Shown: positions 1 through 39,586 of the stretch, piece by piece
Layout: every line of letters starts with the position of its first letter
Numbering within the stretch: the stretch's first letter is position 1
Sequence record: MZ311862.1
Source of the DNA: Escherichia phage vB_EcoP_LNA3
Strand: one strand, 5' to 3'
Length of the DNA: 39,586 nucleotides
Program-made: the position numbers and the translations under genes
Notes under the pieces: generated by a model
What the model was told of the DNA's origin: nothing
What the model saw: the letters and a program-made list of their open reading frames with translations, nothing else
The model's database searches: none

Positions 1-167
1 ACTACATCGTCACTAAAGCTAGCCGTGAGTTCAACGCTAAGTTCTTCGGTAGCCCAGAGTCTGAACTGTACCTTCGTGAGCAGGAAGCAGAACTCTATCA
101 GCAGGTCATGGAATACGAGATGGATACTGGTCGCTACAACATGATGTCTGACATTGGGAGGGACTAA
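1..167 (+). CDS. tail tubular protein A (gp11), C-terminal part; 5' part is at 39187..39586
   Basis: Translation from base 3 ends ...[54 protein letters not shown], matching the remembered T7 gp11 C-terminus (WIVTKASRQFNNRFFG...). Stop TAA 165..167 overlaps the gp12 ATG. Confidence 0.85.
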
Positions 168-2524
168 TGCCGCTTATTACGCAAAGCATAAAAAATCTTA
201 AGGGTGGCATTAGCCAACAGCCTGACATCCTGAGGTTCTCAGACCAAGGCGAGGCACAGGTTAACTGCTGGTCATCCGAGAGTGATGGACTCCAGAAGCG
301 GCCACCTACAGTCTTCAAGCGACGTCTTAACATCGACGTTGGAAGCAACCCTAAGTTCCACCTGATTAACCGTGATGAGCAGGAGCAGTATTACATCGTG
401 TTCAATGGGTCCAACATTCAGGTAGTTGACTTGAGTGGTAAGCAATACTCAGTGTCAGGTGCGGTAGACTACGTTAAGTCCTCCAACCCACGAGATGACA
501 TCCGTGTCGTTACCGTGGCAGACTATACGTTCGTCGTTAACCGTAAGGTTGTCATCAAAGGTGGAAGCGAGAAGTCACACTCTGGTTATAACCGCAAAGC
601 ACGAGCTTTAATCAACCTACGTGGTGGACAGTATGGTCGAACCCTTAAGGTGGGAATCAACGGTGGCGTTAAGGTCTCGCATAAGCTACCAGCAGGTAAT
701 GATGCCGAGAATGACCCGCCTAAGGTGGACGCTCAAGCCATTGGTGCAGCTCTGAGAGACCTTCTTGTTACTGCCTACCCTACCTTCACGTTTGACCTTG
801 GGTCTGGATTCCTGCTAATCACAGCTCCTTCAGGGACCGATATTAACTCAGTGGAGACGGAGGATGGCTACGCTAACCAGCTAATAAGCCCAGTCCTAGA
901 CACTGTGCAGACAATTTCTAAACTACCTCTTGCCGCTCCTAATGGGTATATCATTAAGATTCAAGGTGAGACCAACAGTAGCGCCGATGAATATTACGTG
1001 ATGTATGACTCCAATACTAAGACGTGGAAGGAGACAGTAGAGCCGGGAGTGGTCACTGGGTTCGATAACACCACAATGCCACATGCTCTGGTGAGACAAT
1101 CTGACGGCTCCTTTGAGTTCAAGACTCTGGACTGGTCTAAGCGTGGTGCTGGTAATGATGACACAAACCCTATGCCTAGCTTCGTGGATGCTACGATTAA
1201 CGATGTGTTCTTCTACAGGAACAGGCTAGGGTTCTTGTCAGGCGAGAACGTAATCATGAGCCGTTCAGCAAGCTACTTTGCGTTCTTCCCTAAGAGTGTG
1301 GCGACACTGAGTGATGATGACCCTATTGATGTAGCTGTAAGTCATCCTAGAATCTCAATCCTTAAGTATGCCGTTCCGTTTAGCGAGCAGCTACTACTTT
1401 GGTCAGATGAGGTGCAGTTCGTGATGACAAGCTCAGGGGTCCTTACCTCGAAGTCTATCCAGCTTGATGTAGGCTCAGAGTTTGCCTTAGGAGATAATGC
1501 CAGACCGTTCGCTGTAGGACGCTCAGTCTTCTTCTCAGCGCCTCGTGGGTCATTCACCAGCATTAAGCGATACTTCGCTGTAGCAGATGTGTCTGACGTG
1601 AAGGATGCCGATGATACCACTGGTCACGTACTATCCTATATCCCTAACGGGGTGTTTGACATTCAGGGAACAGGGACTGAGAACTACATCTGCGTCAACT
1701 CTACAGGTGCATACAACCAAATCTACCTCTACAAGTTCTTGTTTAAGGACGGCGTACAGCTTCAAGCCTCTTGGTCTCACTGGGAGTTCCCTAAAGCTGA
1801 TAAGATTCTGGCGTCTGCGTCGATTGGCTCTACCATGTTCATTGTTCGTCAGCACCAAGGCGGCGTGGACCTTGAGCACCTTAAGTTCATCAAGGAGGCA
1901 ACTGACTTTCCGTCAGAGCCGTATAGACTCCACGTTGACTCCAAGGTGTCTATGGTCATCCCAATTGGCTCGTTTAATGCTGACACATATAAGACTACGG
2001 TTGACATTGGTGCTGCTTATGGTGGTAATGCTCCGTCTCCCGGTCGGTACTATCTGATTGACAGTCAGGGTGCTTATTTGGACCTTGGGGACTTGACCAG
2101 TATCTCTACTGTGATTACCCTCAACGGCGATTGGTCAGGACGTACAGTTTTCATCGGGCGGCCCTATCTGATGTCCTACAAGTTCTCACGGTTCCTGATT
2201 AAGATTGAAGATGATAGTGGCACCCAGTCTGAAGACACTGGTCGTCTACAGCTTCGTCGGGCTTGGGTCAACTACAAGGACACTGGCGCTCTGAGACTCA
2301 TTGTCAGAAACGGTGAGCGAGAGTTCGTTAACACCTTTAATGGGTACACCCTTGGTCAGCAAACCATAGGGACTACTAACATTGGTGACGGGCAGTATCG
2401 CTTCGCTATGAATGGTAACGCATTAACCACAAGTCTAACCTTAGAGTCCGACTATCCTACCCCAGTGTCAATCGTTGGGTGTGGCTGGGAGGCGTCATAC
2501 GCTAAGAAAGCTCGTTCCGTCTAA
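167..2524 (+). CDS. tail tubular protein B (gp12)
   Basis: 785-aa ORF directly after gp11, size and position as in T7 (794 aa); GGGAGGG Shine-Dalgarno upstream. Confidence 0.9.
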   Translation: MPLITQSIKNLKGGISQQPDILRFSDQGEAQVNCWSSESDGLQKRPPTVFKRRLNIDVGSNPKFHLINRDEQEQYYIVFNGSNIQVVDLSGKQYSVSGAVDYVKSSNPRDDIRVVTVADYTFVVNRKVVIKGGSEKSHSGYNRKARALINLRGGQYGRTLKVGINGGVKVSHKLPAGNDAENDPPKVDAQAIGAALRDLLVTAYPTFTFDLGSGFLLITAPSGTDINSVETEDGYANQLISPVLDTVQTISKLPLAAPNGYIIKIQGETNSSADEYYVMYDSNTKTWKETVEPGVVTGFDNTTMPHALVRQSDGSFEFKTLDWSKRGAGNDDTNPMPSFVDATINDVFFYRNRLGFLSGENVIMSRSASYFAFFPKSVATLSDDDPIDVAVSHPRISILKYAVPFSEQLLLWSDEVQFVMTSSGVLTSKSIQLDVGSEFALGDNARPFAVGRSVFFSAPRGSFTSIKRYFAVADVSDVKDADDTTGHVLSYIPNGVFDIQGTGTENYICVNSTGAYNQIYLYKFLFKDGVQLQASWSHWEFPKADKILASASIGSTMFIVRQHQGGVDLEHLKFIKEATDFPSEPYRLHVDSKVSMVIPIGSFNADTYKTTVDIGAAYGGNAPSPGRYYLIDSQGAYLDLGDLTSISTVITLNGDWSGRTVFIGRPYLMSYKFSRFLIKIEDDSGTQSEDTGRLQLRRAWVNYKDTGALRLIVRNGEREFVNTFNGYTLGQQTIGTTNIGDGQYRFAMNGNALTTSLTLESDYPTPVSIVGCGWEASYAKKARSV

Positions 2525-2531
2525 CTTATTG

Positions 2532-2581
2532 AAGGGCCTATAGATTTACCTTAACTATCACTATAGGGACTATAGGCCCTT
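2532..2581 (+). promoter_or_regulatory. perfect 12-bp inverted repeat (AAGGGCCTATAG / CTATAGGCCCTT) enclosing the gene 13 promoter; candidate RNase III site (T7 R13 position)
   Basis: Arms at 2532..2543 and 2570..2581 are exact reverse complements; the 26-nt loop holds the promoter core. Confidence 0.5.
2551..2569 (+). promoter_or_regulatory. phage RNA polymerase promoter (phi13 position)
   Basis: TTAACTATCACTATAGGGA, one of 11 copies of the conserved 19-mer; sits 32 bp upstream of the gene 13 start. Confidence 0.8.
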
Positions 2582-2600
2582 AAGGTTATAAGGAGACTTT

Positions 2601-3071
2601 ATGTATATTCGCAAGGCTACGGAACCGGATGTCCACTACTTTCTGTGGCATCTTTCAGCAGATGATGTTAATGAGTGCAAAGCAAACTATGGGTCAACCG
2701 TTGGTCTCTCTGAGAGACTGCTTAAGCATCTATCTCCTTCATCTGTGGTTTTAACGAACTGTGTAGGCGAAGTATTTGCCTATGGTGGAAACCAAGGGGA
2801 TAACGTATGGTTCTTGACTTCAAGTCTTGTCGAAAGGTTAAGTCCGAAAGACAAGCGGGAGTTCATTCAGCGCATCTCTGAGTACAGGGACTTAATGTTA
2901 GACCAATACGGGACCATCTGGAACTACGTGTGGTCAGGCAATAAGTCTCACATTAGATTCTTGCGGTTACTGGGAGCTAAGTTCCACCATGATGTGACTA
3001 TCAGTCCAGTAACAGGTGAGCGTTTTCAATTATTCACAATCTCTAAGGAGGACGTATGTGCGAACCCGTAA
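2601..3071 (+). CDS. internal virion protein A (gp13 position)
   Basis: 156-aa ORF with AAGGAG Shine-Dalgarno, between gp12 and gp14 as in T7; assigned by synteny only. Confidence 0.6.
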   Translation: MYIRKATEPDVHYFLWHLSADDVNECKANYGSTVGLSERLLKHLSPSSVVLTNCVGEVFAYGGNQGDNVWFLTSSLVERLSPKDKREFIQRISEYRDLMLDQYGTIWNYVWSGNKSHIRFLRLLGAKFHHDVTISPVTGERFQLFTISKEDVCANP

Positions 3072-3643
3072 GTATCGGTTTAGGTATCATGGCTGTAGCC
3101 GGGGCCACTATGTCCGCATCTCAACAGGCCAAAGCTGAGGGTGCTGCTATCGACGCTCAGAACAGACAGGCTCAGGAAATGGTTAAGCAGATGAACTACT
3201 CTGACGCCAACCTGAAGATGCAGGAGCGAGACCTGAAGGAGCAGCAGATGGCTGAACTGACAGAGACCACGTTAAATGGTATCCGCAATCATGGTATGGT
3301 CCGAGCTGCTGTAGCTGAGTCCGGTCTGGAAGGCAACTCTATGGACAGGATTGAACGTCAGGTCGCTGGAGACACAGTCAAGGAGAGAGCCGGGATTACC
3401 GAAAGCTACAACCGTGACTATGCGGCTATCTTCGGGAACCGTATCGCCAACATTGAGAACACCAAGTCTGCTATCCGTGGTCAAGGTACAATCATCAAGA
3501 CCAGCCCACTAGCTCATGCACTTAATGTTGCTAACGCCGGGATGCAGGGGTACGCTGCTGGTAAGTCAATATCTGGGGCATCAAGCTCTGGTGGTTCTGC
3601 ACCGATTAGTGCTGCTAAAGGCACACCTACAGGTCATAGCTAA
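3056..3643 (+). CDS. internal virion protein B (gp14)
   Basis: 195 aa starting MCEPVSIGLGIMAVAG..., hydrophobic N-terminus, Gln/Ala-rich, as in T7 gp14 (196 aa); TAAGGAGG upstream. Confidence 0.85.
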   Translation: MCEPVSIGLGIMAVAGATMSASQQAKAEGAAIDAQNRQAQEMVKQMNYSDANLKMQERDLKEQQMAELTETTLNGIRNHGMVRAAVAESGLEGNSMDRIERQVAGDTVKERAGITESYNRDYAAIFGNRIANIENTKSAIRGQGTIIKTSPLAHALNVANAGMQGYAAGKSISGASSSGGSAPISAAKGTPTGHS

Positions 3644-3654
3644 GAGGAGGACTA

Positions 3655-5937
3655 ATGGCTAGTAATATTGAATCAGCTCTGGCTAATCGGACTATGGGTC
3701 GCGGCAGAGCGCCGGGTAAAACTATCGCCGTCAACTATCAAGCAGCCAACGTTCAGGCTCCGACTGGGGACTCCGGTCTGGCTCGTGCGTTAACCAACTT
3801 CGTTGAGTCTGGGACTGGATTGTACAAGCAGTTCAAGGACGAGGAGAAGACCAGAGCTGACGAGCGGTCTAACGAGATTATCCGTAAACTGACACCTCAG
3901 CAAAGACGTGAGGCTATCCAGAACGGCACATTGCTGTATCAGGATGACCCTTACGCTATGGAAGCACTTCGAGTCAAGACTGGTCGTAATGCTGCCTTTG
4001 CTGTAGACGACGAGATTAACGTTAAGATTCAGAACGGTGAGTTCCGTACACGTCAGGACATGGAAGAGTATCGCCACCAGCGACTTCAGGACGCCGCTAA
4101 GTCCTATGCTGAAGAGGCGGGTATTAACCCTACAGACGAGTTCTTCCAGCGTGGGTTCAACGATAACATCACAGACCGAAACATCGCTATCTATGGGTCT
4201 TTCAATAAGTATTTCAGCAAGCAGTCTGAAGAGACAGCAATGTTGAACACTCGTATTGAGATGAACTCATTCCTGAACGATGGCGACCTGATGCGTTCAC
4301 CTGAGTCTGGCAAGACATTCATGGCCTACCTTCGGGATGGATTGACGACTGCTGCTATACCTTCGGACCAGAGAGCACGAGAGGTCATCACCCAGACGGT
4401 CCGTGACGCAATCCAGAAGTCAGGAGGCTCAAACTTCCTACAGCAAGTCCGTGGCGAGCGTATCACCCTTAACGGTGTTGACGCTACCATCGAAGAGATT
4501 GTAGGACCTGACGTCTTCAATGCTGCTATGGTTGAGGCCCAAGGTACTGAGTATAAACTGGTGGCTAAGTATCAGGAAGACTTGTCGTTAGGCGTTCAGT
4601 CTGCGATTCTTCAGGATGACCCAACCATCGGTCTGGCCCAGATTCAGAAACTCAAGGAGCAGAACAACCTGCTTCAGCCGGGTGAAGAACTAACGCCTCA
4701 GCGTCAGATGCTTATTAATGCCGAAGCCAGCTTACTGGAAGCTGTCAAGCGTAAGTCCGCTGAACAGGCTAAGGAGAACACTAAGTTAATCCAGACCCAG
4801 AATAAGCAACTGGTCATTGACCAAGTTTATCATCGACGTCTGGCTGGGGACAACGTGTCCACCAACTATGAGGACCTTCCGGTCTCTGAAGCTACAGGAG
4901 AGTTCAAGCGTTCAGACATGAACAACTATGCGTCTGCCAAGCTACAGCAGATTGACCAGATGGACATCCCTGAGGCTTCTAAGGACGCCCAGAAGGTTGC
5001 ATTGTTAAGGGCTGACACTAACAACGGTCCGTTCCGTAATGCCTTCCAGACTCTTACTCAGGACGCTGCTGGTGAGTGGCAGGCTGCGGTCATCCGTGGA
5101 CAGTACGACCCAGACAAGATGCAACGCTTCGAGTCTCTTCGTCGTGCCTACACTCAGGACCCTTCAAGTTTTGCTGCTCTGTATCCTGACCAAGCTCAGT
5201 TGTTCTCTACGTTCGACCAGATGGACAAGATTGGTCTGGACCCTCAGACGATGATTGAAGCTGATAAGCAAGCTGCAAGTCAAAGCAGTGAGATGCGCAT
5301 TGAGTCAGACAAGGCGTGGCAGGAGTTGAAGAACGACTCTCGGAATAAGGACCTTTCGCGTCTTCCTACGTCTCTGGACGCAAGTGCTCGTAAGGTCTGG
5401 GACTCATGGTACTATCGTACAGGTAACGCTGACGCTGCAACTCAGCAGACTCAACGCTGGCTGAATGAGAACACCGTAACGTTCCAGTCTGAAGGTTCTG
5501 ATGGTAAGTCAATCGGCATGGTGTCCAAGCACCAGCTTATGGTCGGGGATAACCCAGAGTCGTGGCAGGTTGGTCGAGACATTATCGACACCGCTCGTAA
5601 GCAGCTCATTAAGACCAACCCTTGGGTAGTGAACTCTCAGTTGTCCGTTGTTGAACAGAACGGCTCTATCTTCCTCCAAGACGCTACAGGGACTATTCGT
5701 ATTCGCTACGATAAAGAACTTGTAGGTAAACTCTACCGCGAACAACAGCAGAAGGCACAAGATGCCGCATACGCTCAGGCAGAACGTGACGCTAACAAGC
5801 GAGCGCGTATCGTCGGGACTAAAGCTGCTGGTGACAAACGTCGAGCTGACCGAGAGGCCAACATCGAGAAGCGCGGTGGGATGTACAATGACGTCTCACT
5901 GGAGGGTATCGCAAACACCTTAATCGGTAAGGAGTAA
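3655..5937 (+). CDS. internal virion protein C (gp15)
   Basis: 760-aa ORF at the gp15 position (T7 747 aa); strong Shine-Dalgarno. Confidence 0.85.
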   Translation: MASNIESALANRTMGRGRAPGKTIAVNYQAANVQAPTGDSGLARALTNFVESGTGLYKQFKDEEKTRADERSNEIIRKLTPQQRREAIQNGTLLYQDDPYAMEALRVKTGRNAAFAVDDEINVKIQNGEFRTRQDMEEYRHQRLQDAAKSYAEEAGINPTDEFFQRGFNDNITDRNIAIYGSFNKYFSKQSEETAMLNTRIEMNSFLNDGDLMRSPESGKTFMAYLRDGLTTAAIPSDQRAREVITQTVRDAIQKSGGSNFLQQVRGERITLNGVDATIEEIVGPDVFNAAMVEAQGTEYKLVAKYQEDLSLGVQSAILQDDPTIGLAQIQKLKEQNNLLQPGEELTPQRQMLINAEASLLEAVKRKSAEQAKENTKLIQTQNKQLVIDQVYHRRLAGDNVSTNYEDLPVSEATGEFKRSDMNNYASAKLQQIDQMDIPEASKDAQKVALLRADTNNGPFRNAFQTLTQDAAGEWQAAVIRGQYDPDKMQRFESLRRAYTQDPSSFAALYPDQAQLFSTFDQMDKIGLDPQTMIEADKQAASQSSEMRIESDKAWQELKNDSRNKDLSRLPTSLDASARKVWDSWYYRTGNADAATQQTQRWLNENTVTFQSEGSDGKSIGMVSKHQLMVGDNPESWQVGRDIIDTARKQLIKTNPWVVNSQLSVVEQNGSIFLQDATGTIRIRYDKELVGKLYREQQQKAQDAAYAQAERDANKRARIVGTKAAGDKRRADREANIEKRGGMYNDVSLEGIANTLIGKE

Positions 5938-5942
5938 TAATA

Positions 5943-8900
5943 ATGGCGACTCGTGGTATTCGCAATAACAATCCGGGTAACATCCGGGTAAGTAAGGACC
6001 AATGGGAAGGAATGACTGGAGATGATGGCGCATTCGTCACCTTCGATAGTCCAGAGTCTGGCGTCCGAGCTTTAGGTAAAAACCTGCTGTCCTACGGTCG
6101 CCGAGGTTATGACTCCATCGAGAAGATTATCAACCGATGGGCACCTCCTAACGAGAACGACACTAAGGCTTATATTGACTCAGTGGTGGCTGCAACCGGT
6201 ATTCCAGCTACCCAGAGTCTCGACCTATCGAACCCGGACACCCTGTCTGCTCTGGCGCAAGCTATTAGCTTCCAGGAGACAGGCTCCCGGTACAATCCTG
6301 AAGTCTATCAGAAGGGAGTCGCACGGGCACTCAATGGCATTAGCCCAAAGACTCCACCAGTAAGCGCTAACGTATTTGACGCACTCACGGAAGGACTCAA
6401 GGCTAAACCTAAAGTAGCTCTGGGCGAGAACCTTCCGACCGCTGCTGGTCTAAACATTGAGGGTCAAGCACCTGAAGCTCCCAACGAATCGTTCGGTGAG
6501 ATGTTCTATAAGTCTACTGGCGAGACCATGCAGGAACGAGAGGATCGCTCTACGTGGTTCGGTTTCGGCTCGGCTACAGAAGCTGAAGTGAAGAACTCTA
6601 TGATCGGCGTGGCTATCCGCGCTGGTCAGACCGAGGACTCACTTGATGTCATTGGCGATGTGTTCAACCCTACCCGCTGGAACAACCATAAGTGGTCTCG
6701 TGAGGAGCTGGACCAGATTCGTAACGCTGGAGTTCTCCCTCAGTATTACGGTGTCATTACTGGCGGCTCCCCTCAGAACCTGACCGAGCTTATTAACTTA
6801 GCGCTTGAGAACCAGAAGTTGGACCAAGAGAAGGCCAAGGCTGGGACTGGTGCTCAGTTAGCTGCTGGTGTGATTGGCGCTGGTGTGGACCCTCTGACCT
6901 ACGTTCCTATCGCTGGACAGATTGGTAAGGGTGGCAAGCTGGTCAACAAGATGTTCACCGTGGCTGCTCAATCTGGAGCACTTGCTGGTGTATCAGAGAT
7001 GGCCCGTACCTCAGTGGCTGGTGGTGATGCTCATGTGGCTGAGGCTATCCTTGGCGGTGCTCTCTTCGGTGGAGGTATGACTGCTATCGCTGATGGTTTA
7101 GGCAGAGCTTTAGGTCGTAACACTAACGAGTTCGCTGGACCAGCCATACGTCTGGAAGCTCGTGAGACAGCCCGTAACGTTGATGGTCAGGACCTGTCTC
7201 GTCTACCTATTCAAGAAGGTGAGGAGACCTTTAGTCATCAAGGCGTTAAGTTCGCTGACGTTCCGAATGAGCCGGGTAGTGTACGACTGGAAGATGGTTC
7301 AATCCTGATTGGTGAAAACCCTCTGAACCCTAAGACACGTCAAGTCTTTGACGAAGTGATTGAGCCAGAACGTGCCGCTGCTGGTGTGAACCTTGGTGGA
7401 CTTACCGAGATTGGCCTGAAGCTGCTTCGGTCTGAGAACCCAGAGATTCGTGGAGTCGCTGCTGACTTAGTGCGTTCACCAACCGGTATGCAGTCAGGGG
7501 CCTCAGGTAAAATCGGGACCACTGCGTCAGACGTATTCGAGAGACTTCGTGCTGTGGACCATCGGTTCTACAACGACATCGACGATGCGGTTACTGAGGC
7601 ACTAAAGGACCCATACTTCCAGACAGCATTCTGGCGAGACTCTGGCGCATTCCGTCAGGACATCTACCAGCGTGTGTCTATGGCTATTGAAGACGGAAGT
7701 GGGAACCTGAAGGCTGAACTGACTCCGGGAGAACTGAAAGTCTATGACCTACTGAAGAACCAGTTTGACGCCAAGCGTGAGATGATGGAGAACCCGGCGA
7801 TGTTTGGTCGTCCAGACTCTCAGTCTATCTTTCCGGGTAGCCGCTTCAATGGAACCTACGTCCCTCATGTGTATAGCAAACAGATGAAGGAGCTGTACAT
7901 CAAGGAGCTTGGGAGTCCAGAGGCGTTGCAGGAGGCCATCAAGAAGTCATGGTTGACCAGCTATGCGTCTCGACCTGAAGTCAAGAAACGCGTGGACGAG
8001 GCACTCTTAGAGTCTGACCCTACGTTGACTCCAGAGGGACTTGCTGCTGCGGTCGATAAGTACGCCAACGATAAGGCTTACGGTATCTCCCACACCGAGC
8101 AGTTCGAACGTTCATCCGTAATGGAAGAGAACATCAACGGTCTGGTTGGTCTGGAGAACAACAGCTTCCTTGAGGCTCGTAACCTGTTCGATAGCGATAT
8201 GTCAATCGTCCTACCTAACGGTCAGACCTTCAGTGTCAACAACCTGCGTGAGTGGGACCTTGACAAGATTGTCCCGGCCTACAACCGTCGAGTTAATGGC
8301 GATATTGCTATCATGGCTGGTACAGGCAAAACCACGAAGGACATGAAGGACTTGGTTGAGACCATGATGAACAAGGCTGGGGATGACGGTAAGTTGAAAG
8401 GTGAAGTATCTACCTTACGTGACACCTTGAAGATTCTAACAGGTCGTGCTCGACGTGATGGTGCTGATGATGCAGCCTTCGCTACCGTGATGCGCACAAT
8501 GACAGACCTATCGTTCTTCGCTAAGAATGCCTACATGGGTGTTCAGAACTTAACGGAGATTGGTGGTATGCTGGCTCGTGGCAACGTTCGTGCAATGCTG
8601 CATGGAGTCCCGATTTTCCGTGACCTAGCCTTCCGTAACAAGAAGGTTGGGGCCTCAGAGATTAAGGACCTGCACAATGTTATCTTCGGTAAGGAACTGG
8701 ATGACTCAATCCGTCCGTCTAAACAGGATGTCATTGACCGTCTGCGATCTTACAGTGACCTCGGTCGTGGTACAGCTACAGCTCTGGGGACTGCCAAGTA
8801 TTACACTGGCGAACTTGCAGTACGCTCTCCGTTCACTAAAGTCCTCAACGGTACGACCAACTACCTGTTAGATGCTGGACGTCAAGGCTTCCTGTCTGAC

Positions 8901-9830
8901 ATCGTGGAGCATAGCCTGACTGGTAGTAAGCGTAAGTTCGATGACCGCTGGCTGAAGACCGCTGGTATATCTGACGAGCAGTGGAATGGCATTAAGTCCC
9001 TAATCCGTGAGTCAGTGACTCGTGGTCCAGACGGGAAGTATACCATCAATGATAAGAAGGCGTTCAGTCAGGACCCAAGGGCTATGGACCTATGGCGTAT
9101 GGGTGACACCATCGCTGACGAAACGTTACTACGTCCTCATAAGCTGTCCAACATGGACGCAAAGGCTTATGGTCCTCTAGCTAAGACTGTCCTTCAGTTT
9201 AAGAACTTCGTCATCAAGTCCATCAATGGACGTACCATGCGAACCTTCTATAACGCCACGAAGAACAACCGAGCGATGGACGCTGCCCTGTCCACTGTGA
9301 TCTCTATGGGTCTTGCCGGTATCTACTACGTGGCTCAGGCTCATGTCAAGGCTTACGCTATGCAGGATGGTCGAGACCGTGACTACCTCAAGCAAGCTCT
9401 AGACCCGACGATGATTGGATATGCAGCTCTATCACGTAGTTCACACCTTGGTGGACCACTTGGGGTAGCTAACCTTCTGGGTGGCATCGCTGGATATGAG
9501 GACACTAAGATGCTCCGTTCGTCTATCCTACCTCGTTCGCCTACAGAGAAGCCTGAACGTTCCATCGCGTATGGTGCAGCTACAAGTGACCCTGTGATGA
9601 ATGTTGTTGGTAACTTCTTGGAGCAGGTGCCAGCTTTCGGATATGCTGCTAACGTTGGCGCTTCGGCTTACAACTTGGCTGGCTACCTCAAGGCTGATAC
9701 TCGTGTCAACGAGCGTGACTACATGACCGGGATGTATAACACCTTCCGTGAACTGGTACCGAACGACCCGATTACTCAGAAGTTGTTACTGGGAACGTTT
9801 GAGGAGCAAGGTATCCACATCAAGGACTAA
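5943..9830 (+). CDS. internal virion protein D (gp16) with N-terminal lytic transglycosylase domain
   Basis: 1295 aa; N-terminus MATRGIRNNNPGNIR...WEGM...FVTFDSPESGVRALGKNLLSY resembles the gp16 transglycosylase motif (T7 gp16 is 1318 aa). Confidence 0.9.
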   Translation: MATRGIRNNNPGNIRVSKDQWEGMTGDDGAFVTFDSPESGVRALGKNLLSYGRRGYDSIEKIINRWAPPNENDTKAYIDSVVAATGIPATQSLDLSNPDTLSALAQAISFQETGSRYNPEVYQKGVARALNGISPKTPPVSANVFDALTEGLKAKPKVALGENLPTAAGLNIEGQAPEAPNESFGEMFYKSTGETMQEREDRSTWFGFGSATEAEVKNSMIGVAIRAGQTEDSLDVIGDVFNPTRWNNHKWSREELDQIRNAGVLPQYYGVITGGSPQNLTELINLALENQKLDQEKAKAGTGAQLAAGVIGAGVDPLTYVPIAGQIGKGGKLVNKMFTVAAQSGALAGVSEMARTSVAGGDAHVAEAILGGALFGGGMTAIADGLGRALGRNTNEFAGPAIRLEARETARNVDGQDLSRLPIQEGEETFSHQGVKFADVPNEPGSVRLEDGSILIGENPLNPKTRQVFDEVIEPERAAAGVNLGGLTEIGLKLLRSENPEIRGVAADLVRSPTGMQSGASGKIGTTASDVFERLRAVDHRFYNDIDDAVTEALKDPYFQTAFWRDSGAFRQDIYQRVSMAIEDGSGNLKAELTPGELKVYDLLKNQFDAKREMMENPAMFGRPDSQSIFPGSRFNGTYVPHVYSKQMKELYIKELGSPEALQEAIKKSWLTSYASRPEVKKRVDEALLESDPTLTPEGLAAAVDKYANDKAYGISHTEQFERSSVMEENINGLVGLENNSFLEARNLFDSDMSIVLPNGQTFSVNNLREWDLDKIVPAYNRRVNGDIAIMAGTGKTTKDMKDLVETMMNKAGDDGKLKGEVSTLRDTLKILTGRARRDGADDAAFATVMRTMTDLSFFAKNAYMGVQNLTEIGGMLARGNVRAMLHGVPIFRDLAFRNKKVGASEIKDLHNVIFGKELDDSIRPSKQDVIDRLRSYSDLGRGTATALGTAKYYTGELAVRSPFTKVLNGTTNYLLDAGRQGFLSDIVEHSLTGSKRKFDDRWLKTAGISDEQWNGIKSLIRESVTRGPDGKYTINDKKAFSQDPRAMDLWRMGDTIADETLLRPHKLSNMDAKAYGPLAKTVLQFKNFVIKSINGRTMRTFYNATKNNRAMDAALSTVISMGLAGIYYVAQAHVKAYAMQDGRDRDYLKQALDPTMIGYAALSRSSHLGGPLGVANLLGGIAGYEDTKMLRSSILPRSPTEKPERSIAYGAATSDPVMNVVGNFLEQVPAFGYAANVGASAYNLAGYLKADTRVNERDYMTGMYNTFRELVPNDPITQKLLLGTFEEQGIHIKD

Positions 9831-9846
9831 ACTATCACTATAGGAA
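9828..9846 (+). promoter_or_regulatory. phage RNA polymerase promoter (phi17 position)
   Basis: TAAACTATCACTATAGGAA, overlapping the gp16 stop codon and 50 bp upstream of gene 17. Confidence 0.75.
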
Positions 9847-9895
9847 ACTGGAGGCGCTACCATAGGTCTCCTTTTAATTCATAACAGGAGGCATA

Positions 9896-12800
9896 ATGTC
9901 CACGATTACACAATTCCCTTCAGGAAACACTCAGTACAGGATTGAGTTCGACTACCTAGCCAGAACGTTTGTTGTTGTTACGCTGGTGAATAGCTCTAAC
10001 CCTACCATGAACCGTGTACTGGAAGTTGGTCGAGATTACCGATTCCTTAATCCAACGATGATTGAGATGTTGGTTGACCAATCAGGTTTCGACATCGTTC
10101 GCATTCACCGTCAGACTGGAACTGACTTAGTGGTAGACTTCAGGAATGGCTCAGTGTTGACAGCTAGTGACCTGACAAATTCAGAGCTTCAGGCTATCCA
10201 TATTGCAGAAGAAGGTCGAGACCAAACGGTTGACTTAGCGAAGGAATATGCCGATGCTGCTGGTAGCTCTGCTGGCAACGCTAAGGATAGCGAGGACGAA
10301 GCACGCCGAATCGCTGCGAGTATCAGGGAAGCTGGTCTAATTGGCTATATTACCCGTCGCTCCTTCGAGAAAGGCTACAACGTTACAACATGGAGCGAGG
10401 TCCTGCTATGGGAAGAGGATGGTGATTATTACCGCTGGGATGGTACGCTTCCAAAGAACGTTCCTGCTGGTTCAACTCCTGAAACTTCCGGTGGGATTGG
10501 ATTAGGTGCGTGGGTTAGTGTTGGTGATGCTGCTTTAAGGAGTCAGATTTCAAACCCGGAAGGGGCAATACTCTACCCTGAATTACATAGAGCACGCTGG
10601 CTTGATGAAAAAGATGTTCGTGGTTGGGGTGCTAAAGGGGATGGTGTCACTGATGATACAGCAGCGTTAACGAGAGCATTAAACGACACACCGGTTGGAC
10701 AAAGGATTAATGGCAATGGGAAGACATATAAGGTCACATCCCTGCCTGACATTAGTCGCTTCATCGACACTCGTTTCGTTTATGAGCGCATTCCCGGACA
10801 ACCTCTTTATTATGCCTCTGAAGGATTTGTTCAGGGTGAGCTGTTCAAAATAACGGACACCCCTTATTACAATGCGTGGCCTCAAGATAAAGCCTTTGTA
10901 TACGAGAACGTAATCTACGCACCTTATATGGGTAGTGACCGTCACGGTGTTAGCCGTCTCCATGTGTCATGGGTTAAGTCTGGTGACGATGGTCAAACAT
11001 GGTCTACTCCAGAGTGGCTTACCGACTTGCACCCAGAGTATCCTACAGTGAACTATCATTGTATGAGTATGGGTGTATGTCGCAACCGTCTGTTTGCCAT
11101 GATTGAAACACGTACTTTAGCCAATAACGCATTAACCAATTGTGCATTGTGGGATCGCCCCATGTCTCGTAGCCTGCATCTTACTGGTGGTATCACTAAA
11201 GCTGCAAATCAGCGATATGCAACAATACATGTACCAGACCACGGACTATTCGTGGGTGATTTTGTTAACTTCTCTAATTCTGCGGTAACAGGTGTATCCG
11301 GTGATATGACTGTTGCAACCGTAATAGATAAGGACAACTTCACGGTTCTTACACCAAACCAGCAGACTTCAGATTTGAATAACGCTGGAAAGAATTGGCA
11401 CATGGGTACTTCTTTCCATAAGTCTCCATGGCGTAAGACAGATCTTGGTCTAATCCCTCGTGTCACAGAGGTGCATAGCTTTGCTACTATTGATAACAAT
11501 GGCTTTGTTATGGGCTATCATCAAGGTGATGTAGCTCCACGAGAAGTTGGGCTTTTCTACTTCCCTGATGCTTTCAATAGCCCATCTAATTATGTTCGTC
11601 GTCAGATACCATCTGAGTATGAACCAGATGCGGCAGAGCCGTGCATCAAGTACTATGACGGTGTATTATACCTTATCACTCGTGGCACTCGTGGGGATAG
11701 ACTAGGTAGCTCTTTGCATCGTAGTAGAGACATAGGTCAGACTTGGGAGTCACTGAGATTTCCACATAATGTTCATCATACTACATTACCTTTTGCTAAA
11801 GTAGGGGATGACCTTATTATGTTTGGTTCAGAACGTGCAGAAAATGAATGGGAAGCATGTGCACCAGATGATCGTTACAAGGCATCTTATCCTCGCACCT
11901 TCTATGCACGCTTGAATGTAAACAATTGGAATGCAGATGATATTGAATGGGTTAACATCACTGACCAGATTTATCAGGGCGGAATAGTTAACTCAGGTGT
12001 AGGCGTTGGTTCGGTAGTTGTGAAGGATAATTACATCTACTACATGTTTGGTGGAGAAGACCATTTTAACCCATGGACATATGGAGATAACTCAGCGAAG
12101 GATCCATTCAAATCAGATGGTCATCCCTCAGATTTGTATTGCTACAAACTGAAGATTGGCCCAGACAATCGTGTTTCCAGGGATTTCAGGTATGGTGCTG
12201 TACCTAACAGAGCTGTTCCAGTGTTTTTTGATACGAATGGGATTCGCACTGTTCCTGCGCCAATGGAATTTACAGGGGATTTGGGTTTAGGTCATGTGAC
12301 CATTAGAGCCAGCACCAGTAGTAACATTCGCTCTGAAGTTTTAATGGAAGGTGAATATGGGTTTATCGGGAAATCTATACCGACTGATAACCCGGCAGGG
12401 CAGCGCATCATATTTTGCGGGGGTGAAGGCACCAGTTCAACGACTGGCGCACAGATTACGCTTTATGGTGCAAATAACACCGACTCAAGGCGAATAGTTT
12501 ACAACGGGGATGAGCATCTATTTCAGAGTGCTGATGTTAAGCCTTATAACGATAACGTCACTGCGCTTGGTGGGCCTAGCAACCGTTTCACCACCGCATA
12601 CCTCGGAAGTAACCCTATTGTTACTTCTAACGGGGAGAAGAAAACAGAGCCGGTAGTTTTTGATGATGCTTTCCTGGATGCCTGGGGTGACGTTCGCTAC
12701 ATCATGTACCAGTGGTTAGATGCTGTTCAACTGAAAGGCAATGATGCTCGTATTCACTTCGGGGTTATTGCTCAGCAAATTCGTGATGTATTCATTGCAC

Positions 12801-13090
12801 ATGGTCTGATGGACGAAAACAGTACGAATTGTCGTTATGCTGTTCTGTGCTATGACAAGTATCCACGGATGACCGATACGGTATTTTCGCACAATGAAAT
12901 CATTGAACACACTGACGAGGAGGGTAATGTCACTACTACGGAAGAACCTGTGTACACCGAGGTGGTTATTCACGAAGAGGGTGAGGAGTGGGGTGTTCGG
13001 CCTGACGGAATTTTCTTTGCTGAAGCCGCTTATCAGAGAAGAAAACTGGAAAGAATCGAAGCCAGACTTTCTGCTCTTGAACAGAAGTAA
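9896..13090 (+). CDS. tail spike: T7 gp17-like N-terminal adaptor fused to an endosialidase (endo-N-acetylneuraminidase) with a C-terminal intramolecular chaperone domain
   Basis: 1064 aa. N-terminus (FDYLARTFVVVTL) is like the T7 tail fibre N-terminus; the rest matches my memory of the K1F endosialidase, including Ser/Lys at positions 911/916 (SNGEKK) at the start of the last 154 residues. Confidence 0.85.
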   Translation: MSTITQFPSGNTQYRIEFDYLARTFVVVTLVNSSNPTMNRVLEVGRDYRFLNPTMIEMLVDQSGFDIVRIHRQTGTDLVVDFRNGSVLTASDLTNSELQAIHIAEEGRDQTVDLAKEYADAAGSSAGNAKDSEDEARRIAASIREAGLIGYITRRSFEKGYNVTTWSEVLLWEEDGDYYRWDGTLPKNVPAGSTPETSGGIGLGAWVSVGDAALRSQISNPEGAILYPELHRARWLDEKDVRGWGAKGDGVTDDTAALTRALNDTPVGQRINGNGKTYKVTSLPDISRFIDTRFVYERIPGQPLYYASEGFVQGELFKITDTPYYNAWPQDKAFVYENVIYAPYMGSDRHGVSRLHVSWVKSGDDGQTWSTPEWLTDLHPEYPTVNYHCMSMGVCRNRLFAMIETRTLANNALTNCALWDRPMSRSLHLTGGITKAANQRYATIHVPDHGLFVGDFVNFSNSAVTGVSGDMTVATVIDKDNFTVLTPNQQTSDLNNAGKNWHMGTSFHKSPWRKTDLGLIPRVTEVHSFATIDNNGFVMGYHQGDVAPREVGLFYFPDAFNSPSNYVRRQIPSEYEPDAAEPCIKYYDGVLYLITRGTRGDRLGSSLHRSRDIGQTWESLRFPHNVHHTTLPFAKVGDDLIMFGSERAENEWEACAPDDRYKASYPRTFYARLNVNNWNADDIEWVNITDQIYQGGIVNSGVGVGSVVVKDNYIYYMFGGEDHFNPWTYGDNSAKDPFKSDGHPSDLYCYKLKIGPDNRVSRDFRYGAVPNRAVPVFFDTNGIRTVPAPMEFTGDLGLGHVTIRASTSSNIRSEVLMEGEYGFIGKSIPTDNPAGQRIIFCGGEGTSSTTGAQITLYGANNTDSRRIVYNGDEHLFQSADVKPYNDNVTALGGPSNRFTTAYLGSNPIVTSNGEKKTEPVVFDDAFLDAWGDVRYIMYQWLDAVQLKGNDARIHFGVIAQQIRDVFIAHGLMDENSTNCRYAVLCYDKYPRMTDTVFSHNEIIEHTDEEGNVTTTEEPVYTEVVIHEEGEEWGVRPDGIFFAEAAYQRRKLERIEARLSALEQK

Positions 13091-13222
13091 TAAACAAAAC
13101 CCTTTTGCCATTAAGTTGGTGGGTAGATGTTAGAAGGTTGCAGAGGTAGAGGCTAACTACACTCTAACCAACGTATGTAACAACTTTGGGTCACGGACGA
13201 CCTGCTTTAAACTGGAGGTTTT

Positions 13223-13417
13223 ATGATTGAGTTAGACTTCAAGAATGAGGTCCTTAAAGCCTCTCCTATCGTCGGGACCGCTGCGGCTGATGGTGCCAGT
13301 CGGTTCTTCTTTGGACTCACACTGAACGAATGGTTCTACGTTGCGGCTATCGCGTACACCGTTGTCCAAATTGGTGTGCTGGTCTACAAAACGATTAAAG
13401 GAGGTGGTAAAACATGA
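13223..13417 (+). CDS. holin (gp17.5)
   Basis: 64 aa, MIELDFKNEVLKASPIVGT...LNEWFYVAAIAYTVVQIG closely matches T7 gp17.5. Confidence 0.85.
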   Translation: MIELDFKNEVLKASPIVGTAAADGASRFFFGLTLNEWFYVAAIAYTVVQIGVLVYKTIKGGGKT

Positions 13418-13677
13418 CGCAGATGGACTTAGAGAAGTTCCTATTGATGCTGGATACTGAACGTGCTCGACTCATGCTGCAAGACTTACGTGACGACTCT
13501 AAGCGTTCACCTCAGCTCTACAACGCCATTGAGAAGCTGCTTGCTCGTCACAACTTTGTGTTAAGTAAGGTGTCTGTGGACGAGAAGACGCTGGCTGATA
13601 TGGAGGCCCTGAACGCAGAGTACGATAAGGTGCTTTCAGCGACTGAGGATAATGACACAGGGTATGGTGTTCAATAA
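13414..13677 (+). CDS. terminase small subunit (gp18)
   Basis: 87 aa with the conserved RSPQLYNAIEKLLARH motif; start overlaps the holin stop (ATGA). Confidence 0.85.
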   Translation: MTQMDLEKFLLMLDTERARLMLQDLRDDSKRSPQLYNAIEKLLARHNFVLSKVSVDEKTLADMEALNAEYDKVLSATEDNDTGYGVQ

Positions 13678-13682
13678 GTGTT

Positions 13683-13726
13683 AGACTCAAGGTCATTACT
13701 ATATGTAGTGGCCTTTATGGTTAACA
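13683..13726 (+). ncRNA. conserved hairpin element, candidate RNase III site (T7 R18.5 position)
   Basis: TAGACTCAAGGTCAT-loop-GTGGCCTTTATGGTTAAC; the AAGGTCAT/GTGGCCTT stem recurs at 22245 and 29603 with different loops. Confidence 0.45.
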
Positions 13727-13778
13727 CTAACTAGTGGAGGCGACTCTGCGTGAAATCTGATAAACCGGGAGGGCAACT

Positions 13779-14228
13779 ATGCTCGAATTTTTAAAGAGAG
13801 CGGCTCCGTGGTTACTTGCAGCAGTGATGTTTGCTGGTGGCTACCACACCGCTAACAATAAGTGGGAGGCTAAGGTCAATGCAGAATACACCTCGAATCT
13901 TAAGGCATCGGAAGATACAAGGCTTGCTGTCCAAGCTGAAGTCAACAAAGTGTCAAAACGGTTTCAGGACGAAATGTCCTCGCTGGAAGGCAGCACTGAT
14001 AGGATTATTGCTGACCTTCAGTCTGACAATAAGCGGCTGCGCATCCGAGTCAAACCAACGAGTGGAACCACGCAAAGTGACGGTCGATGCGTCATTGATG
14101 GTTACGCCGAACTTGACGAACGAGATGCTAAACGTCTTATCGCCATCGGAGTGAAAGGAGACAAGTGGATTAAGGCCCTTCAGGACACTGTGAGAGCCTT
14201 GCAGCAAGATAAGGAGGTGACGCATTGA
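13779..14228 (+). CDS. i-spanin (Rz-like, gp18.5)
   Basis: 149 aa with N-terminal membrane anchor ([12 protein letters not shown]), after gp18 as in T7. Confidence 0.8.
13879..14154 (+). CDS. o-spanin (Rz1-like lipoprotein, gp18.7), embedded in +1 frame within 18.5
   Basis: Embedded ORF with signal peptide and lipobox ([16 protein letters not shown]), similar to T7 gp18.7; GGGAGG 9 nt upstream of the chosen ATG. Confidence 0.6.
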   Translation: MQNTPRILRHRKIQGLLSKLKSTKCQNGFRTKCPRWKAALIGLLLTFSLTISGCASESNQRVEPRKVTVDASLMVTPNLTNEMLNVLSPSE

Positions 14229-15988
14229 GTAAAGATTTAGTGGCGCGTCAGGCGCTAATGACTGCCCGTATGAAGGCAGACTTCGTGTTCTTCCTGTTCG
14301 TCCTGTGGAAAGCTCTGTCACTACCAGTCCCGACTCGCTGTCAGATTGACATGGCGAAGAAACTATCGGCTGGGGACAACAGGCGTTTCATCCTACAGGC
14401 GTTCCGTGGTATCGGGAAGTCATTCATTACGTGCGCATTCGTGGTATGGAAACTGTGGAACAACCCAGACTTGAAGTTCATGATTGTGTCGGCCTCAAAG
14501 GAACGAGCCGATGCAAACTCCATCTTCATCAAGCGAATCATCGACCTCATGCCTCAGCTTCGGGAACTCAAACCTAAGCAGGGGCAGCGAGATGCGGTTA
14601 TCAGCTTCGACGTTGGACCAGCCAAGCCAGACCACTCACCTTCGGTTAAGTCAGTTGGTATCACTGGTCAGTTGACTGGTAGTCGTGCTGACATCCTGAT
14701 TGCCGATGACGTGGAGGTTCCGAACAACTCAGCGACTCAGGCTGCCCGAGACCGTCTGTCAGAGCTTGTGAAAGAGTTCGACGCTATCCTGAAGCCGGGA
14801 GGTACAATCATCTATCTGGGTACTCCTCAGAACGAGATGACCTTGTATCGTGAGCTGGAAGGCCGTGGGTACACCACTACTATCTGGCCTGCTCGTTATC
14901 CACGCGACAGGAAGGACTGGCAGTCTTACGGCGACCGTCTGGCTCCAATGCTTCAGGCAGAGCTTGAAGAGGACCCTGAGTCATTCTACTGGCGTCCGAC
15001 TGATGAAGTACGCTTCGATGATACGGACCTTAAGGAACGTGAGCTGTCATATGGTAAGGCTGGCTTCGCTCTACAGTTCATGCTTAACCCGAACCTGAGT
15101 GATGCCGAGAAGTACCCACTGAAGCTCCGTGACCTTATCGTAGCGGACTTGGACCCAGCGTCCAGCCCAATGGTCTACCAATGGTTACCGAACCCTCAGA
15201 ACAAGCGTGAGGACGTTCCTAACGTTGGACTCATGGGTGACTCGTACCACACGTATCAGACTGTAGGTTCTGCCTTCAGCTCATACACCCAGAAGATTCT
15301 GGTCATTGACCCTAGTGGTCGTGGTAAGGATGAAACTGGCTATGCGGTACTGTACCAGCTTAATGGCTACATCTTCGCTATGGAAGTTGGTGGTATGCGT
15401 GGTGGTTATGAAGACTCTACGCTTGAAGCACTGGCTAAGATTGGTCGTAAGTGGAAGGTCAACGAATACGTCATTGAGGGTAACTTCGGTGATGGTATGT
15501 ACCTTGAGCTATTCAAGCCTGTAGCGGCCCGTATCCATCCTGCGGCTGTAACTGAAGTGAAGAGTAAGGGTCAGAAAGAACTCCGCATCTGTGACGTTCT
15601 GGAGCCTATCATGGGGTCTCACCGACTTATCGTTAACGCTGCTGCTATCGTTCAAGACTACCAGTCAGCCTCTGATAAGGATGGTGTTCGTAACCCTATC
15701 TACTCTCTCTTCTACCAGATGACACGTATATCTCGTGAACGTGGAGCCTTGGCACACGATGACCGACTTGATGCTCTGGCTATCGGTGTACAGTTCTTCG
15801 TGGAGTCTATGGCTAAGGATGCCAACAAGGGCGAACGTGAAGTCACTGAGGAGTGGCTGGAGGAACAGATGGAGAACCCACGGAAAGGCTTCGAGTCCAT
15901 CCACACTGAGTTCTGGGACAATGGGGTCCGGGTAACTCATAATACGGACGACGAGCTGGGACTAGGGTCCTACGTTACGTTCCACTAG
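14225..15988 (+). CDS. terminase large subunit (gp19)
   Basis: 587 aa closely matching T7 gp19 ([29 protein letters not shown]...). Apparent TTG start 7 nt after AAGGAGG; an ATG at 14258 is the alternative. Confidence 0.9.
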
Positions 15989-16084
15989 CTGAATGAATAA
16001 CTATAGGCGAAAACTGAATTAATAAGCAGTTAGTAACCTATAGTTACTACCAGTCTAACCTACTGTTTTACAAGGAGTTTGGAC

Positions 16085-16103
16085 TTAACTATCACTATAG
16101 GGA
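16085..16103 (+). promoter_or_regulatory. phage RNA polymerase promoter (phiOR position)
   Basis: TTAACTATCACTATAGGGA downstream of gene 19, before the right-end region. Confidence 0.75.
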
Positions 16104-16279
16104 AGACCCCCGGTTACTTATAGTATTACTGTAGTGAATATACATATGCAGACTTTATGCAAGACCTTAGGAGGCAGACTCCGAGTTCTTACCTAAGGCT
16201 TGCACCGATGGAAGGAGGGTGATATTAATCATCACACCCTCATAACTTAAGTAGACCCAAGAGACAGGAGGTATGTAGC

Positions 16280-16438
16280 ATGGGTAAGACCAAGGCTGTT
16301 CTTAAAGCTCTGGCGACCAATAGAGCTACGTACAGGTTTCTTGCTGCTGTTCTACTTGCTGCTGGCGTTACTGCTGGAAGTCAGTGGGTCTGGTGGGTCG
16401 AGACTCTCGTATGTACTCTGGTGTCTGAGTGTCATTAA
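16280..16438 (+). CDS. small hydrophobic protein (gene 19.5 position)
   Basis: 52-aa ORF (MGKTKAVLKALATNRATYRFLAAVLLAAGVTAGSQWVWWVETLV...) with AGGAGG 6 nt upstream; below the ORF-track cutoff. Confidence 0.45.
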   Translation: MGKTKAVLKALATNRATYRFLAAVLLAAGVTAGSQWVWWVETLVCTLVSECH

Positions 16439-16676
16439 CGCCATCATGGTAACAATCAACGAAAGCAAGACCTAAGGTCAGTTCATAGCTGACGCTACTC
16501 TACTGACCTTAGCTACTGTAGTCAAGGACTTTAGGTAACACCTTAAGAGAAGCTCACTTAGGGTCATCCTACTTATTGGTCTATCCTAGTGTCGCCTGAC
16601 CTACGGTCCTTGACCTACAGTGGCTGTGGCCTACAGTAGTGACGATGAGTTTTGGACCAAAAGTTTGAGACCACAT

Positions 16677-16853
16677 CTCACAGTTCAAGAACCTCAAGTC
16701 TCCCCATAGGCCCTCTTTCAGTCAGACCAAAGGCCCTACCCCAGTCTATCATAAGGCTGGACCGATGGTCAAGACTTCAGGTCAACGATAGGTGGTGACT
16801 ATGGCTTAGGGAAGGACGATAGGTGGTGACTATAGGTCTGTCTTTGAGTCTCT
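16677..16853 (+). repeat. predicted terminal-repeat region; genome left end predicted at about 16677
   Basis: TCTCACAGTT...ACCTCAAGTCTCCCCATAGG parallels the remembered T7 left terminus TCTCACAGTG...ACCTAAAGTTCCCCCATAGG; ...GTCTTTGAGTCTCTATCTGT parallels the end of the T7 repeat. Boundaries approximate (about +/-30 bp). Confidence 0.5.
16785..16833 (+). repeat. 18-bp direct repeat ACGATAGGTGGTGACTAT, two copies
   Basis: Exact copies at 16785..16802 and 16816..16833, 31 bp apart, inside the predicted terminal repeat. Confidence 0.7.
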
Positions 16854-16870
16854 ATCTGTATCAGACCATA

Positions 16871-16950
16871 AGTCACTAACCTACAGTCTCACTAACCTAC
16901 AGTCTCACTAACCTACAGTCTCACTAACCTACAGTCTCACTAACCTACAG
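16871..16950 (+). repeat. tandem array of 16-bp units TCTCACTAACCTACAG (four perfect copies plus one near-copy)
   Basis: Perfect units at 16887, 16903, 16919 and 16935; degenerate CCTACAG-containing units continue to about 16995 and also occur at 16600..16640. Confidence 0.9.
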
Positions 16951-17103
16951 TCTCAACCATAAGACACCAACACCTACAGTCATAGACCTACAGTTACTAG
17001 ACACAAAGCTATAGACTTAAGGTCAAAGACATGTTAGTCAAAGACTATATCCTATTACACCATGGGGCCGACGATAGCTTAATCAATATTATTTCAAATT
17101 ACC

Positions 17104-17132
17104 TATTGACTATAGGTCTAGACTATGGCTTA
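17104..17132 (+). promoter_or_regulatory. host sigma70-type early promoter (T7 A1-like)
   Basis: TTGACT, 17-bp spacer, CTTAAT; the TTGACT-ATAGG context resembles the remembered T7 A1 promoter. Confidence 0.5.
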
Positions 17133-17246
17133 ATAGCTTCCGTCAACACGACACGGCAACAACCGGATAGTGAAGACGCCTGGTCATCCCGGTTAAGTAG
17201 ACAGCCTGATAAGTCATACGAACAACAGGCAGATGACAGAAAGTAG

Positions 17247-17275
17247 TTGACAAGAAGTAAGACTTAAAGTAGTAT
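17247..17275 (+). promoter_or_regulatory. host sigma70-type early promoter (T7 A2/A3-like)
   Basis: TTGACA, 17-bp spacer, TAGTAT. Confidence 0.5.
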
Positions 17276-17429
17276 GTACCACATCAACACGAAACAACGG
17301 TGAAGCCTAACACTGAAACAGGCTAGCACGGCGACGACAGCCAGTGCGAATGCTCTTTAACAATCTGGATAACTCTTAATGTGCGCCGATAGCGACTAAC
17401 TACATGGCCTTTAGTCTACATCTGAAGGC

Positions 17430-17449
17430 CCTGACTGATAGTCACTAAC
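17430..17449 (+). repeat. 20-bp conserved element CCTGACTGATAGTCACTAAC, copy 1
   Basis: Identical copy at 17747..17766; each lies about 15-30 bp upstream of a gene start. Copy 1 follows a GGCCTT/AAGGCC hairpin (17407..17428). Confidence 0.7.
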
Positions 17450-17465
17450 TTAACGGATGGACACT

Positions 17466-17711
17466 ATGAAACACTTAAGCACAATCACTAATCGCAATGA
17501 AGTATTCGTGAACACTAAAGGTTATGCGTGGATTCAGCTTAAAGAGATGAGAGGAGCGCGTCACCGTGTGGTAGTTCGCAAGGTATCAAGCAAGCCGTTC
17601 AGCAACTACAGCGTAGATACTATGCGTATAGACAACGAGACTTACCTGATAGACTCGCAGATAACCGTGCGTCCTACAGCGGGCATCTCAGCTCCTTATT
17701 TCGCTAACTGA
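17466..17711 (+). CDS. hypothetical early protein upstream of the Ocr-like gene
   Basis: 81 aa from ATG 17466 (84 aa from ATG 17457); first ORF after the early promoters; no similarity I recognise. Confidence 0.5.
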   Translation: MKHLSTITNRNEVFVNTKGYAWIQLKEMRGARHRVVVRKVSSKPFSNYSVDTMRIDNETYLIDSQITVRPTAGISAPYFAN

Positions 17712-17746
17712 GAGTGATTAACTACAGGTCGTTAGACTGATAGCGG

Positions 17747-17766
17747 CCTGACTGATAGTCACTAAC
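17747..17766 (+). repeat. 20-bp conserved element CCTGACTGATAGTCACTAAC, copy 2
   Basis: Exact repeat of 17430..17449, just upstream of the Ocr-like gene. Confidence 0.7.
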
Positions 17767-17794
17767 ACATAATTAACTTTGAGAGGATATAACT

Positions 17795-18298
17795 ATGGAA
17801 CGTAATGCTAACGCATACTATGAGCTGCTGGCTGCAACCGTTGAGGCATTTATCGAGCGTATTCAGTACGACCACCTGACTCAAGATGATGACTACAGCG
17901 ATGCGCTGCATGAGGTCGTAGACGGTCAGGTTCCCCACTATTACCACGAGATTTTTACGGTGATGGCTGCTGATGGTATAGACCACGAGTTCGAAGACTC
18001 TGGGATGATGCCTGAAACCAAGGACGTAACGCGTATACTACAAGCTCGCATCTATGAGGCGCTTTATAACGATGTGTCTAATAGCTTGGATGTAGTCTGG
18101 TTTGAGGCTGAAGAGGCAGACGAAGAGGATGAATATTGGGTAGTTGACGCTAAAACAGGCGCAATAATTGTGCAAGCTGTAGCTCTTGAGGTCGCTACTG
18201 CATGTGCCAAGGTCAACTATGCAATAGGTCGCCACCTGAAGGTGGAAGACATCAATGATAACGTAGTGTTCGACCCTGCGGCTGAGGACTGCGAGTGA
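17795..18298 (+). CDS. ocr: Ocr-like anti-restriction protein (gene 0.3 homologue) with C-terminal extension
   Basis: [45 protein letters not shown] matches the T7 Ocr core; 167 aa versus 117 in T7. Confidence 0.8.
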
Positions 18299-18447
18299 TG
18301 GTAACTTATGGTCTCTGCCAGCACCACGTCGCCAACGCCCGGCTTATGGTCAAGACCGGGCGGTTAACCCATGATGAGACTATGCGTATCCTGAAGGTGG
18401 TCTACAAGCGCCGCAAGCGCATACACGACAGTTTGCACGCTGAGTGA
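18298..18447 (+). CDS. small basic hypothetical protein (gene 0.4 position)
   Basis: 49-aa ORF coupled to the Ocr-like gene by a TGATG overlap; below the ORF-track cutoff. Confidence 0.4.
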   Translation: MVTYGLCQHHVANARLMVKTGRLTHDETMRILKVVYKRRKRIHDSLHAE

Positions 18448-18513
18448 TAAACGAGAGGTCACGACTGATAGGTGGCCTCAAAGATTACCACTTACATTGA
18501 TAGGAGAATTACT

Positions 18514-18681
18514 ATGAAATTTACAATCATCGCACTTTACGTAACCATTATTCTATCTTGGCTTACTGCGGTGCTCACTGATGGTAACGCATTACGACTG
18601 GGCTGGCTGGCAGTGGACATTATATTCTCTCCGGTAGGTGTCGTGCGCGGTATCTTGATGTGGATTGGACTGGCAGGATAA
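18514..18681 (+). CDS. small membrane protein (hypothetical)
   Basis: 55 aa with two hydrophobic segments; TAGGAG 5 nt upstream of ATG 18514 (the track's 18472 start lacks a Shine-Dalgarno). Confidence 0.5.
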   Translation: MKFTIIALYVTIILSWLTAVLTDGNALRLGWLAVDIIFSPVGVVRGILMWIGLAG

Positions 18682-18684
18682 ACT

Positions 18685-18882
18685 ATGAGTCTTGCACTAT
18701 TGATAGCCATAGGCTATGGACTTATCGCCTACGTGCTGGTGAGAGACATCAACAAAGCGCGTGAAGTCTACAAATTCAACTATGTACGTCTGGGCCGCTG
18801 GACTGTACGTCAACCTAACGGACAATTCATGCGCAACTTAGCGAACGTCTGGGATATAGCAACTATTGGGAGCAAACTGTAA
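18685..18882 (+). CDS. small membrane protein (hypothetical)
   Basis: 65 aa with N-terminal hydrophobic segment MSLALLIAIGYGLIAYVLV. Confidence 0.5.
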   Translation: MSLALLIAIGYGLIAYVLVRDINKAREVYKFNYVRLGRWTVRQPNGQFMRNLANVWDIATIGSKL

Positions 18883-19142
18883 TGAAAACCGTATACATTA
18901 ACAAACCATCTAGCCATAGCCGTGTAGAGCAAATAGAGCGTGACATGTTCTTACATCGCCGCATGAGGGCTGAGGGCCATAAGTACGAACTGATGAGTCT
19001 GGCGTTTGGTGGACGACCGATCACTGACGATGGTAAACTTTTAGTCTCAGGCTGGAAGGCGATAGACCAACGGTCAACCATCAAGCACACGACTCACGGT
19101 GACTTCAGCCATCTCAACGCTAACCCTCTGATATGCAAGTGA
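18882..19142 (+). CDS. hypothetical early protein
   Basis: 86-aa ORF coupled by a TAATGA overlap to the preceding gene; occupies the slot where T7 has the gene 0.7 kinase. Confidence 0.5.
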   Translation: MKTVYINKPSSHSRVEQIERDMFLHRRMRAEGHKYELMSLAFGGRPITDDGKLLVSGWKAIDQRSTIKHTTHGDFSHLNANPLICK

Positions 19143-19149
19143 TTCTGAC

Positions 19150-19167
19150 TTAACTATCACTATAGGA
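19150..19167 (+). promoter_or_regulatory. phage RNA polymerase promoter directly upstream of the RNA polymerase gene
   Basis: TTAACTATCACTATAGGA about 72 bp before the gene 1 ATG. Confidence 0.7.
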
Positions 19168-19239
19168 CTCAAGGTCTAAGACTCCAAGTGAAAGACCAAA
19201 GAGACTTTAAGTGAAAGACTAATAACAAGGACTTTAAGT

Positions 19240-21921
19240 ATGAGCGTCATCTCTATTGATAAACACGACTTCTCTGATGTGTCGAACGCCATTGAGCCGT
19301 TTAACCTGCTGGCAGACCACTACGGGCAAGACCTTGCAGTCAAACAGCTTCAGCTTGAGCATGAGGCCTACACAGAAGGCGAGCGACGTTTCATCAAGAA
19401 CCTTGAGCGCCAGACCGAGCGCGGGGAACTGGCAGACAATCAGGTCGCCAAGCCTTTGATGCAGACTCTGGTGCCTAAGATTGCGCAAGCAGTCAAGGAG
19501 TGGCACGAAGGCCAAGACGGGAAGCTGTCAACCTCTCGTCCTAGCGTAGCGTTCACCAAGTTGAGCACTGAAGAGAAGGCCGTCAAGGACCGCTCTATGC
19601 GCATCTCCTGTGAGTCCGCTGCGGTTATCATACTGAAGGTCATACTCTCCAAGCTGGTCAAGCCTGAAGGGATACCGATTACACCTATGGCCTCAGCGTT
19701 AGGTCGCACACTTGAGGACGAAATCCGCTTCGGTCGCATCCGTGACAAGGAGAAGGAGCACTTCAAGAAGGCGATAGCTGAGAACCTGAACAAGCGAGCT
19801 GGGGCATCCTACAAGAAAGCCTACATGCAAGCTGTAGAGGCATCCATGCTGGAGCAAGGCCAACTGGAAGATGCGTGGGGGACTTGGAGTCCGACCGAAG
19901 CGGTACACGTTGGCATCAAGATGCTCGAGATTGTCATCCAGTCCACACAACTGGTCGAGCTTAAGCGTTATGGTGCTGGCAATGCGGCGGCTGACGTTGA
20001 GATGGTCCACCTGTCAGACTTCTGGGTAAAGAAGATGGCACAACGTGGATTCAGCCTTGCGGGTATTGCGCCAGTCTATCAGCCTTGCGTCGTTCCACCT
20101 AAACCGTGGACTGGTGTAGTAGGCGGTGGGTACTGGGCCAAAGGTCGCAGACCGTTACCATTGATTCGCTTAGGGTCTAAGTCTGCGGTAGCACGTTATG
20201 AAGACGTGTACATGCCTGAAGTCTATGACGCTGTGAACATCATTCAAAATACACCTTGGAAAGTGAACAAGAAGGTATTGAACGTGGTGAACATGGTCGA
20301 GAAGCTGAACAACACGCCTATTGATGACATCCCTCAGATGGAACCGCTGAAGCCTGAGGACTATGCTGGTGAGACCGAGGAGGAACTCAAGGCATGGAAG
20401 AAGGCTGCTGCTGGTATCTATCGCCGCGAGAAGGCCCGACAGTCACGCAGATTATCACTGAGCTTTATCATCAACCAAGCGAATAAGTTCTCTCAGTTCA
20501 AGGCCATCTGGTTTCCATACAACATGGACTGGCGCGGTCGAGTCTACGCTGTGCCGATGTTCAACCCTCAGGGTAACGACATACAGAAGGGTCTCCTGAC
20601 TCTGGCAGTCGGTAAGCCTATTGGTGCTGACGGTTTCAAATGGCTGAAGGTCCATGGTGCAAACTGCGCGGGTGTTGATAAAGTCACCTTCGAGGAGCGC
20701 ATCAAGTGGGTGGAAGACAACCACGAAAACATCATGGCTGCTGCTAAGGCACCGATGGATAGTATTGAGTGGTGGGGCAAGTTAGACTCTCCGTTCTGCT
20801 TCCTTGCGTTCTGCTTCGAGTATGCTGGTGTAATGCACCACGGATTGTCTTACTCCTGCTCACTGCCGATAGCGTTCGATGGGTCATGCTCTGGTATTCA
20901 GCACTTCAGTGCGATGCTTCGTGACCACATCGGTGGACATGCAGTAAACCTGACGCCATCCGGCATGGTACAAGACATCTACCGCATTGTGTCTGACCGC
21001 ATTGAGGAGGAGCTTAAAGTCCTGCTGATTACCGGTACTGACAACGAGATGGTCACTCACGAGGATAAGAAAACTGGTGAGATTACCGAACGTATCAAGC
21101 TGGGGACACGAGAGCTGGCCCGTCAGTGGTTGACATACGGTATGTCACGCAAGGTCACTAAGCGTTCAGTCATGACTCTGGCATACGGGTCGAAAGAGTA
21201 CGGCTTCGCTGACCAAGTTTACGAGGACATCGTGATGCCAGCGATTGACTCAGGATCTGGCGCTATGTTCACCGAGCCGAGCCAAGCGTCTCGCTTCATG
21301 GCTAAGATGATTTGGGAAGCTGTGAGTGTGACCGTAGTTGCTGCGGTTGACGCGATGAAGTGGCTTCAAGGTGCTGCCAAGCTGCTGGCTGCTGAGGTGA
21401 AGGACAAGAAGACTGGAGAAATCCTGAAGCCTTGCCTTCCGGTACACTGGGTCACTCCTGATGGTTTCCCGGTCTGGCAGGAATACCGCAAGAAGGATAC
21501 CACTCGTCTGAACCTGATGTTCTTAGGGTCATTCAACCTTCAGCCTACCGTCAACAGAGGTACGAAGAAAGAGCTGGACAAACACAAGCAGGAGTCAGGC
21601 ATTAGCCCGAACTTCGTCCACTCACAAGATGGTAGCCACCTCCGCAAGACTGTAGTCCATACTCACCGCAAGTATGGCGTGATGTCGTTCGCAGTGATTC
21701 ACGATAGCTTCGGGACCATCCCGGCTGACGCTGAGTATCTGTTCCGTGGGGTCCGTGAGACTATGGTCGAGACCTACCGCGACAACGATGTGCTGCTTGA
21801 CTTCTACGAGCAGTTTGAATACCAGCTTCACGAGAGCCAGCGCGATAAGTTGCCAGAGCTTCCGAAGAAAGGTAAACTGAATATTGAGGACATCTTGTCT
21901 TCAGACTTTGCATTCGCTTAA
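19240..21921 (+). CDS. T7-like single-subunit DNA-dependent RNA polymerase (gp1)
   Basis: 893 aa, collinear with T7 RNAP (DFSDV...PFN.LADHYG...; C-terminal ...DILSSDFAFA). Specificity loop at 21541..21600 reads QPTVNRGTKKELDKHKQESG. Confidence 0.97.
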   Translation: MSVISIDKHDFSDVSNAIEPFNLLADHYGQDLAVKQLQLEHEAYTEGERRFIKNLERQTERGELADNQVAKPLMQTLVPKIAQAVKEWHEGQDGKLSTSRPSVAFTKLSTEEKAVKDRSMRISCESAAVIILKVILSKLVKPEGIPITPMASALGRTLEDEIRFGRIRDKEKEHFKKAIAENLNKRAGASYKKAYMQAVEASMLEQGQLEDAWGTWSPTEAVHVGIKMLEIVIQSTQLVELKRYGAGNAAADVEMVHLSDFWVKKMAQRGFSLAGIAPVYQPCVVPPKPWTGVVGGGYWAKGRRPLPLIRLGSKSAVARYEDVYMPEVYDAVNIIQNTPWKVNKKVLNVVNMVEKLNNTPIDDIPQMEPLKPEDYAGETEEELKAWKKAAAGIYRREKARQSRRLSLSFIINQANKFSQFKAIWFPYNMDWRGRVYAVPMFNPQGNDIQKGLLTLAVGKPIGADGFKWLKVHGANCAGVDKVTFEERIKWVEDNHENIMAAAKAPMDSIEWWGKLDSPFCFLAFCFEYAGVMHHGLSYSCSLPIAFDGSCSGIQHFSAMLRDHIGGHAVNLTPSGMVQDIYRIVSDRIEEELKVLLITGTDNEMVTHEDKKTGEITERIKLGTRELARQWLTYGMSRKVTKRSVMTLAYGSKEYGFADQVYEDIVMPAIDSGSGAMFTEPSQASRFMAKMIWEAVSVTVVAAVDAMKWLQGAAKLLAAEVKDKKTGEILKPCLPVHWVTPDGFPVWQEYRKKDTTRLNLMFLGSFNLQPTVNRGTKKELDKHKQESGISPNFVHSQDGSHLRKTVVHTHRKYGVMSFAVIHDSFGTIPADAEYLFRGVRETMVETYRDNDVLLDFYEQFEYQLHESQRDKLPELPKKGKLNIEDILSSDFAFA

Positions 21922-21933
21922 CAGGAGAGAGTT

Positions 21934-22149
21934 ATGAAATTTGCACACAAGCAGGCTGGAGTTAATGGCGGGACTCAAATCGTGACCGTAACAGAACACA
22001 ACGGCATGGGTCTGGTGAAGACCACGGTTATCCCTACCGAGATGTCAAAGCAGCTTAACGTCCCGTTCAAGACCCTCGTCCATCTTGTGGAGTCCAGCCA
22101 CGAGAAATACCTGAAAGACGCAGTGTCCAAGATGGAGCAGACCAAATGA
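21934..22149 (+). CDS. hypothetical protein
   Basis: 71-aa ORF with AGGAGAG Shine-Dalgarno immediately after gene 1. Confidence 0.55.
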   Translation: MKFAHKQAGVNGGTQIVTVTEHNGMGLVKTTVIPTEMSKQLNVPFKTLVHLVESSHEKYLKDAVSKMEQTK

Positions 22150-22225
22150 CAGACCTCCAGTTACTGGCCTTGTGGCTGGGATCACTCGCAGTATTCACTT
22201 TAATCCAGCGCAGAAGAGGTTAACC

Positions 22226-22243
22226 TAAACTATCACTATAGGA
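22226..22243 (+). promoter_or_regulatory. phage RNA polymerase promoter (phi1.1 position)
   Basis: TAAACTATCACTATAGGA; by analogy with T7 this region may hold the primary replication origin. Confidence 0.75.
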
Positions 22244-22244
22244 T

Positions 22245-22288
22245 TAGACTCAAGGTCATGACTCAAAGTCGTGGCCTTCATGATTAAC
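22245..22288 (+). ncRNA. conserved hairpin element, candidate RNase III site (T7 R1.1 position)
   Basis: TAGACTCAAGGTCAT-GACTCAAAGTC-GTGGCCTTCATGATTAAC; same stem as the elements at 13683 and 29603. Confidence 0.45.
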
Positions 22289-22316
22289 CCTAACTCACTC
22301 AATCAGGAGCCACACC

Positions 22317-22496
22317 ATGTATCAGAACACTATCAACTTCGAGCGCATCCGTGAACGCCAGCAGACTGAAGGTTACATTCCTAAGGGCCGCAAGCTGAAC
22401 AAGACTAAACGTGGCGGTGGTGTCAAGGGTGCTTTCCGTAACGCTGAAGGTAAAGACTCTATGATCAACCAAGAGAAGTATTTCGTAAGAGCGTAA
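22317..22496 (+). CDS. gp1.1-like small basic protein
   Basis: 59 aa containing KGRKLNKTKR, matching T7 gp1.1; AGGAGC Shine-Dalgarno; below the ORF-track cutoff. Confidence 0.65.
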   Translation: MYQNTINFERIRERQQTEGYIPKGRKLNKTKRGGGVKGAFRNAEGKDSMINQEKYFVRA

Positions 22497-22498
22497 CC

Positions 22499-22747
22499 AT
22501 GAGAAGACGTTGGCTGTTTGAAGCATCCACGAGCCAGTGGTCATCGTTAGGCCGGACACACCGCGAAATGAGTGAGGCAGGACTTGAGGTACGAATGGAT
22601 GACCTGCCGTGCTCTCGGACAACTCTGGTCCGAATCATTGAAGCAGACGGGAAGCCTCTGGTCTCCCGCGAGTTTACCGAACACGAAATCTTTAGCTGTG
22701 AGCAATGGTGCTTGCAGCAACTGAATGCTTATAGGAGCTGGAAATAA
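22499..22747 (+). CDS. gp1.2-like protein (T7 gp1.2 inhibits host dGTPase)
   Basis: 82 aa (T7 85 aa), positional equivalent, with the same C-terminal ...WK. Confidence 0.6.
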   Translation: MRRRWLFEASTSQWSSLGRTHREMSEAGLEVRMDDLPCSRTTLVRIIEADGKPLVSREFTEHEIFSCEQWCLQQLNAYRSWK

Positions 22748-23772
22748 TGACTACTACCCTCAAGACCAACCCGCATCGCGCTGTAGATTACTCTGAGTCA
22801 GGCGTTAAGAAAGCTCTGGAAGCTGCCGGGTCACTGGAAGCTGAAGTGAAGTATGACGGTGTGCGCCTGAATCTCCCGGTACTGCGTGAAGGTGAGACCT
22901 ACTGGCTGAGCCGTGAGTCTAAACCTCTTCCAGCCTTGGAGTGGATGAACTCTGAGTTAGGGAATGCGTGGACCCAAGCTGACTGGCGATGGTTCCTACG
23001 TCAAGCTGGCTACGAAGGTGTGGGCATGATGATTGATGGCGAGGTCATGGTCAAAGGTGTAGACTTCAACACCTCCTCAGGTCTCATCCGAACGAAGTGG
23101 CTCAAGCCTAACAACGAGGAGTTTGCTGAATGCTATCCCGGCCGTGGCAAGAAGGTCCCGTTCTGGGTCGCCCGGTCACGACTTCAGGTTGTGGTTTACG
23201 GTGTCATCGACATGACAACCATTGCTGACCCGAAAGCCGAAGGTCCTATCCATAGCGTCACACGCCTGAAGGCCGAAGCTATCGTCCCTCTCCTCCAGAA
23301 ATACTTCCCGGAAATCGACTGGGTTCTGTCTGAGTCAAACACGGTCTATGACCTTGAGTCGCTCAACTCCCTGTATGAACAGAAGCGTCTGGAAGGACAC
23401 GAGGGTCTGGTGGTCAAGGACCCGCTGGGTAAATACAAGCGTGGCAAGAAGTCAGGCATGTGGAAAATGAAGCCAAGCGAAGAGGCGGATGGTCACGTTG
23501 TCAGACCAGTATGGGGAACCGAAGGTCTCGCCAACGAAGGTCTAGTAATTGGTTTCGACGTTATGCTTGAGAACGGGATGGAGGTCTCCGCAACTAACAT
23601 TAGTCGCGCCCTTATGTCCGAGTTCACAGAGAACGTAAAGTCAGACCCTGACTACTACAAGGGGTGGGCTTGCCAGATTACCTACATGGAGGAGACACCA
23701 GATGGCTCATTACGACATCCCTCGTTCGACCAGTGGCGTGGAACGGAAGACAATCCAACCGTTAAGAGCTAA
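22747..23772 (+). CDS. ATP-dependent DNA ligase (gp1.3)
   Basis: 341 aa with the KYDGVR adenylation motif, at the T7 ligase position. Confidence 0.9.
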   Translation: MTTTLKTNPHRAVDYSESGVKKALEAAGSLEAEVKYDGVRLNLPVLREGETYWLSRESKPLPALEWMNSELGNAWTQADWRWFLRQAGYEGVGMMIDGEVMVKGVDFNTSSGLIRTKWLKPNNEEFAECYPGRGKKVPFWVARSRLQVVVYGVIDMTTIADPKAEGPIHSVTRLKAEAIVPLLQKYFPEIDWVLSESNTVYDLESLNSLYEQKRLEGHEGLVVKDPLGKYKRGKKSGMWKMKPSEEADGHVVRPVWGTEGLANEGLVIGFDVMLENGMEVSATNISRALMSEFTENVKSDPDYYKGWACQITYMEETPDGSLRHPSFDQWRGTEDNPTVKS

Positions 23773-23782
23773 CTAAACGTCA

Positions 23783-23820
23783 ACCCAGTGGTCTTCGGAC
23801 TGCTGGGTTTCTTTGCTTTG
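23783..23820 (+). terminator. intrinsic terminator (T7 TE early-terminator position)
   Basis: CCCAGTGGTC-TTCG-GACTGCTGGG stem-loop (10 bp with two G-U pairs, UUCG loop) followed by TTTCTTTGCTTTG. Confidence 0.7.
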
Positions 23821-23857
23821 TGCTAGCAAGCTATCGTCTGGGCCACCAGCTAGACCC

Positions 23858-23875
23858 TAAGCTATCACTATAGGA
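23858..23875 (+). promoter_or_regulatory. phage RNA polymerase promoter (variant, G at -12)
   Basis: TAAGCTATCACTATAGGA, 28 bp upstream of the 23903 gene. Confidence 0.65.
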
Positions 23876-23902
23876 CAACCATCAACAACCTAAGGAGACT
23901 CT

Positions 23903-24163
23903 ATGTCTAAGAACTTAATGTTCAACCGTTATACCGCTACCTTCCACCTGTCCAACAACCCGTTCGCTTGCATTAAGCGAAACGAGAAGCTGGGATACTT
24001 CGGGAAGGTCATTAAGCTGTCACCTACAGTCTATGCTCTGATTACTTCAGGTAAAGCTGAAGAGGCTCGCCAGAAGCGTGAGACCGACGTACCTGTGGTA
24101 TACACCAAGTGGCCTCGCGTTCGTCTGTTTATTGAGTTCGTGAAGGAGGTGATCAATGGTTAA
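23903..24163 (+). CDS. hypothetical protein (gene 1.6 position)
   Basis: 86-aa ORF with TAAGGAG Shine-Dalgarno. Confidence 0.55.
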   Translation: MSKNLMFNRYTATFHLSNNPFACIKRNEKLGYFGKVIKLSPTVYALITSGKAEEARQKRETDVPVVYTKWPRVRLFIEFVKEVING

Positions 24164-24596
24164 GGTGGGGGATACAGTTGAATATGTTGGACCAGTTCCA
24201 ACCCACAAGGGACGCTCCTGTGGCAAGGTGATAGTGGTTAAAAATGAGCACGTAGCTGTTGTTAAGTGGCCCCGTTTATCTGAACCACTCACTCACTCCA
24301 TTAGTTCCTTAAGTATTACCAAGCAGGCGCAGTCCGAGCCGACAACCATAGGTCAGGAAGATAGCGTCCGTAAGCCATCTTACTATCAGGTCTTTGACGG
24401 AGTGGAGTCCATTGAGATTATCGCTCGGTCCATGACTGTCAGTGAGTTCCGTGGGTTCTGCATGGGTAACGTCCTGAAGTATCGACTCCGGGCTGGTAAG
24501 AAGTCAGAGCTAGCAACTATGGAGAAGGACCTAAACAAAGCGGCCTTCTATCAGGAGCTGTTCAACCTGCATAAAGGTAAGTGTTATGACGTATGA
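24156..24596 (+). CDS. hypothetical protein (gene 1.7 position; C-terminal half possibly DUF3310-like)
   Basis: 146-aa ORF with GAAGGAGG Shine-Dalgarno; the domain assignment is a weak recollection. Confidence 0.5.
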   Translation: MVKVGDTVEYVGPVPTHKGRSCGKVIVVKNEHVAVVKWPRLSEPLTHSISSLSITKQAQSEPTTIGQEDSVRKPSYYQVFDGVESIEIIARSMTVSEFRGFCMGNVLKYRLRAGKKSELATMEKDLNKAAFYQELFNLHKGKCYDV

Positions 24597-24813
24597 GGAA
24601 CTTAAAGCTGTAGGGGTGAAGCGTAGAGCGCTCAGTTTTTACCGAGCATACAAGGCGCTACGTAAGGGTATGTTAGCGTTCTCATTAGGACACAGTGAGT
24701 ATTGCGACTATGACCTCCTACCGTTTGCTTATATGAAGACTCCTAGTATTATTATTAGGGTGGAGGAGTATGACCATTCTGACGACTGTGTAATGGTGAA
24801 CCGATATGCTTAA
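24586..24813 (+). CDS. hypothetical protein (gene 1.8 position)
   Basis: 75-aa ORF overlapping the previous stop. Confidence 0.5.
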   Translation: MTYEELKAVGVKRRALSFYRAYKALRKGMLAFSLGHSEYCDYDLLPFAYMKTPSIIIRVEEYDHSDDCVMVNRYA

Positions 24814-24900
24814 ACCGAGTGAGTGGTGCCGGGAGATGTACGAGAAGACTCTCAACCCGGACTACATTACGTTATACAACCAATGGAAGGAGCGTGGTCT

Positions 24901-25059
24901 ATGACTGACGTAGAAAAGAAATACATCGTGGAGCTTGAGGGTCGCGTTCAGTCATTCGAGGTTCCGGTGTACGCAAAGTCTCTTGAAGAGGCTACCCTGA
25001 AGTCCCAAGAGTATGAGGACGCTGGGTTTGTGGTCGGACGGATTCGTCCTGAGACCTAA
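24901..25059 (+). CDS. gp2-like inhibitor of host RNA polymerase
   Basis: 52 aa from ATG 24901 (AAGGAG 8 nt upstream): ...[33 protein letters not shown] matches T7 gp2 (SFEVPIYAETLDEAL...PAGFEVTRVRP). The track's 24823 start is a GTG with no Shine-Dalgarno. Confidence 0.7.
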
Positions 25060-25074
25060 ACTATCACTGTAGGA
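25057..25074 (+). promoter_or_regulatory. phage RNA polymerase promoter (phi2.5 position; variant, G at -2)
   Basis: TAAACTATCACTGTAGGA upstream of the SSB gene. Confidence 0.6.
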
Positions 25075-25115
25075 CAGACGTCAAGTTCGTAACTTTAAAT
25101 AGGAGATTTACACCA

Positions 25116-25829
25116 ATGGCTAAAGAGCAACTGAAGACTTTCACCACTCCGGTAGCTGGTATAGTTGAGCCTTACGCATGGCTGAACAAAGCAGACACCA
25201 AGTTTAATGAGCGTGGTGAGCATAAGGTTAACCTGACATTCGACCTGAGCAACCCGAAGGTCCGTAAGATGATTGATGTCTTACAGAAGATTCACGACGA
25301 TGCGTATGCGAAAGCACTCGCAGACCACGAGAAGAACCCACCTCAGGTTCAGCGTGGCAAGAAGCCTATCGAGCCGCGTGAAGGCGACATGCCGTGGATT
25401 GAGAATGGTGACGGCACTGTTACCCTTAAGTTTAAATGCTTTGCGTCTTACCTTAAAGACGGCAAGTCCGAGCCTATCGTATTACGGTTCTACGACACCG
25501 ATGCTAAGTTAATCCGTGACGTCCCGAATATTGGCGCTGGCTCAAAGCTGAAGGTCAAGTTTAAAGTCCTGCCATTCAAGTGGAACGCTGCTACTGGTGC
25601 AAGCGTTAAGCTCCAGCTTGAGTCCTGCCTTCTGGTAGAACTGAAGGAGTGGAAAGGTGATGGTGCTGGTGGCGATGGTGGCTGGGGTGATGATGAAGAC
25701 CTCGGTACTGGTTACAAAGCGTCAACCGATGGTGACTTCGGTGACGATGACTTCGGTGACGATGACTTCGGTGACGATGGTTCCGAAGGTGGTGACGACT
25801 CCAGCTCTGGTGGAGATTACGACTTCTAA
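25116..25829 (+). CDS. single-stranded DNA-binding protein (gp2.5)
   Basis: 237 aa with an acidic C-terminal tail ending in Phe (...GGDYDF), as in T7 gp2.5. Confidence 0.9.
   Translation: MAKEQLKTFTTPVAGIVEPYAWLNKADTKFNERGEHKVNLTFDLSNPKVRKMIDVLQKIHDDAYAKALADHEKNPPQVQRGKKPIEPREGDMPWIENGDGTVTLKFKCFASYLKDGKSEPIVLRFYDTDAKLIRDVPNIGAGSKLKVKFKVLPFKWNAATGASVKLQLESCLLVELKEWKGDGAGGDGGWGDDEDLGTGYKASTDGDFGDDDFGDDDFGDDGSEGGDDSSSGGDYDF
25734..25778 (+). repeat. three in-frame tandem copies of a 15-bp unit (GACTTCGGTGACGAT) within the SSB acidic tail
   Basis: Perfect tandem copies encoding the tripled DFGDD motif in the gp2.5 C-terminal tail. Confidence 0.9.
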
Positions 25830-26281
25830 TGGCCCAATGGTCTGCAAAACGGGGGCACTCTGTGGGTGCCTACCGCTCTGGACTTGAAGCCAAGAACCAG
25901 CAGTGGCTGGAACAGAACGGCGTCAAAGCGGAGTACGAAAGCCATTATATCAACTATGTGATTCCGGCTTCCGACCACAAGTACACACCAGACTTTATCC
26001 TTCCAAACGGTATCATCGTGGAGACCAAAGGAATCTTCGCAGTTGAAGACCGTAAGAAGCACCTTCTGGTACGAGAACAGCACCCAGAGTTAGACATCCG
26101 GTTCGTGTTCTCGAGTTCCCGCTCCAAGTTATACAAAGGGTCTCCGACCACGTATGGCGCATGGTGCGAAAAGAACGGCTTTAAATTTGCCGATAAATTC
26201 ATCCCGGTTGAGTGGCTGCGAGAGGCGACTGTACGTCTGCCTTCAGGTATACTCATCCCCAAGAAGAAAGGAGTTAAGTGA
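25829..26281 (+). CDS. endonuclease I (Holliday junction resolvase, gp3)
   Basis: 150 aa; YVIPASDHKYTPDFILPNGIIVETKG...RKKHLLVREQHPELDIRFVFSSSRSKLYKGSPTTYG closely matches T7 endonuclease I. Confidence 0.92.
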   Translation: MAQWSAKRGHSVGAYRSGLEAKNQQWLEQNGVKAEYESHYINYVIPASDHKYTPDFILPNGIIVETKGIFAVEDRKKHLLVREQHPELDIRFVFSSSRSKLYKGSPTTYGAWCEKNGFKFADKFIPVEWLREATVRLPSGILIPKKKGVK

Positions 26282-26736
26282 TGACTACCTGTAAAGACCT
26301 TGAAGTTGGAACACGTTACAGATTCTCAAAGAACACCCTGTTGAATAACCCCAGCTTCACTGATGCTGTTTTCGAAAAGCGAGAAGACCATAGCGTAATT
26401 GTGGAGAAGGGGTGGCATCCTGAGGATTATATCGGTGAGACTACCAGCTGGAATGGTCACGAGACCTACAGTGTAGAAGTTGTTGACCAGCCTCAAGTCC
26501 TGCCAGCTTCGAGCGTACCTCCTGTGACTGTGAAGCGTGAAGTCCTGACAATCGACAAGATTGGTGTAGGCCAGACGTTCATCGTCCATGGAAAGCCTGA
26601 AGAAGTTTACGTGAAGATTAGCAACTCACACGTCTTCAACCATAAGCGTCTCCAGATGCACACCACGGACGCACAACGCTTCACCCAGCACCTGAATCTA
26701 GTGGTCGTAGAATTGGTGGTGTACAATGGTAAGTAA
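26281..26736 (+). CDS. hypothetical protein between endonuclease I and lysozyme
   Basis: 151 aa from ATG 26281 (AAGAAAGGAG upstream; TGATG overlap with the gp3 stop). T7 has no gene here. Confidence 0.6.
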   Translation: MTTCKDLEVGTRYRFSKNTLLNNPSFTDAVFEKREDHSVIVEKGWHPEDYIGETTSWNGHETYSVEVVDQPQVLPASSVPPVTVKREVLTIDKIGVGQTFIVHGKPEEVYVKISNSHVFNHKRLQMHTTDAQRFTQHLNLVVVELVVYNGK

Positions 26737-27184
26737 GGTACAGTTCAACCCACGGTCCAGGACTGACGCTATCTTCGTTCACTGTTCGGCTACCAAGCCA
26801 GAGATGGACATCGGGGTAGAGACCATCCGTATGTGGCACAAGCAGCAAGGCTGGCTGGACGTAGGCTACCACTTTATCATCAAGCGCGATGGTACTGTGG
26901 AAGAGGGACGCCCGGTAAACGTCGTAGGGTCACACGTTAAGGACTGGAACTCACGGTCTGTAGGCGTCTGCCTTGTAGGTGGAGTTGACGCTAAGGGCAA
27001 GTTTGAAGCTAACTTCACTCCAGCCCAGATGAACTCCCTGCGCAACAAGCTGGCTGACCTGAAGTCCCTGTATCCTCAGGCAGAAATCAAAGCACATCAT
27101 GATGTAGCACCAAAGGCGTGTCCAAGTTTCGACTTACAGCGCTGGCTGTCTACTAATGAGCTGGTCACTTCCGACCACGGTTAA
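26726..27184 (+). CDS. lysozyme / N-acetylmuramoyl-L-alanine amidase (gp3.5)
   Basis: 152 aa; TDAIFVHCSATKP...GWLDVGYHFIIKRDGTVEEGR...AHHDVAPKACPSFDL...ELVTSD matches T7 lysozyme. Confidence 0.92.
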   Translation: MVSKVQFNPRSRTDAIFVHCSATKPEMDIGVETIRMWHKQQGWLDVGYHFIIKRDGTVEEGRPVNVVGSHVKDWNSRSVGVCLVGGVDAKGKFEANFTPAQMNSLRNKLADLKSLYPQAEIKAHHDVAPKACPSFDLQRWLSTNELVTSDHG

Positions 27185-27208
27185 TAAACTCTAAAGGAGA
27201 ATAACTTA

Positions 27209-27424
27209 ATGATTAAACTTATCGAATTTCTAGGTCGTCTGGTGGTGCGTGGTTATCGTCGTGCTGCGGTACTGGAACGAAAGGTAGAAAAGAAGACTGC
27301 TGATGGCGCGGCTGATGCTGCTGCTCTGGCTGACAAGCTGACCATCGCGTCACTGGAAGCTGGCATGAAGGCTCGTCAGGCTGATACCAAAGCTGACAAG
27401 TTGTCTCAGTTCTTCAAAGACTAA
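27209..27424 (+). CDS. hypothetical protein
   Basis: 71-aa Ala/Lys-rich ORF with AAGGAG Shine-Dalgarno. Confidence 0.5.
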   Translation: MIKLIEFLGRLVVRGYRRAAVLERKVEKKTADGAADAAALADKLTIASLEAGMKARQADTKADKLSQFFKD

Positions 27425-27440
27425 ACTATCACCTTAGGGA
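27422..27440 (+). promoter_or_regulatory. degenerate phage-promoter-like sequence (phi3.8/phi4 position)
   Basis: TAAACTATCACCTTAGGGA differs from the consensus at -4 and -3; function uncertain. Confidence 0.35.
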
Positions 27441-27492
27441 TGGGACCATGAGTCCTGTCCCTTTGTTCGCATTTGTGACTAAGGAGTGACCG

Positions 27493-27672
27493 ATGGTTAC
27501 AGTTATTCTAGTTCTAACGCTTATCAGTGGTAGTGGGCAAACTATCAGCCAAGTACCTATAACAGCACCAACATTACAGGACGCATTCACAATATGTGAC
27601 CAGTCCGGCTCAAAGTGGGCCGACAAGTTTGGCGATGTCTCAAACGTTGCAGCAGGGTATGAGTGTATTTAA
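27493..27672 (+). CDS. small putative secreted or membrane protein (hypothetical)
   Basis: 59 aa (MVTVILVLTLISGSGQ...) with AAGGAG 6 nt upstream; bracketed by 12-bp direct repeats TAAGGAGTGACC at 27480 and 27670; below the ORF-track cutoff. Confidence 0.45.
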   Translation: MVTVILVLTLISGSGQTISQVPITAPTLQDAFTICDQSGSKWADKFGDVSNVAAGYECI

Positions 27673-27679
27673 GGAGTGA

Positions 27680-29383
<1,704 letters not shown>

Positions 29384-29434
29384 ATGTCAATGCCCTGAGT
29401 GCGATTGGAAGTCACCATACGGAGGACACCATTA

Positions 29435-29599
29435 GTGTTTAAGAAACTTAAAGCTCGATACCATCGGTTCATGTACAAATGGTGGAGCGATGAAGCAACC
29501 TGCCTGTCGAACATTCTGGGAGACCAGCGGTTCAACTCTGCGGCATGGAAGAAAGCCAACCGGAAGTTCATGTATCACTTCTTGCGTACAGACTTCTAG
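29435..29599 (+). CDS. hypothetical small protein (gene 4.3/4.5 position)
   Basis: 54 aa from GTG 29435, 8 nt after GGAGGA; the track's 29399 start is also non-ATG with no Shine-Dalgarno. Confidence 0.4.
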   Translation: MFKKLKARYHRFMYKWWSDEATCLSNILGDQRFNSAAWKKANRKFMYHFLRTDF

Positions 29600-29602
29600 G
29601 TC

Positions 29603-29645
29603 TAGACTCAAGGTCATTCATAGCGAGTGGCCTTTATGATTAGAC
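29603..29645 (+). ncRNA. conserved hairpin element, candidate RNase III site (T7 R4.7 position)
   Basis: TAGACTCAAGGTCAT-TCATAGCGA-GTGGCCTTTATGATTAGAC; third copy of the stem. Confidence 0.45.
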
Positions 29646-29663
29646 TAAAGCGGAGGATTAACC

Positions 29664-31835
29664 ATGTTTGACCTTAAGAGTATCTGGGGTTCTGACATCG
29701 AGACCAACGGTCTCCTTGATACAGTCTCCCAGTTTCACTGTGGGGTCCTGATTAACGCCGAGTCGAATGAGACCCTTAAGTATGGGGTAGCTCCGATGGT
29801 CGGTATCGTCGGCGGCTTCAAAGAGTATGTTCATAAAGTGGAAGAGATTGCCGCATCACCTGATGGTATGCTGGTATTCCATAACGGTATCAACTATGAC
29901 GTCCCGGCTATAGACAAGCTGAAGCGTTTGTACTTTGGGAAACGCTTTAACTTCCCGAAACATAAGATGATTGATACCTTGGTGCTGGGACGCTTGATGT
30001 ATCCAAACATTAAGTTCTCAGACATGGGCGCGGTGAAAGCTGGTCGTCTGCCACCTAAGATGATGGGACGCCAGTCTCTTGAGGCTTGGGGCTATCGTCT
30101 CGGTGAGATGAAAGGTGAGTACAAACACGATTACGTTGCCAAGTGCAAGGCTGAAGGTATCGAATATAAGGCTGGGGACGAATGGTTGTTCCCGTCTCAG
30201 GAGATGCTGGACTATAACGTTCAAGACGTTGTGGTCACACTGGCGTTGTTCAAGAAGTTCCTGACTGACAAGTATTACTTCCAGTCTGAACAGTTCGCTT
30301 TCGACCAGATTTATGCGTTGCGTCTGGAACATGATGCTGCGTGGACCTGTGCGAAGATGGAACGTAACGGCTATCCGATGAACACCGAGATGGTCGAAGG
30401 TTTATATCGTGAACTCACCGTCAAACGTGCAGAGCTGCTGGACAAGCTGCGTTCGACTTTCGGCAGCTGGTACGCACCAAAGGGAGGCAAGGAGTTCTTC
30501 AAGCACCCACGGACAGGCAAGGACCTTCCGAAGTATCCGCGCGTCGTGTATCCTAAGGTCGGGTCAGTATTCAAGAAGCCGAAGAACAAAGCTCAACGCT
30601 TAGGTCTGGAGCCTTGCGAGTTCGACTCACGAGACACGATGGAAGGAGCACCGTTCACGCCAATCACTTACGTTGAGTTTAATCCGGGGAGCGGAGACCA
30701 CTTAGCGAAAGTCTTGATGGAGCGTGGTTGGGAGCCTGTTGACTTCACTGACACTGGGAAACCTGTAGTCGATGACGAGACGTTGGAACACGTTAAGTTA
30801 CCAGACGCAGAGGCTCAGGCTTGCGTAGAGCTGGTCCGTGAGTATCTGGTAGTCCAGAAGCGTATCGGACAGGCTGCTGAAGGTAAGAACGCATGGTTGA
30901 AACTTGTAGGTCCAGACGGGCGTATGCACGGTTCAATCAACCCTTGTGGAGCAGTAACCGGACGTGCGACACATAGTTCACCAAACATGGCTCAGGTCCC
31001 GGCTAACGGTGCTCCATATGGTGAGACTTGCCGTGGTGCTTTCGGTGCAGCGTGGAACAAGAAGGACGGTAAGCCAGACCCTTGGATTCAAGTAGGCGTG
31101 GATGCTTCAGGTCTTGAGCTTCGTTGTCTGGGGAACCGAGCGGCTCCGTTTGATGGTGGTGCCTATGCGAAGACTGTGGTAGAAGGTGACATCCACTGGG
31201 CCAACGCAGTAAACGCTGGGTTAGCACCTAACGTCCCACGCGATAAGTCGAACCACGACCATGATGCTTTCCGTAACAACGCTAAGACGTTCATCTATGC
31301 GTTCCTGTATGGTGCAGGGGCCGCTAAGATTGGACTGATAGTAGGCGGTGGTAAGAAGGAAGGTTCAGCTCTCATGAAGAAATTCATTGAGGGTACACCA
31401 GCTATTAAAGACCTCAGGGAAGCTGTGCGTAATACGTTAATATCAGACTCTAAGTGGGTGGACGGAGAGAACATCGTCAAGTGGAAACGCCGTTGGTTGC
31501 GTGGACTTGATGGTCGTCGTATCCACATCCGGTCTCCGCACTCAGCACTTAACGCCTTACTTCAAGGTGATGGTGCGGTAGTATGTAAGCACTGGATTGT
31601 CGAGACTGAACGTATGCTCGAAGAGGCAGGGTATGTTCACGGCTGGGAAGGTGACTTTGCGTACATGGCTTGGGTGCATGACGAATTGCAGATTGCGTGT
31701 CGTACTCAGGAGATTGCCGAAGAAGTCGTAAAGATTGCTCAACTTGCTATGCGTAAGGTGGGTGAGTTCTATAACTTTAAATGTGTCATTGATACCGAAG
31801 GTAAGATTGGACCAACGTGGAAGGAGTGTCACTAA
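29664..31835 (+). CDS. DNA polymerase (gp5, family A)
   Basis: 723 aa collinear with T7 DNA polymerase (SDIETNGLL...FHCGV, ...SLEAWGYRLGEMKGEYK..., ending GPTWKECH). Confidence 0.96.
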   Translation: MFDLKSIWGSDIETNGLLDTVSQFHCGVLINAESNETLKYGVAPMVGIVGGFKEYVHKVEEIAASPDGMLVFHNGINYDVPAIDKLKRLYFGKRFNFPKHKMIDTLVLGRLMYPNIKFSDMGAVKAGRLPPKMMGRQSLEAWGYRLGEMKGEYKHDYVAKCKAEGIEYKAGDEWLFPSQEMLDYNVQDVVVTLALFKKFLTDKYYFQSEQFAFDQIYALRLEHDAAWTCAKMERNGYPMNTEMVEGLYRELTVKRAELLDKLRSTFGSWYAPKGGKEFFKHPRTGKDLPKYPRVVYPKVGSVFKKPKNKAQRLGLEPCEFDSRDTMEGAPFTPITYVEFNPGSGDHLAKVLMERGWEPVDFTDTGKPVVDDETLEHVKLPDAEAQACVELVREYLVVQKRIGQAAEGKNAWLKLVGPDGRMHGSINPCGAVTGRATHSSPNMAQVPANGAPYGETCRGAFGAAWNKKDGKPDPWIQVGVDASGLELRCLGNRAAPFDGGAYAKTVVEGDIHWANAVNAGLAPNVPRDKSNHDHDAFRNNAKTFIYAFLYGAGAAKIGLIVGGGKKEGSALMKKFIEGTPAIKDLREAVRNTLISDSKWVDGENIVKWKRRWLRGLDGRRIHIRSPHSALNALLQGDGAVVCKHWIVETERMLEEAGYVHGWEGDFAYMAWVHDELQIACRTQEIAEEVVKIAQLAMRKVGEFYNFKCVIDTEGKIGPTWKECH

Positions 31836-31993
31836 TGGCTATTACTTATAGCGAGCAGGAGGTCAAAGACCTGATGCGGTCAGCTTGGTGGTGTGGACAC
31901 GAGGAGTCTCGTTATAGTCCAAACCTCAGTGGACAGTGCAGTCGAGACATTCGTGAAATTCTGAAAGAACATAACGAAGAAGGGGAAGACTAA
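31835..31993 (+). CDS. hypothetical small protein (gene 5.3 position)
   Basis: 52-aa ORF starting in a TAATGG overlap with the gp5 stop; shares the 16-bp start context ACTAATGGCTATTACT with the next gene; below the ORF-track cutoff. Confidence 0.45.
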   Translation: MAITYSEQEVKDLMRSAWWCGHEESRYSPNLSGQCSRDIREILKEHNEEGED

Positions 31994-32277
31994 TGGCTAT
32001 TACTAAACGTATTCGTGTAAGTTTCGACCTGAAGCTGGTTGTCAACTCAAAGGAAGAAGAGACCATGTGTCGCCAACTGGCTGAGTTGACTAAAGCCTAC
32101 GCTGAGGGTGAGAAGCTGGATGGACTTCAGTTGGTTCTGGTCAAAGCAGCAATCGAGTCAGGCCCTGAGTCTGCCCTTGAGATTGCCGCCAAGAAGACCA
32201 TCAAGGAGGAGCTGGTAGACGCCTTTGATGATGGTAAGTTCGGAGTATCCAACCTGCGATTCGAGGTCAAGCAATGA
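31993..32277 (+). CDS. gp5.5-like protein (T7 gp5.5 binds host H-NS)
   Basis: 94 aa; MAITKRIRVSFDL matches the T7 gp5.5 N-terminus (MAMTKRFKVSFDV). Confidence 0.7.
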   Translation: MAITKRIRVSFDLKLVVNSKEEETMCRQLAELTKAYAEGEKLDGLQLVLVKAAIESGPESALEIAAKKTIKEELVDAFDDGKFGVSNLRFEVKQ

Positions 32278-32483
32278 GTGAATACTTACGGGTCCTAGCG
32301 GCCCTTAAGTCCTGCCCGAAGACCTTCCAGTCCAACTATGTGCGCAACAACGCTGCACTGGTGGCTGAGGCTGCGAGTCGTGGACATCTAAGCTGCCTGT
32401 CTATGGATGGGCGTAACAACGGTGCGTGGGAGATTACCGCTGCTGGCACCAAGTTCCTGAACCAACATGGAGGCTGTCTATGA
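32274..32483 (+). CDS. gp5.7-like protein
   Basis: 69 aa (same as T7 gp5.7) with LKSCPKTFQSNYVRNNAALVAEAASRGH...GAWEITAAGTKFL near-identical to T7. Confidence 0.85.
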   Translation: MSEYLRVLAALKSCPKTFQSNYVRNNAALVAEAASRGHLSCLSMDGRNNGAWEITAAGTKFLNQHGGCL

Positions 32484-32935
32484 AGATACCTGAAAGTCTG
32501 AAAGAGCTGGTCCTTGACATAGGTGAGTGTGAGTGCGAGAAGGAGCACCGCAAGTACGCTGAGTTCTACGCATCTTGGTCATACACCTTGACAGAGAATG
32601 ACGTTGAGTCATATACCGAGTCTCCCGCTGAGGCCTATGAGTGGCGTCAGTTCATCGGGCTGACCATCGTAGCCAGTGGTATGTGGAATGACAGCTACGG
32701 TTCAGAGGTAAATGACTGGGGAGTATATCGCCAGGTTGAGAAGGAGACTGAGATGTCTTCAAACTTCTGGAACCTGATGTCCCACCTCAACTCAGATGAC
32801 AACGACATGGCACATGAGTTCGCAAACAAATGGCTGAAGCCTGAGGTGACTCTGGAACGTATTGAGGAGCCTAAAGTTCCCTTGATTCCATATGCAGTCG
32901 CTATGGCTACAGGAGGTCTGGACGATGGGTGCTGA
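32480..32935 (+). CDS. acidic hypothetical protein (gene 5.9 position, about three times larger)
   Basis: 151 aa from ATG 32480 (GGAGG upstream, ATGA overlap with the gp5.7 stop); Asp/Glu-rich. Confidence 0.55.
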   Translation: MKIPESLKELVLDIGECECEKEHRKYAEFYASWSYTLTENDVESYTESPAEAYEWRQFIGLTIVASGMWNDSYGSEVNDWGVYRQVEKETEMSSNFWNLMSHLNSDDNDMAHEFANKWLKPEVTLERIEEPKVPLIPYAVAMATGGLDDGC

Positions 32936-33794
32936 GAAGAAGATAGCTCTTGTTCTTGATGGCGATTACCTAGTATTCTCTTCTATGGCTGCTGCCGAGG
33001 ACGAGACAGACTGGGGTGATGACATCTGGACCCTTATCTGCGACCACGAGAAGGCTCGCCGTATCCTTGAGAACACCATCGCTGAAATCGTTAAGAAGCG
33101 CAAGGCGTGGAAAGACGCTAAGATTGTGATGTGCTTTACTGATGATAACAACTGGCGTAAGGACGTTTTGCCTACCTATAAGGCTAACCGTAAGGGTTCT
33201 CGCAAGCCTGTAGGTTACAAGAAGTTCGTAGACGAAGTGATGGATGATCCACGGTTCAACAGCTTCCTGCGTCCAACGCTTGAGGGCGATGATTGTATGG
33301 GTATCATCGGGACCAGACCTCAGATTGTCGGATGCGACCATGCGGTGCTGGTGTCCTGCGATAAGGACTTCAAGACCATCCCGAACTGTGAGTTCTTCTG
33401 GTTAACCACTGGTGAAATCCTGAGTCATACGACTTCCGAGGCAGACTACTGGCACATGGAGCAGACCATCAAGGGTGACACTACAGATGGCTACGGCGGT
33501 ATTCCGGGGATGGGTGAGGACACCACTCGTGCATTCCTTGACGAACCGTACTACTTCGTGCAGGAGAGCCGCGAGCTTAAGACTGGCAAGAACAAAGGCC
33601 AGATTAAGACTGAGTGGAAGAAGTATCCGAAGCGTGAAGACATGACGCTGTGGGACTGCATGGTTACACTGGCTGCTAAGGCTGGCATGACCGAGGAGGA
33701 ACTTCTGGTCCAAGCTCAGGTCGCTCGTATTTGTCGAGCATCTGACTATGACCCTAAGTCCAAGGAGGTCATCCTATGGACACCATCCATGTAA
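32925..33794 (+). CDS. 5'-3' exonuclease (gp6)
   Basis: 289 aa from ATG 32925 (AGGAGG upstream); CDHEKARRILEN, NWRKDVLPTYKANRK, LEGDDCMGIIG and SCDKDFKTIPNCEF match T7 gp6. Confidence 0.92.
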   Translation: MGAEKKIALVLDGDYLVFSSMAAAEDETDWGDDIWTLICDHEKARRILENTIAEIVKKRKAWKDAKIVMCFTDDNNWRKDVLPTYKANRKGSRKPVGYKKFVDEVMDDPRFNSFLRPTLEGDDCMGIIGTRPQIVGCDHAVLVSCDKDFKTIPNCEFFWLTTGEILSHTTSEADYWHMEQTIKGDTTDGYGGIPGMGEDTTRAFLDEPYYFVQESRELKTGKNKGQIKTEWKKYPKREDMTLWDCMVTLAAKAGMTEEELLVQAQVARICRASDYDPKSKEVILWTPSM

Positions 33795-33868
33795 TTTACT
33801 GGGTCGGACTTCTTGCCCTTTACTGCATGTACAAGTGGTTCGGGTCGAACAACCGCCCTAAACACTGA
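33776..33868 (+). CDS. small hydrophobic protein (gene 6.3 position)
   Basis: 30-aa ORF with AAGGAGG 7 nt upstream, overlapping the gp6 3' end. Confidence 0.35.
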   Translation: MDTIHVIYWVGLLALYCMYKWFGSNNRPKH

Positions 33869-33922
33869 GTCTAGCCGATAGTCATATCCTATCAATCCAA
33901 CAGTCATCCATAGGTGAAACAC

Positions 33923-33941
33923 TAAACTATCACTATAGGGA
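33923..33941 (+). promoter_or_regulatory. phage RNA polymerase promoter (phi6.5 position)
   Basis: TAAACTATCACTATAGGGA, exact consensus. Confidence 0.8.
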
Positions 33942-34004
33942 CTTTAGGACCTAAGATATGACTATAAGATAGACTTTAGTCTTAACTTAAAGAGGAGATT
34001 CAAG

Positions 34005-34277
34005 ATGGCTCTTAATGCTATTGAAAACGTTGTTAAGCAGTTACAGGAAGAAAGACTCGATGTCCCTAACATCTCCCAGTCTGCTATCCAGTTCCTGCAC
34101 GTATTGTTCAACGCAAGCTACGCTGAGAAGATGGGAGTTATCAGTCTCCTCAAGCAGCAAGGCTACAGCGATGCGTTCATTGCCGGGTTCATCAAGGGTC
34201 TCCAGTATTGTTCTGACACTCTCGACTCTGCGATTTCTATGCGTCGTGAGCTGAAAGATACCGTTCAGTTTGATTAA
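34005..34277 (+). CDS. hypothetical protein (gene 6.5 position)
   Basis: 90-aa ORF with AAGAGGAG Shine-Dalgarno. Confidence 0.6.
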   Translation: MALNAIENVVKQLQEERLDVPNISQSAIQFLHVLFNASYAEKMGVISLLKQQGYSDAFIAGFIKGLQYCSDTLDSAISMRRELKDTVQFD

Positions 34278-34291
34278 CTGTAGGAGGGACT

Positions 34292-34516
34292 ATGTGTTTC
34301 AGTCCGAAGATTAGCACTCCGAAGCCTTCGGTCCAAGCACCTGAGCCAGCACCTCTGAGTGAGGAAGTTGCGTCAGTTGACATCGGGGCTGAATCAGATG
34401 TGGACACCAACGAGACCAAAGGTATCAAAGACCTGAAGGTCAAGAAGGAGTCTGCACCTAAAGATAAATCGTCAGTAAGTCGCGCTATGCGTAACTCTGG
34501 CGTCAACATGGGGTAA
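34292..34516 (+). CDS. gp6.7-like virion protein
   Basis: 74 aa; MCFSPKISTPK...EPAPL matches the T7 gp6.7 N-terminus. Confidence 0.8.
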   Translation: MCFSPKISTPKPSVQAPEPAPLSEEVASVDIGAESDVDTNETKGIKDLKVKKESAPKDKSSVSRAMRNSGVNMG

Positions 34517-34520
34517 GACA

Positions 34521-34925
34521 ATGCTACCATATCTCAACTCACGCGAAGGTCGCCACATGTGCGCTTGTCGCCTCTGGGAAGACGGGCAGTCTAACTTCAA
34601 GTCATTCGAGGACTTCAAGGCTCATACTTACCGTATGGCTGACGAGTTCGACGGTGAAGAATACACAATCTACGATGTATCAGGTCAACCAGTAGCGTAT
34701 CTCTACATGCTGGCTACCGCATCTTGGCACAGACCGACTCCCGGTCTTGACCTTTCAATCGTCGCTATTCGTCGTGACTCGCAGTCCTACCGCAAGGTTC
34801 TTGAGACTGTCAGACGCATCATAGACGAAGAGTGCAAGCGTTGGGGTCTTGGCTGGTATTCTCGTGTCAAGCATGTTTCTGGGTCGGTAGACATCGTAAC
34901 AACTAAGGAGATTAACCGTGGGTAA
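34521..34925 (+). CDS. gp7-like virion protein
   Basis: 134 aa (T7 gp7 133 aa) at the syntenic position. Confidence 0.65.
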   Translation: MLPYLNSREGRHMCACRLWEDGQSNFKSFEDFKAHTYRMADEFDGEEYTIYDVSGQPVAYLYMLATASWHRPTPGLDLSIVAIRRDSQSYRKVLETVRRIIDEECKRWGLGWYSRVKHVSGSVDIVTTKEINRG

Positions 34926-35166
34926 ATCAATCAGTAAGGCTTTCAAGAAAGTGGTGAAAAGTACGTTAGGGACAGTAGGTCTTGGCTCTGACGATGCACC
35001 TAAGGTTGTTGAGGCCCAGACCCCAGCAGCACCAGTGGAAGTACCGAACGATAAAGTGGAAGATGTGGATACCGAAGCAACCGCATCTGACGAGAAGAAA
35101 GTGAAGCGTTCAGGTAAGCGTAGCCTTCAGGTCTCTCGCACCTCTGGTGGTGGTATTTCTATTTAA
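34918..35166 (+). CDS. gp7.3-like tail-associated protein
   Basis: 82 aa; MGKSISKAFKKVVKS... ending ...SLQVSRTSGGGISI, like T7 gp7.3 (...SLSVARSSGGGINI). GTG start 7 nt after TAAGGAG. Confidence 0.75.
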   Translation: MGKSISKAFKKVVKSTLGTVGLGSDDAPKVVEAQTPAAPVEVPNDKVEDVDTEATASDEKKVKRSGKRSLQVSRTSGGGISI

Positions 35167-35177
35167 GGAGGTGACGA

Positions 35178-36746
35178 ATGGCTGAACGTGAAGGGTTCGC
35201 TGCTGAAGGAGCCAAAGCGGTCTATGACCGCCTGAAGAACGGTAGACAGCCATATGAGACACGCGCTCAGAATTGTGCTGCTGTCACTATCCCGTCACTG
35301 TTTCCTAAGGAGTCCGACAACTCGTCTACTGAGTACACCACTCCGTGGCAAGCTGTAGGTGCTAGATGTTTGAACAACTTGGCTGCAAAGCTGATGTTGG
35401 CATTATTCCCCCAGTCACCGTGGATGCGACTTACAGTCTCCGAATATGAGGCTAAGACCTTGAGTCAGGACTCAGAGGCTGCTGCTCGTGTTGACGAGGG
35501 GCTTGCTATGGTCGAGCGTGTGTTGATGGCCTACATGGAGACAAACAGTTTCCGTGTGCCATTGTTCGAAGCTCTGAAGCAGCTTATAGTCTCCGGTAAC
35601 TGTCTGCTCTACATTCCAGAGCCTGAACAGGGAACCTACAGTCCCATGCGAATGTACCGCTTAGTGTCTTACGTTGTTCAACGTGATGCGTTCGGTAACA
35701 TCTTGCAGATTGTGACTCTCGACAAGGTAGCGTTTAGTGCTCTACCGGAAGACGTGAAGTCTCAACTCAACGCAGACGACTATGAGCCTGACACCGAGCT
35801 GGAAGTGTATACGCACATTTACCGTCAGGACGACGAATATCTACGCTACGAGGAAGTGGAAGGCATTGAGGTAGCAGGGACCGAGGGTTCCTACCCACTG
35901 ACTGCATGTCCATACATCCCGGTACGAATGGTTCGACTGGATGGTGAAGACTACGGTCGTTCTTACTGCGAGGAGTATCTGGGAGACCTGAACTCGCTGG
36001 AGACGATTACAGAAGCTATCACTAAAATGGCTAAGGTAGCCTCCAAGGTGATTGGCCTCGTTAACCCGAACGGTATCACGCAACCTCGACGTCTGAACAA
36101 GGCGGCTACAGGTGAGTTCGTGGCTGGTCGCGTTGAGGACATCAACTTCCTGCAACTGACGAAAGGTCAGGACTTTACGATTGCCAAGTCGGTGGCTGAT
36201 GCTATCGAGCAACGTTTAGGCTGGGCCTTCCTTCTTAATAGTGCTGTTCAGCGTAATGCCGAGCGAGTCACTGCTGAAGAGATTCGTTATGTTGCTGGCG
36301 AACTGGAGGCGACCTTAGGTGGCGTGTACTCAGTACAGTCACAAGAGCTTCAGTTACCTATCGTCCGTGTTCTGATGAACCAGCTTCAGTCTGCTGGAAT
36401 GATTCCTGACCTTCCGAAAGAAGCGGTAGAGCCTACTGTCTCCACTGGTCTGGAAGCGTTAGGTCGTGGTCAAGACTTAGAGAAGCTGACTCAGGCGGTG
36501 AACATGATGACTGGACTTCAGCCTCTGGCTCAGGACCCGGACATCAACTTGCCGACCCTTAAGCTGCGACTCCTGAACGCTCTGGGTATAGACACCGCTG
36601 GATTACTCCTGACGCAAGACGAGAAGATTCAGCGCATGGCTGAACAGTCGTCTCAACAGGCAGTAGTCCAAGGTGCTGGTGCTGCTGGTGCCAACATGGG
36701 AGCTGCTGTAGGTCAGGGAGCTGGTGAGGACATGGCTCAAGCCTAA
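35178..36746 (+). CDS. head-to-tail connector / portal protein (gp8)
   Basis: 522 aa collinear with T7 gp8 (YETRAQNCA..TIPSLFPK, TPWQAVGAR, AFGN.LQ.VT.D, LGGVYS..SQELQLP). Confidence 0.95.
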   Translation: MAEREGFAAEGAKAVYDRLKNGRQPYETRAQNCAAVTIPSLFPKESDNSSTEYTTPWQAVGARCLNNLAAKLMLALFPQSPWMRLTVSEYEAKTLSQDSEAAARVDEGLAMVERVLMAYMETNSFRVPLFEALKQLIVSGNCLLYIPEPEQGTYSPMRMYRLVSYVVQRDAFGNILQIVTLDKVAFSALPEDVKSQLNADDYEPDTELEVYTHIYRQDDEYLRYEEVEGIEVAGTEGSYPLTACPYIPVRMVRLDGEDYGRSYCEEYLGDLNSLETITEAITKMAKVASKVIGLVNPNGITQPRRLNKAATGEFVAGRVEDINFLQLTKGQDFTIAKSVADAIEQRLGWAFLLNSAVQRNAERVTAEEIRYVAGELEATLGGVYSVQSQELQLPIVRVLMNQLQSAGMIPDLPKEAVEPTVSTGLEALGRGQDLEKLTQAVNMMTGLQPLAQDPDINLPTLKLRLLNALGIDTAGLLLTQDEKIQRMAEQSSQQAVVQGAGAAGANMGAAVGQGAGEDMAQA

Positions 36747-36761
36747 ACTATCACTATAGGA
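36744..36761 (+). promoter_or_regulatory. phage RNA polymerase promoter (phi9 position)
   Basis: TAAACTATCACTATAGGA overlapping the gp8 stop codon. Confidence 0.75.
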
Positions 36762-36840
36762 ACAACACCGTAAGTCCAACTCTAGGTGAGTCAACTAGAC
36801 GAGGCAGGTGTTACCTATTAACTACCAAAGGAGAGACTTA

Positions 36841-37725
36841 ATGTCCCAATCAGTTTATGCCGAGTTCGGCGTTAGCCCTAATGCAATCACTGGCTCCGTT
36901 GAGGACCTTAACGAACACCAACAGTCTATGCTGGAGAAGGACGTAGCTGTCCGTGATGGCGATGACGCCATTACCTTCAAGCAACTGGAAGCCGAGCAGG
37001 AAGAGGCGACCGAAGAAGACGAGAACGTAGAAGAGACTGAGGGTGATGAAGACAACGAGTCCGATGACGAAGAGTCTGAGACCGATGATGATCAGCCTGA
37101 GTTCATCGAACTTGGTGATGCACCGAAAGAGCTGACTGAAAGTGTCACCGCTCTGGATGAAAACGAAGCTGCATTTGACGACATGGTGTCTTCTGCTGTA
37201 GAAGCTGGCAAGGTCACTGCTGATGAAATTACCGCTATCAAGGCTGAATACGCCAAGGACGGTAAGCTGTCTGACGCATCCTACGCTAAGTTGCAGGAAG
37301 CAGGTTACACCAAGCGCTTCGTAGATTCGTTTGTCCGTGGTCAGGAAGCTCTGGCTGAACAGTATGCCGCTGGTGTGGTTCGCTACGCTGGTGGTGCTGA
37401 ACAGTTTAATCGCATCCTGTCACACCTTGAGTCCAACGACCCGTCAACTCGTGAAGCATTGGAAGCTGCCATCGTTCGTAAGGACATTGCGACTACCAAA
37501 GCTCTGCTGAATCTGGCTGGCAAGACTCTGGGTAAAGCTGTGGGTGTTAAACCTCAGCGTACCATCACCACTCAGGCTAAACCTGTGGTCGCACCTAAGG
37601 CTCCTCAGACCGAAGCATTCAGCTCCAAGGCTGACATGATTAAGGCTATGAGTGACCCGCGATACCTGCGTGACGCTAAGTACACTATGGAAGTCCGCGC
37701 TAAGGTAGCTGCCTCAAGCCTGTAG
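36841..37725 (+). CDS. capsid assembly scaffolding protein (gp9)
   Basis: 294 aa from ATG 36841 (AAAGGAGAG upstream), highly acidic, C-terminal ...MIKAMSDPRY as in T7 gp9; the track's 36808 start lacks a Shine-Dalgarno. Confidence 0.9.
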   Translation: MSQSVYAEFGVSPNAITGSVEDLNEHQQSMLEKDVAVRDGDDAITFKQLEAEQEEATEEDENVEETEGDEDNESDDEESETDDDQPEFIELGDAPKELTESVTALDENEAAFDDMVSSAVEAGKVTADEITAIKAEYAKDGKLSDASYAKLQEAGYTKRFVDSFVRGQEALAEQYAAGVVRYAGGAEQFNRILSHLESNDPSTREALEAAIVRKDIATTKALLNLAGKTLGKAVGVKPQRTITTQAKPVVAPKAPQTEAFSSKADMIKAMSDPRYLRDAKYTMEVRAKVAASSL

Positions 37726-37728
37726 GAC

Positions 37729-37747
37729 TAAACTATCACTATAGGGA
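37729..37747 (+). promoter_or_regulatory. phage RNA polymerase promoter (phi10 position)
   Basis: TAAACTATCACTATAGGGA, exact consensus, about 105 bp upstream of the capsid gene. Confidence 0.85.
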
Positions 37748-37851
37748 TACCAATAGACAGACTCAAGGTTTCCCTATTACTTCAGTCCATACGGATTGGG
37801 CGTACAGTAAGTAATAAACTTTATCTTTCAATTGAATAGGAGAATTATCAT

Positions 37852-38895
37852 ATGGCAAACGTTCCGGGTCAGAAAGTTGGTACAGACCAAGGTAAGGGCA
37901 AATCTGGTTCCGACGCTCTGGCGTTGTTCCTGAAGGTCTTTGCTGGCGAAGTCCTGACCGCATTCACTCGCCGCTCTGTAACTGCTGACAAGCATATTGT
38001 CCGTACCATTCAGAACGGTAAGTCTGCTCAGTTCCCGGTCATGGGTCGCACCTCTGGTGTGTATCTGGCTCCTGGTGAGCGACTGTCCGATAAGCGTAAA
38101 GGTATCAAACATACCGAGAAAGTGATTACCATTGATGGTCTGCTGACTGCCGATGTGATGATTTTCGACATTGAAGACGCGATGAACCACTATGACGTGG
38201 CTGGCGAGTACTCCAACCAGTTGGGCGAAGCTCTGGCTATCGCTGCCGATGGTGCTGTTCTGGCTGAAATGGCCACCCTGTGTAACCTCCCGGCTGCATC
38301 CAACGAGAACATTGCTGGTCTAGGCACTGCGTCCGTACTTGAAGTTGGTAAGAAAGCTGACCTCAACACCCCGGCTAAACTGGGCGAAGCAATCATCGGT
38401 CAACTGACCATTGCTCGTGCGAAGCTGACCTCCAACTACGTTCCTGCTGGCGACCGTTACTTCTACACCACGCCGGACAACTACTCTGCAATCCTCGCGG
38501 CTCTGATGCCGAACGCTGCTAACTATGCTGCGCTGATTGACCCAGAGACTGGTAACATCCGTAACGTAATGGGCTTCGTGGTTGTTGAAGTTCCACACTT
38601 GACTCAGGGTGGTGCTGGTGAAACTCGTGGTGACGATGGTATCACTATTGCGACTGGTCAGAAGCACGCCTTCCCAGCTACTGCTACTGGTGATGTTAAA
38701 GTTGCTCTGAACAACGTTGTGGGCCTGTTCTCTCACCGTTCTGCTGTGGGTACTGTGAAGCTGCGCGACTTGGCGCTGGAACGTGACCGTGACGTCGATG
38801 CTCAGGGCGACCTGATTGTTGGTAAATACGCTATGGGTCACGGTGGCCTGCGTCCTGAAGCGGCTGGCGCACTGGTTTTCAGCCCAGCGACGTAA
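37852..38895 (+). CDS. major capsid protein 10A
   Basis: 347 aa collinear with T7 gp10A (LALFLKVF.GEVLTAF, KHTEKVITIDGLLTADV, ...RDLALER..., ...KYAMGHGGLRPEAAGA). Confidence 0.97.
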   Translation: MANVPGQKVGTDQGKGKSGSDALALFLKVFAGEVLTAFTRRSVTADKHIVRTIQNGKSAQFPVMGRTSGVYLAPGERLSDKRKGIKHTEKVITIDGLLTADVMIFDIEDAMNHYDVAGEYSNQLGEALAIAADGAVLAEMATLCNLPAASNENIAGLGTASVLEVGKKADLNTPAKLGEAIIGQLTIARAKLTSNYVPAGDRYFYTTPDNYSAILAALMPNAANYAALIDPETGNIRNVMGFVVVEVPHLTQGGAGETRGDDGITIATGQKHAFPATATGDVKVALNNVVGLFSHRSAVGTVKLRDLALERDRDVDAQGDLIVGKYAMGHGGLRPEAAGALVFSPAT

Positions 38896-39026
38896 GCACC
38901 TTTAGCCAACCTAACGTCGCTACAGTAGCGGCTACACCTGAAGAGGAGACTCTAACTCCTCAACAGAAAGCTGCGCGTACTCGTGCTGCGAACAGGGCCG
39001 CTAAACTGGCTGAGTCCAACAACTAA
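37852..39026 (+). CDS. minor capsid protein 10B by programmed -1 frameshift (predicted)
   Basis: Heptamer G GTT TTC at 38874..38880, 13 nt before the 10A stop; the -1 frame is then open for 49 codons to TAA 39024..39026. Confidence 0.6.
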
Positions 39027-39032
39027 TTGAAA

Positions 39033-39069
39033 CCCCTTGGGTGCCTTCGGGTGCCTGAGGGGTTTTTTT
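39033..39069 (+). terminator. intrinsic terminator (T7 T-phi position)
   Basis: CCCCTTGGGTG / TGCCTGAGGGG arms (pairing includes G-U) followed by TTTTTTT, just after the 10B stop. Confidence 0.75.
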
Positions 39070-39186
39070 GCTTAAAGTGAGGATGATTATGTTTTACTTA
39101 CTTACAGCCTTGGGACTATTTGTTAGTTTCTGGGCGATTATACTATTAACCGGACCATGCAGTCCTTACGACAGATAGGAGGGAGT

Positions 39187-39586
39187 ATGGCTCAATACAT
39201 TCCACTGAATGCTAACGATGACTTAGACGCTATCAACGATATGTTAGCTGCTATCGGTGAACCGGCAGTCCTACAGCTTGACGAGGGGAACGCTGACGTC
39301 TCGAACGCCCAACGTATCCTGCATCGTGTCAATCGTCAGGTCCAAGCTAAAGGCTGGAACTTTAACATCAATGAAGCTGCTGTCCTGACACCTGATGTCC
39401 AAGACAATAGGATTCGATTCTTGCCGTCATACCTTCGTGTAATGACCGCTGGGGCCACCAGCTACTACAGCAACATGGGTGGATACCTGTACGACCTGTC
39501 CACTCAGTCGACCACTTTCACCGACCCTATCACGGTAGAGCTTGTGGAGATGAAGCCATTCTCCGAGATGCCTGTGGTCTTCAGGG
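39187..39586 (+). CDS. tail tubular protein A (gp11), N-terminal part; continues at 1..167
   Basis: MAQYIPLNANDDLDAINDMLAAIGEP...ILHRVNRQVQAKGWNFNI...EMPVVFR matches the T7 gp11 N-terminal region; GGAGGGAG Shine-Dalgarno; truncated by the window end. Confidence 0.85.
   Translation, partial: MAQYIPLNANDDLDAINDMLAAIGEPAVLQLDEGNADVSNAQRILHRVNRQVQAKGWNFNINEAAVLTPDVQDNRIRFLPSYLRVMTAGATSYYSNMGGYLYDLSTQSTTFTDPITVELVEMKPFSEMPVVFR

Follow-up and report, generated by a model that had tools for sequence, protein, structure and literature searches.

A K1F-like Kayfunavirus genome probably written as a circle cut within gene 11

The window, by which we mean the whole 39,586-bp stretch of DNA analysed here, very probably (we put this at about 93%) represents the complete genome of a lytic T7-type phage that is linear with fixed repeat ends and has been written as a circle cut within gene 11. 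An earlier note on this DNA had described it as a whole genome in circular permutation, and the comparison with phage K1F (DQ111067 / NC_007456) bears this out over the full length: when it is rotated to begin at position 16676, collinearity with K1F (39,704 bp) extends from base 1 to base 39704. Furthermore, of 41 K1F proteins searched for, 40 have a counterpart on the + strand in the same order as in K1F, the exception being the homing endonuclease that lies inside the K1F DNA polymerase gene and interrupts it. As judged from its sequence, the phage is a T7-type, K1F-like member of the genus Kayfunavirus (Studiervirinae, Autographiviridae), and it is predicted to be a strictly lytic podophage with an endosialidase tail spike.

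Gene 11 across the record ends

Gene 11 leaves the window at its right edge and re-enters at its left. Its 5' part (39187–39586, + strand) begins with an ATG at 39187–39189, preceded by the Shine-Dalgarno-like AGGAGGGAG, and its 400 nt amount to 133 codons plus one base (G). This G at 39586 is completed by AC at positions 1–2 to give codon 134 (GAC, Asp134), so that the 3' part (1–167, + strand) comprises the two last bases of codon 134, codons 135–188 and a TAA at 165–167, which overlaps the ATG of gene 12 (167–169) by one base. The joined open reading frame is 567 nt long and encodes 188 amino acids plus the stop. Both the split and the GAC codon had been given in the earlier note and are correct as read directly in the sequence. 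The gene lies after the capsid gene and the terminator that follows it, and before gene 12 (Table 1).

The joined protein is identical to K1F gp11 at 188 of 188 residues without a gap, and tblastn of K1F gp11 against the re-joined sequence covers residues 1–188 at 100% identity. T7 gp11 is longer (196 aa as against 188 aa); the alignment to it spans the joint, with 87 of 172 residues identical (51%) and one 1-residue gap. The alignment with T7 gp11 given in the earlier note stands, and the check it had proposed, alignment of the rejoined protein to T7-like gp11 proteins, gives a contiguous result with K1F and T7 alike. In addition, the Pfam profile PF17212 ('Tube') matches the joined protein with 157.6 bits against a cut-off of 22.3, positions 1–169 of 169 being covered by gp11 residues 13–179, unbroken across junction residue 134. 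Among structures in the PDB, chain 9vvr_T is identical to the joined protein over residues 1–188 of 188, and further matches are 7box_M and 6r21_M (T7 gp11). These comparisons indicate that the joined gene is a member of the T7 gp11, or tail tubular protein A (adaptor), family. Because the product matches K1F gp11 at every residue, T7 gp11 at 51%, the full Tube model and 9vvr_T, we consider that its in-frame closure is not due to chance.

The same continuity is found in the DNA. A 1400-nt junction query, built from the last 700 and the first 700 bases of the window, aligns in one piece over 100% of its length and with 97.8% identity to phages phiYIO1-1 and BUCT788, and in 174 records the match extends over at least 80% of the query. 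A 36-mer across the 39586/1 joint occurs exactly in seven independent IMG/VR contigs, and the alignment to K1F passes through the joint as a block of 16.9 kb at 96.0% identity (window 39186 to 16465). The two window ends share no leftover assembler overlap of at least 6 bases.

Terminal repeat and genome ends

The K1F record begins and ends with the same 178 bp, an exact repeat. In the base-for-base alignment, K1F base 1 falls on window position 16676 and the last K1F base on 16852, and the intervening 177-bp stretch, which has a 1-base deletion relative to K1F, has its only full-length self-match in the window at 16676–16852. The single repeat copy proposed in the earlier note is thus confirmed; a search for a second, diverged copy elsewhere in the window returned only chance matches of 12–20 bases. 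The same stretch aligns to annotated repeats at 1–178/179 in EcoDS1, Vec13 and Peacock, and it is 94–98% identical to the relatives that supply the repeat boundaries. The Peacock repeat is read-based, via PhageTerm, and EcoDS1 is annotated with a 'terminal repeat / concatemeric junction', the junction being marked at the repeat end. Published repeats of K1F-like phages are 179–190 bp long, those of SH3–SH5 having been obtained by run-off sequencing and that of K1F being given as 179 bp (PMC4925675).

By homology, the left end of the genome would lie at 16676 (TCTCACAG...) and its right end at 16852, within one base on either side (...TTGAGTCTC); these boundaries are transferred from relatives, and the exact ends are uncertain within 1–2 bases. 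The end motifs are common to the window, K1F and T7 (NC_001604), the window and T7 both having the left end TCTCACAGT as well as the right-end motif. The stretch marks genome ends and is not to be taken for ordinary intergenic DNA. Directly to its right stands a 16-bp tandem array (Table 1), which belongs to a cluster of the short repeat CCTACAGT flanking the terminal repeat (16614–16994). CCTACAGT occurs 17 times in the window as compared with 1.5 expected, 9 of the 17 falling within this cluster. T7 has short-repeat arrays beside its repeat as well, with a different unit, CCTAAAG.

Since the 177-bp counterpart of the K1F repeat is present once, the packaged genome should be linear and about 39,763 bp long, beginning at 16676 and with the stretch 16676–16852 at both ends; 39,586 plus 177 is within 60 bp of the K1F length. 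Because the two end copies would be identical, an assembler, or reads from concatemers, could join the right end to the left through one copy. The result would be a 39,586-bp 'circle' that was subsequently opened within codon 134, at a point without significance. We infer both the second repeat copy in the virion and assembly software as the maker of the circle. Gene 11 is thus a complete and ordinary gene whose split is merely apparent, and it should be annotated as one gene and not as two fragments. The record would be better opened at 16676 and extended at its right end by the 177-bp repeat (about 39,763 bp); as it stands, a search for interrupted genes, pseudogenes or 'missing' ends would mislead.

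Origin of the circular permutation

In T7 concatemers successive genomes share one repeat copy at each junction, and packaging generates the second. The single-copy junction of the window might thus be physically real, the sequenced DNA having consisted wholly or partly of replicating concatemers from infected cells, a metagenome or unpackaged DNA. Established T7 biology and the 'concatemeric junction' annotated at the repeat end of EcoDS1 both speak for such a source, which would yield a sequence identical to the window. By the same token it is inseparable by sequence from an assembler joining the repeat ends of virion DNA and alters only the origin of the joining reads; we regard it as a tentative and rather unlikely account. 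Headful packaging of circularly permuted, terminally redundant DNA without fixed ends would also produce a sequence that closes into a circle, and this closure is the only point in its favour. The terminase subunits hardly differ from those of K1F (small, 100% identity; large, 99.5%), and K1F has fixed ends with an exact repeat; the repeat and both its end motifs are conserved between the window and K1F, the end motifs recur in T7, and relatives analysed by reads (PhageTerm) or run-off sequencing have fixed ends. The phage would thus have conserved fixed termini and not headful-type ends, and it is highly improbable that a real change of packaging mode lies behind the single repeat copy and the circular map. 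In that event the 16-bp array, expanded and perfectly repeated, might contribute to a modified signal for junction processing.

Nothing was found in favour of an incomplete fragment, or of a plasmid, prophage or other circular replicon whose closure would be coincidental or misleading. Both are refuted by the closure of gp11 at 188 of 188 residues, the collinearity with K1F and the completeness of the gene set: every K1F gene except one mobile endonuclease is present in order, the length with the second repeat copy is close to that of K1F, and no integrase, repressor or plasmid replication gene was found in the K1F protein comparison and family scans that were run. We give this explanation next to no credence.

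The complete linear genome written as a circle agrees with the way in which such phages are commonly deposited. Assemblers set their first base at random, T7 being an example (PhageTerm paper, PMC5557969), in line with the earlier note's view that the opening point is arbitrary; a start within codon 134 of gene 11 is biologically meaningless. Among the 60 best-matching GenBank relatives, the repeat is located away from record position 1 in 38, and nearly all of these 38 have it as a single copy. The BUCT788 record was apparently opened in the lysozyme gene, a fragment labelled 'similar to amidase' closing the record and an endolysin opening it, and the phiYIO1-1 record is flagged as circular. 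In permuted deposits, as in the window, the repeat occurs once and lies inside the record, the first base is arbitrary and the two record ends fall within one gene; they differ from the window in the opening point and in nothing substantial. The circular permutation of the window is very probably a known, routine by-product of assembly and not new biology.

Gene content and relationship to other phages

The features of the window are collected in Table 1. Its gene order is that of K1F from gene 0.3 to gene 19.5, and the homologous terminal repeat has the same end motifs. The K1F record is linear, begins at the true left end and includes both copies of the repeat; the window is permuted and includes one. 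The window also differs from K1F in extra or replaced small genes: a gp1.2-like gene, a gp1.7-like variant, a gp5.5 variant and an open reading frame of phrog_4382 between genes 5.7 and 6. All open reading frames scanned where the window has no alignment to K1F belong to ordinary accessory families of the T7 group.

Table 1 Features of the window, with the evidence for each
Feature	Position	Strand	Basis
Gene 12, tail tubular protein B, 785 aa	167–2524	+	98.3% identity to K1F gp12 over 785 aa
Internal virion protein genes 13, 14, 15, 16	2601–3071, 3056–3643, 3655–5937, 5943–9830	+	Full length, 89.7–97.9% identical to K1F counterparts
Gene 17, predicted tail spike, endosialidase type, K1 capsule-specific, 1064 aa	9896–13090	+	97.9% identity over 1064 aa to K1F gp17, annotated endo-N-acetylneuraminidase
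Genes 17.5 (holin-like), 18 (small terminase), 18.5 (spanin), 19 (large terminase; 14225/14258–15988)	13223–15988	+	K1F proteins; 100%, 100%, 97.3% and 99.5% identical, respectively
Phage RNA polymerase promoter, right genome end, T7 phiOR position	16087–16109	+	CTTAACTATCACTATAGGGAAGA fits repeated consensus
Gene 19.5, 52 aa, last gene of linear genome	16280–16438	+	phrog_2193, E = 4e-22; position matches gp19.5 in relatives
Terminal repeat, single copy (concatemer-junction form)	16676–16852	+	Base-for-base alignment to both K1F ends
Tandem array, 16-bp unit TCACTAACCTACAGTC, 5.2 perfect copies	16873–16955	+	100% matches between copies
Strong sigma-70-like early promoter, TTGACA-17-TAGTAT	17247–17275	+	10/12 matches; consensus match only
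Early region: gene 0.3 (17795–18298), small early genes, gene 1 (single-subunit RNA polymerase, 893 aa, 19240–21921)	17795–21921	+	K1F proteins; gp0.3 82% identical, gene 1 product 98.1% identical to K1F enzyme
DNA metabolism region: gp1.2-like, ligase, gp1.7-like, gp2, SSB, endonuclease I, lysozyme, primase-helicase (27683–29383), DNA polymerase (29664–31835), gp5.5-like, gp5.7, exonuclease	22499–33794	+	K1F protein comparison, family scans
Genes 6.5, 6.7, 7, 7.3, portal (35178–36746), scaffold (36808/36841–37725), major capsid (37852–38895)	34005–38895	+	96.3–98.9% identical to K1F proteins
Tphi-like intrinsic terminator between genes 10 and 11	39029–39069	+	17-bp stem, 4-nt loop, T run

When whole genomes are compared, the product of identity and coverage is 0.902 for K1F, 0.919 for phiYIO1-1 and 0.874 for BUCT788, the three relatives compared. 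The ICTV species criterion is 95% nucleotide identity, and the value for K1F lies below the at least 95% whole-genome identity that membership of the species Kayfunavirus K1F would call for. An identical genome was not found in the phage collection, in which the best records are approximately 94–96% identical. These values suggest that the phage may represent an undescribed species-level lineage of Kayfunavirus, which is far more likely than altered packaging. Its K1-capsule endosialidase would place it in a group studied for phage therapy, the sole wider relevance that we see.

With T7 the window shares the same genome plan, including a promoter of the phiOR type before the right end and, ahead of gene 11, a terminator of the Tphi type. 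It differs in the length of the repeat (160 bp in T7, about 177 bp here) and in its predicted endosialidase spike, T7 having a tail fibre instead. The phage promoter consensus, (T/A)AACTATCACTATAGG(G/A), is present in about nine copies, each lying on the + strand upstream of a block of genes. One of them stands approximately 590 bp upstream of the terminal repeat, as phiOR does in T7, and the others are near 2553, 9830, 19152, 22228, 23860, 33925, 36746 and 37731. The early promoter is placed relative to the left end like T7 A1–A3, and the terminator occupies the position of T7 Tphi. The end of the primase-helicase gene appears frameshifted relative to K1F; an error in the window was considered as the cause, and an extra G in the K1F record is more likely.

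Gene 11 is continuous across the record ends

The earlier note had proposed that gene 11 runs off the end of the window and closes in frame at its start, and the sequence bears this out in every detail. The 5' part of the gene comprises 400 bases, or 133 codons plus one G, and this G (39586) forms the in-frame codon GAC with bases 1-2 (AC). Beyond the joint the frame continues with ten residues (letters withheld) and further to a TAA at 165-167, which shares one base with the ATG of the next gene. The joined product has 188 aa as claimed, and its predicted contiguity with homologues was also confirmed: it is identical to gp11 of Escherichia phage K1F at 188/188 residues without gaps, and aligns with T7 gp11 (196 aa) at 51% identity, unbroken through junction residue 134. 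It covers 169/169 positions of the Pfam 'Tube' model (157.6 bits) and equals PDB chain 9vvr_T over 188/188 residues, with matches to solved T7 gp11 chains too. By every test applied, the predicted protein belongs to the T7 gp11 adaptor family.

The same continuity is seen in DNA. A 1400-nt query made by placing the final 700 bases ahead of the first 700 aligned unbroken from end to end with the relatives phiYIO1-1 and BUCT788 (97.8%), and at least 80% of it was covered by 174 phage records, while a 36-mer centred on the joint matched seven IMG/VR contigs exactly. Self-comparison of the two window ends found no shared overlapping bases, and therefore no bases are duplicated or lost at the joint.

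The window corresponds to a complete K1F-like genome

Megablast placed the window among K1F-like phages (genus Kayfunavirus) at approximately 94-96% identity. With its start moved to 16676, the window runs collinear to the whole of K1F (DQ111067, 39,704 bp), from the first base to the last, including a single 16.9-kb alignment (96.0% identity) that runs from 39186 across the joint to 16465. Forty of the 41 K1F proteins tested are present on the + strand in K1F order. Those found include the capsid, portal and scaffold proteins, gp11 to gp16, the endosialidase tail spike of 1064 aa (97.9%), both terminase subunits and the RNA polymerase, of the single-subunit type (98.1%); only the homing endonuclease, which in K1F lies within the polymerase gene, was not found. 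The phage-promoter consensus (…AACTATCACTATAGG…) occurs in about nine copies, all on the + strand. Given this collinearity, gene order and promoter orientation, the window is a complete genome and no fragment.

Identity multiplied by coverage was 0.90 to K1F, 0.92 to phiYIO1-1 and 0.87 to BUCT788, the three relatives compared over the whole genome. We assign the genome to Kayfunavirus and, because the K1F value lies below the 95% rule, place it outside species K1F; the range of 0.87-0.92 to three relatives suggests that it may represent an undescribed species.

Terminal repeat and predicted genome ends

The K1F record bears an exact 178-bp repeat at each end. The first base of that record aligns to window position 16676 and its last base to 16852, and this 177-bp stretch occurs only once in the window. 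In several relatives the stretch also aligns to the start of the record, at positions 1-178, and is annotated there, as 'terminal repeat' (1-178) plus 'concatemeric junction' in EcoDS1 and 'long terminal repeat' (1-179) in Vec13; in Peacock a direct terminal repeat is annotated from a PhageTerm prediction, with the right genome end left unduplicated in the record. Run-off sequencing gave repeats of 183-190 bp in K1F-like Citrobacter phages, and the K1F repeat is listed as 179 bp (PMC4925675). Even T7 shares the end motifs of the window, both the left one (TCTCACAGT) and the right one. By homology, the packaged genome would run from 16676 through 39586/1 to 16852, a predicted length of approximately 39,763 bp that is less than 60 bp off that of K1F.

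The surroundings of the repeat follow the T7 plan of promoters, gene 19.5 and flanking short-repeat motifs (see table), with 17 occurrences of CCTACAGT in the window where 1.5 would be expected. K1F carries a more degenerate form of the adjacent 16-bp array, whose perfect copies in the window suggest a recent expansion, to 5.2 copies, a number that assembly from short reads may not reproduce reliably.

Coordinates of features in the window
Feature	Position	Remarks
phiOR-type (T7 right-end) promoter	16087-16109	~590 bp upstream of terminal repeat
Gene 19.5	16280-16438	
CCTACAGT motif cluster	16614-16994	9 of 17 window copies; both sides of repeat
16-bp tandem array, unit TCACTAACCTACAGTC (core CCTACAGT)	16873-16955	perfect copies; directly right of repeat
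Strong sigma-70-type promoter	17247-17275	ahead of gene 0.3
gp1.2-like dGTPase inhibitor (phrog_6515)	22499-22747	missing in or diverged from K1F
DUF3310/gp1.7-like protein	24156-24596	missing in or diverged from K1F
ORF phrog_16385	26278-26736	N-terminal half without counterpart in K1F homologue
gp5.5-like H-NS inhibitor (phrog_1452)	31993-32277	missing in or diverged from K1F
ORF phrog_4382, function unassigned	~32480-32935	between genes 5.7 and 6; missing in or diverged from K1F
Spacer between genes 10 and 11	38896-39186	
Tphi-like terminator	39029-39069	within gene 10/11 spacer
Hydrophobic 31-aa ORF MIMFYLLTALGLFVSFWAIILLTGPCSPYDR	39083-39178	within gene 10/11 spacer
Gene 11, 5' part	39187-39586	ATG at 39187; good ribosome-binding site ahead

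Probable origin of the permuted record

T7-type phages replicate through concatemers joined head to tail, each junction containing a single repeat copy; the second copy is synthesised at packaging (PMC5557969). Reads from identical virion-DNA ends, or from concatemers, would lead an assembler to close a circle containing one repeat copy, which for this record was presumably then opened at an arbitrary position. For circularised assemblies, this arbitrary start is stated outright in the PhageTerm paper, which takes T7 as its example and expects coverage to be doubled between the termini (PMC5557969). Permuted deposition is very common among relatives: the repeat lies away from record position 1 in 38 of the 60 best-matching records, nearly all with a single copy. 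The nearest GenBank relatives are likewise permuted. phiYIO1-1 (PP079210.1) is flagged circular, and BUCT788 (PV540240.1) appears to have been opened inside its lysozyme gene, splitting it across the record ends, since the record begins with an endolysin gene (25-483) and finishes with a fragment annotated 'similar to amidase' (40371-40469).

The conserved end motifs, and terminase subunits near-identical to those of K1F (100% and 99.5%), contradict headful packaging of a truly permuted genome. A plasmid, a prophage or a genome fragment is excluded, as the T7-type gene set is complete and the joint closes exactly. The joining reads may stem from real concatemer junctions or from merged virion ends, two sources that would yield the same sequence and leave what the window is unchanged. 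The earlier note's reading is judged correct along with its observation: the genome is circularly permuted and its terminal repeat collapsed to one copy, probably by an assembler. The split gene 11 that results is a well-known data-handling artefact and nothing new.

Differences from K1F and minor features

The window gp4 (gene 27683-29383; differing region 29340-29440) has 566 aa and ends in ...WENNDF. T7 gp4 is equally long, ending in ...NDTDF, whereas in DQ111067 one extra G lengthens the product to 586 aa and gives it an unrelated tail. The K1F record, rather than the window, is probably in error. The K1F polymerase gene is annotated as two joined pieces, with approximately 600 bp between them carrying the homing endonuclease (K1F 14937-15534). 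In the window the DNA polymerase gene (29664-31835, 723 aa) is uninterrupted, the K1F insert being absent at 31679/31680. The small-gene differences in the table amount to mosaicism of an ordinary kind in the early and middle regions.

The 31-aa ORF in the gene 10/11 spacer matches no family. Inserts of approximately 235-650 bp are present in many relatives at some point of the stretch from gene 10 to gene 12 covered by the query; the extra genes there are annotated as encoding an RNA-binding/DUF3850 protein or an endonuclease. The spacer may be a mobile-gene hotspot.

Just ahead of each of two early ORFs (17457-17711, and gene 0.3 at 17795) lies one copy of an exact 20-bp direct repeat, CCTGACTGATAGTCACTAAC (17430-17449 and 17747-17766). 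It looks like a candidate duplicated leader or RNase III-type processing region, a feature usual between T7 early genes.

Follow-up and report, generated by a model that had tools for sequence, protein, structure and literature searches.

Genome context and RNA polymerase gene

The window analysed here is the complete 39,586-nt sequence of Escherichia phage vB_EcoP_LNA3 (MZ311862.1). Its gene 1 (19240..21921, + strand) codes for a single-subunit RNA polymerase of 893 aa, which aligns over its full length with T7 RNA polymerase structures (E = 0) and is 98% identical to K1F gp1. The endosialidase tail spike is likewise 98% identical to that of K1F. The left genome end, where the early region starts, lies at position 16676 of the window. 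Almost certainly, the window is the genome of a K1F-like coliphage (genus Kayfunavirus, subfamily Studiervirinae) in circular permutation, with eleven dispersed repeats that make up the complete promoter set of the phage's own polymerase.

Promoter sites in the window

A search with the motif TAAACTATCACTATAGGGA, allowing up to three mismatches, gave exactly the eleven + strand matches listed by eye in the original prediction (2551, 9828, 16085, 19150, 22226, 23858, 25057, 27422, 33923, 36744 and 37729) and none in 100 shuffles. With a 23-nt weight matrix spanning -17 to +6, scanned on both strands of the whole window, these sites score 31.8 to 38.4 bits, and no additional copies were found within genes or on the - strand. 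The runner-up, at 33950, reaches only 12.6 bits, so the exhaustive scan that the prediction had asked for leaves its list complete. The other four fully scanned genomes (K1F, SR04, CHRF_20120 and KKP_3263) have this runner-up in identical form, the leader RNA has no unusual fold (z = 0.39), and the site is possibly a decayed promoter duplicate. One-mismatch matches to the promoter core at 11042(-), 15998, 16037(-), 16827 and 17107 were rejected as promoters; the -17 to -9 part is missing from them, and their scores stay below 5 bits.

All eleven promoters are co-directional with the genes and lie 30 to 180 nt 5' of an ORF start. The promoter before gene 1 (19148..19170, ACTTAACTATCACTATAGGACTC) has its +1 at 19165, 75 nt 5' of the polymerase gene. 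It is identical over 23/23 nt to the 'phi' promoter at 2244-2266 of phage EcoDS1 (NC_011042), and is also present in K1F, SR04 and KKP_3263 and, in a variant form, in CHRF_20120. The promoter 3' of gene 1, at the phi1.1 position (22224..22246, +1 at 22241, CCTAAACTATCACTATAGGATTA), differs from the EcoDS1 'phi' at 6034 by a single mismatch. Two further sites are identical to their EcoDS1 namesakes: phi1.6 (23856..23878, +1 at 23873, 30 nt 5' of gene 1.6), the sole window site with a G at -12, and phi2.5 (25055..25077, +1 at 25072), whose G at -3 is common to all six Kayfunavirus genomes compared. The promoter 5' of gene 4, coding for the primase/helicase (27420..27442, +1 at 27437, CACCTTAGGG), had been described as degenerate and is indeed the lowest-scoring of the eleven (31.8 bits). 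Compared with the EcoDS1 'phi' at 11107 it has a single mismatch; its C at -4 and T at -3 are shared by K1F, SR04, KKP_3263 and EcoDS1, with a different deviation in CHRF_20120.

Among the promoters of the virion genes, phi6.5 (33921..33943, +1 at 33938) has the sequence of EcoDS1 phi6.5, whose annotation sits one base off. The EcoDS1 sequences are also found unchanged in phi9 (36742..36764, +1 at 36759), in phi13 (2549..2571, +1 at 2566), in phi17 (9826..9848, +1 at 9843), the promoter preceding the endosialidase tail spike gene, and in phiOR (16083..16105, +1 at 16100), located past gene 19 and before the right genome end. The phi10 promoter (37727..37749, +1 at 37744, 108 nt 5' of the major capsid gene) departs from the EcoDS1 'phi' at 20819 by a single mismatch. 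Downstream of gene 10 lies a phage-polymerase terminator, T-phi (39029..39066, + strand), with a 17-bp stem ahead of a T run and near-identical to the EcoDS1 terminator 'phiTE' (22122-22157). The promoters had been called always intergenic, which is nearly the case: at 9828, 25057, 27422 and 36744 they overlap the upstream stop codon, the TAA at -15 to -13 being that of the upstream ORF (gene 16 for phi17 and gene 8 for phi9). This use of the promoter TAA is frequent in T7 as well.

Conservation in Kayfunavirus

In the RefSeq record of EcoDS1, 'phi' promoters of 23 bp are annotated at eleven places, before genes 1, 1.1, 1.6, 2.5, 4, 6.5, 9, 10, 13 and 17 and at phiOR, in one-to-one correspondence with those of the window. 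Over 23 nt, seven are identical, three have one mismatch, and phi6.5 matches after a 1-nt shift of the annotation. Both genomes also share the TE and T-phi terminators, and they differ in the length of the tail fibre gene (2304 nt in EcoDS1 vs 3195 nt in the window). The GenBank and RefSeq records of K1F (DQ111067 and NC_007456) contain no promoter annotation; the K1F sequence nevertheless has eleven promoters at the same gene positions, ten of which are identical to those of the window from -15 to +3, with single-base differences at +5 in phi10 and +3 to +6 in phiOR. Gene 5 is interrupted by an HNH endonuclease insert in K1F and is intact in the window. The same promoter set, including the site-specific deviations, is found in K1F, SR04, CHRF_20120 and KKP_3263. 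The eleven sites, the synteny they show with annotated promoters, and the polymerase assignment are direct observations.

Another member of the genus, Ro45lw, has a minimal promoter, ACTTAACTATCACTATAGGGA, identical to window positions 16083-16103 (-17 to +4 of phiOR); its comparison with the window covers this promoter and the stated length of its polymerase. The true length of T7 RNA polymerase is 883 aa. The lengths stated for the Ro45lw and T7 enzymes are 894 and 884 aa, respectively (PMC12272871). Because the stated T7 length exceeds the true one, this suggests that the Ro45lw polymerase has 893 aa, the same as that of the window. On ACTTAACTATCACTATAGGGA, transcripts made by the purified Ro45lw enzyme were found by sequencing to start at the G (Takatsuki et al., J Biol Chem 2025, PMC12272871). 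By analogy with this close relative, initiation at +1 would be expected at the window promoters too.

Some T7 promoters double as replication origins, and the repeats might accordingly be dispersed phage elements of another kind, with a role in RNA processing, replication or packaging for instance, that merely look like the core of a T7 promoter. This is very improbable, since their -8 to +2 core is that of T7 promoters, every copy points with the genes and lies just 5' of them at T7 promoter positions, and the 21-nt sequence of window 16083-16103 drives in vitro initiation by a congeneric polymerase (PMC12272871).

With the repeats read as promoters, a transcription programme may be proposed by analogy with T7, from which we infer their in vivo function and temporal classes in vB_EcoP_LNA3. 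The early region, from the left end at 16676, would be read by the host RNA polymerase, leading to synthesis of the phage polymerase. The latter would begin at the first G of GG(G/A) in each 23-bp promoter. Promoters before genes 1.1, 1.6, 2.5 and 4 would drive the DNA-metabolism genes, those before 6.5, 9, 10, 13 and 17 together with phiOR would drive the virion genes, and transcription would be expected to terminate after gene 10.

Comparison with T7 and T3 promoters

The T7 RNA polymerase belongs to the same enzyme family as the gene 1 product and can be aligned with it over the full length, and T7 promoters have the same 23-bp architecture, -8 to +2 core and +1 G. Both phages have promoters at the 1.1, 1.6, 2.5, 3.8/4, 6.5, 9, 10, 13, 17 and OR junctions. 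The T7 genome has 17 promoters vs 11 in the window; phiOL is absent from the window, which has a phage promoter directly 5' of gene 1; the sole promoter of T7 at that place is the E. coli C promoter.

The consensus of the eleven native promoters is ACTAAACTATCACTATAGGGA. Comparison with the 17 annotated T7 promoters bears out the claim that ACTA replaces the T7 CGAC at -12 to -9: the window has A (10/11), C (11/11), T (11/11) and A (11/11) at these positions. From -12 to -8 the sequence is ACTAT in ten sites and GCTAT in the one at 23858. The exact T7-group core TCACTATAGG (-8 to +2) is present in 9/11 sites, the exceptions being 25057 (G at -3) and 27422 (C at -4 and T at -3). Identity with T7 had been proposed to extend from -8 to +3; it holds up to +2, whereas +3 is an A in six sites and a G in five. 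Additional differences from T7, absent from the original prediction, are found at -17, -16, -15 and -14, bringing the differing upstream positions to eight (-17, -16, -15, -14, -12, -11, -10 and -9). Among these, -16 C and -15 T are invariant (11/11 sites), whereas T7 has an A at both.

No T7-type promoter was found in the window with the 23-mer T7 consensus at up to three mismatches, or at up to six on the + strand, and the TAATACGACT characteristic of the T7 class at -17 to -8 does not occur in the window promoters. T3-type promoters (AATTAACCCTCACTAAAGGGAGA) are also absent from the window at up to three mismatches, and the window polymerase has an N at T7 position 748, where the T3 class has a D. 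Conversely, a sequence scan of the T7 genome found no K1F-type site. An ACTAT at -12 to -8 is the signature of the K1F class (PMC11880802 Table 2). The window combines this binding region with the common core, a polymerase with the class residues encoded in the same genome, and synteny with an annotated member of the genus.

Specificity determinants of the polymerase

The original prediction had placed the determinants of promoter choice in the stretch encoded by 21541-21600. Translation and alignment to PDB T7 RNA polymerase confirm the peptides that it quoted, QPTVNRGTKKELDKHKQESG in the window and QPTINTNKDSEIDAHKQESG in T7. The stretch corresponds to T7 Q758-G777 and differs at 8/20 positions. 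In T7 numbering, the loop residues of the window polymerase are R746, N748, S754, N756, Q758 and V761 (window residues 756, 758, 764, 766, 768 and 771). Compared with T7, the changes are thus Q754S, R756N and I761V, and R746, N748 and Q758 are retained. These specificity residues are the same in K1F, SR04 and KKP_3263, and the K1F loop differs from that of the window by one conservative K-to-R change at the tip (T7 position 763).

That the phage's own promoters are matched by a diverged loop in its polymerase therefore stands, whereas the residue-level explanation does not: the key changes Q754S and R756N lie just upstream of the quoted stretch, and N748, which is coupled to -11/-10 in T7 (PMC11880802), is unchanged and also lies outside it. 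The base-specific contacts of T7 RNA polymerase are R746, N748, R756 and Q758, and together with couplings from DCA they map to T7 746, 748, 756, 757 and 758 (PMC11880802). Of the contact residues, only Q758 falls within the stretch, and it is conserved in the window. Substitutions in QPTVNRGTKKELDKHKQESG could still be held responsible for the change at -12 to -9, given that this stretch belongs to the specificity-loop hairpin, differs from T7 at the positions counted above and includes I761V, one of the changes grafted into T7 RNA polymerase. We consider this unlikely, as a swap of T7 Q744-I761 alone transfers K1F specificity (PMC3458549), with 754S, 756N and 761V as the effective differences and residues 762-777 dispensable for retargeting. 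The positions that discriminate the pair from T7 would be -12 to -9 (ACTA vs CGAC), read by the specificity-loop beta-hairpin with R756N and Q754S. Since N748 is retained, the recognition of -11 C finds no explanation in the known T7 contacts.

A second region of the polymerase has also diverged. The AT-rich recognition loop reads DGKLSTSRPSV in the window vs KAKRGKRPT in T7, with most of the T7 basic residues lost, and is followed by an 11-aa insertion relative to T7. The bases at -17 to -14, also unlike those of T7, would face this loop.

Orthogonality to T7

The polymerase-promoter pair of K1F-like phages is already known: public records annotate it, in vitro tests have been done, and it serves as a tool orthogonal to T7. 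An orthogonal pair was obtained by Temme et al. (NAR 2012, PMC3458549) when T7 RNA polymerase was given the K1F loop (Q754S, R756N and I761V) and the promoter ACTAT at -12 to -8, and the 754S/756N/761V graft is sufficient to retarget the T7 enzyme to ACTAT (PMC11880802 Table 2). The engineered T7(K1F) polymerase (PMC3458549) has the same three residues and -12 to -8 sequence as the window, on a T7 scaffold with the T7 AT-rich loop; its promoter is that of T7 outside -12 to -7, with TAATA at -17 to -13 vs the native MCTWA. Native K1F RNA polymerase has also served, together with the PK1F promoter, for orthogonal expression (PMC12218169). From these reports for close relatives, retargeting through the loop would apply to the window polymerase, and the K1F-type pair appears largely orthogonal to T7 (PMC3458549, PMC11880802, PMC12218169, PMC12272871).

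The degree of this orthogonality has been judged differently. Temme et al. called their four pairs highly orthogonal (PMC3458549), whereas a later evaluation of the same graft set found it limited, with a ratio of 8 and relatively high non-cognate activity (PMC11880802), and a PURE-system screen gave a hint of cross-reaction of T7 RNA polymerase with foreign promoters. Together with the -8 to +2 core common to both phages, this might indicate that the T7 enzyme uses the window promoters appreciably and the window enzyme those of T7. Such mutual use is rather unlikely: the native promoters differ from T7 at eight upstream positions, not four, and neither genome contains sites of the other's type. 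Mutators based on the native K1F polymerase moreover gave on-target increases of about 46,000-fold vs 6- to 27-fold with non-cognate promoters, the latter being those of MmP1 and VP4 and not T7 (PMC12218169).

Tentatively, specificity of the native Kayfunavirus pair might have a further determinant, with -16 C and -15 T facing the AT-rich loop, which the graft and DCA studies leave unaddressed, and the gene 1 promoter might provide positive feedback of the polymerase; we regard this proposal as possible rather than probable. If the -16/-15 bases co-evolved with the AT-rich loop, one would expect the T7(K1F) graft to be less orthogonal to T7 than the native enzyme.

The K1F-type pair is a standard orthogonal part in synthetic biology, for which the window adds one more near-identical isolate, and the value of the analysis is chiefly in annotation: it supports confident labels for the eleven sites, the terminator and the polymerase, and it places the specificity determinants at T7 positions 754 and 756 rather than in the stretch originally highlighted. 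In the phage itself, the promoter 75 nt 5' of gene 1 might allow the polymerase to boost its own production, unlike in T7, which has no phage promoter at this position.

Promoter repeats in the genome

Eleven matches to TAAACTATCACTATAGGGA, with at most three mismatches, are present in the window (2551, 9828, 16085, 19150, 22226, 23858, 25057, 27422, 33923, 36744 and 37729), all on the + strand and at the positions where the original prediction had placed them by eye, while 100 dinucleotide-preserving shuffles contained none. A weight matrix of 23 columns (-17 to +6 relative to the transcription start), made from these sites and run over both strands, scores them at 31.8 to 38.4 bits and returns no other site, the runner-up being position 33950 with 12.6 bits. 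Because this is the next best score, the worry that copies within genes had been missed is settled: no extra copy was found inside a gene on either strand of the full window. The core TCACTATAGG, with one mismatch allowed, matches a few additional places, which were rejected because the motif's upstream half is missing there and their scores are near zero. An ORF starts 30 to 180 nt downstream of each of the 11 sites.

Two other elements lie close to promoters. The runner-up (33950-33972) is a promoter-like sequence, CCTAAGATATGACTATAAGATAG, 29 nt 3' of phi6.5; the other four genomes that were scanned whole (K1F, SR04, CHRF_20120 and KKP_3263) have the identical sequence, and the predicted fold of the leader RNA there is not unusual (z = 0.39). 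An inverted repeat, AACTATAGG ... CCTATAGTT (15996-16048), located past gene 19 and ahead of the right-end promoter phiOR, has the promoter core on each strand and a full promoter in neither arm.

Genome identity and layout

The product of gene 1 (19240-21921, 893 aa) aligns end to end with the crystallised T7 RNA polymerase and has 98% identity to phage K1F gp1; its gene shares 95-99% DNA identity with many Kayfunavirus records, and the polymerase region including its two flanking promoters is covered to at least 80% in more than 200 phage records. The tail spike (9896-13090, 1064 aa) and the K1F endosialidase share 98% identity, so the phage is probably specific for K1-capsulated E. coli, judging from this protein similarity. 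By PHROG matches, the window opens with T7-type genes 12-19 and carries genes 0.3-10 in its second half, and the opening 20 nt of the K1F genome and of the EcoDS1 genome alike map to 16676, the left end of the genome. From this gene order, the K1F-like proteins and the position of the left end, the window is therefore a linear, terminally repeated genome of K1F type, assembled in circularly permuted form. A single copy of the terminal repeat (about 179 bp) is apparently present, and the assembly thus appears to have collapsed the genome ends.

Just inside the left end, 5' of the early genes, the 16-mer TCACTAACCTACAGTC is repeated 5.2 times in perfect tandem (16873-16955), an array resembling the short repeat arrays that adjoin the terminal repeat in T7. 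The DNA polymerase gene (29664-31835) is one unbroken ORF of 723 aa, whereas K1F gene 5 is annotated as two joined pieces around an HNH endonuclease insert.

A promoter set shared by Kayfunavirus

The 11 window sites make up the promoter set already known from the genus Kayfunavirus. In the RefSeq record of Kayfunavirus EcoDS1, 23-bp features mark 11 phage promoters, one each ahead of genes 1, 1.1, 1.6, 2.5, 4, 6.5, 9, 10, 13 and 17 and one at phiOR. They correspond one-to-one to those of the window: all 23 nt agree in seven pairs, a single base differs in three, and phi6.5 agrees fully after a one-base annotation shift. K1F has 11 motif matches at equivalent gene junctions (-15 to +3 identical at 10 of them), and the set likewise occurs in SR04, Salmonella phage CHRF_20120 and Enterobacter phage KKP_3263, with one additional site before gene 5 in CHRF_20120. 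Even site-specific deviations, the G at -3 of phi2.5 and CACCTTAGGG 5' of gene 4, are common to these relatives, save that CHRF_20120 has a different deviation at the gene 4 site. Behind gene 10, a stem-loop followed by a T run (39029-39066) matches the terminator for the phage polymerase in EcoDS1. The window also has the opening 12 nt of TE, the early terminator in the EcoDS1 annotation, at 23782-23811; the ligase gene ends shortly before it and phi1.6 starts 45 nt further on.

Experiments on such pairs have been published. Temme et al. 2012 grouped phage polymerases by their beta-hairpin, with one promoter binding region per hairpin subfamily, and swapped T7 Q744-I761 for the K1F hairpin while altering promoter positions -12 to -7; the resulting T7(K1F) gave 17-fold induction on its own promoter and was reported orthogonal to T7, T3 and N4 (PMC3458549). 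A 2025 NAR study distinguishes nine specificity clusters, one of them named for K1F, and describes a T7(K1F) variant (754S, 756N, 761V) with the cognate -12 to -8 sequence ACTAT (PMC11880802). The native K1F polymerase and the PK1F promoter are in use for orthogonal expression and mutagenesis (PMC12218169). Purified polymerase of Ro45lw, a Kayfunavirus species, transcribes from ACTTAACTATCACTATAGGGACT, starting at the first G, and its minimal promoter is the 21-mer ACTTAACTATCACTATAGGGA (PMC12272871), to which window positions 16083-16103 are identical. Finally, a 2026 genome note reads the same repeat, CTWAACTATCACTATAGG, as a promoter in another Kayfunavirus (PMC13298934). Both an exhaustive scan and in vitro transcription are thus already published for close relatives, and the polymerase-promoter pair is already known: annotated, biochemically characterised and used as a tool.

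Residues and bases of promoter recognition

The original prediction was right in outline, as to a diverged polymerase-promoter pair, and wrong in its residue-level reasoning. Positions 21541-21600 do encode the peptide QPTVNRGTKKELDKHKQESG, and since a HMMER alignment equates residue n of the window polymerase with T7 residue n-10 in the loop region, this stretch is T7 Q758-G777. In T7, base-specific hydrogen bonds are made by R746, N748, R756 and Q758, and DCA couples 748 with -11 and -10, 756 with -10 and -9, 757 and 758 with -8, and 746 with -7 (PMC11880802). The window polymerase keeps R746, N748 and Q758 and has R756N and Q754S. Changed residues in the quoted stretch had been proposed to read -11/-10; the T7 reader of these positions, N748, is unaltered, and the stretch holds just one of the three substitutions that suffice for retargeting the T7 enzyme, I761V, the decisive substitutions (754 and 756) lying directly upstream of it. 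The persistence of C at -7 and T at -8 agrees with the retained R746 and Q758 contacts, and the -9 change from C to A agrees with the loss of R756. With N748 unchanged, the -11 C is not explained by T7 contacts under the matching of contacts to bases that we infer.

Comparison of the 11 sites with 17 annotated T7 promoters bears out the predicted difference at -12 to -9, which proves incomplete: -17 (A or C versus T in T7), -16 (C at all 11 versus A), -15 (T at all 11 versus A) and -14 (A in eight and T in three versus T) differ too, giving eight upstream differences rather than four. The AT-rich recognition loop of T7 (residues 93-101) is reported to bind the -17 to -14 bases (Cheetham et al. 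1999). Its counterpart (19510-19600, residues about 91-121) has lost most basic residues. In the alignment the loop is largely replaced (T7 KAKRG-KRP-T versus DGKLSTSRPSV) and followed by an 11-residue insertion, a divergence that coincides with the invariant -16 C and -15 T, where T7 has A at both. The 2025 NAR paper contains no discussion of this region (PMC11880802). The AT-rich loop may add to specificity, and it is the sole part with any room for novelty.

Organisation relative to T7

Ten of the 11 sites match T7 promoter positions (1.1, 1.6, 2.5, 3.8/4, 6.5, 9, 10, 13, 17 and OR), and counterparts of T7 phiOL, phi1.3, phi4c, phi4.3 and phi4.7 are absent from the window. At four sites the promoter TAA doubles as the upstream ORF's stop codon (9828-9830, 25057-25059, 27422-27424 and 36744-36746); this overlap also exists in T7, with TAA at -17 to -15 instead of -15 to -13, and is kept despite the two-base register shift. 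A further promoter lies 75 nt 5' of gene 1 (19148-19240 region), a position occupied in T7 by the E. coli C promoter alone. It is present in all six Kayfunavirus genomes examined, labelled 'phi' in EcoDS1, and its location ahead of the polymerase gene would permit positive feedback on the polymerase.

Follow-up and report, generated by a model that had tools for sequence, protein, structure and literature searches.

A promoter-bracketing inverted repeat at the gene 12-13 junction of a Kayfunavirus genome as a probable counterpart of the RNase III signal R13

The junction between genes 12 and 13 of Escherichia phage vB_EcoP_LNA3 contains a perfect 12-bp inverted repeat whose arms bracket the class III promoter φ13. 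The element is probably the Kayfunavirus (K1F-type) counterpart of R13, an RNase III signal of the T7 group, with φ13 embedded in it. The repeat, the promoter, the predicted fold, the conservation, and the match in position and architecture to annotated R13 and R6.5 sites were computed here, and from them we infer RNase III cleavage in this phage, its exact position, and its effects on stability. The presence of φ13 within R13 and of a promoter in a loop (R6.5) is already documented in T7-group phages. What appears to be new, by analogy with those sites, is an unannotated member that has an R6.5-type geometry at the R13 locus.

The repeat, the promoter, and the predicted fold

The window analysed is the whole stretch of 39,586 nucleotides (record MZ311862.1), and all coordinates refer to its plus strand. 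It represents a complete genome of ~39.6 kb in circularly permuted form, beginning just ahead of gene 12; the early region with the leftmost promoter starts near 16000. On sequence grounds, the window belongs to Kayfunavirus: the region is 95-96% identical to genomes of this genus (Vec13, K1F and others), and the 96-nt junction at 2510-2605 is 100% identical in K1F and recurs in 220 phage records of GenBank.

Gene 12 (tail tubular protein B; ORF list and K1F annotation of the homologue) occupies 167-2524 and ends with the stop codon TAA at 2522-2524. The junction then reads TCTAACTTATTG, the 5' arm AAGGGCCTATAG (2532-2543), ATTTACCTTAACTATCACTATAGGGA, the 3' arm CTATAGGCCCTT (2570-2581), and AAGGTTATAAGGAGACTTTATG. 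The first-pass annotation had described the arms as exact reverse complements separated by 26 nt, and the repeat finder gives the same result (12 of 12 positions). As RNA, the arms are AAGGGCCUAUAG and CUAUAGGCCCUU. Downstream, the Shine-Dalgarno sequence AAGGAG lies at 2590-2595, where a ribosome binding site is annotated at the homologous place in phage Pipis, and gene 13 (internal virion protein A; ORF list and K1F annotation) extends from its start codon at 2601-2603 to 3071.

No other perfect inverted repeat of 12 bp whose loop measures 3-60 nt exists in the window. When dinucleotide-preserving shuffles of the window were used as a control for chance, at least one such repeat was present in 17% of them (mean 0.225). 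The repeat by itself is therefore not significant genome-wide, as chance could give one, and its significance rests on position and conservation.

Promoter φ13, CCTTAACTATCACTATAGGGACT (2549-2571, promoter positions -17 to +6), agrees with the K1F promoter consensus MCTAAACTATCACTATAGGRAAA quoted in record MZ726794. The same record annotates a promoter at the homologous place, and a promoter is also annotated at the φ13 site in EcoDS1 and ASO2B. The window holds 11 copies of the K1F-type promoter, against 0.04 expected, and the transcription start (+1, G2566) was assigned from the consensus in MZ726794 and these 11 copies. By the gene map, the other late promoters have their +1 at 9843 (φ17), 33938 (φ6.5), 36759 (φ9), and 37744 (φ10). 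The promoter's CTATAGGGA and the 3' arm's CTATAGGCC are tandem copies, forming a direct repeat.

The 26-nt loop (2544-2569) corresponds to promoter positions -22 to +4, so that the earlier placement of the promoter inside the loop stands, with the qualification that the full promoter (-17 to +6) runs to 2571. The 3' arm represents nucleotides +5 to +16 of the φ13 transcript. Since G2566 lies 3' of the 5' arm, transcripts started at this promoter hold only the 3' arm, as had been proposed, and the 5' arm is present in read-through transcripts only.

In read-through RNA, the arms are predicted to pair with probabilities of 0.63-1.0, 10 of the 12 pairs reaching at least 0.99, with fold z-scores of -3.4 to -3.7. 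The suggestion that such transcripts can form a 12-bp hairpin is thus borne out by the prediction, at a stem probability of about 1.0. The minimum free energy (MFE) fold adds two further helices. The first is an optional 5-bp apical helix within the loop (2549-2553 with 2564-2568). The second is a lower stem in which the 5' strand UAACUU (2522-2527), which includes the gene 12 stop codon, pairs with the 3' strand AGGUUA (2583-2588), given in the MFE fold as UAACU(U) with (A)AGGUUA; UAACU is kept in relatives. This lower stem is weak, with pairing probability of only about 0.4-0.5, and is separated from the upper stem by a predicted asymmetric internal loop (2528-2531 opposite 2582). RNA begun at G2566 is predicted to be weakly structured. 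A T7-like pairing of the 5' arm (2537-2543) with the promoter's CUAUAGG (2561-2567) was also considered and has a probability of 0.0.

Two other roles for the fold were rejected. A translational switch is unsupported, since the predicted unpaired probability of the Shine-Dalgarno sequence is much alike (0.5-0.7) whether the RNA is read-through, started at φ13, or hypothetically processed. An intrinsic terminator, whether rho-independent or of T7 class I, is likewise unsupported: a scan of 2300-2800 found no terminator-like site, and the 3' arm is followed by AAGGUUAUAAGG rather than by a U-tract. A search of the whole window for Rfam families gave 0 matches at gathering score.

Conservation in Kayfunavirus and likeness to annotated sites

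Loci of relatives were retrieved from GenBank, metagenomes, and IMG/VR, with gp13 and the C-terminus of gp12 as entry points. Of the 23 distinct Kayfunavirus-type junctions obtained, 17 differ from one another over the hairpin; the metagenome scan yielded just two informative junctions of this type (L115 and L117). A 9-bp core, GGCCTATAG/CTATAGGCC (also written GGCCUAUAG/CUAUAGGCC; 2535-2543 on the 5' side), is near-invariant in the 17 distinct junctions, down to 53% gp12 identity (L117). The exceptions are one pair-breaking substitution each in L115 and L117 and the loss of the bottom core pair in L174, while an A-to-G change in L014 keeps pairing as G·U. The 3' arm shows a single substitution among the 17 sequences (T to C at column 50, in L117). 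Variation is found from the stop codon to the 5' arm, in the loop's 5' half, and in the codons at the end of gp12.

Outside the core, the picture is different. The outer three pairs are broken in most relatives, and since pair 2534-2579 is broken in 10 of the 17, the perfect 12 bp is limited to the K1F subgroup. Across Kayfunavirus junctions the helix is 9 to 19 bp long. Most relatives have 9-10 contiguous bp, a mismatch, and then 4-5 bp. Other lineages make up for this by lengthening the helix, either below (G·U, U-A, U-A) or above, where U·G pairs carry it into GGGA (+1 to +4); the outcome is 13 bp in L047, a shifted 12 bp in Ro103C3lw, and a continuous 19 bp in Dickeya phage Monomax. Overall, 87% of cells are paired, compared with 23-60% in slid controls. 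The sense-strand fold is better than the antisense fold in 17 of 19 Kayfunavirus junctions, the sequences being related and the p-values nominal.

Covariation was sought in the 17 distinct junctions. A double-sided change was found in 0 of 19 pairs, and the shuffle control was not exceeded because the 3' strand is near-invariant. Within the genus, the support for the structure is consequently conservation rather than covariation. None of the 60 GenBank records sampled carries a stem-loop annotation at this junction, and the literature search returned no relevant paper linking Kayfunavirus or K1F with RNase III.

Beyond the genus, some 60 further distinct gene 12-13 junctions were compared. In nearly every lineage with a recognisable promoter, a segment upstream is complementary to the promoter or to the initially transcribed region. 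Examples are UUCUCCCUGUGGUGG with UCACUAUAGGGAGAA in T7, GUCUCCCUGCGGUG with CACUAAAGGGAGAC in T3, and UCCUUAUGGUGUGC with GCACACUAUAGGGA in K11-like phages. Measured against shuffled upstream arms, these duplexes have z-scores mostly of -3 to -6.7, with 2-6 G·U pairs per helix. The sense strand is more stable than the antisense strand in 49 of 61 junctions of other genera, where again the sequences are related and p-values nominal. Three layouts can be distinguished. In layout A, the promoter itself is the 3' arm (T7, T3, K11-like phages, and the K1F-related L024/L052). In layout B, seen in Kayfunavirus and arising separately in L080 and L125, the promoter lies between the arms. Layout C is a two-tier stem. 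In L024/L052 (IMGVR_UViG_2700988933, gp12 62% identical), GUCCCCUAUGG pairs with the promoter's CUAUAGGGGAC in the T7-type layout; therefore, both layouts are present among close relatives.

The first-pass annotation had also placed the element at the T7 R13 position. It does lie between genes 12 and 13, as do the R13 annotations of T3 and φYeO3-12. The curated T3 record gives a stem_loop, "RNase III recognition site R13", at 25443-25480 that contains phi13 (25457-25479), and the φYeO3-12 record gives a "putative RNase III site R13" at 26209-26246 that contains phi13 (26223-26245). In the folded T7 junction, the φ13 promoter supplies the 3' strand of a 15-bp stem. T7 R13 is reportedly cleaved at 27281, seven nt past the φ13 start at 27274, a position attributed to the 1983 work of Dunn and Studier. 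R13 is counted among ten T7 RNase cleavage sites (PMC6938266), and a promoter adjoining a cleavage site is a common T7 arrangement (PMC6938266, citing Dunn and Studier 1983).

The element thus shares with the R13 of T7, T3, and φYeO3-12 the intergenic position, the need for an arm upstream of the promoter, and a hairpin that can form in read-through RNA only. The geometry, in contrast, departs from that of T7/T3 R13. There the 3' arm is the promoter (about -12 to +8), whereas here the arms flank it and the 3' arm covers +5 to +16. The T7/T3 stems measure 14-19 bp, include G·U pairs as well as small internal loops, and are closed by apical loops of 8-9 nt, as compared with 12 perfect bp and a loop of 26 nt in the window. 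The arms are also unlike the upstream arms of T7 and T3 given above and cannot be aligned with them, only the promoter core being shared. Equivalence to T7/T3 R13 is positional and structural.

The closer match in geometry, a point absent from the first-pass annotation, is T3 R6.5. In the curated record AJ318471, the R6.5 stem-loop (17135-17206) holds phi6.5 (17160-17182) mid-way. It folds into a 10-bp upper stem with the 3' arm from about +6, φ6.5 in the loop, and a 9-bp lower stem. Both elements have an upper stem of ~10-12 bp, a 3' arm beginning about 5-6 nt past the transcription start, the entire promoter in the loop, and a second, lower stem across an internal loop. They differ in locus (genes 6.3/6.5 for R6.5), in sequence, and in the lower stem, which has 9 bp in T3 and 5-6 bp here.

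A processing model and its competitors

RNase III substrates typically span two helical turns, sometimes by coaxial stacking of short helices, and internal loops confine cleavage to one strand, leaving a protective 3' hairpin (PMC1540722, PMC3867540). At least 11 bp are required from the point of cleavage to the loop (PMC1540722). The 12-bp upper stem, the 5-6 bp lower stem, and the optional 5-bp apical helix together give a helix long enough by the length rule (PMC1540722). From the base upward, the bottom pairs of the upper stem are A-U, A-U, G-C, and G-C. A cut exactly at the base of the 12-bp helix would put a G-C at proximal-box position 2, a pair which is inhibitory in the minimal model substrate μR1.1, so that in this one register the element would differ from T7 R1.1/μR1.1. 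Moving the register by one pair would give the canonical pattern of proximal and distal boxes, without the inhibitory G-C.

By analogy with the annotated sites, the following course of events may be proposed. Late transcripts from φ6.5, φ9, and φ10 that pass through genes 11-12 would carry both arms and fold into the 12-bp upper stem and the weak lower stem across the small asymmetric internal loop. Host RNase III would make a single cut in the 3' strand, close to the foot of the upper stem; the cut is predicted at about 2581-2584, where the upper stem meets the internal loop, on account of the rule of at least 11 bp (PMC1540722) and the geometry of T7/T3 R13. After the cut, the gene 11-12 mRNA would end in a protective 3'-terminal hairpin, and the mRNA from gene 13 onward would begin with a short 5'-monophosphate leader. 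Transcripts started at G2566, which are devoid of the 5' arm, could not form the site and would be immune to the cut. They would keep the 5'-triphosphate extension GGGACUAUAGGCCCUU, that is, 16 extra 5' nucleotides. The idea of a layout that could give two populations of mRNA is not new for the T7 group.

Several considerations count against assignment to R13. Besides the missing stem-loop annotation in the sampled records, the lack of covariation, the weak lower stem, the one unfavourable register, and the unremarkable statistics of the repeat by itself, the conservation of the 3' arm may reflect a role as initially transcribed sequence and 5' UTR. In addition, the helix is shorter than that of T7/T3 R13 (12 bp, and 9-10 contiguous bp in most relatives) and the loop is far larger. 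Alternatively, the hairpin might function in read-through RNA without RNase III, for instance by blocking 3'-5' exonucleases once another cleavage has occurred, by insulating the folding of the gene 12 cistron from that of gene 13, or by making RNA polymerase pause. Its conservation, its predicted stability, and the bias towards the sense strand favour a hairpin and no particular nuclease, a 12-bp stem closed by a loop of 26 nt is on the short side for an RNase III substrate, and one register sets a G-C at the inhibitory position. Such a function is nevertheless unlikely, because T3 and φYeO3-12 annotate an RNase III site at the equivalent position, R13 is counted among the T7 RNase cleavage sites (PMC6938266), the architecture is shared with an annotated RNase III site (T3 R6.5), and both a U-tract and a terminator-like site are missing. 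The repeat could, on the other hand, be a by-product without function. The 3' arm's CTATAGGCC would then have arisen by partial tandem duplication of the promoter's CTATAGGGA, and the 5' arm would be what is left of an arm of T7 type that formerly paired with the promoter; the 12-bp match would be historical and persist through linkage to the promoter, which is essential. The tandem copies themselves speak for such an origin, as do the retention of the T7 layout in the related lineage L024/L052, the lack of compensatory covariation in the 17 distinct junctions, and the ease with which inverted repeats arise from the self-complementary CTATAG and GGCC, a 12-bp repeat being present somewhere in 17% of shuffles. 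However, the core of the 5' arm lies outside both the promoter (at -31 to -23) and the coding sequence and is still near-invariant in 17 diverged sequences; the arms survive replacement of the promoter specificity region; changes that extend the helix, G·U included, accumulate in several lineages; and other genera build the equivalent structure from unrelated arm sequences. A functionless origin is accordingly given little credence.

The least probable of the explanations considered, and one with hardly any weight in our estimate, is that the palindrome acts at the level of DNA, either as the site of a dimeric protein that regulates φ13 or as a cruciform that extrudes the promoter. The perfect 12-bp repeat does bracket the promoter symmetrically. 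In DNA and on the opposite strand, however, the G·U pairs of relatives and other genera amount to mismatches, folding is better for the sense than for the antisense strand, most relatives have breaks in the outer three pairs, and a spacer of 26 nt would be expected to disfavour cruciform extrusion. T7-group phages are not known to have a repressor of class III promoters. The reading as a Kayfunavirus R13 with φ13 embedded in it is thus preferred and considered probable.

Promoter exchange, related hairpins, and significance

The identical arms enclose promoters with differing specificity regions (...AACTATCACTATAGGGA, ...ACACCCTCACTATAGGGA, and ...TAACACTCACTATAGGGA). Shigella phage SFP20 (L181) uses the ACCCTCACTATAGG type as its promoter throughout the genome (8 copies). 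With the same arms around different promoter specificity types, the conservation of the arms does not depend on promoter recognition. Among phages classified as or resembling Kayfunavirus (L181, L029, and the window), promoter specificity falls into at least three classes, AACTATCACTATAGG, ACCCTCACTATAGG, and ACACTCACTATAGG, a distribution which would imply co-divergence of polymerase and promoter inside one genus.

It can tentatively be suggested that the Kayfunavirus R13 hairpin has been uncoupled from promoter recognition, the 3' arm having shifted off the promoter into the initially transcribed region, possibly via a 9-nt duplication of CTATAGGNN, and the loop having become an exchangeable promoter cassette. 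If this is true, the processing hairpin would be retained while the specificity of the phage polymerase and promoter changes. In the T7/T3 layout, by contrast, each change of promoter specificity would force a compensating change in the 5' arm. The idea that a flanking geometry may free the hairpin from promoter specificity is modestly new.

Other hairpins were observed in the window. Promoter φ6.5 (+1 at 33938) lies inside a long-range 11-bp stem, AUAGUCAUAUC (33878-33888) with GAUAUGACUAU (33955-33965), with a 66-nt loop, a layout that matches R6.5/φ6.5 in the curated T3 record. The corresponding stem of SFP20, AUAGUCUUAUC with GAUAAGACUAU, shows a double-sided compensatory change from A-U to U-A. 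A 10-bp perfect inverted repeat, TAACTATAGG (15998-16007) with CCTATAGTTA (16037-16046), contains the promoter-core motif CTATAGG and has a fold z-score of -3.2; the leftmost phage promoter (+1 at 16100) follows ~55-100 nt downstream of it, and the genome end is presumed to be close by. In the early region, an 11-bp perfect inverted repeat, CTAAGGTCAGT (16472-16482) with ACTGACCTTAG (16502-16512; fold z-score -3.1), is a candidate for an R0.3/R0.5-type site of early RNase III processing. Finally, stable hairpins at 22252-22278 (12 bp) and 27436-27462 (11 bp) start at or just past promoters with +1 at 22241 and 27437, and resemble R1.1 and R3.8 of T3, sites that adjoin φ1.1 and φ3.8 or overlap with them.

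The element opens no new mechanism. K1F-type phages serve as therapeutic and engineering chassis, and it is mainly for annotation and engineering that the element matters. When the gene 12-13 junction is edited or φ13 is swapped, the flanking 12-mers should be treated as a probable signal for processing and stability of two mRNAs, that of genes 11-12 and that from gene 13 onward. For the T7 group as a whole, the rule of a promoter embedded in an RNase III hairpin would extend across its members even where the arm sequences, and the part of the promoter region which is paired, have been replaced.

Follow-up and report, generated by a model that had tools for sequence, protein, structure and literature searches.

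The closest described relative of the locus analysed here is endoNF, the gp17 protein of Escherichia phage K1F (AM084414/DQ111067; PDB 1v0e, 3gvl and 3gw6), whose gene is annotated 'endosialidase, tail spike protein'. EndoNF has a three-domain architecture, and its catalytic residues H350, R549, E581, R596 and R647 are functionally important and intolerant of substitution (PMC12632334). Maturation proceeds by autoproteolysis: according to PMC3828593 and PMC8326128, a dyad of S911 and K916, assisted by R897, cuts the chain just N-terminal to S911. This stalk arginine is reported to be crucial to autocleavage (PMC8326128), and roles for S911, N912, K916, G956 and R897 are given in PMC3742443, PMC3828593 and PMC8326128. 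The K1F record lists two mature peptides: gp17*, which spans codons 2-910, and gp17-CTD, the 'intramolecular triple-beta-helix chaperone domain' of codons 911-1064. Swapping the enzymatic part of K1F gp17 transfers K1 specificity and changes the host (PMC13352976).

The window, by which we mean the whole 39,586-nt stretch from Escherichia phage vB_EcoP_LNA3 (MZ311862.1), appears to be a complete phage genome. Sequence comparison places it in the genus Kayfunavirus, among the K1F-like Studiervirinae of the T7-group podoviruses; of 25 kb outside gene 17, 93-96% aligns with PhiNW-B1, SR04 and vB_EcoP_F, relatives that infect K1 strains, at 94-95% identity. The open reading frame at 9896..13090 is a genuine gene (Table 1). 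It lies between gp16 (5943-9830) and homologues of gp17.5 and gp18 (13223-13677) that match those of K1F, which gives the K1F order gp16, gp17, gp17.5 holin, gp18; the genes on its 3' side are, as in K1F, holin, gp18, gp18.5 and gp19. The motif CACTATAGG occurs nine times in the window, always on the plus strand, against 0.3 copies expected by chance, and the nine have the longer consensus cTaAactatCACTATAGG in common. The site at 9826..9848 probably acts as a promoter, to judge from its likeness to promoters of the T7 type. Sigma-70-like promoters within gene 17 were at chance level (6 against 6.4 expected). In the 132-nt spacer that follows the gene (13091-13222), we found no terminator-like site, and the RNA fold was no better than that of shuffled sequences (z = -0.45). 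Antisense and out-of-frame reading frames nested in gene 17 (for example, 12716-13111 on the minus strand and 12894-13133 on the plus strand) were taken as mechanical, because all convincing genes are on the plus strand and collinear with K1F.

Table 1. Features of the gene 17 locus, in window coordinates.
Feature	Residues	Nucleotides	Strand	Evidence or remark
Putative phage-RNA-polymerase promoter, ctaaactatCACTATAGGaaact		9826..9848	+	Promoter-like site immediately 5' of gene 17; overlaps gene 16 stop codon
Shine-Dalgarno AGGAGG		9886..9891	+	4 nt 5' of gene 17 ATG; read from sequence
Gene 17, tailspike precursor (endosialidase endoNF allele)	1-1064	9896..13090	+	ORF with ATG start; 1064 aa; computed mass 119.1 kDa
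T7 gp17-type tail-attachment anchor	10-115	9923..10240	+	PF03906, E 9.9e-16, 58.3 bits (cut-off 25.2)
TSP1/gp66-type 'Tail_spike_N' domain (second N-terminal domain)	156-211	10361..10528	+	PF18668, E 4.5e-19
Mature catalytic part	246-910	10631..12625	+	PF12218, PF12217, PF12195, PF12219; PDB 3gvl/1v0e
N-terminal cap	246-312		+	Part of catalytic part
Six-bladed beta-propeller	313-754		+	Part of catalytic part
Beta-barrel inserted in propeller	424-506	11165-11413	+	
Triple-beta-helix stalk	757-910	12164-12625	+	PF12219, 268.6 bits
Arg897 codon, stalk	897	12584..12586	+	Invariant in the alignment of six endosialidases
C-terminal intramolecular chaperone/autocleavage domain (CTD, Peptidase_S74)	911-1064	12626..13087	+	17.9 kDa
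SNGEKK	911-916	12626..12643	+	Ser911 nucleophile, 12626-12628; Lys916 general base, 12641-12643

Gene 17 is 97.7-97.8% identical over its full length to the DNA of gene 17 in K1F and vB_EcoP_F. Among phage records, 240 match it, and in 29 the match takes in 80% or more of the gene. At the protein level, 22 of 1,064 residues differ from K1F gp17 (97.9% identity), and the two proteins agree in length, genomic position and domain order, in the Thr910-Ser911 site, and in the catalytic, polysialic-acid-binding and dyad residues. By sequence, gene 17 is an allele of K1F gp17. The analysis directly shows how the gene is built, that it is nearly identical to endoNF, that each functionally assigned residue checked is conserved, that base composition is anomalous and that the module occurs in other phage lineages. 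We consider it nearly certain that gp17 is a K1F-type endosialidase tailspike precursor with a self-shedding CTD, and the sole tailspike of a K1F-like phage. We found no evidence contradicting an endoNF-type tailspike, apart from minor caveats concerning the private substitutions discussed below. An earlier note, made from the sequence alone, had read the gene in this way. Each element of that reading fits either direct sequence evidence or publications on the K1F protein, with corrections to the domain boundaries and to the sharpness of a compositional break; given 98% identity to a well-studied tailspike, the feature it described was already known.

Pfam identified seven domains in gp17, each above its cut-off and in the expected order, and solved structures with ~97-98% identity span residues 1-264 (9vvr), 245-910 and 790-1064. 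The central region is strongly similar to endosialidases: the endoNF structures 3gvl and 1v0e match residues 245-910 with E = 0, and the four catalytic-part profiles lie far above their cut-offs, with 730 bits for PF12217 (cut-off 24), 161 for PF12195 (35) and 124.7 for PF12218 (26.3). The family had thus been recognised correctly in the earlier note, which gave the module ~900 residues; the enzyme proper comprises 665 (residues 246-910). In an alignment of six endosialidases from five phage lineages, the sialidase active-site residues His350, Arg549, Glu581, Arg596 and Arg647 are invariant, and all are kept in gp17. Also present are R866, D994 and the stalk residues Arg837, Ser848 and Gln853, the last three of which we take to be the polysialic-acid binding site of the endoNF stalk. 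At 98% identity to a characterised enzyme, gp17 would be expected to have endosialidase activity.

The C-terminal domain is equally well defined. PF13884 matches residues 914-971 (37.8 bits, cut-off 22), and PDB 3gw6 matches residues 790-1064 (E 5.3e-185). A search with residues 890-1064 returned 3gw6 again (E 2.6e-117), whose chain has Ala at 911 and is the S911A construct, as well as GA-1 gp12 (PDB 3gud; E 1.8e-15). Residues 901-925 read AYLGSNPIVT/SNGEKKTEPVVFDDA, which places Ser911 at nt 12626-12628; codon 911, where the K1F gp17-CTD annotation begins, likewise corresponds to window position 12626. The positions proposed earlier for Ser911 and Lys916 are confirmed by the sequence, and the 154-residue chaperone domain by the K1F mature-peptide start, PF13884 and 3gw6; the dyad site is that of the endoNF papers. 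S911 and K916 are invariant across the alignment, and S911, N912, K916, G956 and stalk R897 are all present. The motif is SNGEKK here and SNGERK in K1F, the former being commoner among relatives. By analogy with published endoNF work, the scissile bond would be Thr910-Ser911 and the CTD would be shed after trimer folding, giving products with computed masses of 101.3 and 17.9 kDa.

At the other end of the protein, similarity to T7 gp17 had been proposed for the first ~150 residues. The similarity holds (PDB 7boz matches residues 6-116 with E 1e-15, and 8dsp likewise), with the T7-like part confined to residues 10-115 and a second domain at residues 156-211 that had been missed. Residues 149-264, which include the latter, are matched by PDB 4oj5, 5w6h, 6nw9 and 9occ. 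The virion anchor, as judged from these matches, is thus built of two domains, one T7 gp17-like and one TSP1/gp66-type. Matches to other phages stop at gene nt 633-641, 712 or 759-766, and others start at nt 524, 562 or 717, which points to natural recombination junctions at about residues 175-255 rather than at residue 150. The zone holding these junctions comprises residues 156-211 and 212-253.

Beyond this zone, the same module, 81-95% identical in DNA, follows other N-termini in the siphovirus IME207 (Shuimuvirus), the N4-like UE-M3 (Gamaleyavirus) and YX22 (Ackermannviridae); in Vectrevirus, the propeller alone matches, at ~90% DNA identity. Such similarity between phage families that are unrelated and differ in their N-termini is evidence that the module has moved laterally, whatever the cause of its composition. 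Horizontal exchange of the endosialidase module, which the earlier note had put forward as acquisition, is supported by these comparisons. The phages that match gene 17 over its full length are those of K1 strains; Kayfunaviruses whose match is confined to the first ~635-760 nt have Salmonella Typhi, Klebsiella or Hafnia as hosts. Together with published endoNF work, this suggests that the module determines host range and K1 specificity.

Base composition had been offered as a sign of this acquisition, with AT-rich codon usage said to begin at about nt 10560. The AT-richness is clear. Gene 17 has the lowest GC3 of the 28 genes, 0.396, whereas the other 27 pooled reach 0.556 (Fisher p 2.6e-23). 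At 10560..13090, GC is 0.449 (mean of the window, 0.498), which falls in the 1st percentile among equal-length windows; none outside this interval has GC that low. The left edge did not hold. The best GC3 change-point within the gene falls after codon 174 (nt ~10417) and is not significant (LLR 3.25, permutation p 0.24), and two-state GC segmentation (3-20 kb) fuses gene 17 with a low-GC region at ~16-19 kb into one segment (9780-19279), so that the module is not delimited. Low GC3 spans the whole of gene 17, and a break at nt 10560 is not resolvable. GC and GC3 of the K1F reference allele equal those found here, and composition is therefore stable within the lineage.

This gene-wide depression leaves room for a different account of the composition, in which low GC3 is an intrinsic or selected trait of tailspikes (for example, slow translation aiding the folding of beta-rich trimers), or marks a gene long resident in the genome whose composition has never approached that of the backbone, rather than a recent acquisition. 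The absence of a significant internal change-point and the equal GC and GC3 of the K1F allele both fit this account, as does the anchor common to all Kayfunaviruses, which is itself slightly low (codons 1-174, GC3 0.483 against 0.556, p 0.055). In YX22, moreover, low GC extends over the entire tailspike cluster (locus 15.6-28.6 kb; 0.42-0.45 against ~0.49-0.50) and not the endosialidase only. Against it, GC3 alone is depressed while GC1 and GC2 of gene 17 are ordinary, so amino-acid composition is not the cause; module GC stays at ~0.43-0.455 in five phage backbones that themselves range from ~0.43 to ~0.50; and the sharing of the module, at 81-95% DNA identity, among unrelated families is direct evidence of lateral movement. 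We regard this account as rather unlikely.

Eight substitutions in gp17 (L38M, K270R, N291D, E310G, D381E, K410N, G655C and M752L) are absent from the seven other K1F-type alleles. K410N affects a lysine once proposed as a 'gateway', G655C introduces a new Cys eight residues past Arg647, and S580A, which three other K1F-type alleles share, adjoins Glu581; through these three changes the allele could differ from endoNF in function or work less well. An essential role of K410 in vitro has been reported (cited in PMC12632334), yet in the deep mutational scan of K1F this position tolerates broad substitution, and a clonal K410A phage plates normally, which marks the lysine as dispensable (PMC12632334). 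All three positions also vary naturally among endosialidases (410 K/S/N, with Ser in UE-M3 and YX22; 580 S/A; 655 G/N/C). The frame is intact and full length, every catalytic and dyad residue is kept, and the gene sits within an apparently complete phage genome, and we regard impairment as very improbable. A subtler effect of the private substitutions on polysialic-acid processing or strain discrimination, through K410N, G655C near Arg647, and the propeller changes E310G, D381E and M752L, is only slightly less improbable. If real, it could concern O-acetylated K1 or differing O-antigen backgrounds, for instance, and the substitutions would be a natural counterpart to the adaptive variants of the K1F scan. 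That residues 151-245 form a branching domain to which another receptor-binding protein docks, in the manner of K1-5, KP32 or CBA120, giving the phage two spikes, is the least credible alternative: the region matches PF18668, the N-terminal domains of CBA120 TSP1, TSP3 and TSP4 and those of other multi-spike phages, but we found no second tailspike-sized ORF in the window, where holin, gp18, gp18.5 and gp19 follow gene 17, and PMC13352976 calls K1F a mono-RBP phage, with simple anchor attachment.

For the preferred reading, a single endoNF-type tailspike, published endoNF work supplies the folding, cleavage, enzymatic activity and host specificity, and the following course can be proposed. Transcription, probably from the phage-polymerase promoter just 5' of the gene, would lead to a 119-kDa gp17 precursor, three chains of which would assemble. 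Correct folding of the stalk would bring Arg897, Ser911 and Lys916 into register, whereupon Lys916 would activate Ser911 to attack the Thr910-Ser911 bond, freeing the 17.9-kDa domain and leaving a very stable 101-kDa mature trimer. Six such trimers would be attached to the tail by the N-terminal ~245 residues, with their T7 gp17-type and TSP1/gp66-type domains. The enzyme-plus-chaperone cassette would be mobile, with recombination in the conserved residues ~175-255, and would thereby set host range.

As a host-range determinant of a K1-capsule-specific phage, gene 17 bears on phage therapy against neonatal-meningitis and urinary strains of E. coli K1, and also on endosialidase as a reagent for polysialic acid. 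This significance is already established for K1F gp17, to which the present gene adds one more natural allele. The modest additions are a finer map of natural anchor-enzyme recombination (residues ~175-255), the maintenance of module GC near 0.45 across five phage backbones, and K410N as a natural variant consistent with K410 being dispensable during infection.

Compared with known systems beyond K1F, the endosialidases of IME207, UE-M3, YX22 and AAPEc6 have a homologous propeller, stalk and Ser/Lys CTD at 73-90% protein identity, and those of Vectrevirus, IME207, UE-M3 and YX22 each carry their own N-terminal attachment region fitted to the virion. The Vectrevirus enzyme (K1E/K1-5/AAPEc6 type) is without the long CTD insertion, and its DNA match is limited to gene nt 901-2279; the phi92 and CUS-3 endosialidases give short DNA matches only. 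The T7 gp17 tail fibre (PF03906; PDB 7boz), whose gene likewise lies between gene 16 and the holin, is homologous over the N-terminal ~115 residues. It continues into a coiled-coil fibre with an LPS-binding tip, whereas the protein described here goes on to a capsule depolymerase by way of a TSP1/gp66-type domain. The tailspikes of other Kayfunaviruses (for example, PDB 9vvr, 843 residues; vB_EcoP-101120B1-2) are almost identical to gp17 from residue 1 to ~252, through GWGAKGDGVTD, and differ in their central receptor-degrading domain while sharing an S74-type Ser-x4-Lys end. Separately, MZ234022 carries a frameshifted relic of the 3' end of the endoNF CTD downstream of its different spike. 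More widely, Ser-x4-Lys and trimerisation-dependent self-cleavage are common to the Peptidase S74/ICA proteins (GA-1 gp12, 3gud; the T5 L-shaped fibre; K5 lyase; eukaryotic MYRF/MrfA). The endoNF-type CTD is set apart by a long beta-hairpin 'tentacle' (T977-H1026) that touches the stalk and by its dependence on R897, both of which MYRF lacks.

The tailspike precursor gp17 is the endosialidase that the earlier note had recognised. Gene 17 shares 97.7–97.8% DNA identity over its full length with gene 17 of Escherichia phages K1F and vB_EcoP_F, and the catalytic-part structure of the K1F enzyme, endoNF, matches gp17 aa 245–910 with E = 0. The K1F and window proteins, both of 1064 residues, align without gaps and differ at 22 positions. 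At least 80% of the gene is covered by 29 phage records. The identical protein is recorded from a single NCBI contig of 39,586 bases, and gp17 shares a 71-member protein cluster, built at 90% identity, with the K1F enzyme. Because gp17 is a textbook, experimentally dissected protein, the feature is already known. A partial sequence of 180 aa in the same cluster (WP_455942504.1), named 'phage tail fiber domain-containing protein', is attributed to Pantoea dispersa and lies on a 2.5-kb contig; it possibly reflects phage DNA contaminating a bacterial assembly. The endosialidase gene also occurs, at 96.6% identity and divided between two CDS, in a record that gives Acinetobacter baumannii as the phage's host (PV615262.1, Acinetobacter phage vB_Aba_01KA; PV615263.1) and whose backbone is ~94% identical to that of the window. 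For a phage with a K1-capsule depolymerase, such a host assignment seems doubtful.

As in K1F, gene 17 is flanked 5' by gp16 and 3' by the gp17.5 lysis protein, gp18, gp18.5 and gp19. The core of its upstream promoter-like site, CACTATAGG, occurs nine times in the window, always on the + strand, compared with a chance expectation of 0.3. An extended consensus is common to all nine sites (upstream part cTaAactat), which presumably serve the phage RNA polymerase as promoters in the vB_EcoP_LNA3 genome.

Gene 17, its upstream signals and the domains of gp17
Feature	Position	Strand	Detail
Gene 17 ORF	9896..13090	+	ATG start, 1064 aa
AGGAGG ribosome-binding site of gene 17	4 nt 5' of ATG		
T7-type phage-polymerase promoter-like site (…ctaaactatCACTATAGGaaact) 5' of gene 17	core 9836-9844	+	
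CACTATAGG copies	2559, 9836, 16093, 19158, 22234, 23866, 33931, 36752, 37737	+	
Phage_T7_tail	aa 10-115		Pfam
Tail_spike_N (TSP1/gp66 type)	aa 156-211		Pfam
End_N_terminal	aa 246-312		Pfam
End_beta_propel	aa 313-754		Pfam
End_beta_barrel, insert within propeller	aa 424-506		Pfam
End_tail_spike (stalk)	aa 757-910		Pfam
Peptidase_S74	aa 914-971		Pfam

A Pfam search of gp17 returned seven domains in order, each over its curated cut-off, and solved structures together span almost all of the protein. The T7 gp17 N-terminus structure matches aa 6–116, bearing out a T7-type adaptor; the virion-attachment anchor nevertheless has two domains, the second being Tail_spike_N. The enzyme module, put at ~900 aa in the earlier note, is refined to 665 aa. 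The endoNF stalk and C-terminal domain (CTD) construct 3gw6, which carries Ala at 911 and is thus the non-cleavable S911A form, matches aa 790–1064 (E 5e-185).

The self-cleavage site lies where it had been placed. Residues 901–925 read AYLGSNPIVT-SNGEKK-TEPVVFDDA, which puts Ser911 at nt 12626–12628 and Lys916 at nt 12641–12643. K1F record AM084414 labels gene 17 'precursor of gp17, endosialidase, tail spike protein', with mature peptides gp17* (codons 2–910) and gp17-CTD (codons 911–1064, 'intramolecular triple-beta-helix chaperone domain'); moved onto the window, the latter lands on 12626..13087, exactly the chaperone domain proposed from the sequence. The precursor has a computed mass of 119.1 kDa, the mature chain one of 101.3 kDa and the CTD one of 17.9 kDa. 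All other residues with an assigned function are also present: His350, Arg549, Glu581, Arg596 and Arg647, together with Arg866/Asp994, Arg897, Asn912 and Gly956, and Arg837, Ser848 and Gln853 of the polysialic-acid binding site in the stalk.

The K1F tailspike is a homotrimer of N-terminal virion-binding, central catalytic and C-terminal chaperone domains; the catalytic domain bears three polysialic-acid binding sites, and the chaperone domain is required for folding and removed by cleavage at maturation (PMC12632334). EndoNF is cut N-terminal to S911 by a Ser/Lys dyad with K916 as general base (PMC3828593). Because this cleavage depends critically on stalk residue R897, only a correctly folded triple beta-helix sets it off (PMC8326128). 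By analogy with this work on the 98%-identical K1F protein, gp17 would fold, trimerise and release its CTD in the same way.

We compared the window allele with seven other K1F-type alleles. Eight changes are private to it: L38M, K270R, N291D, E310G, D381E, K410N, G655C and M752L. It reads SNGEKK, the commoner state, where K1F has SNGERK. K410 was once reported essential in vitro, but in the K1F mutational scan it tolerated substitution, and a K410A phage plated normally (PMC12632334). Position 410 is Ser in UE-M3 and YX22. No residue of established necessity is altered by the window-allele changes. Divergence from K1F is uneven: ~1 nt in 100 differs across the hinge (aa 151–245) and CTD (911–1064), compared with 2.7 in 100 across the T7-type anchor (aa 1–150) and catalytic part (246–910), a pattern that may reflect mosaic ancestry within the K1F-type alleles themselves.

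Horizontal acquisition, with which the codon usage had been called consistent, is supported, with homology providing stronger evidence than composition. The cassette of enzyme and CTD recurs in the siphovirus IME207 (Shuimuvirus; 94.8% DNA identity, starting at gene nt 524), N4-like UE-M3 (82.5%, nt 717) and the Ackermannviridae phage YX22 (81.5%, nt 562), and the propeller alone in Vectrevirus (~90%, gene nt 901–2279); the N-terminus differs in each. Conversely, many Kayfunaviruses match gene 17 over nt 1–635 or 1–760 and diverge beyond. The Kayfunavirus tail spike PDB 9vvr is almost identical to gp17 over aa 1–252 and departs directly after GWGAKGDGVTD (aa 253). As cassette starts and Kayfunavirus match ends define the same segment, common to both groups, the natural junctions lie within aa ~175–255 rather than at aa 150, the anchor/enzyme boundary first drawn. 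In vB_EcoP-101120B1-2 (MZ234022.1), a remnant of gene 17 (its last ~200 nt) and of the spacer after it (about 3040–3260) sits downstream of a different 843-aa tailspike. Annotated as a 54-aa 'tail fiber protein', this remnant is near-identical to the window but frameshifted by two 1-nt indels, a deletion and an insertion. Its presence suggests descent from a K1F-type phage in which another spike took over the locus.

The AT-richness of 10560–13090 is real (GC 0.449, the 1st percentile among equal-length windows, with none outside the interval as low), but it has no resolvable edge. Gene 17 has a GC of 0.457 against 0.502 in the remainder of the window, and its GC at third codon positions (GC3), 0.396 against 0.556 pooled over 27 other genes (Fisher p 2.6e-23), is the lowest among 28 genes; GC1 and GC2 are ordinary. 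This depression spans the whole gene, codons 1–174 being themselves slightly low (0.483), and a GC3 change-point scan within it gave a non-significant best split after codon 174 (permutation p 0.24), so a break at about 10560 is not demonstrable. Module GC stays at ~0.43–0.455 across backbones of ~0.43 (UE-M3), ~0.45 (AAPEc6), 0.464 (IME207) and ~0.50 (YX22, window). Further low-GC stretches (0.42–0.46) lie at 2501–3000 and at 16001–17500. The second of these separates gene 19 from the early region and is probably where the ends of the genome and its early non-coding sequence are found.

Gene 17 is better conserved than its backbone, at 97.8% against its best relatives, while 25 kb of the remaining genome (13091–38090) reach only 94–95% identity over 93–96% coverage; the window may thus represent a distinct Kayfunavirus species with a well-conserved K1 module. 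An ORF of ~198 aa from its first Met (start MQSLRQIGGSMAQYIPLNANDDL…) runs in frame across the window ends (39127–39586 joined to 1–164), just 5' of a gp12-like gene (167–2524). The genome assembly thus appears complete and circularly permuted, with the window opened inside gene 11, which by position would encode tail tubular protein A.

That the module sets host range agrees with isolation hosts and with published spike swaps. Phages with full-length gene 17 matches were isolated on K1 strains (O18ac:K1:H7, UTI89, 'K1 LU_100'), and Kayfunaviruses matching only the first ~635–760 nt on Salmonella Typhi, Klebsiella or Hafnia. Engineered phages have shown transfer of host specificity both when KP32 was given the enzymatic part of K1F gp17 and when a Klebsiella spike was placed on the K1F anchor (PMC13352976). 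At its C-terminus the 9vvr spike, a non-endosialidase sharing its anchor with gp17, likewise carries an S74-type domain, including a Ser-x4-Lys motif of its own (…VVSDARDKTEP…; chain A 695–793 against gp17 aa 890–996), and a self-cleaving chaperone is thus common to alternative spikes at the gene 17 locus.

Follow-up and report, generated by a model that had tools for sequence, protein, structure and literature searches.

A probable concatemer junction in the K1F-like Escherichia phage vB_EcoP_LNA3, located by comparison with T7-family relatives

The region between positions 16439 and 17000 of Escherichia phage vB_EcoP_LNA3 is, judging from its sequence, very probably the concatemer junction of a K1F-like phage of the T7 family. 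Positions refer to the window, the whole 39,586-nucleotide stretch of DNA that was analysed (MZ311862.1). The physical ends of the LNA3 genome are predicted by homology with relatives to lie at the edges of a 178-bp direct repeat, of which the window holds one collapsed copy. The region is an ordinary and already well-described T7-family (K1F-like) genome-end region, and it contains nothing new.

Results and discussion

Genomic context of the junction

Phage LNA3 belongs to the genus Kayfunavirus (K1F-like, T7 family), as indicated by its nucleotide similarity, K1F gene order, and K1F-type promoter set. The junction region is 87–99% identical to Kayfunavirus records, and the identity between the window and such records is 96–97% over 12 kb. 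The RNA polymerase of LNA3 shares 63% identity with that of T7. The genome is complete and was opened inside gene 11. Since the end of the window joins its start in a single ungapped alignment within K1F gene 11, the window is a full circular permutation.

The following genes and promoters delimit the junction:

16083–16105, + strand: promoter of the phage RNA polymerase corresponding in position to phiOR; it precedes gene 19.5 and is directed rightward to the junction
16280–16438, + strand: gene 19.5 (52 aa, from the list of open reading frames; phrog_2193, E = 4e-22), the gene closest to the right genome end
17106–17142, + strand: first early promoter for the host RNA polymerase (TTGACT, 17-nt spacer, CTTAAT), identical in 36 of 37 bases to the EcoDS1 host promoter 469–505
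17247–17286, + strand: second early host promoter (TTGACA, 17-nt spacer, TAGTAT; consensus scan 10/12), corresponding to the EcoDS1 host promoter 609–647

The large terminase gene lies upstream of gene 19.5, which is collinear with the gp19.5 coding sequences of EcoDS1, CR44b, and K11. The original prediction placed about 590 bp of non-coding DNA between gene 19.5 and the early promoters, and the gene positions bear this out, as gene 19.5 ends at 16438 and, beyond it, no open reading frame with homologues begins before 17031. Of the mapped host promoters, the first begins at 17106, and gene 0.3 starts at 17795. The junction region thus has gene 19.5 on one side and the early host promoters with gene 0.3 on the other, as in Studiervirinae. 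The two open reading frames inside the non-coding stretch, 16652–16798 (+) and 16581–16697 (−), have no PHROG matches. A search of Rfam returned nothing at the gathering score; the best match, a microRNA model with 28 bits against a threshold of 58, was dismissed as chance.

The phiOR promoter is one of 11 + strand matches to AAACTATCACTATAGGGA, for which the chance expectation is 0.04, and it aligns with the annotated phiOR of EcoDS1. It is directed across the junction. No phiOL-type phage promoter was found at up to three mismatches between the repeat array described below and the host promoters. Phage EcoDS1 (EU734172, curated Kayfunavirus) likewise has phiOR upstream of gene 19.5 and lacks an annotated phiOL, and it carries three host promoters and a phage promoter upstream of gene 1 in the same architecture at homologous positions. 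In contrast, T7 has phiOL after its array, and phiOL is also present in T3 and phiYeO3-12 (Teetrevirus). Neither phiOR (16083–16105) nor the hairpin (16472–16512) with its TAGTCAAG box had been part of the original prediction.

Direct terminal repeat and predicted genome ends

The terminal repeat and the sequence adjoining it are:

16641–16675, + strand: conserved block adjoining the junction, GACGATGAGTTTTGGACCAAAAGTTTGAGACCACA, ending at the cut that would create the left end; 96% mean identity over 21 junctions
16676–16853, + strand: direct terminal repeat of 178 bp, one collapsed copy, TCTCACAGTT...TTTGAGTCTCT, mapping exactly onto the EcoDS1 terminal repeat 1–178

The left-end sequence TCTCACAGTTCAAGAACCTCAAGTCTCCCCATAGG starts at 16676. 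The original prediction had set the left end at about 16677; the end and its motif were correctly recognized, and the exact base is one position off. Position 16676 corresponds to base 1 of the records of K1F (NC_007456 and AM084414, which are independent), Vec13, EcoDS1, SH3, SH4, and further IMG/VR genomes. Seven IMG/VR genomes start zero to two bases from the left-end motif and carry its second copy 179–196 bp from the opposite end. The end has the form TCTCAYAGT preceded by ...TGAnnnnnnA, which is characteristic of Studiervirinae according to a comparison with the ends of T7, T3, YeO3-12, K11, K1F, and EcoDS1. The adjoining block contains ACCAnAAAAnnTGA...A/TCTCA (slashes mark repeat boundaries), common to T7 and T3. 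The left end of T3 and phiYeO3-12, TCTCATAGTTCAAGAACCCAAAGT, is nearer to that of LNA3 than the left end of T7 is.

The repeat was anticipated to be roughly 175 bp long and to end near 16853, in agreement with the 178 bp found, whose boundaries are those of the annotated EcoDS1 repeat. Four of the seven genomes with both copies have the repeat end ...GAGTCYCT/ATCTGTA, and the remainder deviate by −1 to +4 bp. The right boundary ...GAGTCTCT/ATCTGTA also occurs in EcoDS1, Vec13, SH4, and two other genomes. Terminal repeats are present at both record ends of Vec13 (179 bp), K1F (178 bp, two records), EcoDS1 (178 bp), SH3 (183–184 bp), SH4 (190–191 bp), and CR44b (183 bp). The ends of SH3 and SH4 were mapped by run-off sequencing (PMC4925675), and the LNA3 boundaries agree with them; a passage of the same paper cites the K1F repeat as 179 bp. 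Among deposited relatives, the right edge shifts by −1 to +4 bp and the left edge by no more than 2 bp, so that the exact end bases of LNA3 are uncertain by a few nucleotides.

The EcoDS1 repeat runs, as in LNA3, from TCTCACAGTT to GAGTCTCT. A 1-bp indel in the repeat separates the two phages, and a deletion has removed about 23 bp from the EcoDS1 stretch that leads from the hairpin box to the junction. The first 43 bp of the K1F repeat (NC_007456, AM084414; Scholl and Merril 2005) are identical to those of LNA3. The K1F repeat of 178–179 bp precedes TATCTGTATCAGACC, and K1F has the same hairpin and junction core as LNA3; it differs in containing extra DNA upstream of the hairpin (gp19.4 in AM084414). 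The repeats of T7 (160 bp) and of T3 and phiYeO3-12 (231–232 bp) differ in length from that of LNA3. The order of elements in T7 is nevertheless that of LNA3: phiOR, gene 19.5, the hairpin with a TAGAGTCAAG box, heptamers, and the repeat beginning ...A/TCTCACAGT, followed by ...CT/ATCTGT, the heptamer array, and the early promoters.

Conservation among relatives is highest in the junction core and the first 40 bp of the repeat (0.96–1.0), lower in the middle of the repeat (0.64–0.80), and lowest in the array (0.22–0.6). A palindrome next to the left end, TTTTGGACCAAAA (16650–16662), folds no better than shuffled sequence (z = −0.43), and we do not claim it as a structure for this reason.

The window is circularly permuted and contains the repeat sequence once, and an assembly alone marks no ends. 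LNA3 could accordingly package by a headful, permuted mechanism or have its ends elsewhere, and the region would then be no more than intergenic DNA similar to the ends of relatives. We consider this extremely improbable. Assemblies of phages with short repeats routinely collapse in this manner, and relatives with mapped ends have a terminase, gene 19.5, phiOR, junction core, and two repeat boundaries that are collinear with those of LNA3 and 90–100% identical to them. With terminal ends as predicted, the repeat would be carried at both ends of the packaged DNA, which gives a predicted virion DNA length of 39,586 + 178 = 39,764 bp.

Hairpin and adjoining box

Two conserved elements are located between gene 19.5 and the repeat:

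16472–16512, no strand assigned: inverted repeat (hairpin) with 11-bp perfect arms CTAAGGTCAGT/ACTGACCTTAG and a 19-nt loop, centred 184 bp to the left of the repeat
16513–16535, + strand: conserved box CTACTGTAGTCAAGGACTTTAGG, directly 3' of the hairpin, invariant or nearly so throughout the genus

The succession of a hairpin shortly after gene 19.5, 145–190 bp left of the repeat, and a TAG(A)GTCAA box is shared with the T7 group. Folded as DNA, the hairpin has z-scores of −2.7 (+ strand) and −3.7 (− strand). Its arms are invariant in 27 Kayfunavirus junctions, and the loop occurs in three variants. The arms exhibit no covariation within Kayfunavirus, and a site for a sequence-specific protein would therefore explain their invariance equally well. 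A scan of 16100–17600 detected no intrinsic terminators, which rules out the hairpin as a rho-independent terminator.

Hairpins are present at the same position in T7, T3, YeO3-12, and K11, where four of 14 pairs are compensatory; the hairpin that follows gene 19.5 in T3 and phiYeO3-12 has changes that are compensatory relative to T7. The box aligns with T7 CCCTATAGAGTCAAGTCCTAAGG and with its equivalents in T3 and K11. Position, fold, and box are common to the T7 group, but the stem sequence is not: the T7 hairpin, GGGATT.../...ATCCC, is unrelated in sequence to CTAAGGTCAGT/ACTGACCTTAG. The comparison suggests that Kayfunavirus may have exchanged the GGGATT/ATCCC hairpin of the T7 group for an 11-bp stem of unrelated sequence in the same place and kept the TAGTCAAG box next to it. 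Chung, Nardone and Hinkle reportedly described a hairpin intermediate for T7 in 1990, which we take to be located at the inverted repeat following gene 19.5, at T7 nucleotides 39568–39608.

Candidate pause signal at the junction

The right edge of the repeat overlaps a conserved motif:

16852–16861, + strand: concatemer-junction motif CTATCTGTAT, a candidate site of pausing by the phage RNA polymerase, with the heptamer ATCTGTA (16854–16860) directly after the repeat

All aligned Kayfunavirus share the motif without change, and about 27 genomes of the genus have ATCTGTA at the boundary of the repeat. The label 'concatemeric junction' is given to the homologous CTATCTGT in the EcoDS1 record and to CTATCTGTT in that of K11. 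At the equivalent place, T7, T3, YeO3-12, and K11 have the repeat followed by ATCTGTT. The parallels to T7 that were originally noted at 16677 and 16841–16860 are confirmed by the T7 record, except that 16854–16860 corresponds to T7 nucleotides 161–167, just beyond the T7 repeat, and not to its end.

The heptamer ATCTGTT at the T7 junction has been described in the literature as a class II signal. Class II termination by T7 RNA polymerase is reported to be abolished by any base change, and A, C, or T has to precede the heptamer. The T7 signal makes the polymerase pause or terminate 6–8 nt farther downstream. The base preceding the LNA3 heptamer is T (CT/ATCTGTA), and position 16854 is the first base past the repeat, downstream of phiOR, as is typical for the location of the class II signal. 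The exact class II heptamer ATCTGTT is absent from the junction of LNA3, which carries ATCTGTA, as do all aligned Kayfunavirus. Because the T7 signal reportedly tolerates no base change, pausing at ATCTGTA would depend on a presumed difference in the K1F-type polymerase.

ATCTGTA occurs on the + strand of the window only once, at 16854–16860. The same holds for EcoDS1, SH4, and K1F: each of the four genomes has a single + strand copy, always at the junction, and together they have 14 copies on the − strand, at about 10 distinct sites. For the remaining variants, ATCTGTB, the strand counts in these genomes are 17 versus 17. The strand asymmetry of ATCTGTA relative to ATCTGTB (Fisher p = 0.0007) comes from related genomes and small counts, and is seen only after splitting by the seventh base across the four genomes. 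A second-order Markov model predicts 3.2 copies of pooled ATCTGT[AT] on the + strand of the window, and the 3 observed show no depletion. ATCTGTT is not avoided on the + strand in Kayfunavirus and lies inside genes 1 and 4; T7 has one ATCTGTT on the + strand and four on the − strand.

The single + strand ATCTGTA in four Kayfunavirus genomes is a mildly new point, and hints at a pause signal shifted from the T7 form. Because ATCTGTA is invariant at the boundary and is the sole + strand copy in the four genomes, and ATCTGTT is tolerated in genes 1 and 4, we tentatively propose that K1F-type RNA polymerases recognize a shifted junction pause signal, (CT)ATCTGTA, and not the ATCTGTT of T7, T3, and K11; we regard this as possible, with the balance somewhat against it. 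The polymerase region linked to class II recognition is uninformative, as T7 residues K172 and R173 are conserved in the LNA3 polymerase and only their neighbours differ.

Repeated sequences within and around the terminal repeat

Short repeats occupy the interior of the terminal repeat and both of its flanks:

16468–16640, + strand: right-flank heptamer region with CCTAAGG at 16471, CCTACGG at 16600, and CCTACAG at 16614 and 16630; counterpart of the T7 array left of the right repeat
16785–16802, + strand: first copy of the 18-bp repeat ACGATAGGTGGTGACTAT, inside the terminal repeat, exactly matching the second copy
16816–16833, + strand: second, better-conserved copy of the 18-bp repeat (GACGATAGGTnGGGACTAT)
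16861–16995, + strand: whole left-flank heptamer region, including CCATAAG at 16866 and 16957 and CCTACAG at 16973 and 16987; counterpart of the T7 array at nucleotides 175–338
16871–16955, + strand: tandem array of 16-bp units TCTCACTAACCTACAG, 5.2 copies, 100% identity from 16873

The two exact 18-bp copies had been identified in the original prediction, and both are present; about 0.01 exact 18-mer pairs are expected by chance in 39.6 kb, by our estimate. The first copy is degenerate in relatives, among them EcoDS1 and K1F, which has ACGATAGGTCTAGGCTAT. In genome L031, the motif is amplified to about five copies, extending the terminal repeat to 231 bp, and part of the repeat interior is deleted in genome L025.

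The 18-bp pair might serve transcription rather than packaging, as a degenerate phage promoter or as part of a leftward A0-like host promoter. The second copy reads GTGACTATAGGTC, similar to the promoter core ATCACTATAGGGA, and a third related copy of the motif overlaps the first host promoter. Moreover, a leftward sigma-70-like match is present at 16772–16743, and T3 and YeO3-12 annotate a leftward A0 promoter within their terminal repeats. However, 16439–17456 contains no phage promoter match at up to three mismatches, and the A0-like match lies outside the 18-bp copies. The degeneracy of the first copy in K1F and the variation in copy number in L031 (expanded tandem run) and L025 (interior deletion), which resembles slippage, also argue against a transcription element, and we consider it unlikely.

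Tandem Repeats Finder delimits the 16-bp array to 16873–16955 (period 16, 5.2 copies, 100% match, score 166). The array had been recognized previously at 16871–16950 in a different register: its first unit begins AGTCAC and not TCTCAC, and the perfect run extends from 16873 to 16955. Assemblies are known to err at perfect tandem repeats, and the five-copy, fully identical array could have been mis-sized. This is very unlikely, as the array spans only 83 bp, below a typical read length, and independently sequenced relatives have comparable arrays of three to seven copies.

The heptamer CCTACAG occurs in 16439–17000 nine times on the + strand, at 16614, 16630, 16880, 16896, 16912, 16928, 16944, 16973, and 16987, and never on the − strand. 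When the variants, including CCTAAGG at 16471 and CCTACGG at 16600, are counted, the numbers are 11 and one, respectively. The genome as a whole has 31 matches to CCTACAG, against 6.8 ± 2.7 expected. Degenerate CCTACAG units on both sides of the 16-bp array had been noted originally, and like the other sequence features described there they are present. As also predicted, the arrays occupy the positions of the CCTAAAG arrays of T7, on both sides of the repeat and in one orientation throughout. The T7 clusters are located at 175–332 and 39671–39700, the latter (39671, 39700) just before the right repeat. The heptamer of T7, T3, and phiYeO3-12 is CCTAAAG, in contrast to CCTACAG in LNA3.

Copy numbers of both the 18-bp motif and the 16-bp array vary among relatives. 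Some relatives have no detectable tandem array and others up to about seven copies, with units of 13–16 bp, differing spacers, and the shared core ACCTACAGTC; the K1F array consists of two 29-bp units, compared to five 16-bp units in LNA3. From this comparison, the flanking CCTACAG arrays and the 18-bp motif are slippage-prone repeats that keep their core motif and not their number.

It is quite possible, although we lean slightly away from it, that the heptamer arrays, including the five 16-bp units, are a neutral slippage-prone spacer, and that only the junction core, the repeat edges, the pause motif, and the hairpin are functional. The turnover of the arrays and their low identity relative to the junction core are consistent with a neutral spacer. 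Similarly, the interval from the left repeat to the first promoter is reported to hold 11–34 repeats in Yersinia T7-like phages (PMC5923468). However, the core ACCTACAGT is retained in every relative despite the turnover of copy number and spacers, the arrays keep one strict orientation to the left and right of the repeat, and the two flanks have changed their heptamer together, with CCTAAAG in T7 and T3 and CCTACAG in LNA3. This concerted, oriented pattern fits a co-evolving recognition factor, or gene conversion.

Proposed processing of the junction

The proposed mechanism of junction processing rests on analogy with T7 and T3. In replicating DNA, genome units would be joined head to tail and share one copy of the 178-bp repeat (16676–16853). 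The phage RNA polymerase would initiate at phiOR (16083–16105), transcribe gene 19.5, the hairpin and box (16472–16535), and then the repeat, and pause at CTATCTGTAT (16852–16861), just past the repeat. The paused complex may aid the recruitment of the terminase (gp18/gp19) and the prohead. Sequence-specific cuts between 16675 and 16676 and between 16853 and 16854 would create the ends. Duplication of the repeat, for which the hairpin is the probable priming site, would allow each neighbouring genome to keep one copy. The packaged DNA would start at 16676 and end at 16853 of the next unit, with the repeat at both ends.

Implications for the K1F-like phages

The comparison distinguishes the fixed parts of the junction (junction core, repeat edges, CTATCTGTA, and hairpin with box) from those that change freely (heptamer arrays and repeat interior). 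For practical use, the LNA3 sequence is best opened anew at 16676, with the 178-bp repeat added a second time, which brings it to the virion length predicted above. Open reading frames called by automatic pipelines inside 16439–17030 are best left unannotated.

If the shifted pause signal is real, it would be a natural class II pause/termination variant paired with a different single-subunit polymerase, and we hypothesize that such a pair could be of use for orthogonal transcription tools. Biologically, the LNA3 junction is one further allele of a well-known junction system; if the shifted signal is real, Kayfunavirus would offer a naturally occurring version of the T7 packaging-initiation signals with altered specificity, in both the pause signal and the hairpin.

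Predicted genome ends and terminal repeat

The window is a complete genome in circularly permuted form, opened arbitrarily in gene 11, because its last 400 bases joined to its first 400 form a single ungapped alignment within gene 11 and gene 12 of phage K1F. The original prediction, drawn from the sequence of 16439–16995, correctly recognized, in collapsed form, the ends of a K1F-like phage genome, and all of the elements that it described are real and far beyond chance. Hundreds of records of Kayfunavirus (K1F-like, Studiervirinae) match the region and its surroundings with 87–99% identity. The junction is composed of the following elements, in this order:

16083–16105, rightward: phage promoter phiOR
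16280–16438: gene 19.5, collinear with the annotated gp19.5 of phages EcoDS1, CR44b, and K11
16472–16512: hairpin, followed by a conserved box and heptamers
16676–16853: predicted 178-bp direct terminal repeat
16854–16860, + strand: candidate pause motif ATCTGTA
16873–16955: heptamer-containing tandem array
17106 onwards: early host promoters (first mapped promoter)

About 590 bp of the junction are non-coding, since gene 19.5 ends at 16438 and the next open reading frame (ORF) with homologs begins at 17031; two small ORFs within this stretch have no PHROG match. The ORF at 17031–17246 encodes 71 residues matching phrog_30192 (E = 3e-49) and is annotated as gp0.1 in K1F (AM084414). It overlaps the early host promoter region, with one promoter (17106–17142) inside it and another, at 17247, beginning one base past its stop codon. 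This ORF may be a genuine gene, or else conserved regulatory DNA in which a reading frame is open by chance.

The left-end motif TCTCACAGTTCAAGAACCTCAAGTCTCCCCATAGG is present as predicted, but its first base is 16676 instead of the proposed 16677. In alignments, this position corresponds to base 1 of the two independent records of K1F and of those of phages Vec13, EcoDS1, SH3, and SH4; the termini of SH3 and SH4 were found by run-off sequencing of virion DNA (PMC4925675). An exact 30-mer matched 28 stretches in IMG/VR, distributed over 21 genomes. Seven of these genomes start 0–2 bases from the motif, with a second copy of it 179–196 bp from their other end. The right edge of the repeat reads GAGTC(T/C)CT, followed outside the repeat by ATCTGTAT, in four of seven genomes with both copies, and is displaced by +4 in SH3, +1 in one genome, and −1 in K1F. 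The annotated repeat of CR44b starts 2 bp earlier and ends at +1. The "terminal repeat" annotated at 1..178 of EcoDS1 maps exactly to 16676–16853 in a global alignment. The predicted start at about 16677, length of roughly 175 bp, and end at 16853 were essentially right. The "long terminal repeat" of Vec13 is annotated at 1..179, and that of K1F is cited as 179 bp (PMC4925675); the difference from 178 bp is due to a 1-bp deletion relative to these two phages. The repeat occurs once in the window, as expected if the assembler collapses both terminal copies, and the predicted length of the virion DNA is 39,586 + 178 = 39,764 bp.

We compared the repeat edges with the deposited records of T7 and its relatives. 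The 160-bp repeat of T7 is preceded by AAAAATCTGAGTGACTA, begins with TCTCACAGTG, and ends with GTGTCCCT, directly after which stands ATCTGTTACAG. The repeats of T3 and phiYeO3-12 (231–232 bp) and K11 (180 bp) also border on ATCTGTT. The window repeat ends with GAGTCTCT, followed by ATCTGTATCAG. Thus, of the segment 16841–16860 that had been taken for the end of the repeat, the first 13 bp are the last of the repeat, whereas the 7-bp motif lies just outside.

Conservation is uneven along the 21 junctions. Mean identity is 0.96–1.0 in the junction core and over the initial 40 bp of the repeat, 0.64–0.80 in the repeat interior (16736–16815), 0.84–0.90 in the last 40 bp of the repeat, and 0.22–0.6 in the array. 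The predicted pair of 18-mers, ACGATAGGTGGTGACTAT, is found exactly at 16785 and 16816. It belongs to a motif, ACGATAGGTnnnG(A/G)CTAT, usually present in two copies, of which the second is more strongly conserved. In K1F, the first copy is degenerate; in the window and Vec13, the two are identical. One metagenomic relative (IMGVR_UViG_3300045988_000139) carries a related unit of ~24 bp (GGTGGGACTATTGGTCAACGATA) in several additional tandem copies, resulting in a 231-bp repeat, and another has lost part of the interior, resulting in a 166-bp repeat. Slippage of the motif that forms the 18-bp pair therefore appears to determine how long the repeat is in the genus. The repeat also contains a leftward match to the sigma-70 consensus (16743–16772, − strand; TTGACC and TAGACT 18 nt apart, with TG preceding the −10 element). 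The leftward host promoter A0 is annotated inside the repeats of T3 and phiYeO3-12, and lies at nucleotide 224 in T7.

Hairpin left of the repeat

The hairpin, absent from the original prediction, has perfectly paired 11-bp arms around a 19-nt loop. It begins 34 nt past gene 19.5, and its center lies 184 bp to the left of the terminal repeat. Its DNA fold has z-scores of −2.7 and −3.7 against shuffled sequences. Neither the arms nor the box after them, CTACTGTAGTCAAGGAC, vary among 27 Kayfunavirus junctions, including those with other genes upstream and those that lack the downstream 100 bp, while the loop occurs in three unrelated versions. An imperfect hairpin occupies the same place in phages T7, T3, phiYeO3-12, and K11, 145–190 bp left of their repeats, with a conserved outer stem GGGATT/ATCCC and compensatory changes in four of the 14 pairs in the inner stems. 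These phages share with the window the box TAGAGTCAA after the hairpin. In 1990, Chung, Nardone and Hinkle reportedly placed a hairpin end of T7 concatemers at an inverted repeat ~190 bp to the left of the terminal repeat, and are said to have proposed that it primes repeat duplication. The window hairpin would be the positional counterpart of this T7 end, from which we infer a possible functional link.

Phage promoters

The phiOR promoter, likewise missed at first, is of the K1F type and matches the annotated phiOR of EcoDS1. The K1F-type consensus AAACTATCACTATAGGGA has 11 sites in the window, all on the + strand, against 0.04 expected by chance. The transcript from phiOR to the pause motif would be about 750 nt long, compared to about 710 nt in T7. 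No phiOL-type promoter was matched at ≤3 mismatches in 16860–17456, which extends from the left repeat to the early host promoters; phiOL is annotated there in T7, T3, and phiYeO3-12, and is absent from EcoDS1, as in the window. Another phage promoter (TAACTATCACTATAGGAC, 19151–19168) is located directly upstream of the polymerase gene (19240–21921), which would allow self-amplified expression of the polymerase. EcoDS1 has the equivalent promoter annotated as "phi" (2244–2266), whereas gene 1 in the T7 record lacks an upstream phage promoter.

Heptamers and tandem array

The predicted 16-bp array is real, with 5.2 copies that are 100% identical; in the proposed register, 16871–16950, two bases at the start of the first unit deviate. 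The predicted CCTACAG units number nine on the + strand and none on the − strand within 16439–17000, with related heptamers at 16471 and 16600. Their placement is T7-like, as proposed: they have the positions and orientation of the CCTAAAG arrays of T7 (175–332 and 39671–39700), and the heptamer has changed in concert from one phage to the other. Among relatives, the array past the pause motif ranges from undetectable to about seven copies of 13–16-bp units, in which the core ACCTACAGTC is constant and the spacers differ. Comparable variation has been published for Yersinia T7-like phages (PMC5923468). The literature searched contains no evidence that heptamer arrays act in concatemer processing; weak multi-site recognition and a neutral, slippage-prone spacer are about equally plausible. 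CCTACAG is over-represented outside the junction too, with 22 further sites and 31 in total, against 6.8 ± 2.7 in dinucleotide-preserving shuffles.

Elsewhere in the window, a perfect 15-bp tandem repeat (25733–25779, 3.1 copies) lies in the ORF at the gene 2.5 position (25116–25829), which encodes the single-strand DNA-binding protein. It specifies DFGDD DFGDD DFGDD within the acidic tail at the C terminus of a protein ending in GGDYDF, and looks like slippage-driven variation in tail length. The tail of the T7 homolog contacts polymerase and helicase.

Candidate pause motif

The junction motif of T7 is the concatemer-junction class II signal for pausing and termination by the phage RNA polymerase. 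A complex of the polymerase with lysozyme reportedly pauses at this site and, by interacting with gp18 and gp19, starts maturation and packaging (PMC3276506). The element is already recognized in the genus, because curated records annotate a "concatemeric junction" at CTATCTGT in EcoDS1 and CTATCTGTT in K11. The heptamer is ATCTGTA in every Kayfunavirus examined and ATCTGTT in T7, T3, phiYeO3-12, and K11. For T7 polymerase, class II termination is reported to be lost with any heptamer change.

The T7 genome contains ATCTGTT once on the transcribed strand, at the junction, and four times on the opposite strand. ATCTGTA occurs on the + strand once per genome in the window, EcoDS1, SH4, and K1F, always at the junction, and 14 times in total on the − strand, at about ten distinct sites. 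ATCTGT followed by C, G, or T occurs 17 times on each strand; ATCTGTT alone is not avoided, with two + strand sites per genome, inside genes. The asymmetry of ATCTGTA relative to the other variants has a Fisher p of 0.0007 across these four related genomes; the pooled motif in the window alone is not depleted in a Markov-model test. Residues corresponding to K172 and R173 of T7 polymerase, tied to class II recognition, are conserved. The comparison is suggestive, although not conclusive, of a K1F-type polymerase that may read a signal shifted at position 7.

The sense-strand ATCTGTT sites of the window are at 21737 and 27885, one of them in the RNA polymerase gene, with counterparts in the EcoDS1 (4833) and K1F (5063) polymerase genes. 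An inverted junction 10-mer, CTATCTGTAT, is present on the − strand of EcoDS1 (38666, between phiOR and gene 19.5) and K1F (39017, ~350 bp downstream of the terminase gene), and absent from the window.

Implications

The window shares its junction architecture with EcoDS1, where it is annotated, and with K1F, T7, and T3, for which it has been described, and the genome-end finding is already known. Its practical outcome is that the genome can be re-oriented and annotated correctly. Some novelty attaches only to the possible shift in pause-signal specificity, taken together with the hairpin stem that has been replaced in this genus.

What the first reader, a model, noticed from the sequence alone, without database searches (positions are those of the whole stretch)
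17457..17711. Unrecognised early gene between the host promoters and the Ocr-like gene
T7 has no gene between its A-promoters and gene 0.3. Here an 81-84-aa basic protein is encoded first in the early transcript and is preceded by the same 20-bp element (CCTGACTGATAGTCACTAAC) that precedes the Ocr-like gene. The first protein made after DNA entry is a prime candidate for host takeover or anti-defence.
Basis: inference. Interest (0 to 1): 0.5.

Follow-up and report, generated by a model that had tools for sequence, protein, structure and literature searches.

The report
K1F gp0.2 early gene cassette
The ORF is a real but already catalogued phage gene of unknown function (the K1F "gp0.2" family) that sits as an optional plug-in cassette in the first-expressed slot of a T7-like phage, and the repeated 20-bp element is half of an RNase III RNA-processing hairpin that marks the cassette borders.

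Summary
The window is a circularly permuted Kayfunavirus (K1F-like, T7 family) genome. The ORF and the exact 20-bp repeat (17430-17449 and 17747-17766) are both real. The gene is not unrecognised: it is K1F gp0.2 (phrog_10124), and an identical protein is already in GenBank as "hypothetical protein". The true start is ATG 17466, giving 81 aa with pI 10.1.

It is protein-coding. Copies in unrelated phage backbones have saturated synonymous sites while dN is only 0.21-0.29. There is no Pfam, NCBIfam, PADLOC or PDB match. An AF2 model (pLDDT 79.5) is a small all-beta protein with no fold match except uncharacterised phage proteins.

The 20-mer is the 3' arm of a hairpin homologous to the T3/T7 R0.3 RNase III sites. 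The hairpins delimit a 317-bp cassette that is cleanly absent in relatives such as PE3-1 and placed in a different order in Vec13 and PM137. The same 20-mer precedes at least 8 different ORF families, including Ocr and SAM lyase.

Homologues occur in five groups of virulent enterobacterial phages, and in Autographiviridae usually as the first early gene. None was found in E. coli genomes or plasmids.

The most likely role is an accessory host-directed protein, probably counter-defence. This is unproven.

The parts
17247..17275 (+). Sigma-70 early promoter (TTGACA-17-TAGTAT), the counterpart of T7 promoter A3
   Evidence: Promoter scan gives 10 of 12 matches. The sequence from -35 through 'gtaccacat' is collinear with T7 A3 at nt 715-750.
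17352..17368 (+). rrn/T7-type boxA-like sequence GCTCTTTAACAATCTGG in the early leader
   Evidence: Identical 17-mer in T7 at about nt 813-829 and in all eight Kayfunavirus loci examined.
17393..17449 (+). RNase III-type hairpin A, the leader site. Its 3' arm is copy 1 of the 20-bp element (17430-17449).
   Evidence: RNA fold of -27.9 kcal/mol, z = -4.5, with lower stem, internal loop and upper stem. It aligns with the T3 'RNase III recognition site R0.3' and the T7 R0.3 region.
17455..17461 (+). Shine-Dalgarno-like GGATGGA for the start codon at 17466
   Evidence: Read from the sequence. K1F has AAGGATGGA at the same place.
17466..17711 (+). gp0.2-family CDS (81 aa plus stop), phrog_10124
   Evidence: It is 93.8% identical to K1F gp0.2 and 100% identical to GenBank proteins of PM137 and others. 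It is under purifying selection.
17713..17766 (+). RNase III-type hairpin B, which starts directly after the stop codon. Its 3' arm is copy 2 of the 20-bp element (17747-17766). It serves as the R0.3-equivalent site for the Ocr-like gene.
   Evidence: RNA fold of -24.7 kcal/mol, z = -3.0. The 57-nt hairpin is present in 113 phage records and aligns with T3/T7 RNase III sites, with compensatory pairs.
17450..17766 (+). The 317-bp gp0.2 cassette (SD + ORF + hairpin B), bounded by the two identical 20-mers
   Evidence: The copy-to-copy spacing is 317 bp in K1F, Pipis, PM137, Vec13, vB_EcoP_F and ST31. The cassette is absent between a single copy and ocr in PE3-1. Megablast homology breaks at the element ends.
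17795..18298 (+). Ocr-like gene 0.3 (167 aa), the next cassette
   Evidence: phrog_2568 'ocr-like anti-restriction', E = 1.7e-53.
18446..18492 (+). Third RNase III-type hairpin, between gp0.35 and gp0.36
   Evidence: Aligns with T3 R0.5 and R1 and contains the partial repeat GACTGATAG (D5).

Best explanation
The ORF is the K1F gp0.2-family gene (phrog_10124). It is a real, horizontally mobile, accessory immediate-early gene.

Shown by sequence analysis: it forms a 317-bp cassette made of an SD, an 81-codon ORF and a hairpin. The cassette is inserted behind the leader of the host-RNA-polymerase early operon, which consists of an A3-type promoter, boxA and a first hairpin. Both borders of the cassette are the same 20-24 nt, and these nucleotides are the 3' arm of T3/T7-type RNase III recognition hairpins.

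Inferred from established T7 biology: E. coli RNA polymerase transcribes the cassette first as the genome enters the cell. RNase III then cuts in the internal loop of each hairpin. This releases a roughly 0.3-kb monocistronic gp0.2 mRNA with a protective 3' hairpin and an exposed ribosome-binding site. Translation starts at ATG 17466.

The repeated hairpins also provide short homology patches. Through them, first-slot cassettes are gained, lost and reordered among related phages. The cassettes seen are gp0.2, Ocr, SAM lyase and at least five unknown ORFs.

Inferred for the protein: the product is a small basic all-beta protein with a conserved RKVxSKxFSNxSVDTVRIxNxxYLIDSQ core and, in many members, a flexible APYF tail. 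It most likely binds and neutralises a host factor at the very start of infection. Counter-defence is the favoured reading, because the two characterised genes that occupy the same slot are both anti-restriction proteins.
For: The gene is real.
- HMM match to phrog_10124 at E = 1.1e-38 over the full length.
- 118 phage records carry it.
- Between Kayfunavirus and Phapecoctavirus copies, synonymous sites are saturated while dN is 0.21-0.29.
- The family also occurs in Przondovirus, Ermolevavirus (phiKT), Gamaleyavirus (N4-like) and SP6-like contigs.

The position is conserved.
- It is the first gene after the leader in K1F-like phages and in Przondovirus K10PH82C1, which has the same promoter-boxA-hairpin-gene-hairpin layout.
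- It is the first or second ORF after the non-coding left end in three distant Autographiviridae contigs, next to Kil-like and S-AdoMet-lyase genes.

The element is an RNase III hairpin.
- The folds have z = -4.5 and z = -3.0.
- The hairpins align with T3's annotated R0.3, R0.5 and R1 sites and with the T7 R0.3 region.
- 9 of 14 consensus pairs show compensatory changes.

The gene behaves as a cassette.
- PE3-1 has one copy of the element and no gp0.2.
- PM137 has three exact copies plus one near copy.
- An extra 349-bp cassette lies before gp0.2 in Vec13 and after it in PM137.
- The identical 20-mer precedes at least 8 ORF families, including Ocr and S-AdoMet lyase.

The gene is accessory and confined to virulent phages.
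- About 70 records carry a copy at >=80% aa identity, against about 173 records with RNAP at >=90% nt identity.
- No copy was found in 5,426 complete E. coli genomes or in PLSDB plasmids.
Against: - Guilt by position is weak. Five other occupants of the slot are also of unknown function, and T7 early genes include takeover factors unrelated to defence.
- The protein is basic, unlike DNA-mimic anti-restriction proteins.
- RNase III cleavage and the use of the hairpins as recombination sites are inferred from homology and breakpoints. They were not observed.
- The structural model is of only moderate confidence (pLDDT 79.5, pTM 0.62).
Confidence: 0.55

Rival explanations
1. gp0.2 is a host-physiology takeover factor and not a counter-defence protein. 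It would be a small inhibitor of an essential host machine such as cell division, cytoskeleton, transcription or replication, comparable in role to T7 gp0.4, T7 gp0.6 or lambda Kil.
For: It lies in the same early operon class that in T7 holds gp0.4, gp0.6 and gp0.7. In SP6-like contigs it lies a few genes from a Lambda_Kil-family gene. It is small, non-enzymatic-looking and conserved in phages of several enterobacterial genera, which implies a conserved host target.
Against: It is present in only about 40% of close relatives, and it swaps with anti-restriction genes in the same slot. No similarity to any known takeover protein was found.
Confidence: 0.22
2. gp0.2 is a nucleic-acid-binding protein that acts on the phage's own DNA or RNA. 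It might shield the entering DNA end, or modulate early transcript processing or antitermination.
For: The basic character is conserved across the family: median pI 9.5, and 74 of 80 members have pI above 8. It is made first, when only the leading genome end is in the cell. It sits next to boxA and the RNase III hairpins.
Against: Homologues sit in N4-like and rV5-like (Phapecoctavirus) phages, which have a different leader and a different entry and transcription strategy. Net charge is modest, at +2 to +6. No known nucleic-acid-binding fold was detected. The gene is dispensable in many close relatives that keep the same leader and hairpins.
Confidence: 0.12
3. The 20-bp element is a promoter, terminator or other signal and not part of an RNase III site.
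For: One GenBank record labels the hairpin 'terminator' (H183). The element contains TCACTAA, which is faintly reminiscent of T3-type promoters.
Against: This genome's phage-polymerase promoter consensus is CTAAACTATCACTATAGG, which is a different sequence. No intrinsic terminator with a T-run was found in the region. The element aligns base for base with the 3' half of T3's annotated RNase III site R0.3 and with the T7 R0.3 region.
Confidence: 0.05
4. The ORF is a chance open frame with no product.
For: It is short, has no database domain, and the DQ111067 annotation of K1F omits it.
Against: The amino-acid sequence is conserved across unrelated phage backbones while synonymous sites are saturated. 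26 alignment columns are invariant among 20 homologues. The start, stop and SD are conserved. The AF2 model gains confidence with alignment depth, from pLDDT 62.6 to 79.5.
Confidence: 0.02

Closest known systems
Escherichia phage K1F gp0.2 (CAJ29341.1) / PHROG phrog_10124, 'unknown function'
   Same: 93.8% amino-acid identity, the same length (81 aa), the same position between the A3-type promoter/leader hairpin and the ocr-like gene 0.3, and the same flanking 20-mers.
   Different: Nothing substantive. The window protein is an allele, and GenBank phages PM137, 101120B2 and 22664UKE3-2 carry a 100% identical protein. No function has been assigned to any member.
T7 / T3 RNase III processing sites, especially R0.3 (T3 stem_loop 822-875; T7 about nt 840-905)
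   Same: The same location, after boxA and immediately upstream of the first early gene. The same architecture of lower stem, internal loop and upper stem. The 3' arm GGCCUGACUGAUAGUCACUAAC corresponds to T3 GGCCUUUAUGAUAUUCACUUAAC and T7 GCCCUUUAUGAUAUUCACUAAUAAC.
   Different: Here the site is duplicated, with one copy on each side of an extra gene. Cleavage has not been demonstrated for this phage.
T7 Ocr (gp0.3) and T3 SAM lyase: first-expressed anti-restriction genes of T7-group phages
   Same: They occupy the same slot behind the same RNase III hairpin. The identical 20-mer precedes ocr-like genes and an S-AdoMet lyase gene in relatives. They are expressed first on genome entry, which is established T7 biology.
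   Different: There is no sequence or fold similarity. gp0.2 is basic (pI 10.1), not an acidic DNA mimic, and has no lyase domain. In the window it sits ahead of Ocr and does not replace it.
T4-type phage PeSL (promoter-early stem-loop) mobile regulatory cassettes, and lambdoid 'morons'
   Same: Small accessory ORFs flanked by repeated regulatory stem-loop sequences. Presence, absence and order differ among close relatives, and breakpoints lie at the repeats. The comparison with PeSLs rests on my own knowledge of Arbiol et al. 2010, which was not retrieved here.
   Different: The repeated unit here is an RNA-processing hairpin inside one operon. It is not a promoter plus stem-loop or a promoter-terminator pair. 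No autonomous transcription signals belong to the cassette.

Membership tests
K1F gp0.2 family (phrog_10124) | Full-length significant match to the family profile | tested here: met
   E = 1.1e-38, residues 4-84 against profile positions 1-77 of 77.
K1F gp0.2 family (phrog_10124) | High identity and synteny with the founding member | tested here: met
   93.8% identity to K1F CDS 785-1030, between the leader and gene 0.3.
T7-group RNase III processing site | Irregular hairpin of about 50-60 nt: lower stem, internal loop, upper stem | tested here: met
   Folds. The consensus structure is shared with T3 and T7 sites, and 9 of 14 pairs show compensatory change.
T7-group RNase III processing site | Sequence homology to mapped or annotated sites, and an intercistronic position in the early operon | tested here: met
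   Alignment with T3 R0.3, R0.5 and R1 (annotated stem_loops) and the T7 R0.3 region. The hairpins lie between cistrons.
T7-group RNase III processing site | Cleavage by E. coli RNase III | not testable with these tools
   Requires in vitro cleavage or rnc+/rnc- end mapping.
Phage counter-defence (anti-restriction-class) protein | Early expression, accessory distribution and horizontal mobility | tested here: met
   First cistron. Present in about 40% of close relatives. Shared by five phage groups.
Phage counter-defence (anti-restriction-class) protein | Demonstrated inhibition of a defence system | not testable with these tools
   No experimental data were found.
Ocr-type DNA mimic | Strongly acidic protein that mimics B-DNA | tested here: not met
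   pI 10.08 and net charge +6. The family median pI is 9.5. No match to Ocr profiles.
Bacterial SH3_5 (SH3b) domain | Significant profile or fold match to SH3_5 | tested here: not met
PeSL-type mobile regulatory cassette | Cassettes bounded by repeated regulatory stem-loops, with shuffling among relatives | tested here: met
PeSL-type mobile regulatory cassette | The repeat carries an early promoter | tested here: not met
   No promoter consensus lies in the hairpin, and the phage promoter consensus differs. This is an analogy only.

The most novel reading that the evidence does not exclude
The gp0.2 family is a new counter-defence (or immediate-early takeover) protein with a previously unseen small beta fold. 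Selection would keep it in the very first expressed slot of many Autographiviridae because it must act before, or together with, Ocr or SAM lyase while only the leading kilobase of DNA is inside the cell. The RNase III hairpins would double as recombination junctions of an exchangeable 'first-gene' cassette array.
Probability: 0.35. Interest if true: 0.6.

Novelty: already known. Interest (0 to 1): 0.3.

Why it matters
The gene itself is catalogued, so the finding adds no new entity. The analysis does turn a bare "hypothetical protein" into a well-defined experimental target.

- It is an orphan-fold family under purifying selection and restricted to virulent phages.
- It has moved between at least five groups of enterobacterial phages.
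- In Autographiviridae it repeatedly occupies the first-expressed position, interchangeably with two classical anti-restriction genes.

If it neutralises a defence system or a host factor, it would matter for understanding the earliest minute of T7-like infection. It would also matter for the host range of therapeutic K1-capsule and Klebsiella phages.

The hairpin-bounded cassette layout also gives a simple rule for finding further candidate early effectors: look downstream of the conserved 20-mer.

Tried and rejected
- **Domain and sequence searches.** Pfam, NCBIfam, PADLOC and PDB-sequence searches, with the single protein and with a 43-sequence profile, found nothing.
- **SH3_5 lead.** It came from a 1,147-aa amidase with five SH3_5 repeats. 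The hit is a repeat-inflated match to a single beta-hairpin and disappears with the broader profile.
- **Fusion partner.** The 189-aa homologue P0050 has only a sub-threshold DUF7447 hit.
- **Literature.** There were no phage hits for 'gp0.2', CAJ29341 or K1F plus gp0.2. A transcriptome search returned irrelevant papers. In the accessory-gene screen of Silas et al., orf24 shares an accessory region with ocr. It is a different protein, starting MFKHEIYTDCNK. The gp0.2 peptide strings are absent from the supplements of both papers.
- **Rfam.** Only sub-threshold chance hits were found in 16400-19400.
- **Neighbouring genes.** Neighbours in other phage groups are all of unknown function.
- **Profile-based locus search.** The search with A3 failed for lack of a conserved stretch. 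The search with A1 gave only 8 IMG/VR loci.
- **Promoter alternatives for the 20-mer.** A phage-promoter reading was rejected. The sigma-70-like match at 17458-17485 is within the chance expectation.

Full report
**Identity of the window.** Region 17200-17800 matches 226 phage records. The best is Escherichia phage PhiNW-B1 at 99.7%, and K1F matches at 91.9%. The window is therefore a circularly permuted Kayfunavirus (K1F-like, Studiervirinae) genome. Its physical left end and early region lie at about 16.5-19.2 kb, and the gene for the phage RNA polymerase starts at 19240.

**The observation.**
- The ORF 17457-17711 exists.
- The 20-mer CCTGACTGATAGTCACTAAC occurs exactly twice, at 17430-17449 and 17747-17766. 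No further match appears with up to 3 mismatches, and 0.01 matches are expected by chance.
- The protein is basic, with pI 10.08 and net charge +6.
- T7 and T3 have no annotated gene between promoter A3 and gene 0.3.
- One correction is needed. Every homologue, including those behind unrelated upstream sequences, starts MK(H/K)LS at the second ATG. ATG 17457 lies inside the purine-rich GGATGGA that serves as the ribosome-binding site. The CDS is therefore 17466-17711, 81 aa.

**The gene is not unrecognised.**
- The K1F record AM084414 annotates the orthologue as gp0.2 (CDS 785-1030).
- The protein belongs to phrog_10124, 'unknown function' (E = 1.1e-38).
- The exact 81- and 84-aa sequences are in NCBI as 'hypothetical protein', for example QZI78588.1.
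- The phiKT and EC1-UPM records even cite 'gp0.2' in their notes.

**It is a real gene.**
- tblastn finds the family in 118 phage records.
- Among 20 homologues, 26 alignment columns are invariant.
- Between Kayfunavirus copies and the copies in roughly 150-kb Phapecoctavirus genomes, synonymous sites are saturated while dN is only 0.21-0.29. Within Kayfunavirus the few differences give dN/dS of 0.2-0.7.
- A full HMM scan of 1.84 billion representative proteins finds only 17 clusters at E <= 1e-3. Nearly all are 65-91 aa. The family is therefore small and compact.

**What the protein looks like.**
- There is no hit in Pfam, NCBIfam, PADLOC or PDB sequences, using either the single sequence or a 43-sequence profile.
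- AF2 with 20 sequences gave pLDDT 62.6. With 43 diverse sequences it gave pLDDT 79.5 and pTM 0.62. The model has six beta strands, and the last ten or so residues are disordered.
- In many members that disordered tail carries a conserved APYF motif.
- An apparent link to SH3_5 domains is an artefact. It sums five weak matches to a single beta-hairpin in a repeat protein, and it vanishes with the broader profile.
- The conserved core is L4-S5 ... R38-K-V-x-S42-K-x-F45-S-N-x-S49-V-D-T-V-R-I ... Y60-L-I-D63-S-Q.
- The family is predominantly basic, with median pI 9.5. It is therefore not an Ocr-like DNA mimic.

**What the 20-bp element is.** Each copy is the 3' arm of a hairpin with a lower stem, an internal loop and an upper stem.
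- Hairpin A (17393-17449) folds at -27.9 kcal/mol with z = -4.5.
- Hairpin B (17713-17766) folds at -24.7 kcal/mol with z = -3.0.
- The leader is collinear with T7. It has a TTGACA-17-TAGTAT promoter equivalent to A3, the 17-mer boxA-like GCTCTTTAACAATCTGG that is identical to T7, and then the hairpin.
- T7's R0.3 region ends ...GCCCUUUAUGAUAUUCACUAAUAAC, against GGCCCUGACUGAUAGUCACUAAC here.
- The T3 record annotates 'RNase III recognition site' R0.3, R0.5 and R1. The two window hairpins and a third at 18446-18492 align with them.
- RNAalifold recovers one shared structure, and 9 of 14 pairs keep pairing through double changes.
- The phage-polymerase promoter consensus of this genome is CTAAACTATCACTATAGG, which is different. 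No intrinsic terminator is present.

The element is therefore half of an RNase III processing site. From established T7 biology (Dunn and Studier; my own knowledge), cleavage in the internal loop separates the early cistrons. It leaves the hairpin at the 3' end of the upstream RNA.

**Cassette anatomy.** Megablast homology to relatives breaks at query positions 250-259 and 568, which are the ends of the two 20-mers. The arrangements in the relatives examined are as follows.

| Phage | Arrangement behind the leader |
|---|---|
| PE3-1 | leader - hairpin A - one 20-mer - ocr; no gp0.2 |
| K1F, Pipis, vB_EcoP_F | two copies exactly 317 bp apart, as in the window |
| ST31 | two copies exactly 317 bp apart; gp0.2 followed by the 174-aa gene in place of ocr |
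| PM137 | three exact copies plus one near copy, before gp0.2, a 92-aa ORF, ocr and a further gene |
| Vec13 | the same 349-bp 92-aa cassette, but before gp0.2 and not after it |
| YZ1 | a 174-aa gene follows the 20-mer in place of ocr |

- The complete 57-nt hairpin B terminates both the gp0.2 cassette and the 92-aa cassette. It is found in 113 phage records, including Yersinia, Citrobacter, Enterobacter and Klebsiella phages.
- Across the window, GenBank loci and 16 IMG/VR stretches, the identical 20-mer is followed within 7-32 nt by at least eight unrelated ORF families. They are gp0.2, Ocr-like, phrog_9817, phrog_11084, phrog_336, phrog_20418, a 51-aa orphan and an S-AdoMet lyase.
- The S-AdoMet lyase matches PF23780 at E = 6.9e-40.
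- The two occupants with known function, Ocr and SAM lyase, are both anti-restriction proteins.
- I infer that the repeated hairpins act as homology patches for gain, loss and reordering of first-slot cassettes. The breakpoints support this, but recombination itself was not observed.

**Distribution and position.**
- About 70 records carry a copy at >=80% aa identity, whereas about 173 have RNAP DNA at >=90% identity. The gene is accessory, present in roughly 40% of close relatives.
- In Przondovirus K10PH82C1 the homologue is again the first gene. It lies behind an A3-like promoter, boxA and a hairpin whose 3' arm is CCATACTGATAATCACTAAT, and another RNase III-type hairpin follows it.
- In three distant Autographiviridae contigs it is the first or second ORF after the 1-1.4 kb non-coding left end. 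It lies upstream of the RNAP and near Lambda_Kil-like and S-AdoMet-lyase genes.
- In N4-like Gamaleyavirus it lies among the early genes, between the RNAP1 subunits.
- In Phapecoctavirus it lies in a block of small unknown genes.
- No copy was found in 5,426 complete E. coli genomes or in 72,556 plasmids. In these collections it is a gene of virulent phages only.

**Is it really the first cistron?** The upstream 'gp0.1' ORF (17031-17246) spans the region where T7 has promoters A1 and A2, and it contains a TTGACT-17-CTTAAT promoter-like site at 17105-17133. The ORF stops after 21 codons in PE3-1 and after 17 in PM137. It is frameshifted into a different sequence in YZ1. It is therefore unlikely to be a gene, and gp0.2 is the first conserved cistron.

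**Function.** Nothing here tests function, and no publication addresses it. The accessory-gene screen of Silas et al. reports orf24 in an accessory region with ocr. That protein starts MFKHEIYTDCNK and is unrelated.

My committed reading is an accessory, host-directed immediate-early protein that works by binding a host factor.
- Counter-defence is favoured, at about 0.45, because of the slot it shares with Ocr and SAM lyase, its cassette mobility and its restriction to virulent phages.
- General host takeover comes second, at about 0.2.
- A nucleic-acid-binding role on the phage's own DNA or RNA comes third, at about 0.1.

**Verdict.** It is wrong on novelty, because the gene is catalogued. 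The 20-mer is now explained as an RNase III half-site that marks cassette borders. Interest is modest. The gene is a good, well-delimited experimental target but not a new kind of system.

Noticed in passing
window 17296-17368: The early leader carries a boxA-like GCTCTTTAACAATCTGG (17352-17368) identical to T7. Two hairpins precede it, at 17304-17324 and 17326-17347. Their stems change in a compensatory way among Kayfunaviruses: AGCCU/AGGCU versus GACC/GGUC versus UCCC/GGGA. This resembles an rrn-type boxB-boxA antitermination leader.
   Followed up: partly
window 17031-17246: The ORF annotated as gp0.1 in K1F (phrog_30192) overlaps the A1/A2-type promoter region. It is truncated in PE3-1 and PM137 and frameshifted in YZ1, so it is probably not a gene.
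   Followed up: yes
window 16873-16955: Five perfect tandem copies of a 16-bp unit (TCACTAACCTACAGTC) lie in the non-coding left-end region. Degenerate ACCTACAGT motifs flank them at 16599-16641 and 16972-16994.
   Followed up: no
window 17795-18298: The Ocr-like protein is 167 aa here and 169 aa in K1F, but only 110-114 aa in PE3-1, Vec13, vB_EcoP_F and others. A C-terminal extension of about 55 aa (after the acidic EEADEEDE run) is therefore variably present. The PHROG match covers only residues 1-142.
   Followed up: no
window 19120-19166: A copy of the phage-polymerase promoter consensus (CTTAACTATCACTATAGG) sits directly upstream of gene 1 (RNAP, start 19240). T7 has no phage promoter in front of gene 1, so this could allow autoregulated RNAP expression.
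   Followed up: no
window 13681-13732, 22244-22295, 29597-29642: Three further hairpins of the T3/T7 RNase III type (TTAGACTCAAGGTCAT...GTGGCCTTTATGATTAAC) lie elsewhere in the genome. The one at 22244 is immediately downstream of a phage promoter.
   Followed up: no
L002 (Pipis) about 300-480, L006 (Vec13) and L008 (ST31): Relatives carry insertions of 150-170 bp in the early promoter region. One lies between the A2-like and A3-like promoters in Pipis and Vec13. In ST31 an extra TTGACA...TAAGCT promoter copy lies downstream of A3. The promoter array itself is therefore modular.
   Followed up: no
window 25728-25787: There are 15-bp tandem repeats (GACGATGACTTCGGT) that would encode a repeated acidic DDDFG motif if they are in frame in a coding region.
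   Followed up: no
OP272493.1 (Enterobacter phage 04_vB_Eclo_IJM) 825-1066: The gp0.2 homologue matches in two pieces over 242 nt instead of 243. This suggests a 1-nt frameshift, either a pseudogene or a sequencing error. Several metagenomic homologues are N-terminally shortened to 63-70 aa.
   Followed up: no

Follow-up and report, generated by a model that had tools for sequence, protein, structure and literature searches.

A conserved C-terminal accessory domain on the Ocr DNA mimic of a K1F-like Escherichia phage

Ocr, the textbook DNA-mimic anti-restriction protein, blocks type I restriction-modification (R-M) and BREX systems, and PARIS, Ronin and some type III systems in turn detect Ocr. 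In T7, Ocr (gp0.3) ends after an acidic tail at 117 aa. The Ocr of Escherichia phage vB_EcoP_LNA3 (sequence record MZ311862.1; the whole stretch of 39,586 nucleotides is hereafter called the window) is different, as the corresponding acidic tail is a linker to a further domain and the open reading frame runs 54 residues (114-167) past it. What is this additional part of the protein, and what may it contribute to a DNA mimic? We conclude, with a probability of about 0.95, that the protein is the gene 0.3 product of a K1F-like phage and consists of an Ocr mimic, a flexible acidic tether and an alpha/beta domain of about 48 residues. For the function of this domain we propose a reading that is more tentative.

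The window covers the complete genome, in circularly permuted form, of a K1F-like podovirus (genus Kayfunavirus); its region 16,000-20,000 showed 96% identity to Escherichia phage PhiNW-B1. The Ocr gene (17,795-18,298, + strand) is a complete CDS of 167 aa plus stop. It starts with ATG, and a Shine-Dalgarno sequence GAGAGGA (17,781-17,787, + strand) can be read 7 nt 5′ of the start codon. The product is orthologous to K1F gene 0.3 (YP_338090, 169 aa; 82% identity over the full length) and is 95-99% identical to the proteins of 38 other phage records. It shares its two-module architecture and genomic position with the K1F protein and other Kayfunavirus “Ocr-like” proteins (PHROG 2568), and the window thus carries another allele of the same gene. 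The PHROG 2568 profile covered residues 1-142 of the query. The K1F long Ocr has been in the databases since the K1F genome of 2005, labelled Ocr-like. Genome papers list the long form merely as “169 aa, DNA mimic ocr”, and we found no description of a C-terminal extension of Ocr in the literature. In GenBank, long Ocr proteins are also labelled “protein kinase” or “similar to N4-like RNA polymerase” (MZ398247, LT594300, OM937123 and OM355495). These labels appear to be annotation errors that have spread among Kayfunavirus genomes.

As in T7, the Ocr gene is located in the early region, upstream of the T7-type RNA polymerase gene (19,240-21,921). It is followed by a separate gene, a gp0.4 homologue of 49 aa (18,298-18,447, + strand; phrog_5058, E-value 1.5e-24). 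The ATG of this gene overlaps the Ocr stop codon by one base (TGATG), and the same 1-nt overlap is annotated in K1F. The gp0.4 orthologue in five contigs (L004, L005 and L054-L056), close in sequence to the window ORF, has a precomputed assignment to PF26807 (Phage_T7_GP04). By orthology, the gp0.4 homologue of the window (18,298-18,447) belongs to this family of FtsZ inhibitors. Between it and the RNA polymerase gene (18,447-19,240, + strand), the window encodes just three short ORFs (69, 65 and 86 aa; phrog_7319, phrog_2385 and phrog_7066), all of unknown function. Like K1F, it has no gene 0.7 kinase in this interval, whereas phages IME15 and Ebrios, which carry a diverged long Ocr, do have the kinase. 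Upstream of Ocr are two conserved ORFs of unknown function, at 17,031-17,246 (71 aa, phrog_30192) and 17,457-17,711 (84 aa, phrog_10124), both on the + strand, in a part of the early leader region that is annotated without genes in K1F. A sigma-70-like site (TTGACA-17-TAGTAT) lies at 17,247-17,275.

The N-terminal module was readily assigned. Residues 8-94 matched positions 6-92 of the 101 positions of the Pfam ocr profile (PF08684) with 103.4 bits (E-value 1e-29), far above the gathering cut-off of 25 bits. A phmmer search matched residues 11-111 to the T7 Ocr structure (1S7Z; E-value 2.5e-25), and tblastn gave about 60% identity to T7 Ocr over residues 17-94. The initial annotation had recognised the homology to T7 Ocr but had placed it at residues of about 40-115; the homology holds and is both wider and stronger than was claimed. 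The dimer-interface residues F54 and L82 were invariant in 46 homologues, and all six positions corresponding to the T7 acidic residues E59, D62, E64, E66, D67 and D73 (Mut3 set of the central block, Dryden numbering) are occupied by D or E in the window protein. As in T7 Ocr, the acidic tail comes after a long helix. Residues 1-113 contain 30 D/E and five K/R, with a pI of about 4.1. In an AlphaFold2 model of the full-length protein, the Ocr part showed helices at 7-26, 35-59 and 75-96 in the expected order, with pLDDT values of only 44-81. At the sequence level, the N-terminal module is shown to bear all the hallmarks of Ocr, and residues 1-103 (17,795-18,103, + strand) are clearly predicted to form an Ocr DNA mimic. 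In T7 Ocr, the central block of aa 59-91 carries most of the activity, the protein still inhibits EcoKI after removal of its last 7 or 17 residues, and the residues after aa 99 mimic the DNA flanking the target site (PMC3439906).

Residues 104-113 (18,104-18,133, + strand) form the acidic linker, in which eight of ten residues are D or E. In a pairwise alignment this run is paired with the acidic tail at the C-terminus of T7 Ocr, in line with the initial annotation, which had equated the two. The proportion of D/E is 80% in the linker, 21% in the Ocr domain and 12% in the core of the C-terminal domain (residues 114-161). Across 121 homologues, the linker was most often 10 residues long and varied between 3 and 21, as expected of a flexible tether. 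In the full-length AlphaFold2 model, residues 97-113 were coil with pLDDT values of 56-59, and residues 111-160 were modelled with values of 85-90.

The C-terminal accessory domain (residues 114-161, YWVVD...VVFDP) is encoded at 18,134-18,277 (+ strand), and a short acidic tail (AAEDCE) with the stop codon follows at 18,278-18,298 (+ strand). The extension had been described as about 50 residues long and non-acidic. Its length is confirmed, while the second description requires correction: the extension is less acidic than the Ocr domain and the linker, but residues 114-167 still contain nine D/E against four K/R (pI 4.5), and the pI of the core (114-161) is 4.9. When the domain was modelled alone with 25 homologues, AlphaFold2 gave a confident beta-beta-alpha-beta-beta fold (pLDDT 91.9, pTM 0.75) with strands at 114-118, 124-129, 148-151 and 157-159 and a helix at 131-143. 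This model predicts that residues 114-161 are a separate, independently folding alpha/beta domain. The conserved core of the domain comprises W115, G122, L131, A134, Y142, G145, V150, E151, D152, V157, V158 and P161. Among 121 sequences, the segment V150-E-D-I-N-D-x-V-V-F-D-P161 and the hydrophobic core were nearly invariant. Most of the variation falls on the helix and the following loop (positions 132, 133, 135, 140, 141, 143, 144 and 146), and in the same 121 sequences the variation in this region (131-146) sorts into recognisable allelic types. The helix of the window protein is a less common variant that differs from the consensus. At the protein level, the accessory domain has diverged at about 2.2 times the rate of the Ocr domain. 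In a Nei-Gojobori analysis of six sequences, dN/dS of the extension was 0.08-0.57 and below 1 in all 15 pairs; for the Ocr domain of the same sequences it was 0.10-0.27.

The long architecture is widespread. Using tblastn, we detected an Ocr homologue in 572 of 50,697 phage records. In 80 of these, including the type phage K1F, the match runs through all 167 residues of the long form (71 of the K1F type and nine diverged). A separate tblastn search with the extension alone, in which E-values up to 10 were allowed, returned 71 records, with matches only at Ocr loci (sites annotated as Ocr or unannotated). In a metagenomic collection of 5.8 billion proteins, sequences of 162-179 aa in more than 120 clusters (90% identity level) matched over the full length. 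From these record counts, the protein clusters and the dN/dS values, it follows that the extension is translated and under purifying selection. The initial suggestion of an added domain, which is here predicted to fold autonomously, agrees with the model, with its conservation in K1F and dozens of relatives, and with this selection.

Three clades of the domain were recognised. The K1F type (71 records) occurs mostly in E. coli phages and was found in a single one of the 126 Klebsiella-phage records that have an Ocr homologue. The second, the IME15/Ebrios/Aeromonas-phage type, was found in nine records, and the third is the Kosakonia Kc166A type. SP6/K1E and Klebsiella-phage Ocrs differ from the window protein in lacking the C-terminal domain. 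The identity of the domain between the three clades is only 22-28%, and their Ocr domains are visibly much more alike. The long Ocr gene of IME15 and Ebrios has another position than in K1F, between 0.6A and the 0.7 kinase gene and next to a T3-type SAMase gene. In all three clades and at both positions, the domain occurs as part of an Ocr protein only, which suggests that it may work together with the DNA mimic. The Teseptimavirus loci of IME15 (L009, 398-1722) and Ebrios (L012, 454-1677) encode a T3-type 0.3 protein (SAMase) in addition to the long Ocr, i.e. two anti-restriction genes in one early region. In RefSeq the SAMase is labelled SAM-dependent methyltransferase, with the note 0.3.

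We searched for the domain as a free-standing gene or on another carrier protein using tblastn (50,697 phage records), two word-indexed protein searches (a single sequence and a three-clade profile; 5.8 billion proteins) and a full HMMER profile scan (1.84 billion cluster representatives), and found none. The word-indexed searches gave just fragments of the same long-Ocr gene. Four weak HMMER hits were discarded: they are repeat proteins in which partial matches of at most 12 bits add up to the score. That phages with the short form encode the domain elsewhere in their genomes was ruled out, as tblastn placed it at Ocr loci only. Nor was a known family identified: Pfam, PHROGs (with the extension alone), PDB sequence profiles and Foldseek against the PDB were all empty, in keeping with the initial impression that the extension resembled nothing recognisable.

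Structural comparisons pointed in the same direction. Foldseek found nothing below an E-value of 0.6 in the PDB for the domain and did not recover ClpS, and in BFVD it found only uncharacterised small phage proteins (E-values 0.01-0.03). From our reading of the topology, the domain appears to share a strand-strand-helix-strand core with ClpS and with the C-terminal domain of L7/L12, and to lack the two helices that form the N-degron/substrate pocket of ClpS. In a hand alignment, the ClpA-contact residues of ClpS do not seem to be conserved, E79 corresponding to a variable position and K84 to Cys. A profile comparison with ClpS (PF02617) revealed no sequence or profile similarity. A ClpS-like adaptor fold was rejected, because the domain has neither profile similarity to PF02617 nor a complete beta-alpha-alpha-beta-alpha-beta core. 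The antitoxin Dmd of phage T4 and the anti-CRISPR AcrIF9, each a beta-sheet with one helix, scored as would be expected for any small alpha/beta domain. An hhalign comparison with T4 Dmd was null, and kinship to Dmd or AcrIF9 was set aside as not significant by Foldseek or hhalign. Both are free-standing proteins, in contrast to this domain, which is always fused to Ocr. The likeness to ClpS, L7/L12, Dmd and AcrIF9 is generic only, and we regard the C-terminal domain as forming a small alpha/beta family that is new and whose fold neighbours are generic. The novelty is an uncharacterised accessory domain on the known Ocr protein, and not a new class of system.

The DNA around the domain indicates how it can be lost. 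The linker is encoded by GA-rich repeats, GGCTGAAGAGG (18,106-18,116) and GACGAAGAGGA (18,119-18,129), with a downstream partner, GGCTGAGGAC (18,280-18,289), in the region of the AAEDCE tail. The C-terminus of short Ocrs in this subfamily reads ...EEDCE or ...EDCDD. Because the DCE-stop of the long form comes after the domain, the domain lies inside the acidic tail. Natural short alleles of 110-116 aa are common in related phages, and there are some, ending at 110-114 aa, that represent independent deletions. Those of Kayfunavirus have three in-frame junctions (FEAEE|DCE, EESDEE|DCE and EEGD|E-stop), all of them within the GA-rich repeats. For nine of nine short alleles, the closest relative in the Ocr domain was a long allele (93-98% identity), compared with 90-94% identity to other short alleles. 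The simplest reading of these junctions and identities is that Kayfunavirus phages have recently lost the cassette on at least three independent occasions, each time by a clean, in-frame deletion. It is very probable that the domain is a cassette flanked by GA-rich direct repeats coding for acidic residues, and that recombination between the repeats has removed it.

None of the short-form deletions has disturbed the stop codon or the overlap of this codon with the start of the gene that follows. The final codons of the window gene are GAG GAC TGC GAG TGA, in which GAGGA (18,284-18,288) is a candidate Shine-Dalgarno sequence, placed by its position to serve the gp0.4 homologue. Long and short Ocr alleles alike retain the ...DCE-stop ending, probably because this GAGGA would serve as the Shine-Dalgarno sequence of gp0.4.

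Free copies of the domain were found as debris of the long-Ocr gene only, namely a 1-nt frameshift form and truncated or deletion remnants. The frameshift form was observed in three runs of one study (Logan SRR33193082-84; L003 3001-3180, L004 and L005), which have an extra G (TATTGGGGTAG versus TATTGGGTAG). This GGG to GGGG insertion splits the gene into an Ocr of T7 length (117 aa) and an overlapping, domain-only ORF of 59 aa; the extra G is either a natural or an assembly variant. No internal in-frame start or slippery site that could yield dual products was seen in 18,104-18,140 of the window. A programmed frameshift or an internal start producing both forms was therefore rejected, the split in these contigs being a plain insertion. 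Another free remnant is a fragment of 41 aa.

Two other rearranged forms were found. In a protein of 167 aa (P0092; seven contigs, the longest of 38,886 bp), the extension breaks off at ...AIGRHLK and continues in frame into the C-terminal part of gp0.4 (...AVYEGHKRIHDSLHAEDK); this deletion has stripped the domain of its final strands and removed the greater part of gp0.4. In a protein of 57 aa (P0127; L054 3001-3174, L055 and L056), the first ten residues of Ocr (MERNTNAYYD) are followed by the second half of the C-terminal domain. The latter comes from Kc166A-like phages in three unrelated samples and has lost nearly the whole DNA mimic; this near-total loss may reflect selection against Ocr.

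The presence of the domain on Ocr only, its conservation combined with fast evolution on an exposed helix, and its repeated loss point to an Ocr-dependent function. The reading that we favour, though we place it somewhat short of even odds, is that the domain is an Ocr-dependent protein-binding module at the tips of the dimer, providing a second contact that tunes range, avidity or detectability. Since the tail of T7 Ocr lies at either distal end of the dimer and is not needed for inhibition, the extra domains would hang from both distal tips on short acidic tethers, and would leave the mimic surface and its binding in the groove undisturbed. From there they might contact the defence complex bound by Ocr, or a host factor that recognises Ocr. 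Such a contact could tune the target range, the avidity or the visibility of Ocr to abortive systems that sense it. The benefit of the domain would then depend on the host, which would explain why it is conserved and yet repeatedly lost.

A bolder proposal, to which we give a low probability, is an Ocr-dependent second activity that would be new for any DNA mimic. In its leading version, the domain would neutralise PARIS, Ronin and EcoR22I-type systems or hide Ocr from them, and its loss would reflect hosts that sense the domain itself. In a more speculative version, a ClpS-like core would recruit a host AAA+ protease to the restriction complex bound by Ocr.

Other readings of the domain were also considered. 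It could be an independent second inhibitor of host defence, whose fusion to Ocr merely secures early co-expression. An anti-defence target of its own was one of the roles suggested in the initial annotation. The similarity to Dmd and AcrIF9 was not significant. If the domain acted on its own, it should also be encountered as a gene in its own right or attached to other carriers, whereas none of the searches recovered such a case and the free copies are the frameshift variant and truncated remnants only. We therefore regard an independent inhibitor as unlikely.

Alternatively, the domain could hinder the recognition of Ocr by PARIS AriA, Ronin or EcoR22I-type systems while the inhibition of R-M and BREX stays intact. 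Evasion of sensors would account both for the occurrence of the domain on Ocr only and for its host-dependent pattern of gain and loss, and the natural near-deletions of Ocr in related phages may reflect selection against Ocr in some hosts. AriA binds an Ocr monomer through the F54/L82 face, i.e. the central dimer interface (PMC10802264). Both residues are invariant, so that the window Ocr should otherwise be detectable by AriA. However, the domain is tethered distally, up to 21 residues away, and is thus not obviously placed to mask that central face. Sensor evasion as the sole role of the domain seems to us distinctly improbable.

A structural role was judged similarly improbable. The domain could cap the end of the long C-terminal helix, or self-associate and thereby build longer, DNA-like assemblies of Ocr, akin to the altered oligomerisation surface that had also been put forward initially. 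The C-terminal deletion of T7 Ocr is reported to destabilise the protein, the restriction of the domain to Ocr fits as well, and the alternating pattern of conservation suggests that conserved hydrophobic and aromatic residues (Y114, V116, V157 and F159) line the open face of the predicted sheet and could self-associate. Against a rigid cap, the linker is acidic, 3-21 residues long and poorly predicted. Moreover, most Ocrs are short forms that lack the domain, and those of T7 and SP6 are functional; the faster evolution of the helix surface would also be unexpected for a simple stabiliser.

Finally, a frameshift or read-through artefact, with the real protein ending near residue 113-120, is negligible as an explanation: short alleles of 110-116 aa are common in related phages and one metagenomic contig set does carry a split gene, but the short alleles have lost the domain in frame and do not arise from earlier stops in the same sequence, the unbroken frame recurs in 80 independent phage genomes and more than 120 clusters, selection is purifying in all the pairs compared and the fold prediction is confident, so that the sequencing frameshift with a true stop near residue 120 envisaged in the initial annotation does not apply to the window.

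The module at the dimer tips thus remains the reading that we prefer for the long Ocr. In the literature we found no published test of any long-form Ocr against type I R-M or BREX. The natural long and short alleles, matched at 93-98% identity in the Ocr part, allow a direct test of what the domain does. If the domain proved to be without a phenotype, it would be a lineage-specific ornament and the protein an ordinary Ocr. As it stands, about one in seven of the reference phages that encode Ocr, including the therapeutic-model phage K1F, carries an extra domain that is conserved and fast-evolving. This domain may represent a new way to extend or protect a DNA mimic, or a new trigger of host defence.

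Follow-up and report, generated by a model that had tools for sequence, protein, structure and literature searches.

The DNA ahead of the RNA polymerase gene (gene 1) of Escherichia phage vB_EcoP_LNA3 carries what reads as a promoter for the phage's own polymerase, which raises the question of whether this enzyme transcribes its own gene and what the short leader between promoter and start codon contributes. Hereafter, the window means the whole stretch of DNA analysed, namely the 39,586 nucleotides of record MZ311862.1. A preliminary description of the locus had set it against T7 on the premise that the phage promoters of T7 lie only after gene 1. That premise fails: the T7 annotation has phiOL at nt 405, upstream of gene 1 though not adjacent to it, and the contrast with T7 was thus overstated.

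The gene 1 promoter and its genomic setting

The window is a complete K1F-like genome of the T7 family (Kayfunavirus), circularly permuted and with the terminal repeat collapsed. The region of 1 kb around the promoter shares 95-98% nucleotide identity with SR04, K1F, vB_EcoP_F and many other Kayfunavirus records. Structural genes occupy 1-16 kb. Near 16676 there is a T7-type left end (TCTCACAG...), beyond which the early region spans ~17.2-19.1 kb, followed by gene 1, genes 1.1-1.3 and a TE-like terminator. The features of this region, all on the plus strand, are as follows.

17247..17275, plus strand: best sigma-70-like early promoter, TTGACA-17-TAGTAT, with 10/12 consensus matches; putative function
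18882..19142, plus strand: upstream early ORF, gp0.38 homologue, its stop codon 6 nt ahead of the promoter
19148..19170, plus strand: K1F-type RNA polymerase promoter, -17 to +6, predicted start G19165; recognised by core match, PWM, conservation and the annotation of relatives
19240..21921, plus strand: gene 1, single-subunit RNA polymerase of 893 aa; Pfam PF00940 (RNA_pol, E 7.8e-106) and PF14700 (RPOL_N)
22226..22290, plus strand: first phage promoter past gene 1, with a canonical T7-type RNase III hairpin (R1.1-like) behind it
23782..23809, plus strand: TE-like early terminator after the ligase gene, a 12-bp stem followed by a T run
24823..25059, plus strand: gp2-type inhibitor of host RNA polymerase; Pfam PF16857, E 6e-20
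26726..27184, plus strand: gp3.5-type amidase/lysozyme; Pfam PF01510, E 7e-17

At 19150-19167 on the plus strand, the 18-mer TTAACTATCACTATAGGA is an exact copy of the promoter core repeated in this genome. With up to three mismatches allowed, the 18-mer has 10 matches in the genome, all on the plus strand, compared to 0.06 expected from shuffled sequences. A leave-one-out PWM over -17 to +6 gave 32.5 bits for the gene 1 promoter and 29.1-36.3 bits for the other nine. These figures bear out the earlier claim of a near-consensus phage promoter ahead of gene 1. From the predicted +1 at G19165 to the ATG at 19240 there is a 75-nt leader; the spacing of about 72 bp given in the preliminary description also holds, as it was counted from the end of the 18-mer. 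Because the promoter starts 6 nt past the stop codon of the upstream ORF, the 97-nt intergenic space consists of promoter and leader only. The initially transcribed sequence, GGACTC, resembles the GGA starts of T7 class II promoters, unlike the GGGAGA of class III. The nine other promoters sit where T7 has phiOR (here at 16085-16102), phi1.1A, phi1.5/1.6, phi2.5, phi6.5, phi9, phi10, phi13 and phi17, and the tenth is the extra one ahead of gene 1. No phiOL equivalent was found between the left end (~16676) and 19150.

The sigma-70-like site at 17247..17275 would presumably give rise to the first gene 1 transcripts. In the corresponding left-end region of EcoDS1, three host promoters are annotated; in our scan, sigma-70-like sites were no commoner than in shuffled sequences. 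Scanning the 97-nt intergenic space revealed no host promoter, unlike T7 with its minor promoter C. As no terminator-like site was detected from 17250 to gene 1, the first gene 1 mRNA could be a product of host polymerase, as it is in T7. The TE-like terminator is the first terminator-like site 3' of the promoter outside the gene 1 coding sequence, and a weaker match of 9 pairs lies within the 3' end of gene 1 at 21884-21904. Pfam also confirmed ocr and detected no kinase domain in the early ORFs that were scanned; the window shows no evident integrase or repressor. A perfect tandem array of 5.2 copies of the 16-nt unit TCACTAACCTACAGTC is found at 16873-16955, ~200 nt inside the inferred left end, and is probably the counterpart of the short repeats near the T7 genome ends.

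Conservation of the promoter and the proposed circuit

For comparison, 80 IMG/VR loci around polymerase homologues were retrieved, and those with a polymerase identity of at least 87% were taken as Kayfunavirus-like. All 20 Kayfunavirus-like IMG/VR loci have the promoter, at -75 to -81 of gene 1. In CR8 (L016) it lies ~110 nt before the gene 1 ATG and was scored at -102 from the start of the tblastn match, at residue 4. No promoter was found at that position in T7-like (polymerase identity 62-64%) or K11-like (58-59%) loci, where downstream promoters begin at +2677 or +2748 and one of phiOL type is found ~2.2-3.4 kb upstream. Repeated 17-mers were also counted, free of any consensus, in the 250-nt stretch ahead of gene 1 of 20 loci, including P483-like loci for which no promoter consensus was presupposed; a repeated motif emerged only in the Kayfunavirus and CR8 loci. 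Altogether, none of the T7-, T3-, P483- and K11-like phages among the loci compared has such a promoter directly before gene 1.

Alignment of 21 Kayfunavirus loci gave a column identity to the window of 96% for the promoter, 100% from the Shine-Dalgarno to the ATG and 88% for the leader body. Compared to the third codon positions of gene 1 in the same loci (80%), the promoter is more conserved than synonymous sites. In GenBank, a 118-nt query of promoter plus leader was covered to at least 80% by 212 of the 221 matching records; identity is 99% or more in 127.

Most telling of all, the promoter differs between lineages together with the polymerase. The two GW1-like loci (L018 and L044) carry TTAAACCCTCACTATAGGA ahead of gene 1 and at six other places in the genome, and CR8 carries GGAAGGTACACTATAGG ahead of gene 1 and at four other places. 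The window polymerase has N at the positions of both T7 N748 and T7 R756; the GW1-like polymerases have D and R at these positions, as in a T3-like locus, and CR8 polymerase has an altogether different specificity loop. Three types of -8 to -12 sequence thus occur before gene 1 (ACTAT, ACCCT and AGGTA), each matching the other promoters of its own genome and accompanied by its own loop sequence. This comparative evidence, by which the promoter appears to track polymerase specificity, is a useful addition of the present analysis. T7 polymerase given the specificity loop of K1F was reported to be active on the K1F-type -12 to -7 consensus and orthogonal for it (PMC3458549). Given the conservation, the co-variation with the loop, the spread in GenBank and this activity of the K1F loop on K1F-type sequence, the gene 1 promoter is almost certainly functional and maintained by selection.

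Several relatives have variant sites. The gene 1 promoter of the Ro45lw/IMM-002-like loci (L012, L013, L014, L020, L021, L091, L141 and L142) contains CACTAAAGG, with an A at -2 that differs from the other promoters of those genomes. An A at -2 is also present in several natural T7 class II promoters, and this copy may have been tuned down in strength. The promoter list of the Ro45lw paper omits it. In Kosakonia phage Kc166A (L140), the gene 1 promoter reads CACTGTAGGACTACAGG, with A changed to G at -3, accompanied by a downstream change of CTCAAGG to CTACAGG that gives a local hairpin, CUGUA-GGAC-UACAG, across the start site. One T3-like contig (L042; 36,051 bp) has two T3-type promoters (CCCTCACTAAAGGGA) at -1569 and -617 of gene 1, within the expected early region; as the contig is short, an early-region deletion may have moved phiOL near gene 1. 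In addition, K11-like loci of Klebsiella phages (e.g. L046 467-482, L080 188-203 and L047 7535-7550) contain (G)ATAACTATCACTATAGGTCT ~57 nt 3' of their own phiOL-type promoter and ~2.3-2.9 kb upstream of gene 1. It is a 14-16-nt exact match to the K1F-type promoter and not to their own AATTAGG(G/T)NNCACTATAGG consensus. Two related TGACTATAGGTCT motifs lie in the left-end region of the window, at 16828 and 17108.

Based on these comparisons, the site directly before gene 1 is likely to be a functional promoter of class II type that serves the phage's own K1F-type polymerase, and the polymerase probably boosts its own synthesis. Since the promoter is Kayfunavirus-wide and none lies at this position in the T7-, T3-, P483- and K11-like phages, self-amplification after a start by host polymerase is the best reading. 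We propose that host polymerase, starting from the left-end sigma-70 promoters, would read through the early genes and the 97-nt space into gene 1. The first polymerase molecules would then bind 19148-19170 and start at G19165, giving an mRNA with a 75-nt, A-rich and largely unstructured leader. Synthesis of the polymerase would thereby amplify itself, independently of the host enzyme that gp2 inhibits. Because the phage encodes gp2, host-driven transcription of gene 1 should stop early, a limit that a phage promoter would lift. Transcripts from G19165 would continue through genes 1.1-1.3 and contribute to class II transcription. T7 gp3.5 lysozyme is an inhibitor of phage polymerase, which by analogy suggests the gp3.5-type lysozyme as a candidate brake on the loop; this gene and the GGA start of class II type hint at down-regulation at a later stage, as in T7.

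The preliminary description had held that the polymerase could transcribe its own gene, and genus-wide conservation beyond that of synonymous sites, co-variation with the loop and the lack of an intervening terminator-like site all argue for this. If the promoter is active, the polymerase gene would be a natural self-amplifying unit, giving a fast, switch-like commitment to middle and late transcription, with the polymerase supply freed from the host enzyme that gp2 shuts down.

The leader and the rival readings

The predicted leader comprises the following elements.

19165..19239, plus strand: 75-nt A-rich 5' leader of phage-initiated gene 1 mRNA; 43% A and 63% A+T, compared to 50% A+T genome-wide
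19179-19199 and 19202-19222, plus strand: two copies of a 21-nt direct repeat, AGACTCCAAGTGAAAGACCAA and AGACTTTAAGTGAAAGACTAA, 86% identical and spaced by 23
19227..19231, plus strand: Shine-Dalgarno AAGGA, 8 nt ahead of the ATG
19230..19239, plus strand: third, partial copy, GACTTTAAGT, which contains ACTTTAAG, fills the spacer from the Shine-Dalgarno to the ATG and abuts the ATG; its other copy is at 19203-19212

The preliminary description had noted two short repeats, each present twice, and this is correct: AAGTGAAAGAC starts at 19186 and 19209 and GACTTTAAGT at 19203 and 19230, and neither has a further copy in the genome, whichever strand is read. A more apt description is ~2.5 copies of a 23-27-nt unit. 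The Shine-Dalgarno is weak, as had been stated, with an anti-Shine-Dalgarno duplex of -5.1 kcal/mol that ranks 38 among 44 genes. As a sign of control this weakness does not stand, for it is typical of early genes: the predicted pairing of the other early genes is -5.5 to -6.5 kcal/mol, to which that of gene 1 is similar. The translational control by the leader that had been proposed on these grounds is not supported, as the leader folds no better than shuffled sequences and shows no covariation, and its Shine-Dalgarno is like those of neighbouring early genes. Mini-ORFs read from the sequence at GTG 19188 and GTG 19211 were also considered and rejected, because they are unconserved across leader types; one is lost in GW1-like leaders, and in the Ro45lw-like type the GTG frame fuses with gene 1.

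The octamer ACTTTAAG, carried by the repeats, pointed to translational enhancement when its copies in T7 were located. T7 has 11 copies of ACTTTAAG on the plus strand, compared to 0.68 expected, seven of which are in leaders or adjoin the Shine-Dalgarno sequences of genes 1.1, 6.5, 7.3, 9, 10 and 17. The window genome has only two plus-strand copies, both in the gene 1 leader. These copies, at 19204 and 19231, give the leader an element of the ACUUUAAG type that adjoins the ribosome binding site, and GGACTTTAAGTATG at the end of the leader is identical to the start cassette of T7 gene 1.1. The T7 gene 10 leader reportedly contains an 'epsilon' enhancer complementary to 16S rRNA, attributed to Olins and Rangwala in 1989. 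The gene 1 leader resembles it in ACTTTAAG, which is common to the leaders of T7 genes 10, 9, 7.3, 17, 6.5 and 1.1. It differs in placement: the motif of the window is placed 3' of the Shine-Dalgarno, ahead of the ATG, and recurs 27 nt upstream, whereas that of T7 lies just 5' of the Shine-Dalgarno. Given the association of ACTTTAAG with T7 ribosome binding sites, an open, A-rich leader that boosts initiation is likelier than a regulatory switch. By this analogy, which draws on motif association and on the T7 enhancer, the leader repeats would most likely serve translation initiation, as ACUUUAAG elements around a modest Shine-Dalgarno in an open leader; a role as a switch is unlikely.

Several alternatives to self-amplification place the function of this region elsewhere. 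One is that the intergenic region serves chiefly in RNA processing or regulation, either as an R1-like RNase III site or through pairing that differs between mRNA isoforms, and this we consider very unlikely. The first bases of the leader, GACUCAAGGUC, are also the 5' half of the three canonical T7-type RNase III hairpins of the window (AGACUCAAGGUCAU...GUGGCCUUUAUGAUUA), at 13684, 22247 and 29605 (regions 13669-13730, 22240-22290 and 29597-29650; motif pattern at 13689, 22252 and 29610), whose positions match T7 R18.5, R1.1 and R4.7; a related hairpin lies at 16474. Furthermore, R1 occupies this place in T7, and an RNase III-type motif does so in a T3-like locus. However, an RNase III site was defined as a hairpin with both halves, AAGGUCA...UGGCCUU, plus a lower stem, and the 3' half GUGGCCUUUAUGAUUA is missing from the leader, which has no stable or conserved structure and was rejected as an R1 equivalent; nor did the strict pattern find a canonical site in the early region (17.2-19.1 kb). 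Compared to shuffled sequences, the leader gave folding z-scores of +0.43 and +0.81, i.e. no better, and the whole intergenic RNA gave -1.3. The candidate hairpin at 19168-19203 had a covariation score of 0.079, below all 500 shuffles, and an Rfam search of the whole window at gathering thresholds found no match. Pairing of promoter and leader is attractive because AGTGA in both repeat copies complements TCACT of the promoter core, and in minimum-energy folds of the intergenic RNA the UCACU core indeed pairs with the leader AGUGA in three Kayfunavirus leader types. This pairing was rejected for the window's type, where it is at chance level (203 of 1000 shuffles as good), and it was not above chance in the GW1-like, Kc166A or CR8 types either. 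Only the Ro45lw-like type is significant: its leader contains CTTTAGTGATA, an inverted repeat of the promoter core TATCACTAAAG that is perfect over 11 bp, with -14.4 kcal/mol compared to -5.5 +/- 1.7 and none of 1000 shuffles as good. The promoter and leader concerned lie at about -97 to -30 relative to gene 1. A specific form, in which the promoter sequence within the read-through mRNA pairs with the AGUGA repeat and the ACUUUAAGU spacer while the phage-initiated mRNA stays open, is quite unlikely. If it were true, a long irregular hairpin would lead to RNase III processing or mask the ribosome binding site in the read-through mRNA, translation of gene 1 would rise once the polymerase takes over its own gene, and the Ro45lw-like complement would be its plainest sign. 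That no structured regulatory leader emerged is a further useful addition of this analysis.

Less probable still is that the promoter and its A+T-rich leader form a DNA replication origin like the primary origin of T7, with transcripts priming the leading strand. The A+T content of the leader exceeds the genomic value, the region after gene 1 has one promoter and an RNase III hairpin without the phi1.1B-plus-AT-rich module of T7, and the leader ends in GGACTTTAAGTATG, as does the T7 phi1.1B-gene 1.1 leader, with a global alignment score of 77 compared to 27.9 +/- 6.3 for shuffles. Nevertheless, homology to that T7 leader, with the AT-rich stretch at T7 5923-6006, was rejected, as the signal is that of the GGA start and the GGACTTTAAGTATG cassette: without the promoter start and the 14-16-nt ribosome-binding cassette, the leader body aligns no better there than at unrelated T7 places, its best score (39) being elsewhere in T7 and the phi1.1B region outside the top hits. 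There is one promoter and no tandem pair, the A+T content is only 63%, and the leader sequence shows just one strong primase-type site (GACCA). A blastn-short search with the leader body found no homologue outside Kayfunavirus. It is unlikely, to a lesser degree, that an active promoter chiefly serves early polymerase entry for genome internalisation and class II transcription past TE, compensating for the few class II promoters of this genome. Transcription-driven DNA entry is established T7 biology. The genome has 10 phage promoters compared to 17 annotated in T7, only two of them (19150 and 22226) ahead of the TE-like terminator (23782); T7 phi1.1B, phi1.3 and phiOL lack equivalents here, and transcripts from 19165 must continue into genes 1.1-1.3. 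On the other hand, it is the leading polymerase that sets DNA entry, and gene 1 is already inside before any phage polymerase exists, so that the gene 1 promoter has no obvious advantage for entry over that at 22226. Moreover, such a role is compatible with self-amplification, and both would coexist. In view of the promoter numbers, the gene 1 promoter may add materially to class II transcription, a contribution that may be the main rival or, more likely, a companion function. Finally, a promoter look-alike without function, merely carried by descent, is hardly credible: the site is more conserved than synonymous sites and kept in all relatives examined, and its specificity bases change in step with the polymerase in three lineages.

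Comparison with known systems

Self-amplification of the polymerase, the reading we prefer, has precedents. The promoter itself is a genus-wide element already annotated in close relatives, and the idea of self-transcription is already published elsewhere in the family. In genomes of Kayfunavirus and Caroctavirus it occupies the homologous place, between gp0.38 and gene 1: EcoDS1 (NC_011042) has a 'phi' promoter at 2244-2266, CR44b (HG818823) has a 'predicted promoter' at 1814-1836, and CR8 (HG818824) also has an annotated promoter. Identity over the 117-nt promoter-plus-leader amounts to 100% for EcoDS1 and 99.1% for CR44b. By contrast, CR8 has another specificity region and a 102-nt leader. 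In the Sparklingdew paper, this 18-bp sequence is one of eight promoter repeats and is located at the 3' end of the gene just before that for the polymerase (PMC13298934). In the accessible texts of those records and papers, self-transcription of gene 1 is neither discussed nor tested, and no Kayfunavirus 5'-end mapping was found in the searchable literature. The value of the window is thus confirmatory, and it is not a discovery.

Among phages with a promoter directly before the polymerase gene, LUZ100 is the one with a mapped 5' end: ONT-cappable-seq located phi1 just ahead of its polymerase gene, and a model of positive feedback was put forward (PMC10134795). It resembles the window in having a phage-specific promoter directly before the polymerase gene, and in the order of events, with a start by host polymerase followed by positive feedback. 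However, LUZ100 is a distant, possibly temperate, T7-like phage of Pseudomonas, for which a MarR-like repressor was proposed to gate the loop, and its 5' end is mapped whereas G19165 of the window is predicted. In Vibrio phage phiA318, the predicted promoter phi-A8 lies immediately before the kinase and polymerase genes and was read as autoregulation (PMC4099482). This phage differs in belonging to an SP6/K1E-like lineage and in that the promoter drives a kinase-polymerase pair; it is a prediction there too.

Compared to T7, the window has the same promoter architecture and a GGA start like that of T7 class II, and T7 phiOL is also upstream of gene 1, though 2.7 kb away. The two differ directly before gene 1, where T7 has the RNase III site R1 and the minor host promoter C and no phage promoter; in T7-like loci the first promoter downstream is at +2677. 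If the promoter is active, the arrangement is a real departure from the T7 textbook scheme, which bears on how the regulatory circuits of the T7 family diverged and matters for K1F polymerase-promoter pairs as used in synthetic circuits. An engineered counterpart is the 'T7 autogene', reportedly described by Dubendorff and Studier in 1991, in which the T7 polymerase gene was placed under its own promoter as a self-amplifying construct. Like LUZ100, phiA318 and this autogene, the window has a predicted cognate promoter directly upstream of its polymerase gene with no terminator-like site in between, which would place it among the self-transcribed polymerase genes.
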